A DNA stretch of 64,000 nucleotides from an uncultured Chloroflexia bacterium (GCA_963764785.1 CAVXTU010000001.1:1045754-1109753), one strand, 5' to 3'. Shown: positions 1-64,000, numbered from the stretch's first letter. Made by a program: numbers and translations. The notes: a model not told the origin generated them from the letters alone.

Positions 1-1
1 A

Positions 2-820
2 GACGCTGTCGGCTTCGCCGGATTCGAGTCGCAGCACTTGGGTGTTCTCATCCACGCCCAGGTCGACATGGATCTCATCGAGGTAGGGCAGGTCTGGATC
101 CACGTAGCCAGGATTGCGGGCGATGGTGATGTCCGAGCCCTTGTTCCATTCCTGAACGAAGAATGGCCCGGCACCCACGGGGCGGTTCGCGAAGTCCTCG
201 CCACGCTCCTCGACGGCCTCCTCCGGCACTGGCCAGCTGGTGGCGATGGTCAGGCCCAGCACGAATGTGGACGTGGGCGACTCCAGCGTGATCTCCAGTG
301 TGTGGTCATCGATGACCTTGATGCCTTCGACCGAGTCAGCCTCACCAGCGTTGAACGCCGATGCGCCCTTGATGGGGAAGAGATAGCCACTGCCCCAGGA
401 AGGGGCGGGTGCCCCCACCGGCTCCGGATCGAGGGCGCGCGTCAGGCCATAGGCGACATCTTTGGCAGTGACCTCGCGCGGTTCGAAATCGGGGCCGGCG
501 AACATGGCTCCGGGCTTGAGTGTGAAGGTATAGACCAGCCCATCATCGGATACCTGTGGTGGGCCATCGGCGAGGCCGTCCTCGAGCTCGCCGTCCGGGT
601 CGAAGTGATACAGGCCTTCATAGAGTGCCCCGGCGACCATGTTGTAATCGAGGTCGAGGGCCTGACTGTTGTCGAGGCTGGTGAGGTCATTGAGCGCCAT
701 CAACTCGAGCCGGCCCCCCGACTCGGGTCCGGCCTCCTGCGCCAGGGCGACCAGCCCAGCCGAGGCCATGGCAGCGGCCAGCGCAAGAGCCAGCATCAGA
801 GTACCGATCACCTTCTTCAC
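2..820 (-). CDS. ABC transporter substrate-binding protein, family 5 (peptide/nickel type); 3' end runs off the window
   Basis: Not in the ORF track (no stop in window). Read manually: AGGAGG, then GTG at 820, giving MKKVIGTLMLALALAAAMASAGLVALAQE (signal peptide), then LTSLD...LYEGLYHFDPDGEL..GLA...VSDDGLVYTFTLKPG...VTAKDVAYG, the typical SBP_bac_5 pattern. Confidence 0.85.
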   Translation of the reverse strand, partial: MKKVIGTLMLALALAAAMASAGLVALAQEAGPESGGRLELMALNDLTSLDNSQALDLDYNMVAGALYEGLYHFDPDGELEDGLADGPPQVSDDGLVYTFTLKPGAMFAGPDFEPREVTAKDVAYGLTRALDPEPVGAPAPSWGSGYLFPIKGASAFNAGEADSVEGIKVIDDHTLEITLESPTSTFVLGLTIATSWPVPEEAVEERGEDFANRPVGAGPFFVQEWNKGSDITIARNPGYVDPDLPYLDEIHVDLGVDENTQVLRLESGEADSV

Positions 821-923
821 GGACGAACCTCCTAAGGGTGGCGAGAGACACTCGAGTCTACGGTCGTGGAGTCCCGGCTCGCAAGGCAACCGTACCGCGC
901 ACCGTCCTCGTATGCTGTGGGGC

Positions 924-1748
924 ATGGACACGCGAGAGGCGGCCGACCGCGCTGCTGAAGTGATCTGGCAACGAGCCGGTCGAAAGCCGACCATCGCGGT
1001 CATCTGCGGGACCGGATTCGCACCCTGCACCGATGTCCTGGAGGATCGCGTCAGCATCCGCTTCGACCAGCTGGGACTCCGGCCGAGTGCCATCCCGGAC
1101 CATGTCAATGAGGTCGATGTCGGGGAGCTGGCGGGCATCACTGTGGCGGCGGTCAAGGCCAAGGTGCTGCCCTGCGACGGTGCCACCTGGCAGGAAAGCG
1201 GGATGGCGGCTCGATCGCTGGCGCGCGCCGGTTGTGGGACGCTCCTGTACTCCGCCAACTCAGGCTCCATGCGGGACGACGTTGCTCCGGGGTCGTTCCT
1301 CGCTTTCACCGATCACATCAATTTCAGCGGCATCAACCCGCTCGCCACCGAGCGTCAGGGTGAGGGTTGGGATACGCCCTACCTGTCGATGGCCGAGTTG
1401 TATGACGCGGAGCTGACACGGGAGGTGTGTGGCGCAGTGGAAGCCGCGGGTGTGGCCTTTCCGACCGGTGTGGCCGGCTACTGGATGGGCCCCAGCTTCG
1501 AGACTCCCGCCGAGATCCGCCTCGCCCAGCTGGCCGGCTGCTCCATCAGCTCCAATTCATTCCTGCCAGAGGTCATGGCCGGGTATCACGCCGGGATGAA
1601 GATCATGGCATTCACGTTCGTCTCCACGATGTCGGCCGGCATCGGTCCGCCCATCGACCTTGGCCCAGTGCTGGACCTGACGCGCCAGGCTCACGATGAC
1701 TTTCGCCGCATCCTCCGTGCGGCGATCCCGGTCCTCGGGTCAGCTTGA
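924..1748 (+). CDS. Purine-nucleoside phosphorylase family protein (divergent active site)
   Basis: IAVICGTG, DHINFSGINPL, YDAEL and GPSFETPAEIR motifs. Start set at ATG 924, 7 nt after TATGCT. Confidence 0.85.
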   Translation: MDTREAADRAAEVIWQRAGRKPTIAVICGTGFAPCTDVLEDRVSIRFDQLGLRPSAIPDHVNEVDVGELAGITVAAVKAKVLPCDGATWQESGMAARSLARAGCGTLLYSANSGSMRDDVAPGSFLAFTDHINFSGINPLATERQGEGWDTPYLSMAELYDAELTREVCGAVEAAGVAFPTGVAGYWMGPSFETPAEIRLAQLAGCSISSNSFLPEVMAGYHAGMKIMAFTFVSTMSAGIGPPIDLGPVLDLTRQAHDDFRRILRAAIPVLGSA

Positions 1749-1766
1749 TCGGCCGGTCCCGTACCG

Positions 1767-3068
1767 CTATGCCTCGGACACGGGTGCCGTTGGCTCGATC
1801 GGGTCAGATGGCGCCCCCTCCCGTCGCGCCAGGAACACGAAGGGCAGGGCCAACGCGTTGATCCCGGCTGAAACGAGATAGGACGCCGCGTAGCCGGATA
1901 CATCGGCCACGCGACCCAGCGCCGGTTGCGCGATGGCGCCGCCGACGGAGCCCATCAGTGAATCGAAGGACAGGACGGTGGCCCGCTGCTGCGAGGGGAT
2001 GAGGCCGTTGAGGAAGGCCTGGCGGATGGGTCTGCTGATGGCGAACACGAGGGCCCACACCACCAGCAGTCCGATAGCCAGGTAGAAGGCGCTGATCCCG
2101 AGGCTCGCCTGGTTGAAGCCGACGACCGCGAGGAGCGCGAGGACCACCGACTCGATCAGGATCGCCAGGAAGATAGCGTCGGTGCGCAGGTTGAAGAAGC
2201 GTCGAGCGATGGGCACGGACAATCCACCCACGATCTGGGCCCCGGCCACGATGGCAGCCGCCAGTCCGGCGACGCTGTAGGCAGTAGGGTCGCCGAACAG
2301 CTCGAGCAGGTAGGGCTGCATGGCGTAGAAGGCGTAGAAACCCACCCCTCCGGTGAATGGCGCTGCCAGCATCATCCAGCGCACCGGTCGATTGCGCAGC
2401 CCGCCGTCGATCGAGCCCCGGGCCACCTCCCGCACCGCCGTCGCGGTGCTCACGCCGGTCTTGCGAGTGAACCCGAGGTCACGCATGAAGAGGAAGGCCG
2501 CGACGAGTGCGACCCCGAGGATGGCCGCGCGAAGCACATAGGGCACTCCCAGGTTGGTCGTCTGCGCCACCACGCCACCGGCGACCGAGCCCGTCAGCAT
2601 GGCTGCTCCCGCGATGGTCTGGCCGCGACCAAAGACCGTCTCGAGATTGCCCGTGAAGCCAGTCGCACCAAGTGCGTCGACAAGCCACGCTTCGGTGGCG
2701 CCACTGAAGAACGTGAAGCCCAGGCCGAGCAGGATCGATGCCAGGGCCCAGCCGACGAAGGGGGCCTCGACCTGCCACATCAGCAGGTACAGCAGGGTGG
2801 ATGCCAGGAGCGTGGCCGCGCCAAGCATGAACGAGAAGCGTCGTCCTCGTGTGTCTGCCACCACGCCGGTCGGGACCTCGAAGATGACCATGCCGATCGA
2901 AAAGAAGGCGTTGGCCGCGAAGGCCTCGGTGTTGTTGAGGCCGGCATCGAGCAGGAACAGTGTGTTGATGCCCCAGATGAACGAGGCCGCGAGCGTCGTC
3001 AGGAGCGTCAGCAGGAAATAGACGCGCTGGACGTGTGAGGCCGTCGTGGTCATGGGGGTCAGGGTCAT
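1767..3068 (-). CDS. MFS transporter
   Basis: About 12 hydrophobic segments; FEVPTGVVADTRGRR (MFS motif A); IPSQQRATVLS. Confidence 0.9.
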   Translation of the reverse strand: MTLTPMTTTASHVQRVYFLLTLLTTLAASFIWGINTLFLLDAGLNNTEAFAANAFFSIGMVIFEVPTGVVADTRGRRFSFMLGAATLLASTLLYLLMWQVEAPFVGWALASILLGLGFTFFSGATEAWLVDALGATGFTGNLETVFGRGQTIAGAAMLTGSVAGGVVAQTTNLGVPYVLRAAILGVALVAAFLFMRDLGFTRKTGVSTATAVREVARGSIDGGLRNRPVRWMMLAAPFTGGVGFYAFYAMQPYLLELFGDPTAYSVAGLAAAIVAGAQIVGGLSVPIARRFFNLRTDAIFLAILIESVVLALLAVVGFNQASLGISAFYLAIGLLVVWALVFAISRPIRQAFLNGLIPSQQRATVLSFDSLMGSVGGAIAQPALGRVADVSGYAASYLVSAGINALALPFVFLARREGAPSDPIEPTAPVSEA

Positions 3069-3122
3069 GGGCTGGTCCACGGTACACGCTCACGACGAGT
3101 GCGTAGCGCCTACGCTTGCGGC

Positions 3123-4508
3123 ATGACTGATGTTGACACCGTCATCGCCACGCTGGGACTCGAGCCGCATCCCGAGGGTGGCTACTACGTTGAGACGTGG
3201 CGGTCTGCCGACGAGTCCGGGGGTCGTCCGGCTGGCAGTGCCATCTACTACCTCCTTCGACCTGGCGAGAACTCACGATGGCACCGGATCGACGCCGCTG
3301 AGACCTGGCACTACTACGCGGGTGAGCCGCTCGCCCTGTCGATCGCGGCTGCCGCGGGCGACCTCGCCCCGGCGCGCCACGTCCTGGGTCCCGATCTCCA
3401 GGCGGGACAGCGGCCCCAGGTCACCGTACCCGCCGGCGACTGGCAGTCAGCCAACACGCTGGGTGGCTGGAGCCTGGTGGGCTGCACGGTCTCCCCGGCC
3501 TTCCGGTTCGAGGGCTTCGAGCTGGCGGCACCGGACTGGGAGCCTGGGGCGAGGGTGATCCGCATCATCGGGGCGAACCCGGCCATGGACCGGGTCTCGA
3601 CCTGGCCCCCGATCCGTCTCGATGAGGTCAATCGTGCCGTCGACGTGACGGTGGTGCCCGGCGGGAAGGGCTTCAACGTCGCCCGGGCGGCGATCCGGTT
3701 GGGCACCGATGTGACTGCCTACGGCTTCCTGGGAGGACACGTGGGTGACGCCTTGCGCGAGATGATCGCTACCGACGGCATCATCGACCGTCACACCGAG
3801 ATCGCGGCCGGCACCCGCGTCTGCTTCATCGTCGTGGAACCGCAAGCCGGGCGCACCACGGTGCTCAATGAGCCTGGTCCGATGGTGACACGGCCTGAGA
3901 CCGATCGATTCCTGGCCGTGCTGCGACAGGACTGCACGCCTGATGATCTGGTGGTGTTGTCGGGAAGCCTGCCAGACAGCGTCGACGCCGGCATCGCCGG
4001 GAAGATCCTGGATATCGGCAACGCCGCGGGCGCCCGAACGGTCGTGGACATCCATAGCGAGCCACTGGCCATCGCCGTCGAGCATCAGCCATGGCTGCTC
4101 AAATGCAATCGCGGTGAGCTGCTCAAGCTCCTTGAGTCGCCCGGTCTCGACGCCGCCCCATCGGCACCGCTGCTGGCTCGTGAGATGCAGCGGCTGCGTC
4201 GTCGCGGCATCGCGGTGGTGGTAGTCACGTTGGGAGCAGCTGGCGCGCTCGTGGCAGATGTGGATGGCGTGGTTCATGCACGCGTGCCGTCGGTGGACGC
4301 GATCAATGCCACGGGCTCGGGCGATGTGCTGCTCGCCGGGTTGACGGTGGGTGTCGAACGCGGACTGACGCCGCGCGAGGCGATCGTGCTTGGTGCGGCC
4401 TGCGGCACCGCAGCTGCAACGCACCTGCGACCGGAGCTGCCGCCGGCCTTCGTTCAGGCTGACTGGACCTCGCGTATCACGCTGGAGACGGTGGAACCCG
4501 CGCCGTGA
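3123..4508 (+). CDS. Cupin_5 (DUF985) domain in frame with a 1-phosphofructokinase-family PfkB kinase (possibly two genes)
   Basis: N-terminal LGLEPHPEGGYY..SAIYYLL..WH..LVGCTVSPAFRFEGFEL. From GTG 3555: ANPAMD, PGGKGFNVARA, LSGSLP, NATGSGD. Confidence 0.85.
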   Translation: MTDVDTVIATLGLEPHPEGGYYVETWRSADESGGRPAGSAIYYLLRPGENSRWHRIDAAETWHYYAGEPLALSIAAAAGDLAPARHVLGPDLQAGQRPQVTVPAGDWQSANTLGGWSLVGCTVSPAFRFEGFELAAPDWEPGARVIRIIGANPAMDRVSTWPPIRLDEVNRAVDVTVVPGGKGFNVARAAIRLGTDVTAYGFLGGHVGDALREMIATDGIIDRHTEIAAGTRVCFIVVEPQAGRTTVLNEPGPMVTRPETDRFLAVLRQDCTPDDLVVLSGSLPDSVDAGIAGKILDIGNAAGARTVVDIHSEPLAIAVEHQPWLLKCNRGELLKLLESPGLDAAPSAPLLAREMQRLRRRGIAVVVVTLGAAGALVADVDGVVHARVPSVDAINATGSGDVLLAGLTVGVERGLTPREAIVLGAACGTAAATHLRPELPPAFVQADWTSRITLETVEPAP

Positions 4509-5848
4509 TCTCCCTGGGTATCGATGTCGGCACGACCCGCACCAAGGTCCTCGCCGTTGACATCGAGCGCGGTACCACCCTGGGGCTGGCTGCAGCGTCG
4601 ACACCCACGGTTCGGGATGTTGACGGCGAGGCCCACCGCCCCGCGGACATCCTCGACACCGTGGCCGTACTCCTCGAACAAGTGGTGGGGGGGCTGGAAA
4701 CGCCGGACCGGGTCCGCGCTATCTGCGTTGCCAGCGTCGGGGAAGAGGTCGTCCTGGTCGATCGCGAACGCCGGCCGGTGGGCGACACGATCGTTTGGCA
4801 TGACCCTCGTGGCACCTCGCAAGCGGCGACGTTCATGCAGGGACCAGGGGGCATGCTGAGGCTCTCGCAACGCTGGCCGCCCGACGCCACGTTCTCACTC
4901 TTCAAGCTGATGTGGATGCAGGAGCATCGCGGTGAGGCGTACGCAGCCGCGAGCTCGTGGACGGACCTCGGTGACTACGTACTGGCCCGCCTGGGCGGTG
5001 ACCTGGTGATGGATTGGTCGCATGCGTCGAGGGCCGGAGCCTTCGACGTCGAAACCCGCACCTGGGACGGTGACAGCATCGACGCGGCCGGAGTCGAGAT
5101 CAGCTTCCCGCGGCTGGTGCCGTCGGGGACTGCCATCGGTACGGTCGAGCGCGATCTTGCGCGCCACATCGGCCTCCCTGATGACGTCGTGCTCGTCGCG
5201 GGTGGCCACGACCACCTGTGTGCGGCCTTCGGTGCTGGCGTGCGGACGACATCCGAGCTGTTCCTGTCGGCCGGCACGTCGGAGGCACATCTGGCCCTCA
5301 TCGATGGACCAGCGGTCAGACAGAACGGTCGCTACCGCATCGACCAGGGCTGCTACGTCGATGGAAGTAGCTACTACGCCCACATCAATATCCACTCGGG
5401 CCATTTCTTCAGGCAGTGGCGTGGACTGCTCTATCCGGAGATCGAGGACGACGAGATGTACGCCGAGATCGAGTCGGCGCCTCCGGATGGCATCACCTTC
5501 GACCTGAGCGACCATTTGCGGCTGGGTCGACTGGACGGAGTGCCCTATTCGGCCGATCGAGCGGGCTTGATGCGCGCCATCCTCGTGGGGCTGGCCGACC
5601 GCTCGGCCGACATCGTCGATCAGCTCGAGCGTGCCGGCGGCCGCCCCTACGACCTCATCCTTGTCGCCGGGCACCCTGTGCGCATCCCGTTCTGGAAGTC
5701 GATACGCATGGCCGCCTATGGGCGACCCATGGCCTCGGTCGATGAGCCCGAATCGACGGCCTTCGGTGCCGCGGTCCTCGCAGCCACGGCGGTTTCGATC
5801 GCGGACCTCAGCCATCTGGTCGCGAGACGGACGAGCTGGTCCGCGTGA
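4505..5848 (+). CDS. FGGY-family carbohydrate kinase
   Basis: LGIDVGTTRTK, WHDPR, SHASR, GGHDH, LSAGTSE and STAFGAA motifs; GTGA overlap with upstream gene. Confidence 0.9.
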   Translation: MISLGIDVGTTRTKVLAVDIERGTTLGLAAASTPTVRDVDGEAHRPADILDTVAVLLEQVVGGLETPDRVRAICVASVGEEVVLVDRERRPVGDTIVWHDPRGTSQAATFMQGPGGMLRLSQRWPPDATFSLFKLMWMQEHRGEAYAAASSWTDLGDYVLARLGGDLVMDWSHASRAGAFDVETRTWDGDSIDAAGVEISFPRLVPSGTAIGTVERDLARHIGLPDDVVLVAGGHDHLCAAFGAGVRTTSELFLSAGTSEAHLALIDGPAVRQNGRYRIDQGCYVDGSSYYAHINIHSGHFFRQWRGLLYPEIEDDEMYAEIESAPPDGITFDLSDHLRLGRLDGVPYSADRAGLMRAILVGLADRSADIVDQLERAGGRPYDLILVAGHPVRIPFWKSIRMAAYGRPMASVDEPESTAFGAAVLAATAVSIADLSHLVARRTSWSA

Positions 5849-5885
5849 GGCGCATCGCCGCCTGTTGCGGTGGCACACTTGGCGG

Positions 5886-6596
5886 ATGGTGGGTTTCAGG
5901 TACGACCCCGAGATCATCGACCGCTTCCCGGCGGTAGTGGGCGGAGTCATCCACGCCACCGGCGTCTCGAATCGCCCTGCTTCGGCAGAGCTCACCGCGG
6001 CGTTCGTGGCGGAGCAGCGCTCGGTCCGCGAGCGCCTGGGGGATCGACCCTTGAGCGAGCTGCCGACGTTGGCTGCGTGGCGTGGCGTGTTCCGCGGTTT
6101 TGGTGTGGACCCCACCAAGTACCGTTCGGCGGCCGAGGCGCTGCTGCGACGACTGACCAAACAGGGAGAGCTTCCGTCGATCAACACCCTCGTCGACCTG
6201 GCCAACCTGGTGAGCATTCGCTACGCCCTTCCAGTCGCTGTCTTCGACCAGCCATCAGCTCACGCCGGCACGCTCGTCCGCTTCGCCCACGGTTCTGAGG
6301 CGTGGACCGACCTGGGGTCGAGCAAGGCCGACCACCCTGACCGTGGAGAGGTGATCTTCATCGACGAGGAAGAGCAGGTCAGTGCCCGCCGCTGGTGCTG
6401 GCGCCAATCCCGGGCCAGTGCGGCGACCGAGCTCACCACCGAGATCCTGGTCACCGTCGAGGGCCATCACGCCGCGGCCGCCGACGATGTCGATCGAGCC
6501 CTCCGCGATCTCCAGTCGCTGCTGGGGTCACACGCCGATCCGTCCTCGGTCCGCAGCGGCATCGTGGATGCCAGCGATCCGAGCTTCTCAAGATGA
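5886..6596 (+). CDS. Stand-alone B3/4 domain protein (PheRS-beta editing-like)
   Basis: AWRGVFRGFGVDPTKYRSAAEALLRR..LPSINTLVDLAN..RRWCWRQ signature. Confidence 0.9.
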   Translation: MVGFRYDPEIIDRFPAVVGGVIHATGVSNRPASAELTAAFVAEQRSVRERLGDRPLSELPTLAAWRGVFRGFGVDPTKYRSAAEALLRRLTKQGELPSINTLVDLANLVSIRYALPVAVFDQPSAHAGTLVRFAHGSEAWTDLGSSKADHPDRGEVIFIDEEEQVSARRWCWRQSRASAATELTTEILVTVEGHHAAAADDVDRALRDLQSLLGSHADPSSVRSGIVDASDPSFSR

Positions 6597-6991
6597 GTGG
6601 CACGGTCACAAGTGTGGTCCGGATATGGAGCGACGCCGAAGGGGGCTCGCACTTCGAGGACATCGAGGTCCATCTTGCGCCGAGGCGATACGCGCCCCCG
6701 GCCGGGCCGATCGACGTCTCGGATCCATTCTCGGCATCCGGCGCCATGTTCTTCTCGATGCCCGGCGGCTGGTTCGGGGACTGGCATCCGACACCGCGCC
6801 GCCAGTTCTGTTTCATCCTGTCGGGCAGCCTGGAGGTCCATGTCACTGACGGCCAGGTCCGCCAATTCGAACCGGGCGCCATCGTCCTCCTCGAGGATGT
6901 CACAGCACTCGGCCACTCCACTCGGGTGATCGGTGACCGACCTTCGACTGGTGTGTTCGTGCATCTGGCGGACGGCGCTACGCTGGCGTGA
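6593..6991 (+). CDS. Cupin domain protein
   Basis: RIWSDAEGGSHFED, WHPTPRRQF, LLEDVTALGH; ATGA overlap. Confidence 0.85.
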   Translation: MSGTVTSVVRIWSDAEGGSHFEDIEVHLAPRRYAPPAGPIDVSDPFSASGAMFFSMPGGWFGDWHPTPRRQFCFILSGSLEVHVTDGQVRQFEPGAIVLLEDVTALGHSTRVIGDRPSTGVFVHLADGATLA

Positions 6992-7827
6992 GATTCGCGA
7001 TCGACCTCCCGAACTACGGCCCCTTCGGGGACCCCACCCTGCTGCTCGAACTCGCTGTCGAGGCCGAGGCCGCCGGCTGGGACGGCTTCTTCCTGTGGGA
7101 CCACCTTGTCCCGCCCGACCGAGCGCCCGCGACCGACCCGTGGGTGGTGATGTCTGGTATCGCTGTACGCACCGATCGGCTCACATTCGGACCCATGGTC
7201 ACGCCACTCGCGCGTCGCCGGATGACCAAGCTCGCCCGGGAGTGCGTTGCGCTTGACCATCTCTCGGGGGGACGTTTCATCCTGGGCGTCGGACTGGGTA
7301 GTAGTGACCACGATGAATTCGCGGCCCTCGGCGATGAAGGCGACCGCAAGCGGCGAGGGCAGATCCTTGACGAGAGCCTGGAGATCCTGACACGACTTTG
7401 GAGTGGTGAACCCTGCTTGTTCGAAGGTGAGTACCTGCGAGTGAGCACGCCAGCCTTCCTGCCGACACCGCTCCAGCGCCCACGGATCCCCGTGTGGGTG
7501 GCAGGATTGTGGCCCAACCGAAAGCCCATGCGGAGAGCCGCGGCCTGGGATGGCGCATTTCCCATCGATCGGAGCGGCGATCTCAGTCAACAGCTTGGCC
7601 TGGCCGACATGGCCGATGCCATCGCCTACGTCGAGCGACATCGGCCAACGCCAGGTCTGTACGACTTCATCCACGCCGGGCTCATGAGCGGGGACCGGGC
7701 GGCAGACGTGGCGCTGGCTCGGGGCTATGCCGAAATCGGCGTCACCTGGTGGCTGGAACACATCTATCCCGGCCGCATGTCCGTGAGGGCCCTTCGAGAG
7801 CTGATCGCTTCGGGCCCACCGCGATAG
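6988..7827 (+). CDS. LLM-class flavin-dependent oxidoreductase
   Basis: GWDGFFLWDH, DPWV, VTPLARRR, LDHLSGGRFILGVGLG, RIPVWVAG. Confidence 0.92.
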   Translation: MRFAIDLPNYGPFGDPTLLLELAVEAEAAGWDGFFLWDHLVPPDRAPATDPWVVMSGIAVRTDRLTFGPMVTPLARRRMTKLARECVALDHLSGGRFILGVGLGSSDHDEFAALGDEGDRKRRGQILDESLEILTRLWSGEPCLFEGEYLRVSTPAFLPTPLQRPRIPVWVAGLWPNRKPMRRAAAWDGAFPIDRSGDLSQQLGLADMADAIAYVERHRPTPGLYDFIHAGLMSGDRAADVALARGYAEIGVTWWLEHIYPGRMSVRALRELIASGPPR

Positions 7828-7904
7828 GTGGCGGCGCACCCGAACGCGTGACTCGGAACCGCACGCACCGGAGCGGCGTCTTACCGGCACACACGCAAAG
7901 AGGT

Positions 7905-10058
7905 ATGGCCATGCGCCCCATGTCCCGGATCTCCGCCACCGCCTTGACCGCGGCGCTCTTGCTGCCGTCGACCGCCACTGCCCAGGATGTCATCATCGAC
8001 CCCATCGAACCTCCGATCCGCTGCCTGGATTGTTGGTGGCCTGTGGGTGATGTCGCCCAGCTAGACGGCATCGAGGCCGACATCGACGTCACTGACGGCA
8101 AGACGGTCGCCCGGTACCGCTTCGACCTCAGCAACCCGTCCGACAGCGATCGCGGTGGTCCCGGAGCGGAGGGCCGGATCGTCTTTCCGGTCCCGGCCGG
8201 CAGCTCGGTCACGGACCTGGTCCTGTCGGGTGGCCCCGAGACGCTCGAGGGCAAGCTGCTGGGTTCCGACGATGCGACGCGCATCTACGAGGACATCGTC
8301 CGACGCCTCGTCGACCCCGCTCTGCTCCGATCGCTCGACGGGGACCTCTATGAGGTGCGCGCCTTTCCGGTCCCGGCTGGAGAAGAGCGCCAGGTGAGCT
8401 TTACGGTGACCACGCCACTTCTGGCCGAGGGTGAACAAGCCATCGTCGAGGTGCCCTGGTCGCGCATGTCGCCACGGCCCGCGACCAGCCAGGTCAACGT
8501 CGATGTGGATGTTCCCTGGGAAGTTCGATCGGCTCTGGCCCCAGGCTTTGACGTGGACGAAGAACGCAGCGGCGATGGCGAGATCGGTCTGGGCTGGGAG
8601 TCTCCGTCCAGCTGGTCGCCGGACACCAACTTCCGCCTCTACCTCAGCGGCGGCGATGGCCTCATCGACACTCGATTGCTACCCTACCGCGAGGCTGGAG
8701 AGGATGGCTATTTCAGCCTGCTCTTCTCGCCCATCATCGAACTCGATGAATTGGTGGCACGTGATGTGGTGCTGGTGCTGGATCGCTCCGGTTCCATGGA
8801 GGGGGACAAGATGGAGCAGGCCATCAGCGCCGCTGAATACGTCCTTGGGAACCTTGGCCCTGATGATCGCTTCGCAGTCGTGGACTTCTCGCGCTATGTC
8901 CGAAGCGCGGCTCCCGAGCTGCGTCCGGCCGAGGACGCGCAGATGGGCATCGACTACGTTCGCGGCCTCGCCGCGGGGGGCAATACCAATATCTCCGGTG
9001 CCCTGGAGCGAGGCATGGAGTTCCTCGATGGAGCCCGTCCCGGCACCGTCATCTTCCTGACCGACGGACTCGCCACGGTGGGCATCGAATCGGCCGATGG
9101 CATCCTCGAGGTCGCCGAGCGTGCAGCTCCCGAGCGCACGCAGCTGTTCGCGTTCGGTGTTGGCTACGACGTCGATACCACGCTGCTCGACACCCTGGCC
9201 ACCACGTTCACCGGCAACAGTTACTACGTCACTCCCGAGGAACGCATCGACACGGAAGTCGCGCGCCTCTGGGAGCAGGTCTCCACCCCAGTCCTGACCG
9301 ACGTCGCGATCGCCATCGACGGAGTGGATACCTGGGACCTGGCGCCCGCTGCGGTCCCCGGGATCTTCGCTGGCAACCAGACCCTCCTGACCGGACGCTA
9401 CAACGGTGACGGAGGCGCCAGCGTCACCGTCACCGGCAACTCGGCGCAGGGTCCTGAGACCTTCGTCTATGACGTGCTTTTCCCTCAGCGCGACGAGTCG
9501 GAGCCCACCATCGCCCAGCTCTGGGGCCAGCGTCGCGTGTCGGATCTGCTGACCGAGCTGCGCCTCGAAGGACCACGTGATTCCCTGATCGAGGAGATCG
9601 TCGATGTCGCCAATCAGTTCGGCATCGTGACGCCATACACGGCATATCTCGCTGAGGAGCCGGAGATGGCCTTCAGTCGCGAACGTGCCGTCGATGCTGT
9701 CGCACAGGGAGCGGCTGACTTCGACGCGGCGGCTCCGAGTGGCCAGAAGGCCGTCGAACGCGCCCAGGCGCTTGGCAGGCTGCGTGACGGCGGCGCCATC
9801 AGCGTCAGTGGTGGCCAGGACGGTTCTCGCGTCGTTGGTGCTCATACCTACTACCTGGTGGATGACACCTGGGTCCGCGAAGGCTTCGAGGAAAGCGACA
9901 TGGCTCACGAAGTCGAGGTCGGCTCCGACGAGTTCCTGGAACTCATCGCCGAGGAGCCATCCCTGGCCGAGGCGGCCGCGCTGGGAGAGCGCGTGACTGC
10001 CCTTGGGCCTGATGGCTGGATCACCATCGTCTGGCCCGTGGCGGACGTCGCCGAGTAG
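7905..10058 (+). CDS. Secreted VIT + vWA domain protein (inter-alpha-trypsin-inhibitor-like)
   Basis: Signal peptide ending ATA-QD; VIT-like region; MIDAS DRSGSM, GGNTNI and FLTDG; GIVTPYTAYL tail; GAGG RBS. Confidence 0.88.
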   Translation: MAMRPMSRISATALTAALLLPSTATAQDVIIDPIEPPIRCLDCWWPVGDVAQLDGIEADIDVTDGKTVARYRFDLSNPSDSDRGGPGAEGRIVFPVPAGSSVTDLVLSGGPETLEGKLLGSDDATRIYEDIVRRLVDPALLRSLDGDLYEVRAFPVPAGEERQVSFTVTTPLLAEGEQAIVEVPWSRMSPRPATSQVNVDVDVPWEVRSALAPGFDVDEERSGDGEIGLGWESPSSWSPDTNFRLYLSGGDGLIDTRLLPYREAGEDGYFSLLFSPIIELDELVARDVVLVLDRSGSMEGDKMEQAISAAEYVLGNLGPDDRFAVVDFSRYVRSAAPELRPAEDAQMGIDYVRGLAAGGNTNISGALERGMEFLDGARPGTVIFLTDGLATVGIESADGILEVAERAAPERTQLFAFGVGYDVDTTLLDTLATTFTGNSYYVTPEERIDTEVARLWEQVSTPVLTDVAIAIDGVDTWDLAPAAVPGIFAGNQTLLTGRYNGDGGASVTVTGNSAQGPETFVYDVLFPQRDESEPTIAQLWGQRRVSDLLTELRLEGPRDSLIEEIVDVANQFGIVTPYTAYLAEEPEMAFSRERAVDAVAQGAADFDAAAPSGQKAVERAQALGRLRDGGAISVSGGQDGSRVVGAHTYYLVDDTWVREGFEESDMAHEVEVGSDEFLELIAEEPSLAEAAALGERVTALGPDGWITIVWPVADVAE

Positions 10059-10080
10059 CGCCTTCCACTTCTTCAGGGTA

Positions 10081-10121
10081 GAGACCGCCGGGGTCGTCGA
10101 GGCCCCGGTGGTCTCGTTTTG
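10081..10121 (+). terminator. Intrinsic terminator after the VIT-vWA gene
   Basis: GAGACCGCCGGGGTC-gtcga-GGCCCCGGTGGTCTC hairpin followed by GTTTT. Confidence 0.7.
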
Positions 10122-10305
10122 CCCGGTCGACTCCCATGACTCGAACCACGAAGCCACCCCATCGATCCGTGCGCTGGGCCAATGTGGCACCTGATGCGGC
10201 TTCCCTGACGGGCCTTCCACGGTCGCTACACTCGGGAACTGGAGAGATCAGGCTGGACCGGTGCGGGAGGATCCGTCCTGATCGTTGAGGGATTGGCACA
10301 TCGGT

Positions 10306-11511
10306 ATGAGTTCGAACTTCCAGCGGTTCGCGTCAACGGGACCGGGTGCGGCCGTCGTCATGGTCGGCCTTGCGCTCGGGGTGGGAGTGGTACTGGGCAT
10401 CCTCACCAAGGCTGCGCTTTGGCTCTACGAGTTCGTGGTCGACCTCGTCTGGCACTGGATGCCCGAACGACTTGGCCTTGGGGGCGATGAGTTCCTGTTC
10501 ATGGTCGTCGTACTCGTGGTCGGCGGCATCCTGGTGGGCGTCGGCCAGTCGTTGCTGGGCTACCTCCCCCGGCCCCTGGAGGAGACGGTGCAGGAGGTGA
10601 CCCAAGGGCGTGGCGTCGACTACCGGTCGATTCCCAGTGTGTTGGCGAACACGCTGCCTGCACTCGGGGCAGGGGCACCGCTGGGCCCAGAATCAGGGCT
10701 CATCGCGGTCATCGGCGGCATCTACTTCTGGCTCAAGGAACGGATGGATGACTCGGCGACACTAGCCTTCCGACTGATGACCGGGGACGCGCAAGGGGAA
10801 GCCTCACGACCATGGCGGCTGGCGCCGTCGTTGATCGCCGGCCTGACGTTGATCGCGGTCTTTCGTGCGCTCTCCGATGGCGGGGACCTGTCGACGGTGC
10901 CGTCTGCTCGTGACGACGGCCCGATGGGGCTGTTGCTGCTGGCGCTGGGGACCGGTGTCGTGGCTGGGCTCGTGGGGATCGTGGCGCGTCGCTGCGAGAG
11001 CTGGGCCCGCGACCTGCGCCTCTTCGAGCGGAGACCGTTGCTGGCCGCTCCCGTGGGCGGACTTCTCGTGGCCGTGCTGGCGATGCCTTCCATGCTGGTC
11101 CTGTTCAGTGGCGCCGAGGAGATCACATCCTTGTTCGAGGGCGGCACCGATGCCCTGCAGCTGTTGTATTCGGGCGGCGCCAAATTCGCCGCCATGATCG
11201 TCGTGATCGCCGCCGGCTGGAAGGGCGGCACCGTCTTTCCGCTCATGTTCATCGGCGCGGCGTTGGCGGTCGGGGTGGCCGACCTGACGGGCCTCGATCC
11301 AGTCGTCATGTATGCCGCCGCTGTGGCTGGCTCGATCGCTGGCCACCTGCGCTCGTTGGCGCTCGGCACCGTCGTCGCGCTCCTGGTGGTGCCATCGTCA
11401 CTGTTGCTGGTGCTCATCGTCGGCGCGGCTGGTGGCACCGTGGCACTTCGGGTGGTCGGACATGAGCGGGGGGTCGTCCAGCAGCGTTTGGAAGCGCGCC
11501 ACAGCGAGTAG
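10306..11511 (+). CDS. ClC-family (YfeO-like) ion channel/transporter
   Basis: Multi-TM; GAPLGPESGL and GWKGGTVFP motifs, variants of the ClC GxEGP and GxFxP motifs. Confidence 0.75.
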   Translation: MSSNFQRFASTGPGAAVVMVGLALGVGVVLGILTKAALWLYEFVVDLVWHWMPERLGLGGDEFLFMVVVLVVGGILVGVGQSLLGYLPRPLEETVQEVTQGRGVDYRSIPSVLANTLPALGAGAPLGPESGLIAVIGGIYFWLKERMDDSATLAFRLMTGDAQGEASRPWRLAPSLIAGLTLIAVFRALSDGGDLSTVPSARDDGPMGLLLLALGTGVVAGLVGIVARRCESWARDLRLFERRPLLAAPVGGLLVAVLAMPSMLVLFSGAEEITSLFEGGTDALQLLYSGGAKFAAMIVVIAAGWKGGTVFPLMFIGAALAVGVADLTGLDPVVMYAAAVAGSIAGHLRSLALGTVVALLVVPSSLLLVLIVGAAGGTVALRVVGHERGVVQQRLEARHSE

Positions 11512-11512
11512 G

Positions 11513-12173
11513 TCAGGGCTCCCGCCCCACCGCCACTGCGCGGGCCGGCGAGCCATCCGCTCCGGCCAGCGGCAAGGGCAGGCCTAGGAAGAGCGGATCG
11601 CGCAGCGACGCGATCCGGTCGAGGCCTTGCAGGTTCTCGATGATGACGGCACCTGAGCCGAGGATGGCCAGGTGGGCATCCAGCTGGGCTGCACGGGGAT
11701 CGTCGGGTGTCACGTCGACGCTGAGTGCGTCGACGCCGACGCAGCGGATGCCGGCGTCGACGATGGCTGTGGCGCCCGCAGCGGACAGGTAGGGATGGTC
11801 CAGGTAGCGGGGCGTGTCCCAGTGGCGAGACCAACCCGTATGGAGCAGCAGGATGTCACCAGTCTCGGCGGTGCCAAGCGCCGCCTGGAGCTGCACGGGA
11901 CCGATGGCGTCGCGCCCGCCATGCGAGCGCAGATCCACCACGCAAGGGCGACCGATGAGCTGATCGAGTGGAACCTGGTCCAACGACGGTCGGTCCTCGC
12001 CGACGTGCAGCGGCGCGTCGATATGGGTGCCGCTATGCGTACCGAGATGAAGCGATGCAACGCTGACGCCACCATCGCACACCCGCAGGATGGGGACTGA
12101 GCCGGACCTCCGGGTCACCGGGGTAGACCGGCATCGCGCTGGTGATCGGTATGGTCAGGTCGACGATGCGCAT
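11513..12173 (-). CDS. Cyclase-family metal hydrolase (kynurenine formamidase-like), frameshift near 12095
   Basis: MRIVDLTIPITSAMPVYPGDP in one frame joins GTHSGTHIDAPLH...GVDALSVD...IIENL...DGSPARAVA in another. Confidence 0.85.
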
Positions 12174-12218
12174 CCGTGGTGACACCGACGCCGTGAAGTC
12201 AGGACTTCGACGCAACAG

Positions 12219-13425
12219 CTAGGCCTTGCAGGCCGGCGCGAGCTTGAGCTTGGTGGGGATATGCGCGGCGATCCCGATATAGCTGTCGGCGGCGTTCGCC
12301 CCTCGCTTGGCCCATCCATCGACGCGTGCGATGTCGTTGTGATCGCCCTGCAGCGTGATGTAGTAGGCCGGATCCCTGAGCCTCTGCCCTGCCACGTTCA
12401 ACTGCTTGCAGTCGGTCGCCGATGTGACGAACACGACGAACGACCCAGGCCCGGCGTCGTGGTCGCACCCTTCGCCGATCCAGATAGCCCGGACCGAAGC
12501 CACTGAAGCGCTCCTGGCCACGCCTACCGTCCGCGCAACGCCCGGAACCAGAGGGAACGTTGCGTGCGCTCATCTCCGACTCGAACGCGCCGTGTGCGTC
12601 GCTGGCTTCCATGAGGTAATAGAACACAGCTGCCACAGCCGTCGTGTCTGGCGTGCATCGCACCGCGGCCACCGTGCCGGTCGGCACCGGTCGCCGCCAC
12701 GGCGAACAATGATTGGCGATCCGGGCCGGGATCCCCTTGAGCAGGACTTTCTCCGCCTGGCTGAACGACCCGGACGGTGGCTTCGGCTTCGGCGTGGCCC
12801 TGGACGCTCGCTGGGCGGCCGCGAGTTGATCCTTCAGGGTCTTGCTGTCAGCTTCGAGGGCCTTGATACGATCGCGCAGCTTGGTGATATTCGAGTTGTC
12901 GATGCGTTCGTTCGCCAGATCGAGCTCCGTCTGCAATGCCTGCAGCCGGTCTTGCAACTCGGAGAACTGGGTCGCTGTCAGCAGGACATCGGGGATCTCG
13001 AAGAGGAGTTGCGGTTCGCCGGATCCATCGGTCAGTCCCAGCACGCCGTCTTCGACCGTCCAGCCAGCGACCTCAGGCAACACCGCCAGGTAGGCGTCCT
13101 CGACGTCCTGGATAGCGTGTTCGCAGATGCCTGGGGCGCGCGTCAGCTCATCGGGAAAGGACAACGCGGTGCCATCGATGGCGTAGCTGCCGCTGAAAGT
13201 GTTGCATCCACCATTTCCCGACACCATTCCGGAGTCCAGACGGAGCGTGGCCTGTACGCCGAACGGCACTGTCGCCAGCTCCTCTGAGTCAGGCGCGAGG
13301 TATCGCGACAACGTCCAGTCGGCTCCCTCCGGAGTCAAGATGACATCCTGTGCGGTCACCGGGATGGATGATGTGACCGCCAGGATGACTGCGGCAACGG
13401 CCCCGAGAAGTCGGCTACGAATCAT
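12219..13425 (-). CDS. Exported META (HslJ-like) + coiled-coil + 6-Cys domain protein, copy 1; frameshift near 12485
   Basis: Signal peptide (VTA-QD); META motif SGNGGCNTFSGSY..C...EDAYL; heptad region; the Cys-rich C-terminus continues in the 12219..12521 frame. Confidence 0.75.
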
Positions 13426-13500
13426 GGAGTCCAGCCCTTTCTGCCGAGTGCGTTCCGAGCCGACTGTAGCGGGACATGGCCCTCAGCCGTCTCCGTCTGA

Positions 13501-14673
13501 TCATGTCGGGCAGCGCGGCGAAACCGGTGCATCCGGCCGCTCGATCTCCTGGGTCAGGCGAGATCGTCCCAGCCGCGGCTCCGCCCAGCGCGCCAGGGCG
13601 CGGATGTCGTCGTCATTGCCAAGGACGGCGACGTAGATGGCGGGGATGCGCACCCTGCGATCACCGACCTCGAGCTGGTTGCAGCCCGCTGCCGCCTCGA
13701 CGACCCGAAGGTTGGCGCGGCCATCAGCATCCACATAGCAACCGCTTGCGCCTGGGCCGGGCGTGTCATAGGCCAGTGCCACGGTGCCATTGCGACACTG
13801 TGCTTCACCGATCATTGACGCCGTACTGCTTCATGCGCCGCTCGAACACGCTGGTCGCAACAGCGCCGGGCATGAGGTAGTACGCCATGTCGCGTACGAC
13901 GGCCGCAGCGGGCTTGCACTGGACGGCGGCGATCGTTCCAGAGGGATTCTGGCTTCGCCGTGGCGCGCAGGTCCCCTTGATCGGACCCGGTATGCCTTCC
14001 AGCAGCATCCGTTCCGCTCGTTGAAGCCGCCACTCGACGCTCCCGAGCCGCTCGAGCGGAGCTCCTGGACCTGGCGTTGGAGTGAGGCCACCGTGCTCTC
14101 GAGCTCACTGATCCGGTCGCGCAGCGTGCCGATGCGGATATTGCGGAGGCGGTCCTCCAGCTGGTCGATGTGGTCCTGGAGGGCCTCGAAACGGGCCTCC
14201 ATCCCCGCGATGTCACTGGCGGTCAGACTGCTGACGGCTTGCTCGAATACCAGGCTCGTGACTCCTGCCGCATCGTCGAGCTGCAGAACACCATCGGCAG
14301 GGGTTGCCCACGTTGCTGTTGCGGGAAGGATGCTCATGTAGCCTTGTTCGACGACGTCGGCATCGCCGACGCAGGCCATCTCCGTCGCCGCGATGGGTTC
14401 GTCGAAACTGAGGCCTCCGGCAGCCAGCGTGTATGTGCCGACAAAGGTGTTGCAGCCGGTGGACCCGCTGGCGGTGCCAGCCTCCAGCAGCAGGGTGGCA
14501 TCGATCGTCCAGGGTACAGACACCGGTCCGCCGCCCGAGTCGTAGCTCGCCAGATGCCATTCGATACCTTCGATGCTCGCGGGGTCAGCCTGCGCCGCTG
14601 CGTTCGTCGGGAGTGCGATGATCGTCAGCGCGGCCAGGATCGATCGCGCACAGCTGCTGCGAAGCATTGGCAT
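13501..14673 (-). CDS. Exported META + coiled-coil + 6-Cys domain protein, copy 2; frameshifts near 14012 and 13812
   Basis: Signal peptide (AAA-QA); SGSTGCNTFVGTY..TEMAC. Joining ORFs 13831..14673, 13805..14008 and 13501..13815 gives a full-length paralog of copy 1. Confidence 0.75.
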
Positions 14674-14735
14674 CTCCTCGTGCGTGTCTCGATGCTACTC
14701 GGCGGTACCAAGTATCGACGTGGCAGGATGCGGCC

Positions 14736-15201
14736 ATGGGCAGCCAGTTCTTCCGTGCCAACGTGGGTATCGTGGTTACACGCACGGACGGCTGCGTGCT
14801 GGTCTTCGAGCGTCTCGATCGGTCAGGACAATGGCAGTTACCGCAGGGCGGTCTCGATGTCGGAGAGGAACCGCTCGACGCCGCGCTTCGTGAGCTCCGG
14901 GAGGAGACCGGCATCAGCCCTGGACACGTCCAGCTGGTGGCCGAGCACCCCGGTTGGCTGGCCTACGAGCTGCCGCCGTGAGCATCGCCGCAGGAAGACC
15001 GGTCGTGGCCAGGTGCAGAAGTGGTTCCTGTTTCGGTTCCTGGGCGAGGACGCTGATATCGAACTCGAGCCGCTCCGCGCGGAGCGCCAGGAGTTCGTCG
15101 CCTACCGCTGGATCGACCTGGCGGATCTGGTGGAGTCGGTCTGGGAGATCCGTCGACCCATCTATCGCGCCTTGGTCGAGGCGTGGGCGGACCTACTCTG
15201 A
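14736..15201 (+). CDS. rppH: RNA pyrophosphohydrolase (Nudix), frameshift near 14975
   Basis: FRANVGIVV, WQLPQGGLD.GE...AALRELREETG, WLAYELP, then GQVQKWFLFRF and EF..YRW in the next frame. Confidence 0.8.
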
Positions 15202-16320
15202 CGTGTCCTCGGTGCGGGGCAGGACATAGGATCGCTCGGGCAGCAGCTCCCAGCTGATCCTGTCGCCCGGCGCGTGGAGACCACGCGACATCCACTCGCC
15301 ATCGACCGCGATGATGTTGCCGTAGTCTTCGCCCAGGCCGAGCTCGTACTCCACGTACGCTCCCAGAAACGTGCTTCGCTGCACGGTGGCTGCCAGGTCG
15401 CCGGTCCCGACGCTGATCGATTCGGGACGGACCACGACCGTCGCTGCTTCGCCGGTCCGATTGCCGGTTCCTGCCGGGATGGTCATGGCGACGCCCATGA
15501 CCGAGATATCGCAGCTGTCGGCGGCGATCGACAGCACCTCACCGTCGAGGAAGTTGGCACGCCCGATGAAGTCAGCCACGAAACGGGTGTGGGGCCGGCG
15601 ATAGATCTCATCGGGTGGCCCGGCCTGCTCGATCTTGCCTGCGTTCATGACGACCACGATGTCCGAAAGGGCCATGGCCTCGGACTGGTCGTGCGTGACG
15701 TAGATCGAGGTGGTGCCCAGCTGTTGCTGGATGCGACGGATCTCCGAGCGCAGAGAGACGCGAAGCTTGGCGTCGAGATTGGAGAGCGGCTCATCGAACA
15801 GCAGCACCCGCGGTTCGATGGCCATGGCGCGTGCCAGGGCGACGCGTTGCTGCTGACCGCCCGAAAGCTCGGAGATCTTGCGCTGGCCAAGTCCATGCAG
15901 GTTGACCAGGTCGAGTGCCTGTTCGATGGTCGCTTCGAGCTCCTCGCCTTTCTTGCCCTGGAGCTGCACCCCGAAAGCGACGTTGTCATGCACGGTGAGG
16001 TGGGGGAAGAGCGCATACGACTGGAACACCATGCCCATGCCGCGCTTGTCCGGAGTGAGGCGGACCAGGTCCTTGCCATCGAGCAGGATGCGTCCACGCG
16101 TAGGCGACTCGAAGCCGGCGATCATGCGCAGGGTGGTCGTCTTGCCACATCCGGATGGACCCAGCAGCGTCACGAAGCTGCCGCCCGCCAGCTCGATACT
16201 GATGTCATCGACCGCGCGCACGTCGACACCCTCAGGCGACTTGAAGTGCTTGCTCAAACGCTCCAGCACCAGTGTCGCAGGCGTACTGCTGCGATCGACA
16301 CCCTGTCGGCTCAGCTCCAT
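15193..16320 (-). CDS. ABC ATPase (FbpC/AfuC/PotA type)
   Basis: GPSGCGKTT, LSGGQQQRVALAR, LLFDEPLSNLD, YVTHDQ; TOBE-like tail. Confidence 0.95.
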   Translation of the reverse strand: MELSRQGVDRSSTPATLVLERLSKHFKSPEGVDVRAVDDISIELAGGSFVTLLGPSGCGKTTTLRMIAGFESPTRGRILLDGKDLVRLTPDKRGMGMVFQSYALFPHLTVHDNVAFGVQLQGKKGEELEATIEQALDLVNLHGLGQRKISELSGGQQQRVALARAMAIEPRVLLFDEPLSNLDAKLRVSLRSEIRRIQQQLGTTSIYVTHDQSEAMALSDIVVVMNAGKIEQAGPPDEIYRRPHTRFVADFIGRANFLDGEVLSIAADSCDISVMGVAMTIPAGTGNRTGEAATVVVRPESISVGTGDLAATVQRSTFLGAYVEYELGLGEDYGNIIAVDGEWMSRGLHAPGDRISWELLPERSYVLPRTEDTSE

Positions 16321-18113
16321 GACGAGTTCCCGCTCCCCGATGATTGCTCGGCATCCGTCCTTGATCCCACCAGGAGCGTGAGGATGCCGATGGCGATGAG
16401 TACGATGGCGATGAGTACGACGCAGTAGGCGTAGGCGTTGCCATACCGCGCCGCGTCTACCTCATTGAGGATCTGAGCGGTCATGATGCGGACCTCGGGC
16501 GTGGTCAGGAAGATGACGGCGCTGATGGCCGTCATGGCTCGGGCGAACGAGTAGATCAGGCCGGCCAGGAAAGCCGGTCGGATGAGCGGCAGCGTGATCT
16601 TCCGGAAGGTGTGGGCCTGGTTAGCCCCGAGTGAAGTAGCGGCCTCCTCGATGGCGGGGTCGATCTGTTGCAGCGACGAGGTACCCGAACGAAGCCCACC
16701 GGGTGCCGACCGCAGGATGAAGACCATGACGATGGCGATGGCGCCACCGAGGATGGCCGCCCCGCCGGTCAGCTTCGGGAAGACCGTCAAGCCCAGGATC
16801 TCCGTGGGCGTGTTGAAGGCCAGCAGATAGCCGATGCCGAAGATCGTTCCGGGGATGGCCACTCCGAGCATCAGGCCGAAGTCGAGCGTGCCGCGGCCCC
16901 AGAAGCGACGCCGGATCACCAGGAACGCGACGACGACACCGAGCACGCCGGCGATGGGCGTGGCGATCGACGACAAGGTCACCGTATCTGTCACGGCATC
17001 GAAGCCGTATCCGAAGAAGACGGCCTCGAAGTGGTCGAGTGTGAAGGTATGGTTGACGCCCAGTAGCTGTGTGAACGACCCCACCACGATGGTCCCGTAC
17101 AGCAGGATGATCAGGCCAACCACGGCCAGCACGATACCCAGCAGCAGCCATCGGGCTGGCCGGCCCTCGATCTCGGCGTGCCGGCCGCTGGGTTTGCCCG
17201 AGACCGAGACGATGGACGCCTTGTTCGCGTAGTAGCGGTGGACGAAGTAGACCACCAGTGCCGGGACGAGCAGCATCACGGCCAGCACCGATCCTGCGGT
17301 CAGGTTGTACTCACCCACGATGGCGATGTACATACGGCTCGCCAGGACCGTGTAGTTCCCCCCCAGCACGAGCGGATTGCCCAGGTCGGCGAGCGCCTCC
17401 ACGAACAACAGCAGGAAAGCAGAGGCGATGCCCGGCGCCAGCAGCGGCAGGGTGACCTTGCGGAATGTGCGCCACTTCGACGCGCCCAGGTTGGACGCGG
17501 CCTCCTCGAGCGACGGGTCCAGCGCGCGCATCATGCCCATCAACATGATGTAGGCGATGGGAAAGAACGTCAGCGCCATCACCGCAGTCAGGCCGGCCGG
17601 AGGCAGGAACCCGATGTCGGGCCAGCGGTAGATATCGAGACGCACGCCCAACAGGTCTCGGGTGATCATGCCGCTTCGGCCGAACAGGCTGATGGCGGCC
17701 ACGGCCAGCGCGAAGGGCGGGCTCACGATGGGCAGGAGCGCCATCACGTGGATCAGGGTCTTGACTGGTCGCGGGGCCGGGACGCGAACCTGGACGTAGG
17801 CGAAGACGAACGCCACGAGGGTGCCCAGGGTCGCCACGCAGATACCCAGCGTGATCGTGTTGAGGAGGATCTGGTTCTGGGCCGTGGTGATATAGCGCTC
17901 GAAGATCGGTATGGCCTCGGCCGAGATCGCCTCGCCGATGACCTTGCTGACCGGCCAGACGATGGCGACCAGGACGAAGCCAGCGGAGATGAGGATGGCC
18001 AGGATGACCATCGGATCCACGGCGCGCCAGCGCGGCCGAATTGGATCCTTTGGTATCTCATCGTGGCGAGGCAGCGCGGCGTCCTGGACTGCCTGACGAT
18101 CAGAAACGGTCAC
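16311..18113 (-). CDS. ABC permease with duplicated TM domain (FbpB/AfuB type)
   Basis: Two EAA loops (LEEAASNLGA and IEEAATSLGA). Confidence 0.93.
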   Translation of the reverse strand: MTVSDRQAVQDAALPRHDEIPKDPIRPRWRAVDPMVILAILISAGFVLVAIVWPVSKVIGEAISAEAIPIFERYITTAQNQILLNTITLGICVATLGTLVAFVFAYVQVRVPAPRPVKTLIHVMALLPIVSPPFALAVAAISLFGRSGMITRDLLGVRLDIYRWPDIGFLPPAGLTAVMALTFFPIAYIMLMGMMRALDPSLEEAASNLGASKWRTFRKVTLPLLAPGIASAFLLLFVEALADLGNPLVLGGNYTVLASRMYIAIVGEYNLTAGSVLAVMLLVPALVVYFVHRYYANKASIVSVSGKPSGRHAEIEGRPARWLLLGIVLAVVGLIILLYGTIVVGSFTQLLGVNHTFTLDHFEAVFFGYGFDAVTDTVTLSSIATPIAGVLGVVVAFLVIRRRFWGRGTLDFGLMLGVAIPGTIFGIGYLLAFNTPTEILGLTVFPKLTGGAAILGGAIAIVMVFILRSAPGGLRSGTSSLQQIDPAIEEAATSLGANQAHTFRKITLPLIRPAFLAGLIYSFARAMTAISAVIFLTTPEVRIMTAQILNEVDAARYGNAYAYCVVLIAIVLIAIGILTLLVGSRTDAEQSSGSGNSSWS

Positions 18114-18123
18114 GGAAGCGGAA

Positions 18124-18150
18124 ACGAGGCCGGCAGGCCGCCGACCTCGT
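18124..18150 (-). other. Intergenic stem-loop between SBP and permease genes (mRNA stabiliser or attenuator)
   Basis: ACGAGGCCGGC/GCCGACCTCGT near-perfect inverted repeat. Confidence 0.45.
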
Positions 18151-18211
18151 CATCTGGGTGCTTCAGGGGCAACGACATGACGCCGCCGCCGCTGAACGTC
18201 ACGTTCGCTCG

Positions 18212-19243
18212 CTACTCGGCGGGTTCGGCGGCGACCTCGTCCTCGAAACGCTGCGTGAGCTCGGTACGGGCGGCACCAGCGGCGTCGAAGTCGTAGTCGA
18301 TCAGCGGGACCTCGTCAAGGCTGACCGAAAGGTCGCTGACCGCGGCGTCAGGGTTGGTCGGCAGTTGGAACGAGCCGACCGCAGGGCCGATCTCCTGGGT
18401 GTCTGCCTGCAGGGACCAGTCGATCCACTTCTTGGCGTTGTCCGGGTTCTGAGCTCCGTTGACCAGCGCTACCGCACCGATCTCATACCCCGTGCCCTCG
18501 CTCGGGAAGGTCACGACGAGATCCGTGAAGCCCTCTTCGTAATTCTTGATGCAGTCGTGGCTGAAGATGATGGCAGTCGCGATCTCACCGCGTCCGGCCA
18601 TGCCGCCCGGCGCAGAGCCGGACTTGGTGTACTGCAGGATGTTGGGATGCAGGGCCTTCATATAGGCGATGGCCTGGTCCTCGCCGCCCAGTCGGATGAC
18701 CTGCGTGTAGAGAGCTGTGTACGCCGTGCCGGAACTGGCAGGGTGCGCGACCGCCACATTGCCCTGGAGCGTGGGATCCAGCAGGGCTTCCCATGAGTCG
18801 GGGGCGGCGATGCCCAGGCGCTCCAGCTCAGACTGATTGGAGCAGAATCCGAGCGCGCCCACGTAGACACCGGTCCAGGTGCCGTCGGCGGCCTTCTTGT
18901 CATCCGGGATGGCGGCGGCGTTGGGCGAGATGTAGGGCTCGATCAGCCCCTCTGCGGCGGCGGCGATCTGACCATCCGCCGGGCCGCCCCACCAGACGTC
19001 GAACTCGGGCGCCTCGGCGCCGGCACGCAAGCGCGCCAGTGCCTCGCCTGACGACATCCGCACATAGCTGGTGTCGATGCCCGTCTGGGCCTGGAACTCA
19101 TCCACCATCTTGACGCACCAGTCTTCCTGGGGCGTGCAGAGAACGACGAGGCTGCCCTCGTCCTGAGCGGCGGCTGTGGCACCGAGCCCCGCTACCAGCA
19201 TGCTCGACAGCAGGATCGAGCCGAATCCTCGACGTCGTGTCAT
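18212..19243 (-). CDS. ABC substrate-binding protein (FbpA/AfuA family)
   Basis: Signal peptide ending AAA-QD; RMSSGE, DVWWGGP, HPASSGTAY and EGTGYEIG motifs. Confidence 0.9.
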   Translation of the reverse strand: MTRRRGFGSILLSSMLVAGLGATAAAQDEGSLVVLCTPQEDWCVKMVDEFQAQTGIDTSYVRMSSGEALARLRAGAEAPEFDVWWGGPADGQIAAAAEGLIEPYISPNAAAIPDDKKAADGTWTGVYVGALGFCSNQSELERLGIAAPDSWEALLDPTLQGNVAVAHPASSGTAYTALYTQVIRLGGEDQAIAYMKALHPNILQYTKSGSAPGGMAGRGEIATAIIFSHDCIKNYEEGFTDLVVTFPSEGTGYEIGAVALVNGAQNPDNAKKWIDWSLQADTQEIGPAVGSFQLPTNPDAAVSDLSVSLDEVPLIDYDFDAAGAARTELTQRFEDEVAAEPAE

Positions 19244-19479
19244 ACGACCAGTCCCTCCTCCAGAGAATTGGGTCGGCCATCCCTCGCCGAACCCTTGTGG
19301 AGGGGCACGGTAGCACACGGCCAAGGCCTGAAATCGGCTGAACGTGGCGCCATCAGCCCGGCCGCTCGGCGCACGATACGGACCATGCGGTGGGCGCGTG
19401 GCCAGACTGGCGTGGCTGACCTCCCGTTCGGTGAGCGGCAGGCCCGCGGACTGGGTCCCGCCGCTCGGTGGTACGACGG

Positions 19480-20758
19480 TCAGCCGGCCGATGCGGCCAG
19501 GGCCTGCTCCAGATCTTCGATGATGTCATCGATATGCTCGATCCCGATGCACAGGCGGATGGTATCCGGCGTGACGTTGGCCGAAGCCAGCTCAGCTTCG
19601 TTGAGCTGTCGATGGGTGGTGGACGCCGGATGCGCGGCCAGCGAGCGGACGTCGCCGATGTTGACGAGTCGCTTGAACAGCTTGAGCGAGTCGTAGAACT
19701 TGACGCCCGGTTCGTATCCTCCCTTGACGCCGAAGCTCAGCAGGCCCGATGGCTTGCCGCCGGTGTACTTCTGCGCGAGCTCGTAGTAGGGCGAGTCCGG
19801 CAGACCGGCATATGCGACCCACGCGACCTGATCGTGGTTCTTGAGGAACTCGGCCACGGTCTGGGCATTGCTGACGTGGCGCTCCATGCGCAGCGGCAGC
19901 GTCTCGATCCCCTGGATGATGAGGAAGGCGTTCAGCGGGCTGATGGCAGAACCGGTATTGCGCAGCGGCACCGTTCGCGCGCGGGCGATGAACGCGGCCG
20001 GACCGAAGGTCTCCGTGTAGACGACGCCGTGGTACGCGGGCTCGGGCTCGGTCAGCATGGGGTACTTGTCCGCGTGATCGGCCCAGGCGAACTTGCCGCT
20101 ATCGATGATCATGCCGCCGAGCGAGTTGCCGTGACCACCGATGTACTTGGTCATCGAGTGGACCACGATGTCCACGCCGTAGTCGATGGAGCGTGTCAGC
20201 ACCGGAGTCGACACCGTCGCATCGGCGATAACGGGGACACCGTGGCGGTGGGCCATCTCGGTGATGGCCTCGATATCAGCCACGTTTCCTGCGGGATTAC
20301 CGATGGTCTCGATGAAGACAGCGGCGGTCTTGTCGTCGATGAGGCGCTCGAGGGCGTCCGGGCTGCCGTCCTCGAGCGAATCGGACCTCGATGCCCAGGC
20401 CAGGGAGCATGTGCGCGAACAAGGTGTAGGTTCCGCCGTAGAGGAGCGGCACCGAGACGATGTTGGAGCCGGCCTTGGCGATGGTCAGGATGGCGTAGTT
20501 GATGGCCGCCGACCCTGCGGACACGGCCAACCCCGCGATGCCCCCCTCCAGCTCGGCGACGCGCTTCTCCAGTACGTCAGCGGTGGGGTTCATGATGCGG
20601 GTATAGATATTGCCCGCCACCTCGAGGTTGAAGAGGTCTGCGCCATGCTTGGCGTCGTCGAACTCGTAGGCGACCGTCTGATAGATGGGAACGGCCACCG
20701 ACTTGGTGGTTGGTTCGGTCTCGTATCCGGCGTGGATGGCGATGGTCTCGGCTCTCAT
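19480..20758 (-). CDS. metY: O-acetyl/succinylhomoserine sulfhydrylase, frameshift near 20370-20300
   Basis: [30 protein letters not shown]; [11 protein letters not shown] (PLP Lys); [16 protein letters not shown]. Confidence 0.9.
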
Positions 20759-21894
20759 TGGTGGCGTGTCTCCTGCGCTGTGCGTGGTGGCTTCGACGAG
20801 GGCGTTGCCGGCCCCGGGTGGGCATCTCGGCCCATGCCAAGCGGATCCTCCGGATCGATACCGGGCATGAACGGCTCGTGGCGATCGAGGCCGGTGAGCT
20901 GGTAGACCAGCCCCAGCCAGTTGTTGAAGAGTGCTCGGCCCGTATCTCCCCAAGTGTTGTCCAGGTGGTCATCGAACGATGACTCCGGGAACTCCGGATG
21001 GACCCCACCGTGGGCTCGTGCGGCGAGAGCATCGCGGAGATATGACTGTGCCAGCTCATCGGAGGCTGAGTCCAGGTACCGCACAGGATACGGTGGTGGG
21101 GCATCCAGCTCCCCGTCAAGGAACCGACCGACTTCCCGCTTGTATTCCTTGAGCAGGCTGTTGCGGTCGTACTCAGGGTGGCCCTGGAAGTAGATGATAC
21201 GGAAGCCATCCGGACTGGTCGCCAGGTGCACGCCGGCCTCGTCACTTTCAGCCAGCACTCGCAGTCCCGCCCCATCCCACTTGTGACGGGCGATGTCGTT
21301 CCAGCGTGAGTGCGGGGCGTCGAAGCGGGTGTTGACATCCTGGGTGAGCGGGTGCGAACGATCGCACACCCGATGACGATAGACGCCCCAGAGCTTCTGT
21401 TCGAATGGTTCGCGATCAAGCCCATAGAGGTGTTTGAGCAGGGCGTGGGTGGCCAGGCACGAGCACAGGATGCTGGTGACATGTCGCTCAGCCCAGGCCA
21501 CGACCTCGCCCAGCGGCTCCCAGAACGGCTCCAGATCCAGCGATGGATTGGTCACGTTGGCGCCGCTGATGATGAGTGCGTCCAGGCCGCGGGCCTTGAG
21601 CTCGTCGAAGTCGGCGTAGTACGTCTGGATGTGGCTACGTGCCTGGGCGCTGCGCGCCAGCCCCGGAACACTGAAGGGATACACGTAGAGCTGGGTGATG
21701 CGGTTGCATGCGCCAACCAGTCGCATGTACTGCTTCTCGGTCACCAGCAACGCCGCGTCCGGCATCATGTTGAGCAGCCCGATATGCAGCTCGCGGATAT
21801 CCTGGGTGCGCGCCCGCTCGACACTCAGCACATCCTCGCCCTCGGAGCGCAGGCGCTCGAAGGTGGGCAGCGCGTTGTGGGCTACCAGGGGCAT
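20755..21894 (-). CDS. metA: Homoserine O-acyltransferase, MetA family
   Basis: [25 protein letters not shown], catalytic CSCLA, PHSR and FQGHPEYD; ATGA overlap with metY. Confidence 0.9.
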
Positions 21895-21979
21895 GCAGGT
21901 CTCTCCATCTCCATTCCGACGCGTGATGCGGAGGTTGATGGTACCTGCGGGCGCGAGCCTGATGGCTGACGCCGTCTGC

Positions 21980-22468
21980 CTAGTTGACGCGCCTTGCCGT
22001 GGGATCCAGGGGCAGGGTTTCCTCGGGCTTGATCTGCATCGGCCGGCTCAGGACCGCGGTGTCGTGGCAGGCCGGGCAGCTATAGGCTCGGCCGATGTGC
22101 GACGGTAGGTCACCCGACCCGACGGGTTCGACGTTCAGCGGGACCGGTTCGGCATCCTCGCCGTGCTGATGCCACATCTTGGTGGCGCCATCGTCGGCCA
22201 GTGAGATCAGCGTCCAGGTGGCCTCACCGGGATCGCCCGGGCTGAATGCGCTCGCTTGTGATGGGACCCACCAGTAGGGCAACGATCCATCCGGGTCGGG
22301 TAGACCGGCCAGGAGGTACATGCCGGAGTCATCCGGACCCGAATGCAGGAACTCCGGCGGCGCGCCGTCTGCCAGGGGGGCCACGCCGATGTCAGTGCCA
22401 TCATCAGGCCCGCCCCGGAGTCGCGCCCGGTAGACACTGGCGGGGGTAGCTGCACGGTTCGTATCCAT
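21980..22468 (-). CDS. Hypothetical protein with LRGGPDDG motif and C-terminal CPACH
   Basis: Fills the gap between metA and the QEGLA gene; plausible globular composition; start uncertain (22468 or 22477). Confidence 0.55.
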   Translation of the reverse strand: MDTNRAATPASVYRARLRGGPDDGTDIGVAPLADGAPPEFLHSGPDDSGMYLLAGLPDPDGSLPYWWVPSQASAFSPGDPGEATWTLISLADDGATKMWHQHGEDAEPVPLNVEPVGSGDLPSHIGRAYSCPACHDTAVLSRPMQIKPEETLPLDPTARRVN

Positions 22469-22584
22469 CGGTACCATCCTGCCGATAGGACTATCGCCGG
22501 TAAAGAGGCTGACGCTCCTTGGGGTGCGCCCGGTCAACGAAATCCCGCCGCAGCCGGCTGTTCAGGCCGTTCGTTCAGCTCGTC

Positions 22585-23868
22585 CTAGGCGGCCATCGCG
22601 CCCTCGTCGAGCTCCAGGAAACGCGGCAGCTCGACGAGTTCCATCTTGATGCGGCCGCTCACCAATGAGTAGGCCAGGTAGGCGCTGAGCCGGCGCAGAC
22701 CCACGATCCACTCCGGCAGGTACCGCGCCGGATCCAGCACCCCGGCCGCGAATAGCGGTTCCAGTTCGATAGCGTCGCCAAGCGTCATGCGTCCGGCAAA
22801 GAGGACGGGGATGAGCTCTGCCCGCCCATCGGCGACCACCTTTCGCAGGAACGTCTGTACCAGCAGGAGGCCCTCCAGGTAGGCAGCGTCCTTGGTGAAG
22901 GCGATCCTGCCGCGCACGTCGCCGCCGCGGAAGACGCGCTGAGCGGAGTTGTAGGCATCGCTCTCGCTCTGTCCCCCCTCGAGGTAGATCTTGAAGACCT
23001 CGATGAAGTCAGCTCCGGCAAGCGCTGCATTCACCGCCTGGGAACGCAGCGCGACGCGTCGCAGCCGGACGATGTCGATCGAGGAGGTGATGAGCTCGGA
23101 GAAGACGGCCAGGCCTTCCTGCGTACGTGTCGTCCGCGGTGAGCCCAGGCCCAGCACGCGGAGATGCGGCTGAGCCCTACCGCTCAACGAGGTGGCGGCA
23201 TGGATGAATGCTTCGTGGTTCAGCAACTGCCCCAGATCAAGGTCGGAGAACATGGCCCCCGCCTGGACCTTGACTCGGGACGCCCCAGCCGCCGCCTTGG
23301 CCGACATCTTCGGGTCGATGACGACCTCGACGCGATCCTTGGTGAAGAACGAGTCGAGCCCCACTCGGAGCATCTCGGCGAAGCGCTCAGCGGGGATATC
23401 CGGCGTGGTCTTCATCACGGCATCCGACTGTTGTAGCTGTGCCGTGACCTCGACGATCGCCTCGGCAGCAAGGACAGAGGACATGCCCTGGCGCTCGTAG
23501 ACGAAGTCTGGCCGGCCGTACAGCCTGACCGAGTGCTGCGTGAACTCGGGTGTGCCAACGGCACCCAGCATCCGCGCAGCGGTGAGGTAGCTCCAGGCGG
23601 TCTTGTAGAGGTGATCGCCCATGGGGTCAGATCGATCGCAGCGGGACATCAGCGCCTGCAGCGCCTCGATCTCGGCACGGTGGTCGGTGGGATGAAGCTC
23701 GACCTGCGGCAAGCGCGGCGAGCCTCCACGCCAAGCCTTCAGGAATGTCGTCTCCTGCTCGCGGGGCCAGGTCAGATTGGAGAGGACGCGGATGGAACCC
23801 GCGATCTTGATGAGCTCGGCATCGAGCACGTCAAGACGCTCGCCTGCCTCCGAAGTGAGTAGCAACAC
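22585..23868 (-). CDS. QEGLA-motif protein (DUF1704; MATCAP-like metallopeptidase)
   Basis: HEAFIH zinc motif, TRTQEGLA, RVFRGG..FTKD..YL. Confidence 0.9.
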   Translation of the reverse strand: MLLLTSEAGERLDVLDAELIKIAGSIRVLSNLTWPREQETTFLKAWRGGSPRLPQVELHPTDHRAEIEALQALMSRCDRSDPMGDHLYKTAWSYLTAARMLGAVGTPEFTQHSVRLYGRPDFVYERQGMSSVLAAEAIVEVTAQLQQSDAVMKTTPDIPAERFAEMLRVGLDSFFTKDRVEVVIDPKMSAKAAAGASRVKVQAGAMFSDLDLGQLLNHEAFIHAATSLSGRAQPHLRVLGLGSPRTTRTQEGLAVFSELITSSIDIVRLRRVALRSQAVNAALAGADFIEVFKIYLEGGQSESDAYNSAQRVFRGGDVRGRIAFTKDAAYLEGLLLVQTFLRKVVADGRAELIPVLFAGRMTLGDAIELEPLFAAGVLDPARYLPEWIVGLRRLSAYLAYSLVSGRIKMELVELPRFLELDEGAMAA

Positions 23869-23955
23869 GGCGCTCCTAAACGTCGGCCCCGCACACCGCG
23901 CGTGCGCCGATCAGGTCGGCAGCATCGCACATCGAGTGCGGAGTCGAATTGGTGA

Positions 23956-26868
23956 TCAGACGCGGGCCGCGTCCACCGGCAGTCGCTGGGCGAGCACCTC
24001 GGCAAGGTGTCGGGCTCGACGCCCTGAGAGCGAGTCGATCTGTGTGCGGCAGCTGAAGCCATCCGCCATGACCGGCGCATCGAGATCGGCGTCGAGGGCC
24101 GGCAGCAGCGCCAGTTCCGCCACCGCCTGCGCGATCTCCTCATGGCCGCGCTCAGCGCCGAAATTGCCAGCCAGGCCACAGCAGCCCGACAGCTCCCTGC
24201 TCACGTCGATGCCATTGCGTTCCATGACGCGGCGGTCCGCATCCAGGCCCAGCACCGATTGCTGGTGACAGTGTGGTTGAGAGATCGCTGCTGCCGTAGC
24301 CGTCGCCGCGACCGGGCCCACGTACTCGACCCGGTCCAGCAGTTGCGCCAGCGTGACGACACGATCAGCGACCGAGCGGGCCCGTGGATCGTCCGGTAGC
24401 AGCTCGGGCAGGTCCGTCCTGAGCATCGTCGCGCACGATGGTTCAAGCACCAGGATCGGTTCGTCGCCCGCGAGCTCCGGAGCTCCCAACGAGCGTCGTA
24501 GTACCCGCCTGGCGGTGCTGAGCTGCCCGGTCGTGTGCCAGGTGAGGCCGCAACATATGCTGCGCTCCGGCACGATGGTCCCGAAACCGGCAGCCTCGAG
24601 CACGCGCACCGCGTCGTGGGCCACCTGTGGCGTCAAGCGGTTGTTGAAGGTATCGGGCCACAACACGACAGATCCATGTTGGGGCGACATGGTGGTGTGG
24701 CCTGGCTTCCAGTCCCGGGTGAACGCCCGCCGCGCTACCGGTGGGATGCTGCGGCCCGTGGCGATGCCGGCCGCCACTGTGAAGACTCGCCGCGTGAGGA
24801 CCGACCCGGTGACGGCGTTGACCAGCCGTGGCATCCGGGCTGTCAACTTCAGCCACAAGGGCAGCCAGCCCAGCGAGTAGTGCGACATCGGCCGGAGCCG
24901 CCGACGATAGTGATGGTCGAGGAATTCCGACTTGTAGGCGGCCATGTCAACGCCGGTGGGACATTCGGTGGCACAGCCGCGGCAGGACAGGCACAGGTCC
25001 AGGGCATCGCGTACCTCGGTCGAGCGCCACCCTTGATCAGCCAGGCTACCCGACACCATCTCCTGAAGGAGACGAGCACGCCCCCGAGTGGAATGCTCCT
25101 CGGCGAGGGTGGCGCGGTAGCTGGGGCACATCAGCGCCGACCCCTGGGTCGAAACGCATCGACCGATGCCGATGCATCGCTCCACGGCCGAACGGAAGTC
25201 GCCCCGGTCATCGTTGTATGCCTGTCTTGGGGACAGTCGCAGGAGTTGCGGCTCGGCGACTCGCAGTCCGGTCGTGAGGGGGAGCGGATCGACGATGATG
25301 GCTGGATTGAGCACGTCTGACGGATCCCAGATGTCCTTGAACTCGGCGAACGCGGCTCGCAACTGCGGGCTGAACTGCTTCTCGAGCAGTGGCCCTCTCG
25401 ATCGCCCGTCACCGTGCTCGCCGGAGAGTGAACCACCATGTGCGACGACCAGGTCCGCGGCCGCGTCCATGAAACGCTCGTAGCGTTCGACGCCACCGAC
25501 TTCGCTCAAGCCGAATCCGACGCGCAGGTGGACACAGCCTTCACCGTAGTGGCCGTAGGAGATGGCTTGGAGGCCTTGCTCGGTCAAGAGGCTCCGGAGC
25601 TCCCTGAGGTAGCTGCCAAGTCGTTGGGGCGGCACGGCCGAGTCCTCGAAGCCCGGCCACGTCCGGGTGCCATCAGCCAGGCGTGCCGAGTGCCCCGCGC
25701 CATCCTCGCGGATCTGCCATAGCGCGGCCTGGGCAGCCGGGTCGTCGATGAGATGCACATCTGACGCATCCAACGGACGCCCCAGCGAGCCGACCAGTCG
25801 CTCGGCATGCTCCCGGGCACCGGACACGTCTTCAGCCCGCGCCTCGACCAGCAACCAGGCACCTCCCTCGGGCAGGCCGACCGCCTGGGGCGTTGCGTGT
25901 GCGAGCGTGAGCAGCTCGGCCGACAGGGATTCGACCGTAAATGGCTTTGCCGTCAATAGGGCCGGGACGCTGTAAGCGCCTTCGATGTCGTCGCTGAAGC
26001 CCAGCACCAGCAGCACCCGGCTGGTTGGCGGCCGTACCAGTCGCAGGGTGGCTCGTGCGAGGACGACGCAGGTGCCCTCGGTGCCGGTCAGCGCCTTGAC
26101 CACATCCTTGCCCCGCTCCGGGAGCAGCCAGTCAAGGGCATAGCCGGAGACTCGGCGCGGCCATTCGGGCAGCTCGCGCCGGATGAGCTCTTCGTTCGCA
26201 GTGCTAAACGAACGGAGTCGGTCGGCCAGCGCCCCCTCGAGTGCTGGCCATGCATCGCCGGGACGGGGCGCTGGCGCATCAGGGCTGGTCAGCTGGGTCC
26301 GTGATCCGTCCGGGGTGATGACGTCCAGGCCGAGCACGTTCTGCGCAGTGGTGCCCCACGCCACCGAATGCGAACCACAGGCGTTATTACCGACCATGCC
26401 CCCGATGGTGCAGCGGCTGTGCGTGGAAGGGTCGGGCCCGAAGCGGAGGCCGTGCTTCATGGCGGCGGCGTTTAGGTCGTCGAGTACGACTCCGGGTTCG
26501 ACGACGGCGTATCCCGCTTCGGGGTGGAGCTCCACGATGCGAGACAGGGACCGGGTAAGGACCACGACGCTCGAGCCCAGGGCGTTGCCGGCGATGCTGG
26601 TGCCCCCACCGCGTACGGTCAACGCGATGCCAGCCTCGCCGCAGGTGCCCGCGATCAAGGCCAGCTCGTCGATGTCGCGCGGTGCCACGACCAGGGTCGG
26701 CAGCGCCCGGAAGAGAGATGCGTCAGAGGTGTAGAGGGCCCGCGTGCCCAGGTCGCGATGGACGCGCTCGCCAAGCTTCAGTCGCAGGCGCTGATCCACC
26801 CATTCGATGCGGTCGAGGTCAGGCGCCGTGCCGGGCGTCGTGGGGTGGCGGTTCTCGGTCACGGGCAC
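23956..26868 (-). CDS. FAD-binding and Fe-S-binding oxidoreductase (GlcD+GlcF-like fusion)
   Basis: RGGGTSIAG, GPDPST, GEHGDG, CIGIGRC and CLSCRGCATECP ferredoxin motifs, CCG domains. Confidence 0.93.
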   Translation of the reverse strand: MPVTENRHPTTPGTAPDLDRIEWVDQRLRLKLGERVHRDLGTRALYTSDASLFRALPTLVVAPRDIDELALIAGTCGEAGIALTVRGGGTSIAGNALGSSVVVLTRSLSRIVELHPEAGYAVVEPGVVLDDLNAAAMKHGLRFGPDPSTHSRCTIGGMVGNNACGSHSVAWGTTAQNVLGLDVITPDGSRTQLTSPDAPAPRPGDAWPALEGALADRLRSFSTANEELIRRELPEWPRRVSGYALDWLLPERGKDVVKALTGTEGTCVVLARATLRLVRPPTSRVLLVLGFSDDIEGAYSVPALLTAKPFTVESLSAELLTLAHATPQAVGLPEGGAWLLVEARAEDVSGAREHAERLVGSLGRPLDASDVHLIDDPAAQAALWQIREDGAGHSARLADGTRTWPGFEDSAVPPQRLGSYLRELRSLLTEQGLQAISYGHYGEGCVHLRVGFGLSEVGGVERYERFMDAAADLVVAHGGSLSGEHGDGRSRGPLLEKQFSPQLRAAFAEFKDIWDPSDVLNPAIIVDPLPLTTGLRVAEPQLLRLSPRQAYNDDRGDFRSAVERCIGIGRCVSTQGSALMCPSYRATLAEEHSTRGRARLLQEMVSGSLADQGWRSTEVRDALDLCLSCRGCATECPTGVDMAAYKSEFLDHHYRRRLRPMSHYSLGWLPLWLKLTARMPRLVNAVTGSVLTRRVFTVAAGIATGRSIPPVARRAFTRDWKPGHTTMSPQHGSVVLWPDTFNNRLTPQVAHDAVRVLEAAGFGTIVPERSICCGLTWHTTGQLSTARRVLRRSLGAPELAGDEPILVLEPSCATMLRTDLPELLPDDPRARSVADRVVTLAQLLDRVEYVGPVAATATAAAISQPHCHQQSVLGLDADRRVMERNGIDVSRELSGCCGLAGNFGAERGHEEIAQAVAELALLPALDADLDAPVMADGFSCRTQIDSLSGRRARHLAEVLAQRLPVDAARV

Positions 26869-27064
26869 CCCATGAGCCTACATGAGCCGTGGTGCGGACT
26901 TTGAGATGCCACTGCAACGCGTCCGGGCAGGATGGTGCGCGCGCTGGTAGCCACTGGCACGCGACCATCGATGGGTGACAGACCGCGGCCTTGTCGCCGC
27001 ACTGGATGGCGCGAGCCCACGGCCGCCGTACGACTCGATGCTGCTCACCACGAGGAGGATCTCG

Positions 27065-27360
27065 ATGCCCACCTGGACGGACAAGGACGAGCGCCAGTAC
27101 GAGCATGTCAAGGACAGCGCCATGGATCGCGGCAGGTCCGAGGACCGCGCGGAGGAGATCGCCGCGCGCACGGTCAACAAGCAGCGCCGCGAGGAAGGGC
27201 GCACACCGAGCCGTCGGACATCGGGTACCGGCAATCCCAACACCAGGCTGGAGGGCCGGACCCGCGATGAGCTCTACAACCGCGCCCGGGAACTGAAGAT
27301 CCTGGCCGGAGCAAGATGGACAAGTCGGAACTCATCGAGGCTATCCGGGCTCGAAGCTAG
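27065..27360 (+). CDS. Small protein with C-terminal Rho-N-like helical domain, frameshift near 27302
   Basis: GAGGAGG RBS; WTDKDERQYEHVK..AEEIAARTVNK..RTRDELYNRARELKI, then GRSKMDKSELIEAI in the next frame. Confidence 0.8.
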
Positions 27361-27374
27361 GGCTCCGTCGGGGA

Positions 27375-28760
27375 TCATGCGTCGGGCAGGACCTTGCCCG
27401 GGTTGAGGATCCCGCCAGGGTCCAGTGCAGCCTTGATCGAGCGCATGGCCGCCAGGCCGCGGGGACCGACCTGGTCCTCGAGATAGGCACGCTTGCTGAC
27501 GCCAGTGCCGTGTTCGCCAGCGATGGAACCGCCGAGCTCCAGGACCTCCGCGAAGAGATTCGCGCGCACCGCGTTGATGCGTTCTTCCGCGCGCGGATCA
27601 TCGCGCTCGGTCACGAACGTGGGGTGGAAGTTTCCGTCGCCGGCATGACCGAATACGCCGATCTCCATGTGATGCCGTGCGCTGATGCGCTCGATCAGGC
27701 TGATCAGCTCGGCAACGCGGCTACGGGGCACGCTGATGTCCTCGGTGCGGGCCGCGCCCGCCGCCGCCATCGACCAATGCGCTCGACGTCGAGCTTCGCG
27801 TAGCGCATCGGCCTGCGCCACATCAGCGGCACGTGAAGTCGAGGTGGAGCCCGCCTTCATGCAGGCGGCCGCGGCGACATCCAGCTCTGCCTCTGCCAGT
27901 TCACCACCGGCATCTGACTCGATCATCAGCATCGCGCCGGCACTCCGATCGAGCCCCAGCGACAGCGCCGCCTCGACTGCACGGATCACGTAGCTGTCGA
28001 GCATCTCGAGGGTGACCGGCGTGATCCCGGCCCTGGTGATCCGGCTCACGGCCGCGCCAGCGTGCCGGACGCTCGGGAAGAACGCGAGCATCGTCAACTT
28101 GGGCGCCGGCGCCGGTCGAAGCCGGAGCGTGGCCTCGGTGATGATTCCCAACGTTCCTTCGGATCCAACGAAGAGGTGCGTCAGGTCGTAGCCCATGACG
28201 TCCTTCACGTTGCGTCCACCGGTGCGGATGATCTCTCCATCGGCGAGGACGACCTCCAGGCCCAGGACATAGTCACCAGTCACGCCGTATTTGACGCATC
28301 GCAGGCCGCCAGCATTCTCGGCAAGGTTTCCCCCGATGACCGATGTCTCGTGCGAGGCGGGATCGGGTGGATAGGCCAGGCCAAGTGCTTCGACGGCCCG
28401 CTCAAGGTCGGCTGTCACCACGCCCGGCTGGGTCACCATGAGCAGGTTGTCGACGTCGACCTCGATGATCCGGTCCATCTTCGTCATCACCACCACCAGG
28501 CAGCCGTCCACGGCGTTGGCACCGCCGGACAGCCCGCTTCCGCCGCCGCGCGGCACCAGCGGTACACGATGCTGGCTCGCGAACCTGACGACCTCCTGAA
28601 CCTCGTGGGTAGACCGGGGAAAGACCACCCCCGCGGGCCGGCCCGGGTCCAGGAATTCCGTCTCGTCCCGCCGATACGACTCCATCTCCGTCGGCTCGGT
28701 CAGCAGGTCGGCTCCCGGAAGCGCCACGGTGAGGTCGCCAAGGAGCGCCCTTGAGATCAT
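27375..28760 (-). CDS. FAD-linked oxidase, GlcD/D-lactate dehydrogenase family
   Basis: PRGGGSGLSGG, YPPDPAS, GSEGTLG, GHAGDGNFH, GEHGTG. Confidence 0.93.
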   Translation of the reverse strand: MISRALLGDLTVALPGADLLTEPTEMESYRRDETEFLDPGRPAGVVFPRSTHEVQEVVRFASQHRVPLVPRGGGSGLSGGANAVDGCLVVVMTKMDRIIEVDVDNLLMVTQPGVVTADLERAVEALGLAYPPDPASHETSVIGGNLAENAGGLRCVKYGVTGDYVLGLEVVLADGEIIRTGGRNVKDVMGYDLTHLFVGSEGTLGIITEATLRLRPAPAPKLTMLAFFPSVRHAGAAVSRITRAGITPVTLEMLDSYVIRAVEAALSLGLDRSAGAMLMIESDAGGELAEAELDVAAAACMKAGSTSTSRAADVAQADALREARRRAHWSMAAAGAARTEDISVPRSRVAELISLIERISARHHMEIGVFGHAGDGNFHPTFVTERDDPRAEERINAVRANLFAEVLELGGSIAGEHGTGVSKRAYLEDQVGPRGLAAMRSIKAALDPGGILNPGKVLPDA

Positions 28761-28769
28761 CGTGCTCGA

Positions 28770-28797
28770 CGCCTCACGCCTCACGCCTCACGCCTCA
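28770..28797. repeat. Heptamer tandem repeat (CGCCTCA)x4
   Basis: Four exact copies at the mscS/glcD junction. Confidence 0.9.
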
Positions 28798-29660
28798 GGG
28801 TGTTCGTGGAGTACCGGCGGGCTGCCGCGGCGGTTGAGGGAGATGCCTTCGGCGGAGAGCGCCTCATCAAGCCGCAGGCGAAGCTCGGTTGCGACACGCC
28901 AGCGCTCCGATGCGATGACCTTGCCCCGCATCACCGCGACATTGCCCCACTCGTCGGCCTCATCCACGAACTTGAGTGCCGGTGCCTCGGTGATCGCCGC
29001 GGCAAAGGCGGGGTCGCCGGCCAGGCTTTCGCCGACTCGCTGCATGACCTCCATGACGCTGCGCAGATCGCCCTCACGCACGCCTCGCACCCGTACCTCG
29101 GCCGCCGCGTAGATGCGAGTCCGATTGGCCACCAGGCGCAGCTCACCGTTGGAGATGGAGTACACCGTCCCGTCGGCGCCCCGGACCACCGTTCGGCGCA
29201 GGCCGACCTCCTCCACCGTGCCCTTCCAGGGCGGGCTCCCCAGCTCGATGTTGTCGCCCTTGAAGAACTGTGCCTCGACGATGATGAAGACACCCATGAG
29301 GTAATCCAAGACGATGGCTTGGCCCGCCAGTGCGATGGCCGCGAAGAAGAGGCCCACCGCCGTGAGGACACCCCACGTCCCCGTTACGCCGACCAGCAAG
29401 ACGACACCCAGCGCGATGATGGTGATGCGGATCAGGGTGGTGGCCAGCGACTCGATGGTGGAGGCGCGCTTGACCAGCTCGGCATCCTCCACGCCGCTGC
29501 CACTGACATCACCTTCGCTCGCGCGCAGGGTGCGGCGGACGAGCTTGGGGACGATGCGACCCGAGTAGGCGTAGAGCACGACAAGGAGCCCGCCAAGGAA
29601 CAGGATCAGCAGGATGTTCTGCGAGAACCACTGCTGCAGCTGGCTGGTGTCCACGTCCAT
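28788..29660 (-). CDS. Small-conductance mechanosensitive channel (MscS family)
   Basis: Three TMs; QFFKGDNI..GTVEEVGLRRT...DG....ISNG. Confidence 0.9.
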   Translation of the reverse strand: MDVDTSQLQQWFSQNILLILFLGGLLVVLYAYSGRIVPKLVRRTLRASEGDVSGSGVEDAELVKRASTIESLATTLIRITIIALGVVLLVGVTGTWGVLTAVGLFFAAIALAGQAIVLDYLMGVFIIVEAQFFKGDNIELGSPPWKGTVEEVGLRRTVVRGADGTVYSISNGELRLVANRTRIYAAAEVRVRGVREGDLRSVMEVMQRVGESLAGDPAFAAAITEAPALKFVDEADEWGNVAVMRGKVIASERWRVATELRLRLDEALSAEGISLNRRGSPPVLHEHPEA

Positions 29661-29717
29661 CCGCCTACCCTAGTCCGCGCTGGAAGGTCGTGTCCGGCAG
29701 GCCGGTGAGGCCGATCG

Positions 29718-30611
29718 CTATCGGTACGGTGGTGCCAGTCTCACCCCGGCCGCGGTGCAGTCCTCGGCCAACGAAGCCTGGGCCTCCATCGTTGGCTCCA
29801 CCTTGGTCGGGAAGCAGATGAGCCGGTCGAGTCCGATGTCCTGGTACTCGCCGATGAGATCGACCCGACCTGGGCCACCGTCAAGGACGTCCTCGTCACG
29901 CACATAGAGGGAGAAGCGGATCGACCCCGGGTCTCGTCCGGCAGCCTCGCAACGATTCCGGACATCAGCCATCCGCTCAGCCACTTCGGGGGGGCTGAGA
30001 TAGACGAAGTTGAGCTCATCGGCGAAGCGCACGGCAAGTCCCGCCGTGCGGACCTTGCCATTGCCGCCCACGATGATGGGGATGTGTTCCTGGATCCCGC
30101 GCGGCTCATTGATGGCATCGCGGACATGGACTCGTTCCCCTTCGAACGTCGCATGACCAGGGGCCAGCATCCGGGTGATGACCTCGAGGTGCTCCTCGAA
30201 CACGCTGATCCGCTCGCCGATCGGCGGGAAACCGTATCCGTAGGCGAGCCATTCATCCTTCTTCCAGCCCGCGCCGATGCCAAGCTCGAAGCGGCCGCCG
30301 CTGATGACGTCGATGGTGGACGCCAGCTTCGCGGTCAGTGCCGGGTTGCGGAAGGCGGTGCAGATGACCATGTGGCCGAGGCGTGCGTGCTTCGTGATCA
30401 CAGCCAGCGCGGACAGCACCGAGAACGATTCGAGCGTCATCTCGTCGGTAGGTTCAGGGACGGTGTGGAAGTGGTCGAACGCCCACAGCGACTCGAAACC
30501 CAGGTCCTCAGCCTGTCTGGCCAGTTCGACCGTGCGGGTCCACGCATCGGCTGCAGCCCAGCCGTCGTACTCACCCTTCCAGCCCTGCGGCGCCATCAGT
30601 CCGACCTTCAT
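29718..30611 (-). CDS. LLM-class F420-dependent oxidoreductase
   Basis: PQGW, GFESLWAFDHFH, RNPALTAK, ISGGRFELGIGAGW..EW.AYG. Confidence 0.9.
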   Translation of the reverse strand: MKVGLMAPQGWKGEYDGWAAADAWTRTVELARQAEDLGFESLWAFDHFHTVPEPTDEMTLESFSVLSALAVITKHARLGHMVICTAFRNPALTAKLASTIDVISGGRFELGIGAGWKKDEWLAYGYGFPPIGERISVFEEHLEVITRMLAPGHATFEGERVHVRDAINEPRGIQEHIPIIVGGNGKVRTAGLAVRFADELNFVYLSPPEVAERMADVRNRCEAAGRDPGSIRFSLYVRDEDVLDGGPGRVDLIGEYQDIGLDRLICFPTKVEPTMEAQASLAEDCTAAGVRLAPPYR

Positions 30612-30645
30612 CGTCCCTCCTTGTTCGTGTCCGGGCTCTCTCAGG

Positions 30646-32316
30646 TCATGAGGCGGGTTCGATCGCCTGGGCCTCGGGAGGCGCGTCGCCGGCCTCCGCC
30701 GTGGCGGGCTGCCAGTGCCGTAGCGGCAGATCCCTTAGGGCGACCGTGACCACCACCAACGCGACGATCGTGGCTCCGAGTCCGAACCAGAACGTGTCGG
30801 CGATGGCCGCAGAGAAGGCGGCGTACACGCCACTCACGATCTGGTCCACGAAACCCTGGAGTTGGGGCACCTGTGACAGTTGCTGGGCCAGCGTCGTATC
30901 GCCGACCTGGCCAAGGCTGCCGCTATCCCCAGCCAGGCTGGCGATCACGCCGATCTGCTCAGCCGGCACTCCGGCGGTAGCGAGTGACGGCTGCAGGCGA
31001 GAGGCGAACGAGTCTGCGAACAGCGTTCCCACGATGGCCAGACCCACTGATCCGCCGACCTGACGGAAGAATGTCAGGTTGCCGGTTGCCACGCCCAGTC
31101 GAGTGAACGGCACCGATGACTGGATGACGATGGTGAATACTGACAGGGTGGGTCCGATGCCGATGCCGGCCACGAACATCCACAGCCACAGGAACGGCAT
31201 CTCCGTTCCGGCGTTGAGGTTGGTGAACAGCAGGATGCCTACCGTCATCAGCCCGAGCGCGCCGGTCAGGATCCACTTGTACGTGCCGGTGCGGCTGACC
31301 AGGATGCCGGCACCGACGGAGCCTAGGATGACGCCAGCCATCAGCGGCAGGATCTGGAGGCCCGATTCGGTGGGGCTGACATTCTGGACGAATTGCAGCC
31401 AGCGCGGCAGGAAGATGATGGCGCCGAAGAAGCCGATGGCAGCCAGGAATGTGGCCAGGATCGACACTGAGTAGTTGCGGTTCCGGAAGAGATCGAGCGG
31501 GATGATCGGCTCTGCCGCACGCGATTCGATGAAGAGGAAGACCGGTGTCAGGACCGCGGCGATGAGCAGGAAGCCGCCGACCTCGAGGTCCGCCCAATCC
31601 CCGGTGGCCTTGTTGGTCAGGCCCAGCAGCAGGAAGAAGACACCGACCGCGAACACGACAGCTCCGGGCAGGTCGAGCTTGCGTGTGCGATCCCGATCTT
31701 TGATGGGTGGCAGGAGGCGATACACGATGAAGATCGACACCAGGCCCAGCGGGATGTTCACGTAGAAGATCCAGTGCCAGCTGATGTTGTCCGTGATCCA
31801 GCCACCGAGCAGTGGGCCAAGCACCGACGCCAGTCCGAAGACCGCGCCGAAGAGACCTTGATAGCGGCCTCGTTCACGGGGATCGAAGAGGTCACCGATG
31901 ATTGCCAGCGAGATGGGGAAGATGGCGCCGGCGCCGACACCCTGGATGCCGCGGAAGACGATCAGGCTCTCCATCGACCACGACAGGCCGCTGAGCGCCG
32001 AGCCGATGAGGAAGATGCTCACGCCGATCAGCAGCATCGGGCGCCGGCCGTAGATATCCGAGAGCTTGCCGTAGAAGACGCCGGTGATGGTGGCTGCCAG
32101 CAGGTAGCTGGTGATGGCCCAGGTGTAGAGCTCATTGGTGCCCTGGAGGTCACCGACGATGCGAGGCAGGGCCACCCCGACGATGGTCTGGTCAAGGGCG
32201 GACAGGAAGATGACCAGCAAGACGGCGCCGAGGATCTGCATCTTTCGGCGTTGCGGGAGTCCCAGCGCTGGGTCGAGCTCCTGGATGTCGGCCCTGGGTC
32301 GTGGATCAGTGGTCAT
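30646..32316 (-). CDS. DHA2 (14-TM) MFS drug efflux transporter
   Basis: LDQTIV..ALP, GKLSDIYGRR, WHWIFYVNIPLG, EPIIPLDLF. Confidence 0.95.
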   Translation of the reverse strand: MTTDPRPRADIQELDPALGLPQRRKMQILGAVLLVIFLSALDQTIVGVALPRIVGDLQGTNELYTWAITSYLLAATITGVFYGKLSDIYGRRPMLLIGVSIFLIGSALSGLSWSMESLIVFRGIQGVGAGAIFPISLAIIGDLFDPRERGRYQGLFGAVFGLASVLGPLLGGWITDNISWHWIFYVNIPLGLVSIFIVYRLLPPIKDRDRTRKLDLPGAVVFAVGVFFLLLGLTNKATGDWADLEVGGFLLIAAVLTPVFLFIESRAAEPIIPLDLFRNRNYSVSILATFLAAIGFFGAIIFLPRWLQFVQNVSPTESGLQILPLMAGVILGSVGAGILVSRTGTYKWILTGALGLMTVGILLFTNLNAGTEMPFLWLWMFVAGIGIGPTLSVFTIVIQSSVPFTRLGVATGNLTFFRQVGGSVGLAIVGTLFADSFASRLQPSLATAGVPAEQIGVIASLAGDSGSLGQVGDTTLAQQLSQVPQLQGFVDQIVSGVYAAFSAAIADTFWFGLGATIVALVVVTVALRDLPLRHWQPATAEAGDAPPEAQAIEPAS

Positions 32317-32320
32317 GGTC

Positions 32321-32860
32321 TCAGTGTTCGTCCTCGTCTCGCGATAGCGCGGTGGTTGCGTCGTGTTTCTCTGAGCGATGGCGGCGTTTGATCTTGTCGG
32401 CCTCGCGACCCATGAGCTGCATGGCCTGCAGGCAGACCTCCTGCTCCGACGGTCCCAGCGCTACCAGGATCTGCCGAAGTCCTTCCCGCCGAGCGGATTC
32501 CAGCTGTTCGACATAGGACTGGCCCTTGGCCGTGCTGTGCACGACCACGACCCGGCGGTCGTTGTCATCACGCTCTCGCTCCACGAGGCCGCCATCGACC
32601 ATTCGGTCGATGATGCCGGTCAGGTTCGGGAGCGCCACATCCGCCAGCGTCGCGAGCTGGCTCATGGTCTGTGGTCCGTTGACGTCGAGCAGGATGAGCA
32701 GATGCAGGTTCAGCTTGCTGACCGACCGGTCCTGCCACACCTTGGCGATGGCATGTCGCTGGGCCATGAAGAGGGGCTGGGCCGCATCGATGATCCGCTC
32801 GACGAGCTCGTCCGTCCCGACACGTTCAGGGGACGGGGAATTGGTTGGAGTCACCAACAT
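32321..32860 (-). CDS. MarR-family transcriptional regulator
   Basis: TMSQLA..LTGIIDRMVDGGLVERERDDNDRRVV..TAKG; lies upstream of the DHA2 pump. Confidence 0.9.
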   Translation of the reverse strand: MLVTPTNSPSPERVGTDELVERIIDAAQPLFMAQRHAIAKVWQDRSVSKLNLHLLILLDVNGPQTMSQLATLADVALPNLTGIIDRMVDGGLVERERDDNDRRVVVVHSTAKGQSYVEQLESARREGLRQILVALGPSEQEVCLQAMQLMGREADKIKRRHRSEKHDATTALSRDEDEH

Positions 32861-32861
32861 C

Positions 32862-32889
32862 ATTATGCATAGCACAACATATTCGTCAA
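32862..32889 (-). promoter_or_regulatory. Sigma-70-type promoter of marR-MFS with overlapping palindrome
   Basis: TTGACG-16 nt-CATAAT just upstream of the start; TATGCATA palindrome overlaps the -10; locally AT-rich. Confidence 0.55.
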
Positions 32890-32908
32890 CCGTGACGATG
32901 TCGCCAGA

Positions 32909-33571
32909 TCAACCTGCCGGCGACTCCAGTGCATCGACCGCTGATTCCCACTCGGGCGGCAACGATACGCCGGGACGCGACATGAGTCGCAGGAACAGGT
33001 CCGACGCGGTCCCATACACGCTGGCAACGGATTCGCCCTCACCGTAGCGCCAGCTCCGGTCAAGGTCGGTCGCCACCATCTCGATGCTCGGAACGTGGCC
33101 CAGCCGTGCGAGGTAGAAGTCGCTGAACTCATCAAGTCCATCGCTGGCCACGAGTGGAGGCAAGGCATCGGCTGTCTCCTGGGCACTCTGGGCATCCCAG
33201 CGATGGACGCCGGTCTCGATGACCATGCGTCGCTCCCAGAAGCGGAGGCGCTTGTCCTGGCCGAACGTCCATACCGAGGCGTCCGGATCGGCTTCGTCGA
33301 GTGCATCCAATAGCTGCGCCAGGGCGATCTCTGCCTGGCTGATCAGGTCTTCGCCGGGCGTCAGCTCGGGGAGCGCGATGCGCTCCTGCGGCAGTGTCCT
33401 GCAGATCTCTGTGGTCCGGGCGTGGATCCTGGCCACGTGACGAAGAAGGTCGGCCAGCGTCCACGTGGGGTACTGGGGCACGCGCTTGTCGGGAGCGGCG
33501 CGCGCAACTTCGATGATGCGCCGTCCGTCCGTCTCGATGATCTCGGGTCGCGTCGATTGGGTCATGGCCAT
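32909..33571 (-). CDS. Maleylpyruvate isomerase family mycothiol-dependent enzyme (MDMPI/DinB-like)
   Basis: VPQYPTWTLADLLRHV, FWERRMVIETGVHRWDA, DGLDE, GTASDLFL. Confidence 0.85.
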   Translation of the reverse strand: MAMTQSTRPEIIETDGRRIIEVARAAPDKRVPQYPTWTLADLLRHVARIHARTTEICRTLPQERIALPELTPGEDLISQAEIALAQLLDALDEADPDASVWTFGQDKRLRFWERRMVIETGVHRWDAQSAQETADALPPLVASDGLDEFSDFYLARLGHVPSIEMVATDLDRSWRYGEGESVASVYGTASDLFLRLMSRPGVSLPPEWESAVDALESPAG

Positions 33572-33781
33572 GGATCCCGAGTCTACGTCGCCGGCACCGT
33601 CGCAAGGGTTCTGCAAGGTCCTGCTCGGCGGCGACGGCGCGACTGCGATCGAGGGCTCGATAGGCTGAAAGCGTGCGTCAGTTCGATCGCGCCGCGTGGA
33701 GTGCCGAGCAGCCCGCTGTTCCGCAGCGAGGAGCCGCCGTGCCGCTCCACCCCGACCGGAGCCGTCACACAAGGAAAACGC

Positions 33782-34528
33782 ATGACCTCGCACGCCTCGA
33801 GAAGACTGGTCCACAGCGGACTGGCCGCAGCAACGCTGGCGCTGTTCGCCACACCGGCAAGCGCGGTGAACATCCCCGAAGGTGGCGCCGTGACGCCAGA
33901 CAGTGTCTTCGTCATCCATTTTCAGGTCCAGGAGGGTTGCGAGGGTGCACCCACGGACGGCCTGGAGGTGACCATCCCGGCTTCCGTGAGCAACCCGCAA
34001 CCTGAACAGGTGCCCGGTTGGGATGTCGAGGTCACCACGCAAGGGGCCGATGCCGCGGGTGCCCAGGCTGACGCGGAGGCCACGGCGGAGAGCGAAGACG
34101 GCAGCGCCGATGCAGGGTTGACGGTCGTCAGCTGGACCGGCGGTTCCGTGCAGGCTGGCGCCTTCCAGGAATTCGGATTGCGGGCACGATTCCCCGATGA
34201 CCCCGGTGCGACCATCGCCTTCGCGGTCCTGCAGCGTTGTGGACTGGTGGAGCGAGCGTTCACCGCAGGCGACGACCAGGACCCCGCTCCGACGGTCACG
34301 CTATCGGAGCGCTTTGGACCTCGCGACATCAACGCGCTGAGTGACTCGGTCACTCAGTTGCAGTCTGACATCGAGGAGCTTTCGGCCCAGATCGGCGGCG
34401 TGGATATGCCCAACCTGCGGTCGCGCGTCAAGGACAACGAAGATGCCGTAGATGACCTGGAACCCCGTCTGACCGAACTCCAGGAGCAGGTCCAGGCGCT
34501 GCAGGATCCTCAGCCATCGGAGTCGTGA
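33782..34528 (+). CDS. YcnI (DUF1775)-like exported protein with C-terminal coiled coil
   Basis: Signal peptide; EGCEGAPT..LEVTIP..P..VPGW, VSWTGG, FQEF, F..LQRC, PAP; AAGGA RBS. Confidence 0.8.
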   Translation: MTSHASRRLVHSGLAAATLALFATPASAVNIPEGGAVTPDSVFVIHFQVQEGCEGAPTDGLEVTIPASVSNPQPEQVPGWDVEVTTQGADAAGAQADAEATAESEDGSADAGLTVVSWTGGSVQAGAFQEFGLRARFPDDPGATIAFAVLQRCGLVERAFTAGDDQDPAPTVTLSERFGPRDINALSDSVTQLQSDIEELSAQIGGVDMPNLRSRVKDNEDAVDDLEPRLTELQEQVQALQDPQPSES

Positions 34529-34556
34529 ACCAGCCCGACCTCGAGCTTCGCCTTCG

Positions 34557-35018
34557 TCAATCTTCATCGTCGTCGGGGCTGTCGTGGGGCTCCCTGGCCC
34601 CGCCGACCACCTCCCCGAAGACACGCAGGATGGCCAGCATCACGATGGCTCCACCGATGGACAGGAAGTACAGCCCAAAGCCGAATCCCATCCCGATGGC
34701 CGCGGCGCCCCAGATCCCGGCCGCGGTGGTCAGGCCGACGACGTTGCCGCGGTAGTGAAGGATCGTGCCCGCTCCCAGGAAGCCGACACCGGTCACGACC
34801 TGCGCGGCGATGCGAGCTCCGGCATCGTTCTCACCGAAGGTCACGAGCCCGACCAGCGAGAAGAATGCCGATCCCATCGCCACGATGGAGTAGGTCCGTA
34901 GGCCGGCCGGCTTGTGACGCGCTTCGCGATCCAGCCCGATCAGGGCGCCGAAGGCCGCCGCCATCGCGATCCGCAGGATCGCCTCAGGTTCACCGACCAC
35001 CGTATCGGCCTGACCCAC
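34557..35018 (-). CDS. MgtC/SapB family membrane protein
   Basis: IGLDRE..KPAGLRT, RIAAQVVTGVGFLGAG, GLTTAAGIW. Confidence 0.92.
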   Translation of the reverse strand: MGQADTVVGEPEAILRIAMAAAFGALIGLDREARHKPAGLRTYSIVAMGSAFFSLVGLVTFGENDAGARIAAQVVTGVGFLGAGTILHYRGNVVGLTTAAGIWGAAAIGMGFGFGLYFLSIGGAIVMLAILRVFGEVVGGAREPHDSPDDDED

Positions 35019-35250
35019 GCGGTGGGCGCAGCTGTGTCAGCACCCTGGAGGCGGCCGCCGTGGCAGTGATCAAGGCCAGGCTGGTGGCTCGTCTCATGAC
35101 CTCTCCCAAGTGCTCCGCGATCACCGTCTTGACAGGTGGCAAGACTACGCCCGAACCCTGAGGACCGGGCCCCGACCGTGTCTGGTGGACTAGGCACATC
35201 GTCAGCGGGCGCCTAGGATTGACAGCCACCATGTGGAGAGACTTGGAGCC

Positions 35251-36720
35251 ATGGCATTGACACGTGGCGTTGCTGGCCGGCGCGACCTGATATCGGCGAG
35301 CCTCATGATCTTGACGCTGAGCTTGGCCGGCGCCGCGAACGCGGTCGCCCAGGACGCCACTGCTTCGCCGGTAGTCGACCCCGAGGTCGCAGGCGATGGA
35401 CCCGAAACAGAGATCGAGATCAAGGAATTCGCTTTTCCGGCTGACATCACGATCGAGGCCGGATCGAGCGTCCGTTGGCGGAACGACGATCCCGTCTCGC
35501 ACACGGTCACCGCCGCCGACGGGGGGTTCGACTCGGGTCGCATCGAGCCGGGCAGTACGTTCGACCAGGTCTTCGCCGAGCCAGGGGTCTTCGCGTACTC
35601 CTGCCAGTTCCATCCCGCCATGACCGGGACCATCACGGTAACCGCGAGTGATGCCGCTCCTTCCGAAGAGCCCGAGCCATCACCGGGGACTGAGCCGAGC
35701 CCTGTGTCGTCTGCAGCCGTGGCCGTCCTTCATCGGGCGCCAGTCTACGACACCGACCCGCTCGGCATCGGCGGCGTGGCCTTGACCCTCCTGGTGCCCG
35801 ATGGCTGGGATGTCGAAGGTGGACCTGTGTGGCGACACCAGTACTCCAATCTCGCCTCGTACGAAGGACGGATCACGAGCCCCGATGGATTTCAGGGCGT
35901 GGAGTTCTTCGCGCTCTATCCACAGATCTGGCAAGAGGGCGGCATCCCCTTCTTCGCGGTGGGAACGAACTACCTCGGCAACGAGGTCCGACCGCCGATC
36001 CGCGACGTTGGCACGTTCCTTGAGACACTCGTCCTGCCGACGTATCGGGGGGCCTTCAGCCCCGCCACCCTCGAGCGTGAGAGCCTCCCCGATGTTGCCG
36101 CAGCGTATGTCCGCGAGAGCCTTCCCGGCACCGAAGCCGTCGCCGAGCACGTGCTGACCGAGCACTTCGTGGACGGCGAGCGGATGCTCGAGGAGTTCAC
36201 CGTCGTGCTCACGTTCACGCCCAACCCGGGCCTTCCGGGCGCCGTCTCGTGGACACCGCAGCAGTTGTTCTCGATCCGCGCGCCGGCTGACCGATTCGTG
36301 GCCGCACGGCCGCTCCTTCAGGCCATCGCCACGTCCCCAGTGGTCGATCCGAACTGGTATGGGAGCTACCAGTACGTCCTGGGTCTCTCGATCCAGAATG
36401 GGCTCGAGGCCATCCATGCGGCTGGTGCAGCCTCTAGGATCGTGTCGCAAGCGAACGCTGAGATCGCCGACCTTATCGCGTCCGGCTACCAGGAGCGACA
36501 GGCGATCGACGATGACATCTTCCAGGCTGTGAGCCAGACGATCCGCGGCGTCGAGACCTACGCCGATCCCTGGGATGGCGGGAAACTCGAGCTGCCCAAC
36601 GGCTACGACTATGTCTACGGTTCGGCCGAGGGCAGCGTGATCCTCACGAACGAACCCGCTTTCGATCCGATCAAGACGTTCCCCGAGGAGACCTGGGAGT
36701 CGCTCACCATCGAGCGGTGA
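35251..36720 (+). CDS. Exported cupredoxin (plastocyanin/azurin) domain fused to an uncharacterised C-terminal domain
   Basis: GRRDLI Tat-like signal; WRNDDPVSHTVT and YSCQFHPAM type-1 Cu ligands; Pro/Ser/Glu linker; about 330-aa further domain. Confidence 0.82.
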   Translation: MALTRGVAGRRDLISASLMILTLSLAGAANAVAQDATASPVVDPEVAGDGPETEIEIKEFAFPADITIEAGSSVRWRNDDPVSHTVTAADGGFDSGRIEPGSTFDQVFAEPGVFAYSCQFHPAMTGTITVTASDAAPSEEPEPSPGTEPSPVSSAAVAVLHRAPVYDTDPLGIGGVALTLLVPDGWDVEGGPVWRHQYSNLASYEGRITSPDGFQGVEFFALYPQIWQEGGIPFFAVGTNYLGNEVRPPIRDVGTFLETLVLPTYRGAFSPATLERESLPDVAAAYVRESLPGTEAVAEHVLTEHFVDGERMLEEFTVVLTFTPNPGLPGAVSWTPQQLFSIRAPADRFVAARPLLQAIATSPVVDPNWYGSYQYVLGLSIQNGLEAIHAAGAASRIVSQANAEIADLIASGYQERQAIDDDIFQAVSQTIRGVETYADPWDGGKLELPNGYDYVYGSAEGSVILTNEPAFDPIKTFPEETWESLTIER

Positions 36721-36783
36721 TCGCCGGGCAGCCCGGAGCCCGCAGGCGGAGAACCGGCGCCGGGGTCGTGTACCGTCCCCGAC

Positions 36784-37950
36784 ATGAGTGAGGCCAGGCG
36801 CTGGGTCGTCCCGCTGCGAGGTCGGGATCCCGACGAGGTACATCGGGCGTCCACGCCGCTGGAGCTCTTCTTCGACCTCGTCATCGTGGTCGCGGTCGCC
36901 GCGGCCGCCTCTGCGCTGCACCACGGGATCGCAGACGATCACGTCCTCGACGCACTCATCGGCTATGTGCTCACGTTCTTCGCCATCTGGTGGGCCTGGA
37001 TGAGCTTCACCTGGTTCGCGGCCGGCTACGACACTGACGATGTCCCGTACCGCCTCGCGGTGTTCGTGCAGATGGCCGGGGCCATCATCATCGCCGCGGG
37101 TATCGGGCGAGCCTTCGTCGACGGCGATTGGTCGGTCGTGCTGCTGGGCTATGTGGTGATGCGGGTGCCCATCGTCTTCCAGTGGCTCCGTGCCGCTCGC
37201 GACGACCCGGCGCATCGCAACCAGAACATCCGCTGGGCCGGCGGGACTGCGGTCATGCAGGTGCTCTGGGTCATCGCCTACCTCGTCCTCCCGGCTGAGT
37301 CGTTTCTGGTGGCCTTCCTGGTGCTGGTCCTCGGCGAGCTGGCCGTGCCCATCGTGGCCGTCCGGGGCGGGCGTGCGATCTGGCACGACGAGCACATCGC
37401 CGAGCGCTATGGACTCCTCACCATCATCGTGCTGGGCGAATCCATCCTCGCGGGAGCCACGGCGTTTGGCTCCGTTGCCGACGACGCCTTTTCTGACCTG
37501 GAGCTGCTGCTGCTGGCCCTGGGCGCGTTACTCCTGGTGTTCGCGATGTGGTGGCTCTACTTCGAACGCAGCAGCGAAGACTTGCTGACCTCCCGCAGCC
37601 GGGCGTTCGAGTGGGGCTATGGCCACTACTTCATCTGGGCAGCGGCCGCGGCCGTTGGTGCCGGGATCGCAGTCGGTGTCGACGTGATGACCGCCCATGC
37701 GCACGTCGACATGACGATGGCCGGAGCTGCGGTAGCCATACCCGTTGCGATCTACCTGGGAGGGATCTGGGTGCTGCACGATGTCCCGCGCCCGATGTCT
37801 CGACTGCGCATGGCGCTGAGCCCCATCGCCATCGGTCTGATCCTGCTCACACCCTTTACCCCCCAGCCGATCTTCCTGGCGGGCGCGGTGGTGGTCGGCC
37901 TGCTTGCCGCAAGGATCGCCAGCACGCCACAGCTTCCCGACCTCACCTGA
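36784..37950 (+). CDS. Low temperature requirement protein A (LtrA) family
   Basis: STPLELFFDL, WWAW, HIAERYGLLTIIVLGES, WWLYF. Confidence 0.92.
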   Translation: MSEARRWVVPLRGRDPDEVHRASTPLELFFDLVIVVAVAAAASALHHGIADDHVLDALIGYVLTFFAIWWAWMSFTWFAAGYDTDDVPYRLAVFVQMAGAIIIAAGIGRAFVDGDWSVVLLGYVVMRVPIVFQWLRAARDDPAHRNQNIRWAGGTAVMQVLWVIAYLVLPAESFLVAFLVLVLGELAVPIVAVRGGRAIWHDEHIAERYGLLTIIVLGESILAGATAFGSVADDAFSDLELLLLALGALLLVFAMWWLYFERSSEDLLTSRSRAFEWGYGHYFIWAAAAAVGAGIAVGVDVMTAHAHVDMTMAGAAVAIPVAIYLGGIWVLHDVPRPMSRLRMALSPIAIGLILLTPFTPQPIFLAGAVVVGLLAARIASTPQLPDLT

Positions 37951-38155
37951 CTCGCCTGCGACGTACATCGCTTCTGGTCATCCACCAGGATGCGCACGTC
38001 GACTGCGTCGCTCGGCACGATCCCGGGCGCGCTCGGGCGCGTTGATGCCCACGCCGACGCGGCCACTCCCGACCGTGAAGCCGTTTGGTGCCGTGATGCT
38101 CCTCCTCGCCCTGCGCCTAGACTGACCTCGTCCGCCGCCAGCCAGGAGTCTTGCC

Positions 38156-39283
38156 ATGCCCGAGTTCCAGCCGTTCGTGATGGAACGGATGATGTCCGAG
38201 TGGGAGAACCAGGTCGAGGTCAACCTGTCTGAGAGCGGCGTGCATCCGATGACACTGGGTGAGTTGCTCGCGATGGACGGCCGAGAGGCTGGCGACCTCG
38301 CGGATGTAGGCATGTTCTATCCGCAGGGCAATGGCACGGTCGAGCTGCGGGAGGCGATCGCATCGCTGTATCCCGGGGCGACCGCTGACGATGTGCTCGT
38401 GACCGTGGGAGCGGCTGAGGCCAACTACCTGGCCATCACCACGTTTCTGGAGCCCGGGGATGAGGTGGTCATCGTGCTGCCCAACTACATGCAGGTCTGG
38501 GGCGTGGCCAGGAACCGCGGCGCGACGGTGAAGGCCGTCCATCTCGATGTGGATCGGGACTGGGCGCTGGACACCGATGCGCTCGATGCGTCCGTTGGCG
38601 CGCAGACCAGGATGATCTGCGTCTGCAATCCCAACAATCCCACCGGTCGCATCATGAGCGACGCAGAGATGGGTGCAGTCGTAGCGGCGGCTGAGCGGTC
38701 AGGGGCCTGGCTATTGGCGGATGAGGTCTACCGCGGCGCGGAGCGGGTCCGAGACGCGGAGACGCCCTCGTTCTGGGGACGCGGTGACAAGGTCCTGGCG
38801 CAGGGGAGCATGAGCAAGGCCTACGGTCTGCCCGGATTGCGCGTGGGTTGGACCGTGGGACCGGCGGCCGCGGTCGCGGACATGTGGCGGCGCCACGAGT
38901 ACACCACCATCGCGACCACGATGCTTTCGAACCACCTCACCGCGACGGCGCTGTCGCCGAAGGTGCGGCCGCAGATCCTGGCCAGGACAAGACAGCGGCT
39001 AACGGGTGGTTACGGCCTCCTTGGGGAGTGGCTCAGCGAGCAGGACGGCGTATTCACGGGGACGGCCCCGGATGCATCGGCGATCGCGTTCCTGAAGTAC
39101 GACCTGCCCATCGGTTCCGTGCAGTGGATGGAGCAGCTTCGCGATCGGCGCAGCGTCCTCATCGTGCCCGGTGCCCATTTCGGCCTGGAGAACCACATCC
39201 GACTGAGTTTCGCAGTGCCCGAATCGGAGCTGGTGGACGGGCTGGATCGCATCCACGATTCGGTGCTCGAGCTGCGCCGGTGA
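38156..39283 (+). CDS. PLP-dependent aminotransferase, class I/II
   Basis: NLSESG, NPNNPTG, DEVY, SMSKAYGLPGLRVGW; AGGAG RBS. Confidence 0.93.
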   Translation: MPEFQPFVMERMMSEWENQVEVNLSESGVHPMTLGELLAMDGREAGDLADVGMFYPQGNGTVELREAIASLYPGATADDVLVTVGAAEANYLAITTFLEPGDEVVIVLPNYMQVWGVARNRGATVKAVHLDVDRDWALDTDALDASVGAQTRMICVCNPNNPTGRIMSDAEMGAVVAAAERSGAWLLADEVYRGAERVRDAETPSFWGRGDKVLAQGSMSKAYGLPGLRVGWTVGPAAAVADMWRRHEYTTIATTMLSNHLTATALSPKVRPQILARTRQRLTGGYGLLGEWLSEQDGVFTGTAPDASAIAFLKYDLPIGSVQWMEQLRDRRSVLIVPGAHFGLENHIRLSFAVPESELVDGLDRIHDSVLELRR

Positions 39284-40251
39284 TCGATGTCCTGGCCGAG
39301 GTGCGCGCCGCCGAGGCACGCATCCGCCCGCACGTGATGACCACGCCCGCCGTGCCCGCCGTCGGCCTTTCGGCCGAGCTCGGCGTGCCGGTCGTGCTGA
39401 AGTGCGAGAACCTGCAGCACACCGGGTCGTTCAAGGTTCGCGGGGCCCTGAGCAAGGTGCTGACACTCAGCGACGAAGAGATCCGCCGGGGCATCATCAC
39501 CGCATCGACGGGCAATCACGGCGTGGGTGTGGCGCATGCGGCAGCCGTCGTGGGTACGGAAGCCCTGGTCGTCGTCCCTGACGACGCCAACCCCAGCAAA
39601 CTCGCGGCCATCCAGCGGCTCGGGGCCAGCATCCAGGTCGTCGGCCAGGACAGCGTCGAGTCCGAAACGGGCGCGCGACAGCTGGCGGCCGAGCTGGGCC
39701 GGACCTATATCTCGCCCTACAACGACGCCGCGATCATCGGTGGACAGGGCACCATCGGCCTGGAGTTGCTGGACCAGGTGAAGCAGCTCGATGCGGTCTA
39801 TGTAGCCGTCGGCGGCGGCGGCCTGGCCTCGGGCGTCGCGGGCACCCTCAAGGCACTCTCGCCGGCGACGCGCGTCATCGGCTGCTCGCCTGAGGCGTCG
39901 GCAGTGATGTACCACTCGCTGCGGGCCGGCGAGATCCTCGACCTGCCCTCCGAACCTACGTTGAGTGATGGCACAGGGGGAGGCGTGGAGTCGGGCTCGA
40001 TCACGTTCGATCTGCTGGCTCGATACCTCGATGACTTCTTGACCGTGACCGAGGAGGATATCCGTCGTGCTTTTCTCGACCTCGTGGAGGTGGAGCACCT
40101 ACTTGTCGAGGGATCGGCTGCGATGGCATACGCAGCTGCACGCCAGCACGCCTCGGCAGGGCGGCAGGGGACCGTCGCGGTGATCCTGTGTGGAGGTAAT
40201 GTCGGCGTCGACCGGCTCAGGTACATCCTGGATCATGCGGGGCTCGACTGA
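39280..40251 (+). CDS. Threonine/serine dehydratase (no regulatory domain)
   Basis: KCENLQHTGSFKVRGA, ASTGNHG, VGGGGL, CGGN; GTGA overlap. Confidence 0.92.
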   Translation: MIDVLAEVRAAEARIRPHVMTTPAVPAVGLSAELGVPVVLKCENLQHTGSFKVRGALSKVLTLSDEEIRRGIITASTGNHGVGVAHAAAVVGTEALVVVPDDANPSKLAAIQRLGASIQVVGQDSVESETGARQLAAELGRTYISPYNDAAIIGGQGTIGLELLDQVKQLDAVYVAVGGGGLASGVAGTLKALSPATRVIGCSPEASAVMYHSLRAGEILDLPSEPTLSDGTGGGVESGSITFDLLARYLDDFLTVTEEDIRRAFLDLVEVEHLLVEGSAAMAYAAARQHASAGRQGTVAVILCGGNVGVDRLRYILDHAGLD

Positions 40252-40385
40252 GCCGACGCAGCGATGTGCTGTCGTCCGGACGTCCAGGCACGGACCACCC
40301 GAGGTGGCGGAGCACCCGTCGTTTCAGGCACGACCTGTCTCGATCAAGGGAGTACGGGCTCATGGGCCGCGTCTGCTCCGCCGGT

Positions 40386-41045
40386 TCAGGTACTGGGCAA
40401 ATGGGGTTGGCCGTCGCTATCCGCGGCGCGGTGGATCGTTTCCGTGCGGCGCATCGGGATGAGCAGGAAGGTGACGATCAGCAGGAATGCGACCAGCGCC
40501 AGGAACGGCATGCTGATGAAGCCGAACTCGCGGAACCAGTAGGCCGTACAGGGGATGCCCTCGACGCAGGCAACGGCGTCGAGTTCCGGATACCACTGGA
40601 TGACATTGTGGTACACGGAGATGGCTGCTCCGATCAGCGCCAGCGGGATGGCGTACCAGCGGACACCCACGTCGCGGCGATATGCGGCGATCAGCAGGAT
40701 CACGGTCAGCGGATACATCCCGATGCGTTGGTACCAGCACAGCAGGCAGGGCGGGAAATGGGCGACCTCCGAGAAGTACAGGCTTCCGCCCATCGCCAGC
40801 GCCGCCACGATGAAGGCTCCCACGATGGCGTATGGCGTGAGACGGAGGCGTACGTTCTCAAAGCTCTCAGCGATGCCGACAGAGAAGCGTGAAGCCACGA
40901 ACATCATCCCGAACCAGGCCAGGATCAGGATGCCGACCACGGCCAGGACGCCGTAGATGAAGCTGACCGTGTGACTGTCCACCAGATGCTGACCCCACTC
41001 CTGCCAAGCCGCTCGATCGTCGTGTGTGGCTGAATCATGCCCCAT
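40386..41045 (-). CDS. Disulfide bond formation protein, DsbB/BdbC family
   Basis: GSLYFSEV...PCLLCWYQRI.MYP, second Cys pair C..GIPC, FGFISMP; start uncertain. Confidence 0.9.
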   Translation of the reverse strand: MGHDSATHDDRAAWQEWGQHLVDSHTVSFIYGVLAVVGILILAWFGMMFVASRFSVGIAESFENVRLRLTPYAIVGAFIVAALAMGGSLYFSEVAHFPPCLLCWYQRIGMYPLTVILLIAAYRRDVGVRWYAIPLALIGAAISVYHNVIQWYPELDAVACVEGIPCTAYWFREFGFISMPFLALVAFLLIVTFLLIPMRRTETIHRAADSDGQPHLPST

Positions 41046-41133
41046 CGCGAGGCGATCTCGCACTCATCTTCCCGACCCATGGCCCGCGGCATCGGAAACG
41101 TCCGTCGGTCGAGTCAGTAGAGTTGGCACGGAA

Positions 41134-41868
41134 ATGACGTCTGATGTCAGTATCCGATCGAAGATGCGCGTCATGGCGATCGGAGCTCATCCCGACGACC
41201 TGGAGATCCTGTGTGGCGGCACGCTGGCCAGGTATGCCGCTGAGGGCCACACGGTCGTGATGTGCCACGTCGCTCTGGGTGATCGTGGCTCGTACGAACA
41301 CACCCGCGACGAGATCGCTGTCATCCGAGACGAGGAGGCCAGGTCGGCCGCAGCGATGATCGGCGCCCAGTACATCTCGCTGGGTATCCCCGACGGGGAA
41401 GTCAACGCATCTGACCCACGACAGCGGCAGTTGGTCGCGGAAGCTGTCCGTGTCGCGATGCCGGACGTCATCCTGGCGCACTCGCCCAACGACTACATGA
41501 CCGACCATGTCGAGACATCCCGGTTGGCGCTGGACTCCAGCTTCCTGGCGACCCTACCGCTCTTCGAGACCGGATCCGCCCATCACGACACGGTCGCGGC
41601 GGTCGCCTACATGGAGACGATGACCGGGAACGACTTCGTCCCGACCGAGTTCGTCGACATCTCCAGTCATATCAAGACGAAGCTGGCCATGCTTGGGCAG
41701 CACGTCAGCCAGCTGGAATGGCTGGCCGAGCACGATGGCGTCGACATGGTCGACCAGATCCGTACGGTGTCGCAATTTCGCGGCCTCCAGTGCGGTGTCA
41801 AGTACGCCGAGGGGTTCGTGCCGTGCAATGTCTGGCTCCGGGCCCGACCGGCACGGTTCCTGCCTTGA
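41134..41868 (+). CDS. PIG-L/LmbE family deacetylase
   Basis: AIGAHPDDLE..CGGT, R..EA, DYMTDH, FVDIS, HVSQ, YAEGF. Confidence 0.92.
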   Translation: MTSDVSIRSKMRVMAIGAHPDDLEILCGGTLARYAAEGHTVVMCHVALGDRGSYEHTRDEIAVIRDEEARSAAAMIGAQYISLGIPDGEVNASDPRQRQLVAEAVRVAMPDVILAHSPNDYMTDHVETSRLALDSSFLATLPLFETGSAHHDTVAAVAYMETMTGNDFVPTEFVDISSHIKTKLAMLGQHVSQLEWLAEHDGVDMVDQIRTVSQFRGLQCGVKYAEGFVPCNVWLRARPARFLP

Positions 41869-41878
41869 AGGGGGCTGC

Positions 41879-42799
41879 ATGAGCTCATTCACCTACGACC
41901 TGGCCCGGTTCATCGACTACCGTGACACGGCTGAGTTGGCCCGCGTGCGAGCGATCCCCCGCTCAGAGGTCACCCACCACGCCAACCCGGACTTCCGGAT
42001 CGCCGTTGAAGACGACCCGGACGCCTTCTACTCGGCGTTCGCCGTCGACATCGTCGGACGTATCGAGGCGAGCCGCGACGAAGGACGTCGTTGCGTGCTC
42101 ATCCTGCCGGTCGGTCCCGTGCCACAGTTCACCAAGGCTGTCGAGATCATCAATCGGCGTCGCCTCACGATGCACCACGTGCATACCTTCAACATGGATG
42201 AATACGCCGACGAGGATGGCAACACCGCTCCGACTTCCTGGGAGGGCTCATTCCAGCGCACCATGTTCGAGGTCTTCTTCGATCGCATCGACGCGGACCT
42301 GCGCCCGCCGCCCGCGCAGATCCACTTCCCGACCACCGCCAATATCAGGCACTACGGTGAGCAGATCGCCGAACTGGGCGGAGCCGATGTCTGCTACGGC
42401 GGCATCGGATGGTGTGGGCACATCGCCTTCTGGGAGTCCAGCCTGGGCCACGAGTTCGCCGGCGACCTGGAGGCCTACAAGCGCGCCAGCTCGCGCATCG
42501 TGGAACTCACGCCGATGACCATCCTGCAGAACGCCCTGCATTCGTTCGGCGGCGACTGGTCCGCGGTGCCGCCGAAGGCAGCCACCATCGGACCCGCTGA
42601 GATCCTGGGCGCCAGACATCGCAGCTTCTGGCTCGATGGCGAACTTGGCGGGGGTGTCTCGTGGCAGCGCTTCATCGCGCGACTCGTGGCCCACGGTCCG
42701 GTCAACGAGCTCGTCCCGGGATCGTTGCTGCAGACGGCACGGACCGACTACACCATGCTTGGGGGCGTCGCCGCCGACGTCGCCATCGACATGAAGTGA
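41879..42799 (+). CDS. Glucosamine-6-phosphate deaminase/isomerase-like (NagB fold)
   Basis: ILPVGP, TFNMDEY, GGIGWCGHIAFWE, VPPKAATIG. Confidence 0.8.
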   Translation: MSSFTYDLARFIDYRDTAELARVRAIPRSEVTHHANPDFRIAVEDDPDAFYSAFAVDIVGRIEASRDEGRRCVLILPVGPVPQFTKAVEIINRRRLTMHHVHTFNMDEYADEDGNTAPTSWEGSFQRTMFEVFFDRIDADLRPPPAQIHFPTTANIRHYGEQIAELGGADVCYGGIGWCGHIAFWESSLGHEFAGDLEAYKRASSRIVELTPMTILQNALHSFGGDWSAVPPKAATIGPAEILGARHRSFWLDGELGGGVSWQRFIARLVAHGPVNELVPGSLLQTARTDYTMLGGVAADVAIDMK

Positions 42800-43728
42800 C
42801 AGCCCGGATCACCTGCGCGGGAAGCGCAGTCTTCGACATCCTGGTCAAGTCATCTGGCGAGCTGCCCATCGGGGTCCTGGGCCTGGTCGACACGTTCTCC
42901 ACCGCCGAAGGTGGGCCGGCGCTTCGCACCGGCCGCGTGCTCGCTGGGATGGGTGTCGACACCAGGCTCATCATCCCGACCGGCCCGGACCTGTTTGGCC
43001 GTTCGTTCCGCGAGACCGTTCCTGCGCCGCACCTTGACGTGGCCTGGGTGGACTCGGAGCTGCCGACGTCGACTTCGATGGTGCTGGTCGACCGGGATGG
43101 CGAGCGCACGATGCTGCACAACATCGGCGCTGACGCGGCCATCACCGCGGATGCCATCGAAGCACGCATGGAGGGGTCCATCCTGCACGTGGGCGGCTCG
43201 CTCGTGCTCCCCGGCCTGGACGATCCCGAGGGTGCTCCGCTCGCGGGGCTCTTCGAACGGGCTCAGACCGCCGGCATCGTTACCAGTGTCGACGTGGTGC
43301 ACGACTCTACCGAGCGGTGGCACCGCGTGGTGCCGGCCCTCAGGCACACCGACCTGTTCATCCCCAGCCTCGTGGAGGCGCAGCGGATCACGGGCGTGCC
43401 AGATGCGGCCGGTGGCGCTGCGGCCATCCGCGAGCTGGGCGTCCGTTTCGTCATCGTCACCGACGGGCCACGCGGAGCGTGGGTCGATCACGACGAATTC
43501 GTGGGACATGTTCCCGCCCTCCGTGTCGACACCATCGATACGACTGGAGCCGGCGACGCGTTCAGTGGCGGTGTGCTGACCGGCATCATCCATGGGTTGG
43601 GACCGCACGACGCAGCGCGCCTAGGAGCAGCGACCGGGGCTCTCGCCACGACGACCATCGGAACGTTCGCCGGGCCTGATGATCCGGCCACAGCCTGGCG
43701 GATGGCTGGGCTCGAGCCCCCACGGTGA
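42796..43728 (+). CDS. PfkB/ribokinase-family carbohydrate kinase
   Basis: GG, PTSTSMVLVDRDGERT, VTDGPRG, DTTGAGDAFSGG. Confidence 0.93.
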   Translation: MTARITCAGSAVFDILVKSSGELPIGVLGLVDTFSTAEGGPALRTGRVLAGMGVDTRLIIPTGPDLFGRSFRETVPAPHLDVAWVDSELPTSTSMVLVDRDGERTMLHNIGADAAITADAIEARMEGSILHVGGSLVLPGLDDPEGAPLAGLFERAQTAGIVTSVDVVHDSTERWHRVVPALRHTDLFIPSLVEAQRITGVPDAAGGAAAIRELGVRFVIVTDGPRGAWVDHDEFVGHVPALRVDTIDTTGAGDAFSGGVLTGIIHGLGPHDAARLGAATGALATTTIGTFAGPDDPATAWRMAGLEPPR

Positions 43729-45002
43729 ATGCACCGCTGCCCGGCGATACCGGGTGGCCCACCCCCGCCGAGATGCGGGCGGCCGTCCTGGATGGGACGG
43801 GTGCCGACCGACTCGAGGTCCGGAGCATCCCGGTCCCTCGTCCGGCCCGGGGCCAGCTGCTCTGCCGCGTCGATGCTGCGGGCATCTGTACCTCGGTCAA
43901 CAAGCTGCTGGACCAGGGGGCCGATCATCCCCTCATGGCCGGCTGGGACCCGGCGCGATACCCGATCATCGTGGGCGACGAGGGTGCCGTCACGCTCATC
44001 GAGGCGGGCGACGGTCTGCGTGCCGAGTACCAGCCTGGCCAGCGCTTCTCGGTGCAACCAGCTGTGGACCATCCACCGATCGCGCATCGCGAGCGTTACG
44101 CCGACGCTGGACGTGGGGTAGCCAAGATCGCAGTGGGCTACTCGCTGCCTGGGTTGCTCGCCGAGTACGTCCTCATCGGCGAGGAGGTCCTGGCGGCGGG
44201 CTGCCTGGTGCCACTCCCGAGCGATAGCATCCCGGCCGCCCACGCCGCCATCGCAGAACCCCTCAGCTGCATCATCTCGTCGCACGCGCATCACCTGCAC
44301 CTGAGGCAGCCCGACCGCACCGCGGCCCGCGCGGCCATCAACGGTCTCCTGCCGGGCGGGGTGGTGGTGGTCATCGGGGCCGGGCCGATGGGACGCATGC
44401 ACGTTGATCTGGCCATCTTCGCAGGACCTCGAGCCATCATCGCCAGCGCGCGTCGAGATGAGCGGTTGAAGTGGTTGCACGACACGTTCGGAGATCGGGC
44501 CGCCGCGGGTGGTATCGAGCTGCTGACCGTCAATGCCTTGGAAGAGGACCTCGCAGCCGCCGTGGAACGAGTGACCGAGGGGCGGGGTGCCGACGACGTC
44601 ATCGTCACGGTCGCCGACGGGCACGTCATCGAGTCGGCACAGCACCTGTTGGCCCGCAATGGCGTGCTTGACCTCTTCGCCGGGCTGCCTGCCGGGTCGG
44701 AGCTCATCGCGATCGACGAACGGTTCGTGCACTACCAGGAGGTCAACATCACCGGTTCGTCGGGCGGCGGGCCGTGGGACATCATCGAGACATTGCGGCT
44801 GATGGCGACTGCCCAGATCGACCCGGCTGCGCATATCGCTCACGTGGGCGATCTCGAGCACGCGCCGGAGCTGCTGCGAATGGCTCGCGAGGGTAGAGTG
44901 CAGGGCAAGGCCATCGTCTACCCACATCGACGGACACCGTCCATCAGCACGGTGCCGTGCTGGGCTTCCGACGATGAACGCCGCTACCTGGCGGGGGCCT
45001 GA
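43725..45002 (+). CDS. Zn-dependent MDR dehydrogenase (SorE/sorbose-phosphate reductase-like)
   Basis: GICTS, GDEG, QPA, GYSLPG..AEY, AEPLSC, GAGPMG, HYQEVNITGSSGG. Confidence 0.85.
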   Translation: MNAPLPGDTGWPTPAEMRAAVLDGTGADRLEVRSIPVPRPARGQLLCRVDAAGICTSVNKLLDQGADHPLMAGWDPARYPIIVGDEGAVTLIEAGDGLRAEYQPGQRFSVQPAVDHPPIAHRERYADAGRGVAKIAVGYSLPGLLAEYVLIGEEVLAAGCLVPLPSDSIPAAHAAIAEPLSCIISSHAHHLHLRQPDRTAARAAINGLLPGGVVVVIGAGPMGRMHVDLAIFAGPRAIIASARRDERLKWLHDTFGDRAAAGGIELLTVNALEEDLAAAVERVTEGRGADDVIVTVADGHVIESAQHLLARNGVLDLFAGLPAGSELIAIDERFVHYQEVNITGSSGGGPWDIIETLRLMATAQIDPAAHIAHVGDLEHAPELLRMAREGRVQGKAIVYPHRRTPSISTVPCWASDDERRYLAGA

Positions 45003-45005
45003 GGC

Positions 45006-46286
45006 GTGGCGTTCGTCGGGGAGCGCCGCTTCGTGGGCCTGGGATTCGGGGCGATCCAAGCGGGCCTCTTTGCCTATGAGGCTCAGCAGACCGGTGACTA
45101 TGCACCCCCGCTGGTGGTGGATGTACGGCCCCACCTCGTCGAAGGCGTGCGCGCGGATGGAGGGCGCGTCCGCGTCAATATCGCGCGCACAGACCGCGTC
45201 GATGTGGCTGAGATCGGGCAACTCCGTGTCGCTGATTCATCGATCGCAGACGAGCAGGTCGAGATCATCGAGGCAGTCTCGGATGCCGACGAGCTCGCCA
45301 CAGCACTTCCCAGCGTGGCGTTCTATCGCTCGGACCTGGCCAACAGCCCTCATCGGTTGCTCGCTGAAGGTCTGCGTCGTCGGACCCGCGAAACGCCGTT
45401 GATCGTCTACTGCGCCGAAAACCGTCGCAACGCGGCGGTGCTGCTCGAGCAGGCCGTGCTGGCGGCCCTGGAACAGGGCGAGCGAGAGCAGCTGCGCGAC
45501 AAGGCTCGCTTCGCCGATACGGTCATCGGCAAGATGAGCGGTGTCATCAGCGACGCCGGCGAGATCCGGTCGAGGGGGCTGGCCACCATCTGTTCAAGCC
45601 TGCCGTCGGCGATCCTGGTCGAGGAGTTCGACCGTATCCTCGTCTCCCAGGTCGATCCGGGTGGAGGGCTCCACCCGGGTATGCTGGCCCTGCGTGAGGT
45701 GGATGATCTGGGCCCATTCGAGGACGCCAAGCTGCTGGGTCACAACGCCACGCACGCACTGGGAGCATTCCTGGGAGGACTGCTGGGTCGACCTCGCTAC
45801 GCTGACCTGCGGGACGTGCCCGGCATGATGGGATTCCTCCGCACGGCATTCATCGAGGAATCAGGACGGGCCCTGATGGCCCGCTACGCCGGCATCGACC
45901 CGCTGTTCACGCCCGGCGGCTACGCGGCATTCGCGGACGACCTTCTGACGCGCATGGTCAACCCCTACCTCGGCGACACCACCGAACGCGCGGCCCGTGA
46001 TCCGCAGCGCAAGCTCGGATGGGACGACCGGATGATCGGTCTCATCCGACTGGGCCTGGCCCATGACGTCCCCACCTCGCGCTATGCCATGGGTGTCGCC
46101 GCCGGTCTGGACATGCTGAGGAGACATGGCGCATCAGGCGACGATCGGGAGTTGCTCACCGGCTTGTGGCCCGACGACGTTGACGGCAGCGAGGTCGCTG
46201 ACGTGCTCGCGGTGGTCCGTGCGGGTCGTGCCTGGCTGGAGTGCTGGAAGCATGATGGCTTCGAGCGTCTCACCGGCGATGTCTGA
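45006..46286 (+). CDS. Mannitol-1-phosphate 5-dehydrogenase-like (long-chain polyol dehydrogenase)
   Basis: GFGAIQAG, CAEN, DTVIGKM, KLLGHNATHA, RMVNPYL.D..ER..RDP.RKL..DDR. Confidence 0.8.
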   Translation: MAFVGERRFVGLGFGAIQAGLFAYEAQQTGDYAPPLVVDVRPHLVEGVRADGGRVRVNIARTDRVDVAEIGQLRVADSSIADEQVEIIEAVSDADELATALPSVAFYRSDLANSPHRLLAEGLRRRTRETPLIVYCAENRRNAAVLLEQAVLAALEQGEREQLRDKARFADTVIGKMSGVISDAGEIRSRGLATICSSLPSAILVEEFDRILVSQVDPGGGLHPGMLALREVDDLGPFEDAKLLGHNATHALGAFLGGLLGRPRYADLRDVPGMMGFLRTAFIEESGRALMARYAGIDPLFTPGGYAAFADDLLTRMVNPYLGDTTERAARDPQRKLGWDDRMIGLIRLGLAHDVPTSRYAMGVAAGLDMLRRHGASGDDRELLTGLWPDDVDGSEVADVLAVVRAGRAWLECWKHDGFERLTGDV

Positions 46287-46986
46287 CCGGCCGAGCGATG
46301 TCATCGCCGTGATCCCTGCCTACCAGGCGGCCGTTCGTCTGGGTGATGTCATTCGGGAGACTGTTCGATACCTCGAGGTGGTGGTCGTTGACGACGGGTC
46401 CAGCGACGGCACCGCGCAGGTGGCCAGCCTGGCCGGCGCCCAGGTGTTGAGGCAGGAACCAAACCAGGGCAAGGGCGCCGCGTTACGCCGCGGGATGGCC
46501 CACGCCATCGAATCGGGAGCTGAGGCTGTAGTCACGCTCGATGCGGACGGCCAGCATGACCCGGCCTGCATCCCGGCATTCCTGGAGACCTGGCGTTCGT
46601 CAGGAGTCTCGCTGGTCATCGGCCGACGCGATTTCGGCCGGATGCCCGCCAGTCGACGCCTCGCCAATGAGCTGGGCACTCGGGTGTTCTCGTGGGCGGT
46701 CGGACGCCATATCCACGACAACCAATCGGGGTACCGCCTCGTGGCGCGCCCGCTGCTGCCGCACCTGCTGGGATCTTCCGAAGCCGGCTTCGAGTTCGAG
46801 GTCGAGATGATCACCGACGCCATCCGCGCGGGTCTGCTCATCGACTGGGTATCGATCCCCACCATCTACGATGACGCCGGGAGCCACATCCGACCGTTCG
46901 CGCACGTTTCCAATTTCCTTCGAGTTGCATGGAAGGCGCACCGATCTGTCGGCACGCGCCTCGAGTTGCGTGGGGAAGAGGCGTAG
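46279..46986 (+). CDS. Glycosyltransferase family 2 (Dpm1-like)
   Basis: IPAY, VVDDGSSDGT, NQGKGAA, LDADGQH, DNQSGYR. Confidence 0.93.
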   Translation: MSDRPSDVIAVIPAYQAAVRLGDVIRETVRYLEVVVVDDGSSDGTAQVASLAGAQVLRQEPNQGKGAALRRGMAHAIESGAEAVVTLDADGQHDPACIPAFLETWRSSGVSLVIGRRDFGRMPASRRLANELGTRVFSWAVGRHIHDNQSGYRLVARPLLPHLLGSSEAGFEFEVEMITDAIRAGLLIDWVSIPTIYDDAGSHIRPFAHVSNFLRVAWKAHRSVGTRLELRGEEA

Positions 46987-47110
46987 ACGGCACATCTGTC
47001 CTTGGGCTTCATACTGCAAGCTGCGCCCGGTACTCGGTCATGAGTCGTAGCGGCGCACGACCCGCGGGAGACCCCTATTGGAAGTGACCTCCGACGTTCG
47101 CGCCCGGGGT

Positions 47111-48364
47111 ATGGGCAAGCGCGAATTCATCATCCTGATCTCGGCGTTGATGGCCTTGACCGCGATGGCGGTCGACATGATGCTGCCCGCTTTCGGCGAG
47201 ATGCGCTCGACGTTCGGCCTCGCCCCGGATTCGACCACGGTCGCTCTCGTGGTCACGGTCTTTCTCATGGGCTTCGGACTGGGCCAGCCGGTTTGGGGTC
47301 CGCTTTCGGACGCCCTCGGACGCAAGCGCATCCTGTGGCTGGGCCTGCTCGTCTACATCATGGGCGCGGTCGGAGCGGCATTCGCACCATCGCTCGCGTG
47401 GCTGCTACTCCTGCGTTTCGTAGGTGGCCTCGGAGCAGCCGGCGTGCGCGTGGTCACGCAGGGTGTCATCCGGGATCGCTACCAGGGTGAGCAGATGGCC
47501 AAGGTGCTCTCGTACATCATGGCCGTGTTCCTGCTGGTCCCGATGGTCGCGCCGTCGATCGGCACGGGCATCCTGGCCATCGCGGATTGGCGCTGGATCT
47601 TCGGGTTCTACGTGGTGGCGGCCCTGCTGGCCGGGGCATGGTCGACCCGCCTGCCCGAAACGCTGCCACCAGACCGGCGCATCGCCCTGAACCTGTCGCG
47701 CCTGGTCGCCGCCACCAGGGTCGTGTTGACCAGTCGGTTCGCGATGGGGTTCACCATCGCGCAGATGGCCGTCTTCGGCTGGTTCGCTGCCTACCTGGCT
47801 TCCACCGAGTTGATCGTCGACGATGTCTTTGACCTAGGTGCCTGGTTCCCGGTCATCTTCGGGGGTGCGGCGGTGGTGCTGGGTGGGGCCATGCTGCTCA
47901 ACCCGCGTCTCATCGATCGTTTCGGATTTCGACGCATGATCAGGCTCGCGCTCACGGGCTATCTGGCGGCGGCGCTGCTCTTCGCGACCATCGCGATCGC
48001 TTCGGGTGGCCACCCACCGTTCTGGCTGTATCTGGTCGGCGTTCTTCCCATCCTGGTAGCTCACTCCTTCGTGATGCCCAACCTCAACTCCGCGGCGATG
48101 ATGCCCATGGGCCGGGTGGCCGGTACTGCGGCGGCCGCCATCGGTGCCATCTCCACGCTTGGCGGAGCCGCGATCGGCGCACTCATCGACGGCGCCTACG
48201 ATGGTTCGGTCACCCCGTTCGCGCTTGCTGGCGTCACCGTCTGCGTCGTGGCCTTCGTGTTCTATCGCTGGGCCGACGCCCGCTGGGATGTGGATGCCGA
48301 CCGAGAGCTGTCGTCCGATGGTCGGCCTCTGCACGCGGCTGCAGTGGCCGGGGAGATCGGCTGA
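47111..48364 (+). CDS. Bcr/CflA-family MFS efflux transporter
   Basis: VDMMLPAF, GPLSDALGRKR, IRDRYQG, LPETL; start 47078 or 47111. Confidence 0.92.
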   Translation: MGKREFIILISALMALTAMAVDMMLPAFGEMRSTFGLAPDSTTVALVVTVFLMGFGLGQPVWGPLSDALGRKRILWLGLLVYIMGAVGAAFAPSLAWLLLLRFVGGLGAAGVRVVTQGVIRDRYQGEQMAKVLSYIMAVFLLVPMVAPSIGTGILAIADWRWIFGFYVVAALLAGAWSTRLPETLPPDRRIALNLSRLVAATRVVLTSRFAMGFTIAQMAVFGWFAAYLASTELIVDDVFDLGAWFPVIFGGAAVVLGGAMLLNPRLIDRFGFRRMIRLALTGYLAAALLFATIAIASGGHPPFWLYLVGVLPILVAHSFVMPNLNSAAMMPMGRVAGTAAAAIGAISTLGGAAIGALIDGAYDGSVTPFALAGVTVCVVAFVFYRWADARWDVDADRELSSDGRPLHAAAVAGEIG

Positions 48365-48375
48365 TCGTCCAGCGG

Positions 48376-48484
48376 TCAGGACGGGGTGTCCTTGCTGGTG
48401 CGGCTGCTGACGTCGCTCGACTGCGACCTGAGTAGCTGGCGCTCCTCGTTCCGGCGCCGACTTCGCGATGATCATGACCCGCAT
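48376..48484 (-). pseudogene. Possible internally deleted YciI-like gene remnant or small ORF
   Basis: GAGGA RBS + MRVMIIAKSAPE, then EERQLLRSQ... in a shifted frame. Confidence 0.3.
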
Positions 48485-48711
48485 GGCGTAGTCCTCGTGT
48501 GACTCGGGGCCCCGAGCGCGACGGCGTCGGCTGGTCCGCCACTCTTTCGTCGGAGGCGTCCGCCATCTTCGGACACTGGCTTGCATCGCCGGGAGGATGG
48601 CGGACGCGGGCTGGTCGGTCAGGCGTCGCGGCCGTGGCTGACAACGTCTCGCGGCGTCCCCGAGAATCGATCCACCCTCATCAAGGACGGGTGGCACGCA
48701 GAGGAGACGAC

Positions 48712-49500
48712 ATGAGCGTTTCAGACGACAGCCTGGAGAACATCCGCTGGAATGCACAGGCCAAGGATGGGCAGGTGATGCTGTCATTGGCGTGGGAGAT
48801 GTTCGTCCTGTGCGTGGCCATCCTGTCCATCGTGAACATCGCGTTGGCCGTCCTGACGAACAACCAGGACATGGCCCAGGTGGTGTTGGTGATGGACGGC
48901 ATCATCATGATCATCTTCTCCCTGGACCTGGTACGGCGACTCCAGGTCGCCGACGACAACCGGGCCTATCTGCTCAAGGGATACGGCTGGGTCGACGCCA
49001 TCAGCATCATCCCGCTGCTGCGGATCACGCGTTTGTTGCGGATCGTGCGTGTCGTGCGGGTCCTGGGGCGGATGGGCGGCCCGTCAGCGGCGATACGCGC
49101 GTTCTTCGAGAACCGCGCTACAGGTGGCTTGCTGCTGGTGCTCTTCGTAGCGCTCACGGTGCTCGAGTTCGGCAGCATGGCAATGTTGTGGGCAGAGCGG
49201 ACTTCGCCCAACGCCATCATCGTGACTGCTGAGGACGCACTGTGGTATGTGATCGTCACCATGTCCACCGTTGGGTATGGCGACTTCTACCCGGTCACCA
49301 CGGCTGGGCGGGTCATCGGATCGATCATCATCATCGTCGGTGTTGGAGTCTTTGGTACCTTGACCGGCTTCCTCGCGAACGCCTTCCTGACGCCATCGGA
49401 TGCGAGCGTGGAAGTCCATGACGTCGAGGCTCTGGTCGGCGACAGCGACAGCGACAGCGATAGCGATGCCGATCCCAGGTCCCAGCCCGAACCTGCCTGA
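48712..49500 (+). CDS. Voltage-gated potassium channel-like ion transporter
   Basis: S4 LRITRLLRIVRVVR; pore TMSTVGYGD; GGAG RBS. Confidence 0.92.
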   Translation: MSVSDDSLENIRWNAQAKDGQVMLSLAWEMFVLCVAILSIVNIALAVLTNNQDMAQVVLVMDGIIMIIFSLDLVRRLQVADDNRAYLLKGYGWVDAISIIPLLRITRLLRIVRVVRVLGRMGGPSAAIRAFFENRATGGLLLVLFVALTVLEFGSMAMLWAERTSPNAIIVTAEDALWYVIVTMSTVGYGDFYPVTTAGRVIGSIIIIVGVGVFGTLTGFLANAFLTPSDASVEVHDVEALVGDSDSDSDSDADPRSQPEPA

Positions 49501-49509
49501 CCGGGGCGG

Positions 49510-52500
49510 CTACTTGAGATCGATGTAGACCTCCGCCTTCTTCTCTTTGCCGGTCGCCGATGGGCCGAAGATGGGGACTCGAACCTGGTAGCAGGTGCCC
49601 CTCGCCGTAGAGATGACCGCCGTGCGTGAGCCCCCGTCAGGCACGATCGAGAGTTCCTTGATGATATTCGTCGAGCTGGGCCGATAGCGTCGAAGATCCG
49701 GAGCTTTGCGGACGCCATCGAGATCGACCACGATGGCTGTCTTGCCTACCGTAGGCCTGGGTGCGTTGGGCACGGCCCGTCTGAGCCTGGACACGGGCAT
49801 TCGCTCCACCACGACCTCGGTGTCCCTGACGTTGCGCCGATTCCCGACCCGGCCAAGATGGATGACGACGCGTTCGAAGGTGCCGCGCTCAACGAACTCG
49901 ACCCGGTCCACCTCCCAGATGCGGCCGTACGTGTCGGCGATCGGTTCGCTCGTCGCATCGCAGCTGATGGCCCTGGGGGCGCCAGGCACTCGAACCAGGG
50001 GCGGGACGTCGCTGGGGTTCGGCTGTGGTGACTTCTCCGGCGGCGTTTCGATCGATCGACCCAACGCCCTGGCGTTGTCCTGCCACCACTTGAAGACCGC
50101 CCTGGGGTCGTCAGCGCTACCTTCGATCCGGCCCAGCACGTCTGTTCGATTGTCCGTCCAGATGATGGAGGCCATGGCCTCGTCGGAGGTGCAGGCAATC
50201 GTCCCGAAGCCCCATTTGCGGATTCCTGGCTTGCCACCCTGGCACGCCTTCTCACGCTCCTCTGGCGCTGGTGTGATGTCTGCCAGGGCTTCGTCGAAGG
50301 CGACCTTGAGGGCGTCGGCCTCGGGGAATGCCTGCAAGGTCGCCCCTGTCGGGCCTTCGTCGCCAGGATCGCAGGCCACCGAGGCTTCGGCCGTGCTGCC
50401 ATCGACCCGGAAGACCTCGCAGTCCAGCGCAGCTGTTCGTTCGAGCAAGCCGGATTCGGCCGAGGTGAGACTGCTGACTGGAGGGATGGTCGGCGCAGCG
50501 GTCAGCTGAGGGGTCGGCTCCGGCGTGGGCTCGATCGTCGGCTCCGGTGTCGGCTCAGGCGTGGGCACTCGCGTTGGGACTGGTGTCGGCTCTGGCGTCG
50601 GCGCGAGCGTGGGCCCAGGCGTCGGCGTTGCGGTCGGCTCAAGCGTAGGCGCGAGCGTGGGCTCAGGTGTCGGTTCTGGTGTTGGGATCGGCGTTGGTGC
50701 CAGGGTCGGCTCAGGCGTTGGCGTCGGCTCAGGCGTGGGTGCGAGCGTCGGAGCGGGCGTGGGCGCGAGCGTCGGCTCAGGTGTCGGAGCGGGCGTGGGC
50801 TGAGGTGTCGGCTCGGGTGTCGGTTCTGGTGTCGGGATCGGCGTGGGTGTCAGGGTCGGCTCCGGTGTCGGCTCAGGCGTCGGCTCCGGCGTGGGCGCGA
50901 GCGTCGGCTCAGGTGTCGGAGCGGGCGTCGGCTGAGGTGTCGGCTCGGGTGTCGGTTCCGGTGTCGGGGTCGGCGTTGGTGCCAGGGTCGGCTCAGGCGT
51001 AGGCGTCGGCTCCGGCGTGGGCGCGAGCGTCGGAGCGGGCGTGGGCTGAGGTGTCGGCTCGGGTGTCGGTTCCGGTGTCGGGATCGGCGTGGGTGCCAGG
51101 GTCGGCTCCGGCGTGGGCGCGGGCGTCGGCTCAGGTGTCGGAGCGGGCGTCGGCTCAGGTGTCGGAGCGGGCGTGGGCTTAGGCGTCGGCTCGGGCGTCG
51201 GTTCCGGTGTTGGGGTCGGCGTGGGTGCCAGGGTCGGCTCCGGCGTCGGCTCGGGTGTCGGTGGCGTCGGGCGTCGGTTCCGGTGTTGGGCTCGGCGTGG
51301 GTGCCGGGGTCGGCTCAGGCGTCGGTTCCGGTGTTGGGGTCGGTGTTGGTGCGAGGGTCGGCTCAGGCGTCGGCTCAGGTGTCGGCTCGGGTGTCGGTTC
51401 CGGTGTTGGGTCGGCGTGGGTGCGAGGGTCGGCTCAGGCGTCGGCGTAGGCGCGGGCGTGGGCTGAGGCGTCGGCTCGGGTGTCGGTTCCGGTGTTGGGA
51501 TCGGCGTGGGTGCCAGGGTCGGCTCAGGCGTAGGCGTAGGCGCGGGCGTGGGCTGAGGCGTCGGCTCGGGTGTCGGTTCCGGTGTTGGGGTCGGCGTGGG
51601 TGCCAGGGTCGGCTCAGGCGTAGGCGTCGGCTCCGGCGTGGGCGCGGGCGTCGGAGCGGGCGTGGGCTGAGGTGTCGGCTCGGGTGTCGGTTCCGGTGTC
51701 GGGATCGGCGTGGGTGCCAGGGTCGGCTCCGGCGTGGGCGCGGGCGTCGGCTCACGGGGTCGGCTCGGGCGTCGGAGCGGGCGTGGGCTTAGGCGTCGGC
51801 TCGGGTGTCGGTTCCGGTGTTGGGGTCGGCGTGGGTGCCAGGGTCGGTTCCGGTGTCGGCTCAGGTGTGGGCGCGAGCGTCGGTTCCGGGGTCGGCTCAG
51901 GCGTGGGCTCGGGCGTGGGTGCAAGCGTCGGCTCAGGCGTCGGCTCAGGAGTCGGCTGGGGCGTCGGGGCGACCGTGGGCTCGGGCGTGGGACTGGGACT
52001 CGCCACGACTGGCGGGACCGCGACCCCACTTGCCGACAGCTCTCCGTTCGTCGGTCCGCTCGGGCTACTGCCGCCCGACAGGAAGAAGAACCCAAGGCCG
52101 GCGACCGCCACGAGGGCGACGGCGATGATCGATCCGAGCAGCACCCGCGAGTTGTCGGGCTGATCCGCTGGCCCCGACCGTGGAGGCGGCGGAGGAGGCG
52201 GAGGAGGCGGAGGCGCGGCACGTCGGATGGCGGCCGCCGCGGGAGTCGCCATCCAGGCAGGGGCGCCTTCAGGTGGTGGCGAGGGGTCAACCAGCACCGT
52301 GTCGCTGCCGGGAGCATCGGTCGGGGCGACCTCCGCGGTGCCGGTCGGCGCGACCACCTCGGTGTCGGTCGGGGGGGTGACGTCCTCGGTCTCGAGCGGG
52401 GCGACCTCCGTGATGTCGGTGGCGCCGACCTCGGGGCCGTCGGTACTGCTGACGACGGTGTCGGCAGCGGTGGTGGAAGAAGCGGCGTCAGGGTCGTCGA

Positions 52501-52930
52501 CAGCGTCAGCGTCGGCGGTGGCATCCGCGCCAGCGTCGAGCCCAGCCGAAGACGCGACGACCGTCGCGAGCTCTGCCTCGGCCGTCGTCTCAGAGGGTGT
52601 CGCCGCAGGCGGCACGACTGCTGGCTCCGACGGTCCGACCTCATCGGTCGCGCGCAGCTCGTGCAGACAACGCCAGCAGTAGACGCGGTCGGCAGGGTTC
52701 CGCGTCTGGCACTCGGAGCACACGATCACCGCAGCTGAGCTACGGTCGAGATCGGCGCGCGGCCATGCGGGACCTTCCTCCTCGGCGTCGGTATCGGCAG
52801 CGTCGCCCTCCCCGGCGGTCCCGCCTTCTACGCCGAGGTCATCCGGGAGCAATGTCTCGCACTCGGCGCAGAATTGTGAGCCTGTGGGGTTCTCGGACCC
52901 GCAGGACGGGCACGTGATCTGGTCGCTCAT
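49510..52930 (-). CDS. Membrane protein: two zinc ribbons, TM, long Pro/Thr stalk, Cys-rich domain, AMIN-like C-terminal domain; frameshifted inside the repeat
   Basis: CPSC..CAEC and CSEC..CWRC; poly-Pro; [24 protein letters not shown]; the PTPE repeats link ORF 51752..53017 to ORF 49510..52644. Confidence 0.75.
50500..52000 (-). repeat. Coding tandem repeat of 12-nt units ([16 protein letters not shown]) with higher-order blocks
   Basis: Recurrent GGCGTCGGCTC/GGTGTCGGCTC units over about 1.5 kb; block PTLAPTP(I/T)[11 protein letters not shown](Q/K)PTPA recurs. Confidence 0.95.
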
Positions 52931-53304
52931 ATCCCTCGGCGCCAGGTTCGAGACAGTCCACCAGGACCACACCGAAGGGCACGGTGGCACGGCGGCTGGT
53001 GCGGGCCAAGCCCGCACCCCTGGGTCACGGCGATCTCTGCGGTTGTACGAAACATCAGGACAGGCGTACTCGCGATGCGATTCCTATCGGGTGATGTTGG
53101 GTGCAGCGAGGTGCGGTTGTGAGTGGCCCATGAGTACTATGCCCGGGCGGTATCCGGCGCTTTCCGGGCCCCCCTGACCATTCGACCTCATTGGATCCGC
53201 GCCACGAGTCGCGTGCGTCGGGCGACTCGAGGCCGCACATCGTGCCGCATCAGCAACCTGTTCGGCCCTTCATGCGCCCGAAGAGCTGCGCTACTCTCGC
53301 AGAC

Positions 53305-54924
53305 GTGAGTGCACCTGAGACCACGACTCCCTGGCTTGGATACGCTCCAGGCCGGGCCTGGGACGAGGCCATGGACGTGGAGGGCCGTGTGCGCGGTCCC
53401 TACGAAGCGGTCTACCGCGAGATCGACCAGATGTCGCCCGAAGACCTGCGATCTCGGGCGGAGGCACTCGCGAGCACGTACCTCGCGCAGGGCGTCACCT
53501 TCGATCACGCAGGCGAGGAGCGACCATTCCCGCTGGACATCGTGCCCCGTGTGGTCAGCTCCGATGACTGGGACATCATCGAGCCTGGAGTGGCGCAGCG
53601 GGTCCGCGCGATCGAGGCCTTCCTCGACGACGTCTATGGTTCGCAGCGCTGTGTGGCCGACAAGGTCGTGCCACGCAGCGTCATCACGTCATCGAGGCAC
53701 TTCCGCCGACCGGCTGCCGGTATCCACCCACCCGGTGGCGTGCGAGTCCACGTCAGCGGTATCGACCTCGTTCGAGATCAGCTCGGTATCCATCGTGTGC
53801 TCGAGGACAACGTGCGTGTGCCATCGGGCGTCAGCTATGTGCTTTCCAACCGGCGAGCCATGTCACAGATGTTCTCCGAGCTCTTCGCGACGATGGGCAT
53901 CCGACCAGTGCTGGAATACTCCCAGCGCTTGCGCTCAGCGCTCAGCAAGGTCGCGCCGGAGGGTGTGGAAGAGCCGACCATCGTGGTGCTCACACCGGGC
54001 GTGTACAACTCGGCCTACTACGAGCATTCATTGCTGGCTCGCACGATGGGCGTCGAGCTGGTCGAGGGTCGCGACCTGGAAGCAGTCGGCGGTCGGGTCT
54101 ACATGCGCACCACGGCCGGCCGACAGCGTGTGGATGTCGATCTATCGCCGTGTCGATGATGATTTCCTGGACCCAGTGCATTTCCGTCCGGACTCCACGC
54201 TGGGCGCGCCCGGCCTGATCAACGTCGCGCGGATCGGCAACGTCACCCTGGCCAACGCTATCGGCAATGGGGTCGCTGACGACAAGCTGGTCTATACGTA
54301 CCTGCCGGACCTGATGCGCTACTACCTCGGCGAGGACCCCATCCTGCCCAACGTCGACACCTGGCGCCTGGAGGATGACCGAGCCCGCGAGGAGGTCATG
54401 GATCGGCTGACTGAACTGGTGGTGAAGCCGGTCGACGGCTCTGGCGGCAAGGGTGTGTTGATCGGCCCCGCGGCCAGCAAGAAGGAGCTGATGGTGGCGC
54501 GGAAGCGCCTGGAGTCGGATCCACGTGGCTGGATCGCCCAGCCGGTGGTTCAGCTTTCTACTGTGCCGACGCTCTCGGACGATGGCCTGGAGCCTCGCCA
54601 CGTCGACCTGCGACCCTTCGCCGTCAACGCCGGCGAGGGCGACATCTGGGTGCTGCCCGGAGGCCTCACGCAGAGTGGCTCTGGAGCGTGGCCAGCTGGT
54701 GGTGAACTCGTCGCAGGGCGGTGGCTCCAAGGACACCTGGGTCCTTGGCTCGGTCGACTTTCCCCGCCGCGACCGCGAGGGACGCCGGCGTGAGATGGTG
54801 CGCGAGGAGCAGGTGGAGCTGAGCGGCATGCAAGCCGTTCCGCAGTCGACGCACCCCGAGGACCAGGCGCAGGGTCAGCAGCAGGCACAACAGCAACAGG
54901 CCGCGAAGCCTCGACCGATGCTGA
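53305..54924 (+). CDS. Circularly permuted type 2 ATP-grasp protein, frameshifts near 54140 and 54670
   Basis: [89 protein letters not shown]-rich tail. Confidence 0.9.
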
Positions 54925-55838
54925 GTCGCATCGCAGAGTCGCTGTTCTGGATCGGTCGCTACGTGGACCGTGCGGACAATACGGCTCGACTCCTGGATGT
55001 CCACTTCAACGTCCTGCTCGAGGATCCGTGGGTCGACGAACCCACTGCCAATGCGTCACTGCTCACGGTCATGAACGTCAACTTCAAGGGCGAGGTGACA
55101 CGCGAGAACGTCCTCGATCACCTCGCCTATGACCCCGAGCGCCCGTCGTCGATCGCGGGCACGCTTACTTCCGCCCGTGGGAATGCCCGACGGGCTCGTG
55201 AGGTCATCTCCACCGAGATCTGGGAGTCGCTCAATACCACCTGGCAGCAACTTGCGTCGCGTTCACGGACCCGCCGACCGCACGCCTATTTCGAGTGGGT
55301 GCGTGAGCGCGCCGCGGTGGTATGGGGTCTATCGGGCGCCACGACTTCACGCGATGACACGTGGCTCTTCATGGACCTTGGACGCTCGCTGGAGCGTGCC
55401 GACATGATCGCGCGGCTGCTCATGACACGATCGCTGGCCGGCACCATCGGGCCCAACTGGACCACGCTGCTGCGTTCGTGTGCCGCCCACGAAGCCTATC
55501 TGCGTCGTGTCCGGTCGCTCGTGTCGGAGGAGCGTGCCGCGGAATTCCTGCTCATCGACCACATGTTCCCCCGGTCGATCGCCTACAACCTTGGTCGGGC
55601 CGAGCGCATCCTGGCCGACCTCGACCCGGATGCGCCGCGACGCTCACCGGCAGCCCAGGCCCGCTTCTCGCTGGGCCGGGCGCGCAGCAACCTCGAGTAT
55701 CGCCAGGTGCGCGAGATCCTCGACGACCTGCCGGCGCAGATGCAGGCGGTCCAGCTGGCCTGTGCCCAGGCGTCGAACCTCATCAGTGAGCGCTTCTTCC
55801 AACCCGCTGTCACGGTGTGGACTCGGGAGGCCATGTGA
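54918..55838 (+). CDS. Alpha-E domain protein (DUF403)
   Basis: [48 protein letters not shown]. Confidence 0.92.
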   Translation: MLSRIAESLFWIGRYVDRADNTARLLDVHFNVLLEDPWVDEPTANASLLTVMNVNFKGEVTRENVLDHLAYDPERPSSIAGTLTSARGNARRAREVISTEIWESLNTTWQQLASRSRTRRPHAYFEWVRERAAVVWGLSGATTSRDDTWLFMDLGRSLERADMIARLLMTRSLAGTIGPNWTTLLRSCAAHEAYLRRVRSLVSEERAAEFLLIDHMFPRSIAYNLGRAERILADLDPDAPRRSPAAQARFSLGRARSNLEYRQVREILDDLPAQMQAVQLACAQASNLISERFFQPAVTVWTREAM

Positions 55839-56671
55839 GCGTCCTCGAGATCCGCCACCAGACGTGGTTCAGGTACTCGGACGAGATCCCTACCTCCTAC
55901 AACGAGGCGCGCCTGTTTCCTGCACATCTGCCCCGCCAGCGAGTGCTCGCGGCCGAGCTGGATATCGCGCCGGTCACGTGGCAGGCCAGCTACATCGACT
56001 ACTGGGACACGCGGGTCACCGCGTTCGAGGTCCTGCGCCCGCATCGCTCGCTGACGCTGAACGCCACGTCCCGGGTGGAGGTCATGCCCGAATACCAGCC
56101 CTGGCAGGCACCCGATTGGGCTGAGCTCCGTGGACCGGAGATCACCGACCGATTGTCCGAGTACCTCGTCAACTCGCCGACGACACAGCCTGACGAAGAG
56201 TTGGCTGCCTACGCGCTGGAGGCTGCCGGTCGCCATGGACCTGGTGAGACAGCAAGGGTCATCTGCTCCTACCTGCACGACGTCATCGACTACGTGCCTG
56301 GCGCCACCTCGGTGCACACACCCGCTGGACACGCCTGGCAGGAGCGGTCCGGCGTATGCCAGGACTTTGCCCATCTCGCCATCGGTGCCATGCGAAGTAT
56401 CGGCATCCCTGCGCGCTATGTGTCGGGTTATCTGCACCCCAGCAAGAGCTCCACGATCGGGGAGACGGTGCATGGCGAGTCACATGCCTGGGTGGAATGG
56501 TGGGACGGGGCCTGGCTGGGGTACGACCCGACCAACGACTCGGTCGTAGCCGATCACCATGTGGTCGTTGCGCGCGCGCGAGAGTACGCCGATGTCATGC
56601 CGGTCAAGGGCATCTTCACCGGTGCCCACAGCGAGCTGACCGTGACCGTGGAGGTCACTCAAACGGCGTAG
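55835..56671 (+). CDS. Transglutaminase-like protein with N-terminal domain
   Basis: GVCQDFAH, PARYVSGY, SHAWVE, YDPTN (Cys-His-Asp triad). Confidence 0.95.
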   Translation: MSVLEIRHQTWFRYSDEIPTSYNEARLFPAHLPRQRVLAAELDIAPVTWQASYIDYWDTRVTAFEVLRPHRSLTLNATSRVEVMPEYQPWQAPDWAELRGPEITDRLSEYLVNSPTTQPDEELAAYALEAAGRHGPGETARVICSYLHDVIDYVPGATSVHTPAGHAWQERSGVCQDFAHLAIGAMRSIGIPARYVSGYLHPSKSSTIGETVHGESHAWVEWWDGAWLGYDPTNDSVVADHHVVVARAREYADVMPVKGIFTGAHSELTVTVEVTQTA

Positions 56672-56712
56672 CCACGGGTCCCGGGGCCGGTGAGCGTACC
56701 CTTGGGCACGAC

Positions 56713-57855
56713 GTGAGGTTCATCCGGCTCTCTCTGTTCGCCGTCATCGTCGTCGGGCTCCTGGCGGGCTCGCTGTGGATATTGCGCGTGCCACTGCTTC
56801 GGGCCGCCGGCATCAACTTCGACGCTGGCTCGCCGGGTCCGACCGCGCTCGACCTGGCGCCGGATATCCGGGCTGATGTGTTCGCTTCCGGGTTGGTCCG
56901 GCCGCGTTTCATGGCGGAATCTCCGGATGGCACGATCTTCGTCGCGGATCCAGGTGCGGACAGGGTCGTGGCATTGCCCGACCGAGATGGTGACGGTGTC
57001 GCGGACGAGCTCGTGGTGGTCGGGGAAGACTATGACGCTGCTCACTCCATCGCGTTCCGCGACGATGGCTCGCTGCTCGTCGCCGGGAGTGGTTCGCTGT
57101 TCGAGGTCGCACTCGACGACGACCTGCGCGAGATCGGCCGCCGCACGGTTTCGACCTACCCATCGGGTGGATCTCATTCCACGCGCACGGTGGTCGTCAC
57201 CCCCGACAGCTCGCTATTGCTCAGCGTCGGTTCGACCTGCAATGTCTGCGAGGAAGGCGACGAGCGTCGCGCCACCGTGCTCAGCATCCCCGCTGAGGGC
57301 GGCACCGGACGCGTGCTCATGCGAGGACTTCGCAATGCGGTGGGCCTGGCCGTCGACCCCGAAACAGGGACGGCCTGGGCTACCAACAACGGTCGCGACA
57401 TGATGGGCGACGACGTCCCGCCCGAGACGCTGTACCGCGTCGTCGAGGGAGCCGACGCCGGATGGCCCAGGTGCCACGCCGGGGATATCGTGGACCCGGA
57501 ATTCGGTGATGACCCCGACCCCGAGACGGGGTCGGTCGGCTGCGATGGGGTCGTAGCACCGTCCGCCATCTTCCAGGCCCATGCCGCACCTCTGGGCCTG
57601 GCCTTCTGGCGTGACCACGCGGTCATCGCCTTCCATGGCTCATGGAATTGTTCCCAGAAGGTCGGCTACGAGGTCCTGTGGCTGCCCTGGCACGACGGTC
57701 CGGCCGGCCCTGCGGAGGCGCTTGCCGGTGGCTTCCTCGACGCTACGACCGGCGACGCAAGCGGCCGACCCGCCGGCGTCCTGTCAGCATCAGACGGGGC
57801 GCTCTTCGTGTCCGATGACAAGGCCGGCCTGATCTACCGCATCACCGCTCCGTAG
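56713..57855 (+). CDS. PQQ-dependent sugar/sorbosone dehydrogenase family (beta-propeller)
   Basis: N-terminal TM; HSTR, VGSTCNVC, GLRNAVG, AHAAPLG, FHGSWN, GRP, LFVSDD. Confidence 0.9.
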   Translation: MRFIRLSLFAVIVVGLLAGSLWILRVPLLRAAGINFDAGSPGPTALDLAPDIRADVFASGLVRPRFMAESPDGTIFVADPGADRVVALPDRDGDGVADELVVVGEDYDAAHSIAFRDDGSLLVAGSGSLFEVALDDDLREIGRRTVSTYPSGGSHSTRTVVVTPDSSLLLSVGSTCNVCEEGDERRATVLSIPAEGGTGRVLMRGLRNAVGLAVDPETGTAWATNNGRDMMGDDVPPETLYRVVEGADAGWPRCHAGDIVDPEFGDDPDPETGSVGCDGVVAPSAIFQAHAAPLGLAFWRDHAVIAFHGSWNCSQKVGYEVLWLPWHDGPAGPAEALAGGFLDATTGDASGRPAGVLSASDGALFVSDDKAGLIYRITAP

Positions 57856-57873
57856 GAGGCGCCACCGCGGGAG

Positions 57874-58462
57874 TCAGCGGTTGCGTTCGCCAGCTTCGAT
57901 GCGCACGGTCAACCAGTTCTCGCGAGGTGGAAGGGGGCACGAGTAGCTGGGCGAGTAGGCGCAGAACGGCGCGTATGAAAGGTTGAAGTCCAGGTCGTAT
58001 GTTCCATCGTCCGCAGCGGGGATATCGAGATAGCGGCCGGCTCCGTACGTCTCGGCTCCGTTGGTGGCGTCCTTGAAAGGCACGAACACGGAGTCGTCCT
58101 GGGCACCGGCGATACGCAACGCCACCAGTTGCTGGGTGAGGCCGTCGACTCGGAACTGCAAGCGTGCCTACGCGGCGACCGTGGCGCTCGGCGCCATCTG
58201 ATGTCTGGACCTTGGTCTCTTCCTCGAGGCCGTCGGGCAGCGGGCCCAGCACGAGGGACTCGTAGCGCATCGATACGTCGATCGGGTAGTAGACCAGGCC
58301 GGTGAAACCGGCGCGTTCGGGCACGGGGATGGGGCTTTGCGTGGAACTCCCGAAGTAGTCGTCCTTGCGGCTGCGCCGGGCTTGGACCCAGCCCTCGTAG
58401 TCGACGGGCTCGACCTGGTGGACGTGTTCGTGACGGTGGCCGTGGTTCGCGTGTGCTGCCAT
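57874..58462 (-). CDS. DUF1684 domain protein with His-rich N-terminus, frameshift near 58165
   Basis: SPIP..FTGLVYYP; FVPFKDATNG.ETYGAGRYLD; LDFN.SYAPFCAY...CPLPP.EN.L...AGE. Confidence 0.88.
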
Positions 58463-58550
58463 GTGGTCCTTCTGGGAGTACGCTGACCCCTCCATTCTGA
58501 CGACATGGCGCTCCGCCCGCCCGGGGCCTGGGGCGCAAGCCGTTCCGCCA

Positions 58551-60735
58551 GTGTCAGCACCCGAGGAAATCGATCGACCCCGACCCCAAGACGCCAGCGC
58601 CCCGTCCAAACGGCGCCCCTGGCCACTCGGCGCCAGCCCGGATCTGGCCGGGCGATGCGAAGCTGGGCGCCAGCCACGACGGCCGCGGCACGAACTTCGG
58701 TGTCTTTTCTGAGGCCGCCGACCGAGTCGAGTTGTGCCTGTTCGATGACCGTGGGCGGGAGACGCGGTCCGACCTGCCAGAGGTTACCGGCTACACCTGG
58801 CATGGCTACGTGCCGGGCGTCGGACCGGGACAGCGCTATGGCTTCCGCGTCCACGGTCCCTGGGACCCCGCATCCGGCGCACGCTGCAACCCCGCGAAAC
58901 TCCTGCTGGATCCGTATGCGCTGGCCATCGAGGGCGGCATCGAGTACCTGCCCGCGGTCTTCGGCCAGGATCTGGCGGAGCCTGACCGGCGCAACGAGGA
59001 CGACAGCGCACCCTACGTGCCGCGGTCCGTGGTGGTCGACCGGAGGTTCGACTGGGAGGACGACCGGTTGCTCGATCGGCCCGAGCACGAGTCGGTGATC
59101 TATGAGACCCACGTCAAGGGCTTCACGATGAGACACCCCGAGATCCCACCTGAGGTGCGCGGCACGTATGCCGGCCTGGCCCATCCGGCAGCCATCGATC
59201 ACCTCTCGCGGCTGGGCATCACGGCCGTGGAGCTGTTGCCCATCCACCACTTCCTGCACGATGGCTTCCTCCTCGACCGTGGCCTGCGCAACTACTGGGG
59301 CTACAACTCGATCGGTTTCTTCGCGCCACACGGTGAGTACTCGAGCGCCGGTTCCGCGGGCCAGCAGGTGGTCGAGTTCAAGCAGATGGTCAAGGGATTC
59401 CATGCGGCCGGCATCGAGGTCATCCTCGACGTCGTCTACAACCACACCGCAGAGGGCAACCACAACGGCCCCACCCTGTCGATGCGAGGCCTTGACAACC
59501 AGGAGTACTACCGCCTCGTGGAACATGACCCGCGCTACTACATGGACTACACCGGCACGGGCAATACGCTCAACGCGCGCCACCCGCACGTTCTGCAACT
59601 CATCATGGACAGCCTGCGCTACTGGATCGAAGAGATGCACGTCGACGGCTTCCGGTTCGACCTCGCTGCCGCGCTGGCCCGCGAACTGCACGACGTCGAC
59701 CGACTCTCCGCCTTCTTCGACATCATCCACCAGGATCCGGTCATCCGGCGTGTCAAGCTCATCGCTGAGCCGTGGGATGTCGGAGAGGGTGGCTACCACG
59801 TGGGCAACTTTCCGGTGCACTGGTCCGAATGGAACGGTCGCTATCGAGACACGATACGAGACATCTGGCGTGGCGAACCGGAGTCACTCTCCGACTTCGG
59901 CAGCCGCTTCACCGGAAGCTCCGATCTCTACGCGCAGACCGGCCGACTGCCCTATGCCAGCATCAACTTCGTGACCGCCCACGACGGCTTCACCCTGGCT
60001 GACCTGGTCAGCTATGACCACAAGCACAACGAGGCCAACGGCGACGGCAACAACGATGGCGAGTCCCACAACCGATCGTGGAACTGCGGCGCGGAGGGCC
60101 CTACCGAAGATCCGTCGATCAACGAGCTCCGCTCCCGCCAGCAGCGCAACATCCTCATCACGCTGCTGCTTTCGCAGGGTGTGCCGATGCTGCTCGGCGG
60201 TGATGAGCTGGGCCGTACCCAGGGGGGCAACAACAACGGCTATTGCCAGGACAACGAGCTGTCCTGGTATGACTGGGGCGCTGTCGACGCGCCGCTGCTG
60301 GCGTTCACGCAGCGCCTCATCCGCCTCCGTCAGGAGCATCCCGTGTTCCACCGCCGCCGGTGGTTCCAGGGCCGGCCGTTCCGCGGGCCGGATGTCCGTG
60401 ATATCGAGTGGTTCGGGCCGGACGGTACCCAGATGAGCGATGGCGATTGGGATGGAGCGGCCGTCAGCCTGCTCGGCATCTTCCTGTCGCCCGAGGGTCT
60501 GACCGGGATCGACGGCGAGCCGCTCGGGGACGACTCCTTCTACCTCGCCTTCAATGCGGGGTCACGCACGCGCCGCTTCCGTCTGCCAGATGAACGGCTG
60601 GGTCGCTCCTGGCGGACCATGATCGACACGGCCGCTCGCCCGGCGTTCCTTTCGCGGGCGCACGGCTACCGTGCCGGCTGGCGCGTCCGGGTCCAGGCGC
60701 ATTCCGTAGTGGTCCTGCAGCGCGTCGATGCCTGA
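58551..60735 (+). CDS. glgX: Glycogen debranching enzyme (GH13), frameshift near 58680
   Basis: PWPLGA, then GTNF.VFS..ADRVELCLFD; NYWGY, DVVYNH, DGFRFDLA, IAEPWD, AHDGFTL; start uncertain. Confidence 0.93.
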
Positions 60736-63516
60736 GGACGGCGACGCCCCGGCCCGCCCTGATCGTCGACCTCGCCGGCGACCCGCGCGTGTCATCCCCA
60801 GCAGTACCTATCGCCTGCAGCTGCGGCCGGAGTTCGGTTTCGCGGCCGCTGCCGGGGTCAGCCGCTATCTTGCGCGGCTCGGCGTCAGCCACGTGTACTC
60901 CTCGCCCTATCTGCAGGCTGCACCTGGGAGTCAGCACGGCTATGACGTGGTCGACCCACGTCGGGTCAACGAGGAGCTTGGTGGCTCACCCGGTCACCGC
61001 CGCCTTTCGCGCGTCCTCGGTGGCCTCGGGCTTGGGCAGGTGCTCGATGTCGTGCCCAACCACCTGGCCATCTCGGGTCCCGAGAACCCGTGGTGGTGGG
61101 ACGTACTGGAGAATGGCCAATCCAGCCGCTACGCACGCCACTTCGACGTCGACTGGGATCCGCCCGAGTCGCGCGATCGCAACGTGGTGCTGCTGCCCAT
61201 CCTCGGCGACCACTACGGCCGCGTGCTGGAGGCTGGCGAGCTACAGCTGGAACGCCATGGTGGCGCCATCAGCCTGCGCTATCACGACCATGTGCTGCCC
61301 CTGTCGCCGCGGTCGCTGCACCACCTGCTGACACCCGCGGCCACGCGCATCCGCTCGACGCAGCTGGGATTCCTGTCGCATTCACTGCGGGCGTTGCCCC
61401 GTTCGACGGTCACCGATCGCGAGTCCATCATGCGTCGCCACCGTGACAAGGAGGTCGTGCTTGGACTGCTTGCGCGGTTGTTCGACGAAGAGCCACGCAT
61501 ACGCGACGCCGTCGATGCCCAACTGGCATCGATGAGTGCTGACCCGGATGCCCTCGACGAGCTCCTGCAGGTCCAGAACTATCGTCTGGCCTATTGGCGT
61601 GCGGCCGAACGCGACCTTGGCTACCGTCGATTCTTCGACATCACCACGCTTATCGGTGTCCGTGTCGAGGACAAGCTGGTGTTCGAGGAGTCCCATGCGC
61701 GACTGAAGGGCTGGATCGATCGCGGAGTCCTCGACGGTGTCCGGGTCGATCACCCTGACGGTCTCCTCGACCCCACCACGTACATGCGACGCCTGCGGCG
61801 CTCGCTTCGGCGTGGTTGGCTCGTCGTCGAGAAGATCTTGATGCCCGGCGAAACGTTGCCGGGCGAATGGCCCGTCGACGGGACCACCGGGTACGACTTC
61901 CTTCGCGATGTCGTCGAGCTCATGGTGGACCCGACCGCGGAGACGACCTTCGACGAGATCCACACGCGCCACACTGGCGAGGATCGCGATTTCGAGTCCG
62001 TCACCCGGGAGACACGTGCTCTGGTCGTCCGTGAGACGCTGGGTTCCGAGCTCAACCGACTGACCGCCGCCTTCGTACGTGTCTGTGAAAGCCAGCGTCG
62101 CTACCGCGACTACACGCGCCACGAGCTGCATCAGGCCCTCCAGGCGGTGGTTGCGGTGATGCCTGTCTATCGCACCTATGCACGGCCGCAGGACGGCTTC
62201 ATCGATGATCTGGATCGCCACATCATCGACGTCGCCATCGGCACAGCTGTCGAGTCCCGGCCGGATATCGATGCCGATCTGCTCGCCTTCCTGGGGCGGA
62301 TCCTGACGCTTTCCGTCGACGATGACGCCGCCCGGGAGGTGGCCGGGAGGTTCCAGCAGCTTTCCGGCGCGGTCATGGCCAAGGGCATCGAGGACACCGC
62401 GTTCTATCGCTATGTCCGGCTGGTGGCGCTCAACGACGTTGGTTGTGAACCCAGCCGATTCGGATCGAGCGTGGCGTCGTTCCACGCCAACAATATCGCG
62501 CGCGCCACCGCACTGGCCGGGCACCATGCTGACGACTTCGACTCACGACACCAAGCGCAGCGAGGACGTTCGGGCCCGGATCGCGGTCCTCTCGGAAGTG
62601 CCTGTGCGCTGGCGCCGGACCAGTCAGCGATGGATGCGACGCTTTCGGCGTCTCTGGCGCGGCGTCCCGTTCGATGGGGTCATCGGGTATCTGGCTGCTC
62701 AGACGATCCTGGGGACCTGGCCCATCGATGCCGACCGACTGTCCGCGTATCTGCTCAAGGCGGCCCGTGAGGCCAGGCTTCGCACGTCATGGACGGAACC
62801 GGATGCCGACTATGAGGCATCGCTGGAACACTTCGCACGGGCCATCGTCGATCGACGCGGTCTTCGTCGAGGACCTGGAGCGCTTCTTGCCACCCATCGT
62901 CGCTGCCGGTCGCGTGAACTCGCTCGCACAGACCCTGCTCAAGCTGACGTCCCCGGGTGTTCCCGACATCTACCAGGGCACGGAGCTGTGGGATCTCTCA
63001 CTGGTCGATCCGGACAACCGGCGACCGGTGGACTTCGAGGCTCGGTCGGCCATGCTCGCCGACATCGAGGCAGCGGTCGATTCAGATCCGCGGCGCGGAC
63101 CCGGCCCTGACACGATCCTGGCAGCGGCTGACGAGGGCTTGCCCAAGCTGTGGGTCACGGCTCGGGTGCTGGAGGTGCGTCGGAACCGCCCGGACCTGTT
63201 CGGTCCTGAGGCCGCCTACCGGCCGGTCGCTTCGTCGGGATCCGCTGCCGCCCACGTCGTCGCCTTCGAGCGCGCCGGTGGTGCCGTGACCGTCGTCCCC
63301 CGCCTCTCGCTGAAGCTCGCCGGGGGACGCGCCGCGACTCGACTGATCGTTCCCGCCTCGCGCTGGGGTGATACCCGCATCGAGCTCGACCCGGGGCGCT
63401 GGCGGGATGTGCTCAGCGGAGGGCGGATCACGGTCCGCGCCGACGCACACCAGGTGCGCGTGGCGCGGTTGCTCGATCGCTTCCCGGTGGCGCTGCTGGT
63501 CCGGGAGGACGGATGA
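60728..63516 (+). CDS. treY: Malto-oligosyltrehalose synthase, frameshifts near 62515 and 62855
   Basis: [65 protein letters not shown]. Confidence 0.93.
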
Positions 63517-64000
63517 GCTTCAGGGTCTGGGCGCCTGACGCGGAGCAGCTCGAACTGATCGTGGGCCAGCGGCGAACGGCGATGACGGCGACCGGCGGTG
63601 GCTGGTGGGAAGCGGCCGCATCGGCACCAACGTTGACGGACGAGTACGCCATCTCGATCGACGGCGGACCGGCGCTACCCGATCCTCGCAGTGAGTGCCT
63701 CCCGAGCGGGGTCCACGGGCCTTCTCGTCGCGTCGATCACGCTGCCTTCAGCTGGTCCGATGCGGACTTCCAGCCGCGGCCGTTGCGGGAGGCCGTCATC
63801 TACGAGCTGCACGTCGGTACGTTCAGCCCGGATGGCACCTTCGACGGCGTGGTCACCCGGCTCGACCACCTCGTCGAGCTCGGAGTCAGCCACGTCGAGC
63901 TCATGCCCGTGCATGCGTTCGCGGGTCAGCATGGCTGGGGCTATGACGTCGCCGGCTTCTTTGCGCCCCATGTGCCGTACGGAGGTCCCGATGGTCTGAA
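63513..64000 (+). CDS. treZ: Malto-oligosyltrehalose trehalohydrolase, partial
   Basis: Read manually: MSFRVWAP...PDPRS..P.GVHGPS...IYELHVGTF...VELMPV...WGYD; open to the window end. Confidence 0.92.
   Translation, partial: MSFRVWAPDAEQLELIVGQRRTAMTATGGGWWEAAASAPTLTDEYAISIDGGPALPDPRSECLPSGVHGPSRRVDHAAFSWSDADFQPRPLREAVIYELHVGTFSPDGTFDGVVTRLDHLVELGVSHVELMPVHAFAGQHGWGYDVAGFFAPHVPYGGPDGL

Follow-up and report, generated by a model that had tools for sequence, protein, structure and literature searches.

Two families of exported proteins encoded in the window (the whole 64,000-nucleotide stretch of DNA analysed here) share, as judged from sequence profiles, one homologous module of about 58–65 residues. 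The META proteins carry the coil internally, ahead of a C-terminal domain of ~180 aa; only the YcnI-like protein has it as a tail. We put the probability at about 60% that the module is a parallel, in-register coiled-coil stalk, with each protein a homo-oligomer, most likely a trimer, and with the module recombined once between the families. This recombination probably took place inside a single clade of Limnocylindria-like Chloroflexota at genus level. In the YcnI-like family the C-terminal tail would bundle a His-less DUF1775 head, and in the META family the stalk would be a rigid spacer from the N-terminal META domain to the C-terminal Cys-rich domain; we infer the oligomeric state, the export and the functions of the heads. 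A sequence-only reading of the same DNA had described three proteins with different heads, a number that comes down to two head types because META1 and META2 are tandem paralogs with a common head (34% identity over 202 aa, E 1e-32). The three 39-residue strings that it aligned occur verbatim in the window at 12853-12969(-), 14098-14214(-) and 34325-34441(+).

One module in two protein families

Table 1 Genes, domains and module segments in the window
Feature	Position	Strand	Content or basis
META1 gene	12219..13425	-	Signal peptide, META domain, stalk, Cys-rich C-terminal domain; tblastn of P0121
META domain of META1, residues 51-143	12997..13275	-	Pfam PF03724
Coiled-coil module of META1	12805..12981	-	HMM envelope L013:1822-1998, shifted to window coordinates
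META1 core L-R-D-R-I-K-A-L-E	12853-12879	-	
Cys-rich C-terminal domain of META1	12222..12768	-	Kept in intact homologs, ~400 aa
META2 gene, tandem paralog of META1	13501..14673	-	Three-frame translations
META domain of META2, residues 32-144	14242..14580	-	Pfam PF03724
Coiled-coil module of META2	14050..14226	-	HMM envelope L013:3067-3243
META2 core L-R-D-R-I-S-E-L-E	14098-14124	-	
YcnI-like gene, 248 aa	33782..34528	+	Signal peptide, His-less DUF1775 head, coiled-coil tail
DUF1775 (YcnI-fold) head, residues about 29-177	33866..34312	+	AF2 model vs B. subtilis YcnI 8um6_A
Coiled-coil module of YcnI-like protein, residues 180-242	34319..34507	+	HMM envelope, AF2 helices, three-copy-model interface
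Core motif L-R-S-R-V-K-D-N-E, YcnI-like residues 212-220	34415..34441	+	Conservation in 33 sequences

The YcnI-like gene starts with ATG, with AAGGAAAA upstream, and its product has 125 homologs, full length in nearly all cases. Both META genes change frame in the assembly. For META1 the switch lies at 12484/12485: P0121 aligns by tblastn over residues 1–315 in frame -2 to 12484 and over residues 315–400 in frame -3 from 12485, and contigs of runs X1 and X2 have one base fewer at 12485. META2 has two switches, at about 14017/14018, where contigs of X2/X3 have an extra G, and at 13809-13811, where contigs of X1/X2 have one base fewer at 13809/13811. Errors in the assembly are the probable cause of these frameshifts in both genes.

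Six-frame translation of the genome gave 44,738 ORFs of 50 aa or more, all of which were searched with one HMM built from 116 YcnI-type tails (the window's own excluded) and another built from 22 META stalks. The YcnI-tail HMM matched the window's YcnI-like protein with an E-value of 8.6e-24, a second YcnI paralog on contig C8 with 7e-9, META2 with 6.6e-9 and META1 with 1.2e-4, the next match being at 0.22. With the META-stalk HMM, META1 (3.2e-21) and META2 (1.2e-16) were followed by the YcnI-like protein (2.7e-5), and the next match was at 0.04. Each family's HMM ranks the other family's proteins as its top cross-hits among these ORFs, and the same module HMMs find only four carriers in the genome, two META genes and two YcnI-type genes. 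HMM searching, which the sequence-only reading had proposed for the genome and its relatives, bears out the relationship there too, as cross-matches recur in relatives with nearly the whole model covered: the META-stalk HMM matches 9 of 10 YcnI loci and the YcnI-tail HMM 18 of 19 META-type ORFs.

Family-against-family alignment with hhalign gave a probability of 97.7% (E 1.5e-12) over 56 columns without gaps, and only 1 of 150 class-preserving column shuffles matched the real hhalign score. The suggestion that the similarity might be no better than shuffled heptads was not borne out: controls that kept the hydrophobic/polar pattern reached the real score in 0 of 2,000 cases in each of three tests, and full shuffles likewise in 0 of 2,000. 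Some members of both families also carry an insert, exactly seven columns long, at one common site (2 of 10 YcnI rows and 9 of 18 META rows).

Helix A of the module would consist of four or five heptads, followed by a conserved register break in which one heptad is short by two residues, and helix B would start with an invariant L-R-x-R-[IV]-x-x-x-E. The heptad break of the sequence-only reading does fall in the same column in both families, with core spacings of 3/4 except for one 2 (columns 37 to 39 of the module profile A2), and its LRxR(I/V) motif is confirmed in 28 module segments, with R34, R36 and E41 invariant and L33 conserved to at least 90%. The ‘LQ’ that it also listed holds for the conserved Leu column, but the Gln is not a family feature. 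Among 33 sequences R213 and R215 (YcnI-like numbering) are invariant and L212, V216 and E220 at least 90% conserved; a Gly and an Asn near the register break are almost invariant.

Columns 42(d), 46(a) and 49(d) form the core; Arg occupies column 45 and Glu column 50, which puts them at g and e. At the level of sequence, the META-protein core fits exactly the trimerisation motif Arg(g)-h(a)-x-x-h(d)-Glu(e), whose definition and g-a-d-e register are given in passages of PMC3653964. The strict pattern, taken as R-[ILVM]-x-x-[LIV]-E, is present in META1, META2 and 18 of the 22 META-family proteins. It is present in 33 of 120 YcnI-family proteins, 116 of which carry the core. Most YcnI-type tails have a polar residue at d, and the window's own tail, which reads R-V-K-D-N-E with Asn there, does not fit.

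Head domains and distribution

The YcnI-like protein scores 72.2 bits against Pfam DUF1775 (PF07987; cut-off 25), and the AF2 model of its head (range 28–177, pLDDT 86–96 for most of the head) superimposes on 8um6_A with Z 16.6 and rmsd 1.9 Å over 125 residues, and on 7me6_A with Z 16.5. It thus has the signal peptide, fold and Pfam domain of B. subtilis YcnI (PDB 7MEK/7ME6/8UM6), but lacks the N-terminal His and has a coiled coil in place of the transmembrane helix. The mature N-terminus reads A-V-N-I-P-E-G-G, and Ala28 aligns with His27 of B. subtilis YcnI, the N-terminal residue of the mature protein, which is described as a monohistidine brace in passages of PMC8424229. A His directly before the conserved Val was found in 0 of 116 family members; it stands one residue earlier in 7.

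According to the same passages, B. subtilis YcnI has a C-terminal transmembrane helix (PMC8424229). No hydrophobic stretch occurs C-terminal to the head of the window protein (maximum KD19 0.96), and among 120 YcnI-type proteins none has a real C-terminal transmembrane helix, two flagged members being N-terminally extended gene calls, and none has an LPxTG motif. An N-terminal hydrophobic stretch is present in 117 of the 120 (signal peptides read by eye). The earlier statement that the coil replaces the usual membrane anchor is right relative to B. subtilis, but two canonical His-type YcnI proteins of related genomes (L011 and L012) end without anchor or coil. A third His-type YcnI, on contig C5 of the window's own genome, likewise has neither when read by eye across an apparent frameshift, and adjoins a CopC-like ORF (by eye); no CopC/CopD gene was seen when the neighbours of the window's YcnI-like gene were read by eye. 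The label ‘copper chaperone’ is probably wrong for this His-less DUF1775 subfamily.

The META domain (Pfam PF03724, cut-off 24) scores 56.5 bits in META1 and 65.2 bits in META2, and a Foldseek search with the model of a META homolog returned 2la7 (E 3.2e-6) and 2kts (E 1.9e-4). The N-terminal domains of META1 and META2 therefore resemble HslJ and other META proteins (PF03724; PDB 2KTS, 2LA7), from which they differ by the added stalk and the Cys-rich domain of ~180 aa. The latter is predicted by AF2 as a confident fold (residues 223–400 of P0121) and had no match in Pfam, NCBIfam or the PDB. The position of the coil in META proteins is that of a spacer and does not fit a terminal tag.

Within the genus 29 of 49 genomes yielded the module, and elsewhere in the phylum none of 300 did (E <= 1e-6; at most 21 candidates scored per genome in these 300), in agreement with the proposed lineage specificity. 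Among 48 strong module matches from 1.84 billion representatives there are only two Pfam head types, and on the tree the module subtypes track the head type, a sequence-based pattern that points to old domain recombination and not to a freely swapped tag.

Oligomeric state and alternative readings

In the AF2 monomer of the YcnI-like protein, helices 180–205 and 209–241 are separated by a break at 206–208 (G-V-D); the META homolog P0121 is modelled with a single continuous helix of 56 residues (151–206). Multimer prediction was run with three copies, the only copy number used, of YcnI-like residues 176–246 and with an alignment made for this analysis. The resulting model is parallel and in register, with contact agreement between runs of at least 98% and partner pLDDT of at least 88. 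Its closest contacts join like residues (212-212, 216-216 and 233-233) and, between neighbouring chains, 215 with 220. It scores 0.80 against 0.00 for the best of three controls, which were unrelated proteins and not other coiled coils, a class that scores high easily. The mark was reached by 20 of 30 proteins with structures solved as a pair of one chain vs 1 of 23 solved as a single chain, a calibration that is only rough for a tail modelled with a different alignment and in three copies instead of two. The motif fit and this model make the proposed oligomerisation role plausible, although the oligomer may instead be a dimer or tetramer.

The same predictions bear on whether the element could have another geometry or role, as a dimer, an antiparallel hairpin or a surface that binds wall polymer or a partner through Arg-x-Arg...Glu. 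The G-V-D break leaves two helices of similar length in the YcnI monomer, the near-invariant Gly and Asn beside it exceed what a plain coiled coil needs, and 83 of 116 YcnI-type tails lack the strict trimer motif. Position a of the core is occupied by beta-branched residues and position d by Leu, which under the Harbury rules is the dimer pattern. However, the unbroken helix modelled for the META homolog, a three-copy model that stays in register through the break at pLDDT of at least 88, and invariant Arg and Glu at the published g and e positions all speak for the parallel stalk, and we consider another geometry or role unlikely. A different objection is that the two families have no common origin, two unrelated coiled coils having converged on a trimerisation-type motif while the rest reflects heptad composition. 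Cross-family identity is indeed low (25–28% over 60 residues), the R-h-x-x-h-E motif turns up in unrelated proteins, and the generic part of the module profile matches many coiled coils, many of its 312 matches being long repetitive ones whose score is summed from weak stretches. Such convergence was already unlikely, and we give it very little probability, given the gapless hhalign match, the coincidence of the break column and the one-heptad insert site in both families, the pattern-preserving shuffles that never reached the real score, the confinement of both families to one genus, and a gap of more than three orders of magnitude to the next coiled coil among the genome's 44,738 ORFs.

A stalk that trimerises does not by itself account for the retention of the anchorless YcnI-like head at the cell. 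The module might instead join YcnI-like, META-type and headless stalk proteins in mixed oligomers and so tether anchorless heads, for example via a coil-bearing lipoprotein. Candidate partners, read by eye among metagenome representatives, are headless forms with signal peptide and module (P0296 and the N-terminal part of P0149), a headless protein with signal peptide, module and Cys-rich domain (P0279), and P0267 and P0281, in which a lipoprotein-like ‘AAC’ signal precedes a YcnI-subtype module; the META genes, moreover, stand in tandem arrays whose paralogous members share the stalk. Both types occur together in 8 of 24 genomes of the genus and neither in 11, but such co-occurrence is expected anyway from shared ancestry inside a subclade, and at completeness of 59–86% G005, G008 and G014 show the META type only and G002 and G360 the YcnI type only. 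The module HMMs find no headless form in the window's own genome, any one neighbour of the YcnI-type gene recurs in at most 9 of 24 loci, and module subtypes that follow the head are what self-association predicts. We regard such docking as improbable, and its fullest version, a lineage-private assembly code in which YcnI-like, META-type and headless secreted or lipid-anchored stalks co-assemble as mixed trimers, as a slim prospect. With two head types, subtypes that follow them, no neighbour kept in most loci and single-type genomes, the earlier picture of different heads plugging into one surface assembly finds no support.

Relation to known stalks and significance

The closest described motif is that of the R-hxxhE trimers (coronin-1, ccbeta and GCN4p-M3, in passages of PMC3653964), which META1 R-I-K-A-L-E and META2 R-I-S-E-L-E resemble in having Arg at g and Glu at e five apart with hydrophobic a and d positions between; the predicted inter-chain contact 215-220 of the YcnI tail agrees with this. 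Unlike in those trimers, position d of the window's YcnI tail is Asn, and the module has a second invariant Arg two residues upstream, a conserved two-residue register break before the motif, and a trimer that is predicted. The module profile also matches long repetitive proteins with ‘L-D-G-R-V-T-T-N-E’-type repeats, and 4 of 16 scanned repetitive matches contain YadA_stalk domains, most of them with head or anchor domains as well. The repeat ‘L-x-x-R-V-x-x-N-E-x-x-I’ of trimeric autotransporter adhesin stalks is similar to N-L-R-S-R-V-K-D-N-E-D-A-V in helix B of the YcnI tail, and Asn at d (passages of PMC13580157) and register insertions (passages of PMC4786415 and PMC13580157) are described for such stalks. 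However, the window proteins have a single unit and not a long fibre, differ in host lineage and export route, and contain no YadA_stalk, head or anchor domain (Pfam, E <= 0.1); the likeness may be merely that of trimeric coiled coils in general. Of the named coiled-coil families, Pfam DUF7310 (PF23991), a coiled-coil region, scores best for META2 and the YcnI tail and is precomputed on a few homologs; with 21.4 bits for META2 and 17.6 for the YcnI-like protein, both below the cut-off of 40, neither is a member.

The module is thus real and lineage-restricted, yet an ordinary protein element, a coiled-coil stalk of a well-known type where an undescribed system had been suspected. Oligomerising coiled-coil stalks are common on exported proteins and the gain beyond annotation is modest. 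If mixed assembly were nevertheless true, it would hold anchorless heads at the envelope of an uncultured Limnocylindria-like genus and bring them together there. The homo-oligomeric stalk that we favour provides a clear case of a coiled-coil stalk transferred between families, a DUF1775 subfamily without the copper-binding His and without the YcnI membrane anchor, and a defined module, which profile A2 makes searchable, for two unstudied exported families of widespread uncultured soil Chloroflexota.

Relatedness of the coils

The data are best read as showing a homologous coiled-coil stalk, restricted to one lineage and self-associating, carried by the YcnI-like protein and by META1 and META2 of this G+C-rich (~66%) window. 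The sequence-only reading had aligned one coil across these three exported proteins, and the strings it quoted match the DNA without a single difference at 12853-12969(-), 14098-14214(-) and 34325-34441(+). META1 and META2 are tandem paralogs (34% identity over 202 aa, E 1e-32), and the likeness between their two coils is therefore part of a whole-gene duplication. Compared pairwise by BLASTP, the YcnI tail and the META stalks are 25-28% identical across 60 residues (2e-4 to 3e-4 as E for a single comparison), which alone is weak for coiled coils; family-level tests decide. An HMM of the three segments, proposed as a check, recovered its own sequences from the genome but nothing else (next match E 0.51), and family HMMs were used for that reason. 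When an HMM of 116 YcnI-type tails, the window's excluded, was searched against 44,738 six-frame ORFs of the source genome (3.84 Mb, 8 contigs), the window's own YcnI-like protein was followed by META2 (6.6e-9), a paralog on contig C8 (7e-9) and META1 (1.2e-4), with noise from 0.22. An HMM of 22 META stalks ranks the window's YcnI tail third (2.7e-5; noise at 0.04), and the cross-recognition is repeated in relatives, at 9/10 YcnI loci and in 18/19 META-type ORFs. The likeness is also better than that of shuffled heptads, given that none of 2000 shuffles preserving the hydrophobic/polar pattern reached the real score in any of three tests. Alignment of the two families with hhalign gives 56 gapless columns (probability 97.7%, E 1.5e-12), and among 150 column shuffles one reached this score, an outlier (135 vs 57.8). 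The coil likeness between the YcnI-like and META families is genuine and stands on sound statistics.

An alignment of 28 modules (10 YcnI-type, 18 META-type), all from DNA references, bears out the proposed LRxR(I/V) motif, with R34, R36 and E41 invariant and L33 nearly so. The heptad break holds as well: core positions are spaced by 3 or 4 save for one spacing of 2 directly before the motif, in the same column in both families. The LQ that had been stressed alongside them is not conserved as such. In helix A, the segment before the break, variants of either family have an optional insert of exactly seven columns, placed identically in both. Kinship is plainer in divergent members, with some YcnI tails reading '...V-N-V-T-N-L-R-N-R-V-V-D-L-E' and some META stalks '...L-N-V-P-R-L-R-E-R-I-K-A-L-E'. 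No Pfam or NCBIfam family was found for the module. Some META proteins (P0158, P0164, P0208, P0224 and L056:360-851 (-)) repeat helix B, the segment opening with the motif, two or three times with a 21-residue period; the repeat reads 'L-R-x-R-V/I-x-A-N-E-x-A-I-A-E-I' and stands where the C-terminal domain is missing.

Protein architectures and interrupted frames

Coordinates of the genes and domains discussed (window positions unless a contig is named).
Feature	Position	Strand	Remarks
YcnI-like gene	start ATG 33782	+	preceded by AAGGAAAA
META1	12219-13425	-	META2's neighbour
META2	13501-14673	-	META1's neighbour
Cys-rich C-terminal domain	12222-12768	-	homologs P0121-P0138
MgtC-like ORF and exported 495-aa ORF	34557-36720	-, +	adjoin YcnI-like gene (by eye)
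Adjacent ORFs, 267 + 218 aa	19480-20953	-	like halves of one O-acetylhomoserine-sulfhydrylase-type enzyme (by eye)
Repeat ORF, very large, frame-switched	49510-53017	-	P-T-P-E-P-T repeats at 50513-51988
Canonical YcnI, source genome	C5:123127-124200	+	followed by CopC-like ORF
Second YcnI-type gene, source genome	C8:32494-33376	-	same coiled-coil tail, head 55% identical

In the YcnI-like protein (248 aa) a DUF1775 head follows an N-terminus resembling a signal peptide and precedes a helical tail. The head is modelled with the fold of YcnI (8um6_A, Z 16.6, rmsd 1.9 A over 125 residues), and profile-to-PDB searches match it by sequence to 3esm (9.8e-8) and 7me6 (1.1e-6). According to PMC8424229, Bacillus subtilis YcnI binds Cu(II) through the N-terminal His27, Glu50 and Trp137 and has a C-terminal TM helix. 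In contrast, the His27 position is Ala28 in the window's protein, with His in 0/116 family members, and a real C-terminal TM helix or LPxTG motif is found in 0/120 YcnI-type proteins. The source genome also encodes a canonical YcnI on contig C5, with 'G-H-V-E-S' after the signal peptide; by eye, this protein is without coil and TM helix if read across an apparent frameshift, as are the products of the canonical His-type genes L011 and L012 of related genomes. The genome thus keeps a standard copper-type YcnI beside His-less, coil-bearing ones. The N-terminal part of the 495-aa ORF beside the YcnI-like gene appears cupredoxin-like by eye (C-x-x-H-x-x-M); neither this ORF nor its MgtC-like neighbour is conserved at the relatives' loci.

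In intact META homologs, ~400 aa long, the signal peptide and META domain are followed by a single long helix, which a Pro/Ser-rich linker joins to a Cys-rich domain of ~180 aa. Because these proteins continue into the linker and Cys-rich domain, the coil of META proteins is an internal stalk and not a terminal tag. The Cys-rich domain is modelled with pLDDT >90 over most of its length and has no family in Pfam or NCBIfam; Foldseek of a whole META homolog model against the PDB gave matches to the META domain only, and Atlas matches for the Cys-rich domain are unnamed clusters (at most 0.91), the nearest being actinobacterial proteins.

The window's META1 has one frame switch, placed at 12484/12485 by tblastn with homolog P0121, and META2 has two. 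We compared these sites with contigs of three soil-metagenome runs (X1-X3) from two studies, 95-99% alike to the window. One base is absent from the X1 and X2 contigs at position 12485 in META1 and at 13809 or 13811 in META2, and the X2 and X3 contigs have an extra G at 14017 or 14018 in META2, so that every frame switch in the two genes coincides with a single-base difference from independent contigs. A further single-base difference lies at 13490-13491, just beyond the META2 stop. In relatives the reading frames are open. The switches are likely consensus errors of the assembly, at most strain-private changes, rather than biology. The second YcnI-type gene on C8 switches frame inside its coil, within 'V-D-P-E-N / L-R-S-R-V', and the His-type YcnI on C5 likewise changes frame; we read these switches in the same way as those of META1 and META2. 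The apparently split O-acetylhomoserine-sulfhydrylase-like gene is probably another assembly frameshift. Elsewhere in the window, the frame-switched repeat ORF has ~500 residues of P-T-P-E-P-T repeats with periods of 12, 24 and 108 bases, a zinc-ribbon-like N-terminus and a C-terminal domain containing Cys, and its presence accounts for a spike at 50-52 kb in both G+C (0.72) and GC skew (0.27).

Oligomeric state of the stalk

The module matches a published trimerisation motif, given in PMC3653964 as Arg(g)-h(a)-x-x-h(d)-Glu(e): its invariant Arg and Glu occupy positions g and e and enclose hydrophobic residues at a and d. The strict motif is present in 18/22 META-family proteins but in only 33/120 YcnI-family proteins, although 116/120 of the latter have the core. 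The non-strict tails differ at d, where Thr, Ser, Ala, Asn or Asp is found. In the window's tail this residue is Asn, a known feature at d of trimeric autotransporter adhesin stalks (PMC13580157). PMC4786415 discusses insertions upsetting the heptad register. A module-profile scan of 1.84 billion representatives at E <= 0.001 gave 312 matches, which apart from true members included long repetitive proteins with 'L-D-G-R-V-T-T-N-E-G-D-I'-type repeats. Four of the 16 repetitive proteins scanned have YadA_stalk domains, mostly together with head or anchor domains, and are for that reason trimeric autotransporter adhesins.

AF2 monomer models predict helices at 180-205 and 209-241 of the YcnI-like protein, with a three-residue break between them, and a single helix at 151-206 in a META homolog. 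A three-copy model of YcnI-like residues 176-246 scores 0.80 (best control 0.00), with contact agreement between runs of at least 98% and pLDDT of at least 88. The 0.80 mark was attained by 20/30 proteins solved as same-chain pairs and 1/23 solved as single chains, counts that are only a rough guide here because the stalk model used a custom alignment and three copies. The best contacts join equal residue numbers, and residue 215 with 220 of the adjacent chain; the chains of the predicted bundle therefore run parallel and in register, and the expected Arg-Glu pair is present in it. The model supports self-association without deciding copy number; the stalk is probably trimeric.

Distribution and the docking proposal

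Within the genus, 29/49 genomes carry the module, at 1 to 6 matches per genome; it was found in 0/300 other genomes across the phylum, 15 of the same family included (up to 21 candidates scored per genome). In a species collection, 24 of the 27 loci found come from MAGs labelled Chloroflexia or Limnocylindrales; the other three are distant DUF1775 genes without the tail. For a quick tree, 235 modules were extracted and 158 used, the YcnI group being randomly thinned from 117 to 40 and labels set by simple patterns. The tree divides into a side with all 40 YcnI-labelled rows and a side with 73/75 META-labelled rows, the split having a support of 83, under the starred level; one DUF1775 protein, P0273, joins the META side by a long branch. 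We read the spread of the module between families as mainly one old recombination.

The shared coil is real, but the claim of three different heads was overstated: META1 and META2 share one head as paralogs, which leaves two types of head, one of them with the coil as an internal stalk. Among the best 150 of the 312 profile matches, 48 are strong single-module matches, to which Pfam assigns META in 14, DUF1775 in 7, DUF7310 below cut-off in one and no head in 25. The one DUF1214 match is by eye a fused upstream gene. Inspected by eye, the 25 without an assigned head prove to be truncated META-type or YcnI-type calls, or headless forms: a signal peptide with the module, this pair with a Cys-rich domain added, and a YcnI-subtype module in two lipoprotein-like proteins. 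A word-indexed profile search for further heads, limited to longer proteins, gave 59 matches, nearly all META/YcnI or truncated gene calls, and the small module-bearing frames L054-L059 in relatives are pieces of the two known types. Headless metagenome forms include P0267, P0281, P0296, P0279 and the N-terminal part of P0149; in one gene call a small headless module ORF lies just upstream of a META gene.

Such headless forms, and YcnI-type proteins without an anchor of their own, would suit the proposal that the coil docks different heads into one surface assembly. However, even the most conserved neighbour of the YcnI-type gene recurs in at most 9/24 loci, a count made less clear by antisense ORFs, the DNA being GC-rich, and several genomes show one of the two types only, which at 59-86% completeness is weak counter-evidence. 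Docking found no positive support and we consider it unlikely. Literature searches found no paper that mentions both DUF1775 and a coiled coil, and, by title and opening of the abstract, none of the papers listed for META domain, HslJ and coiled coil deals with this architecture. A self-associating coiled-coil stalk is a well-known kind of part; the stalk module is useful for annotation, and its wider interest is modest.
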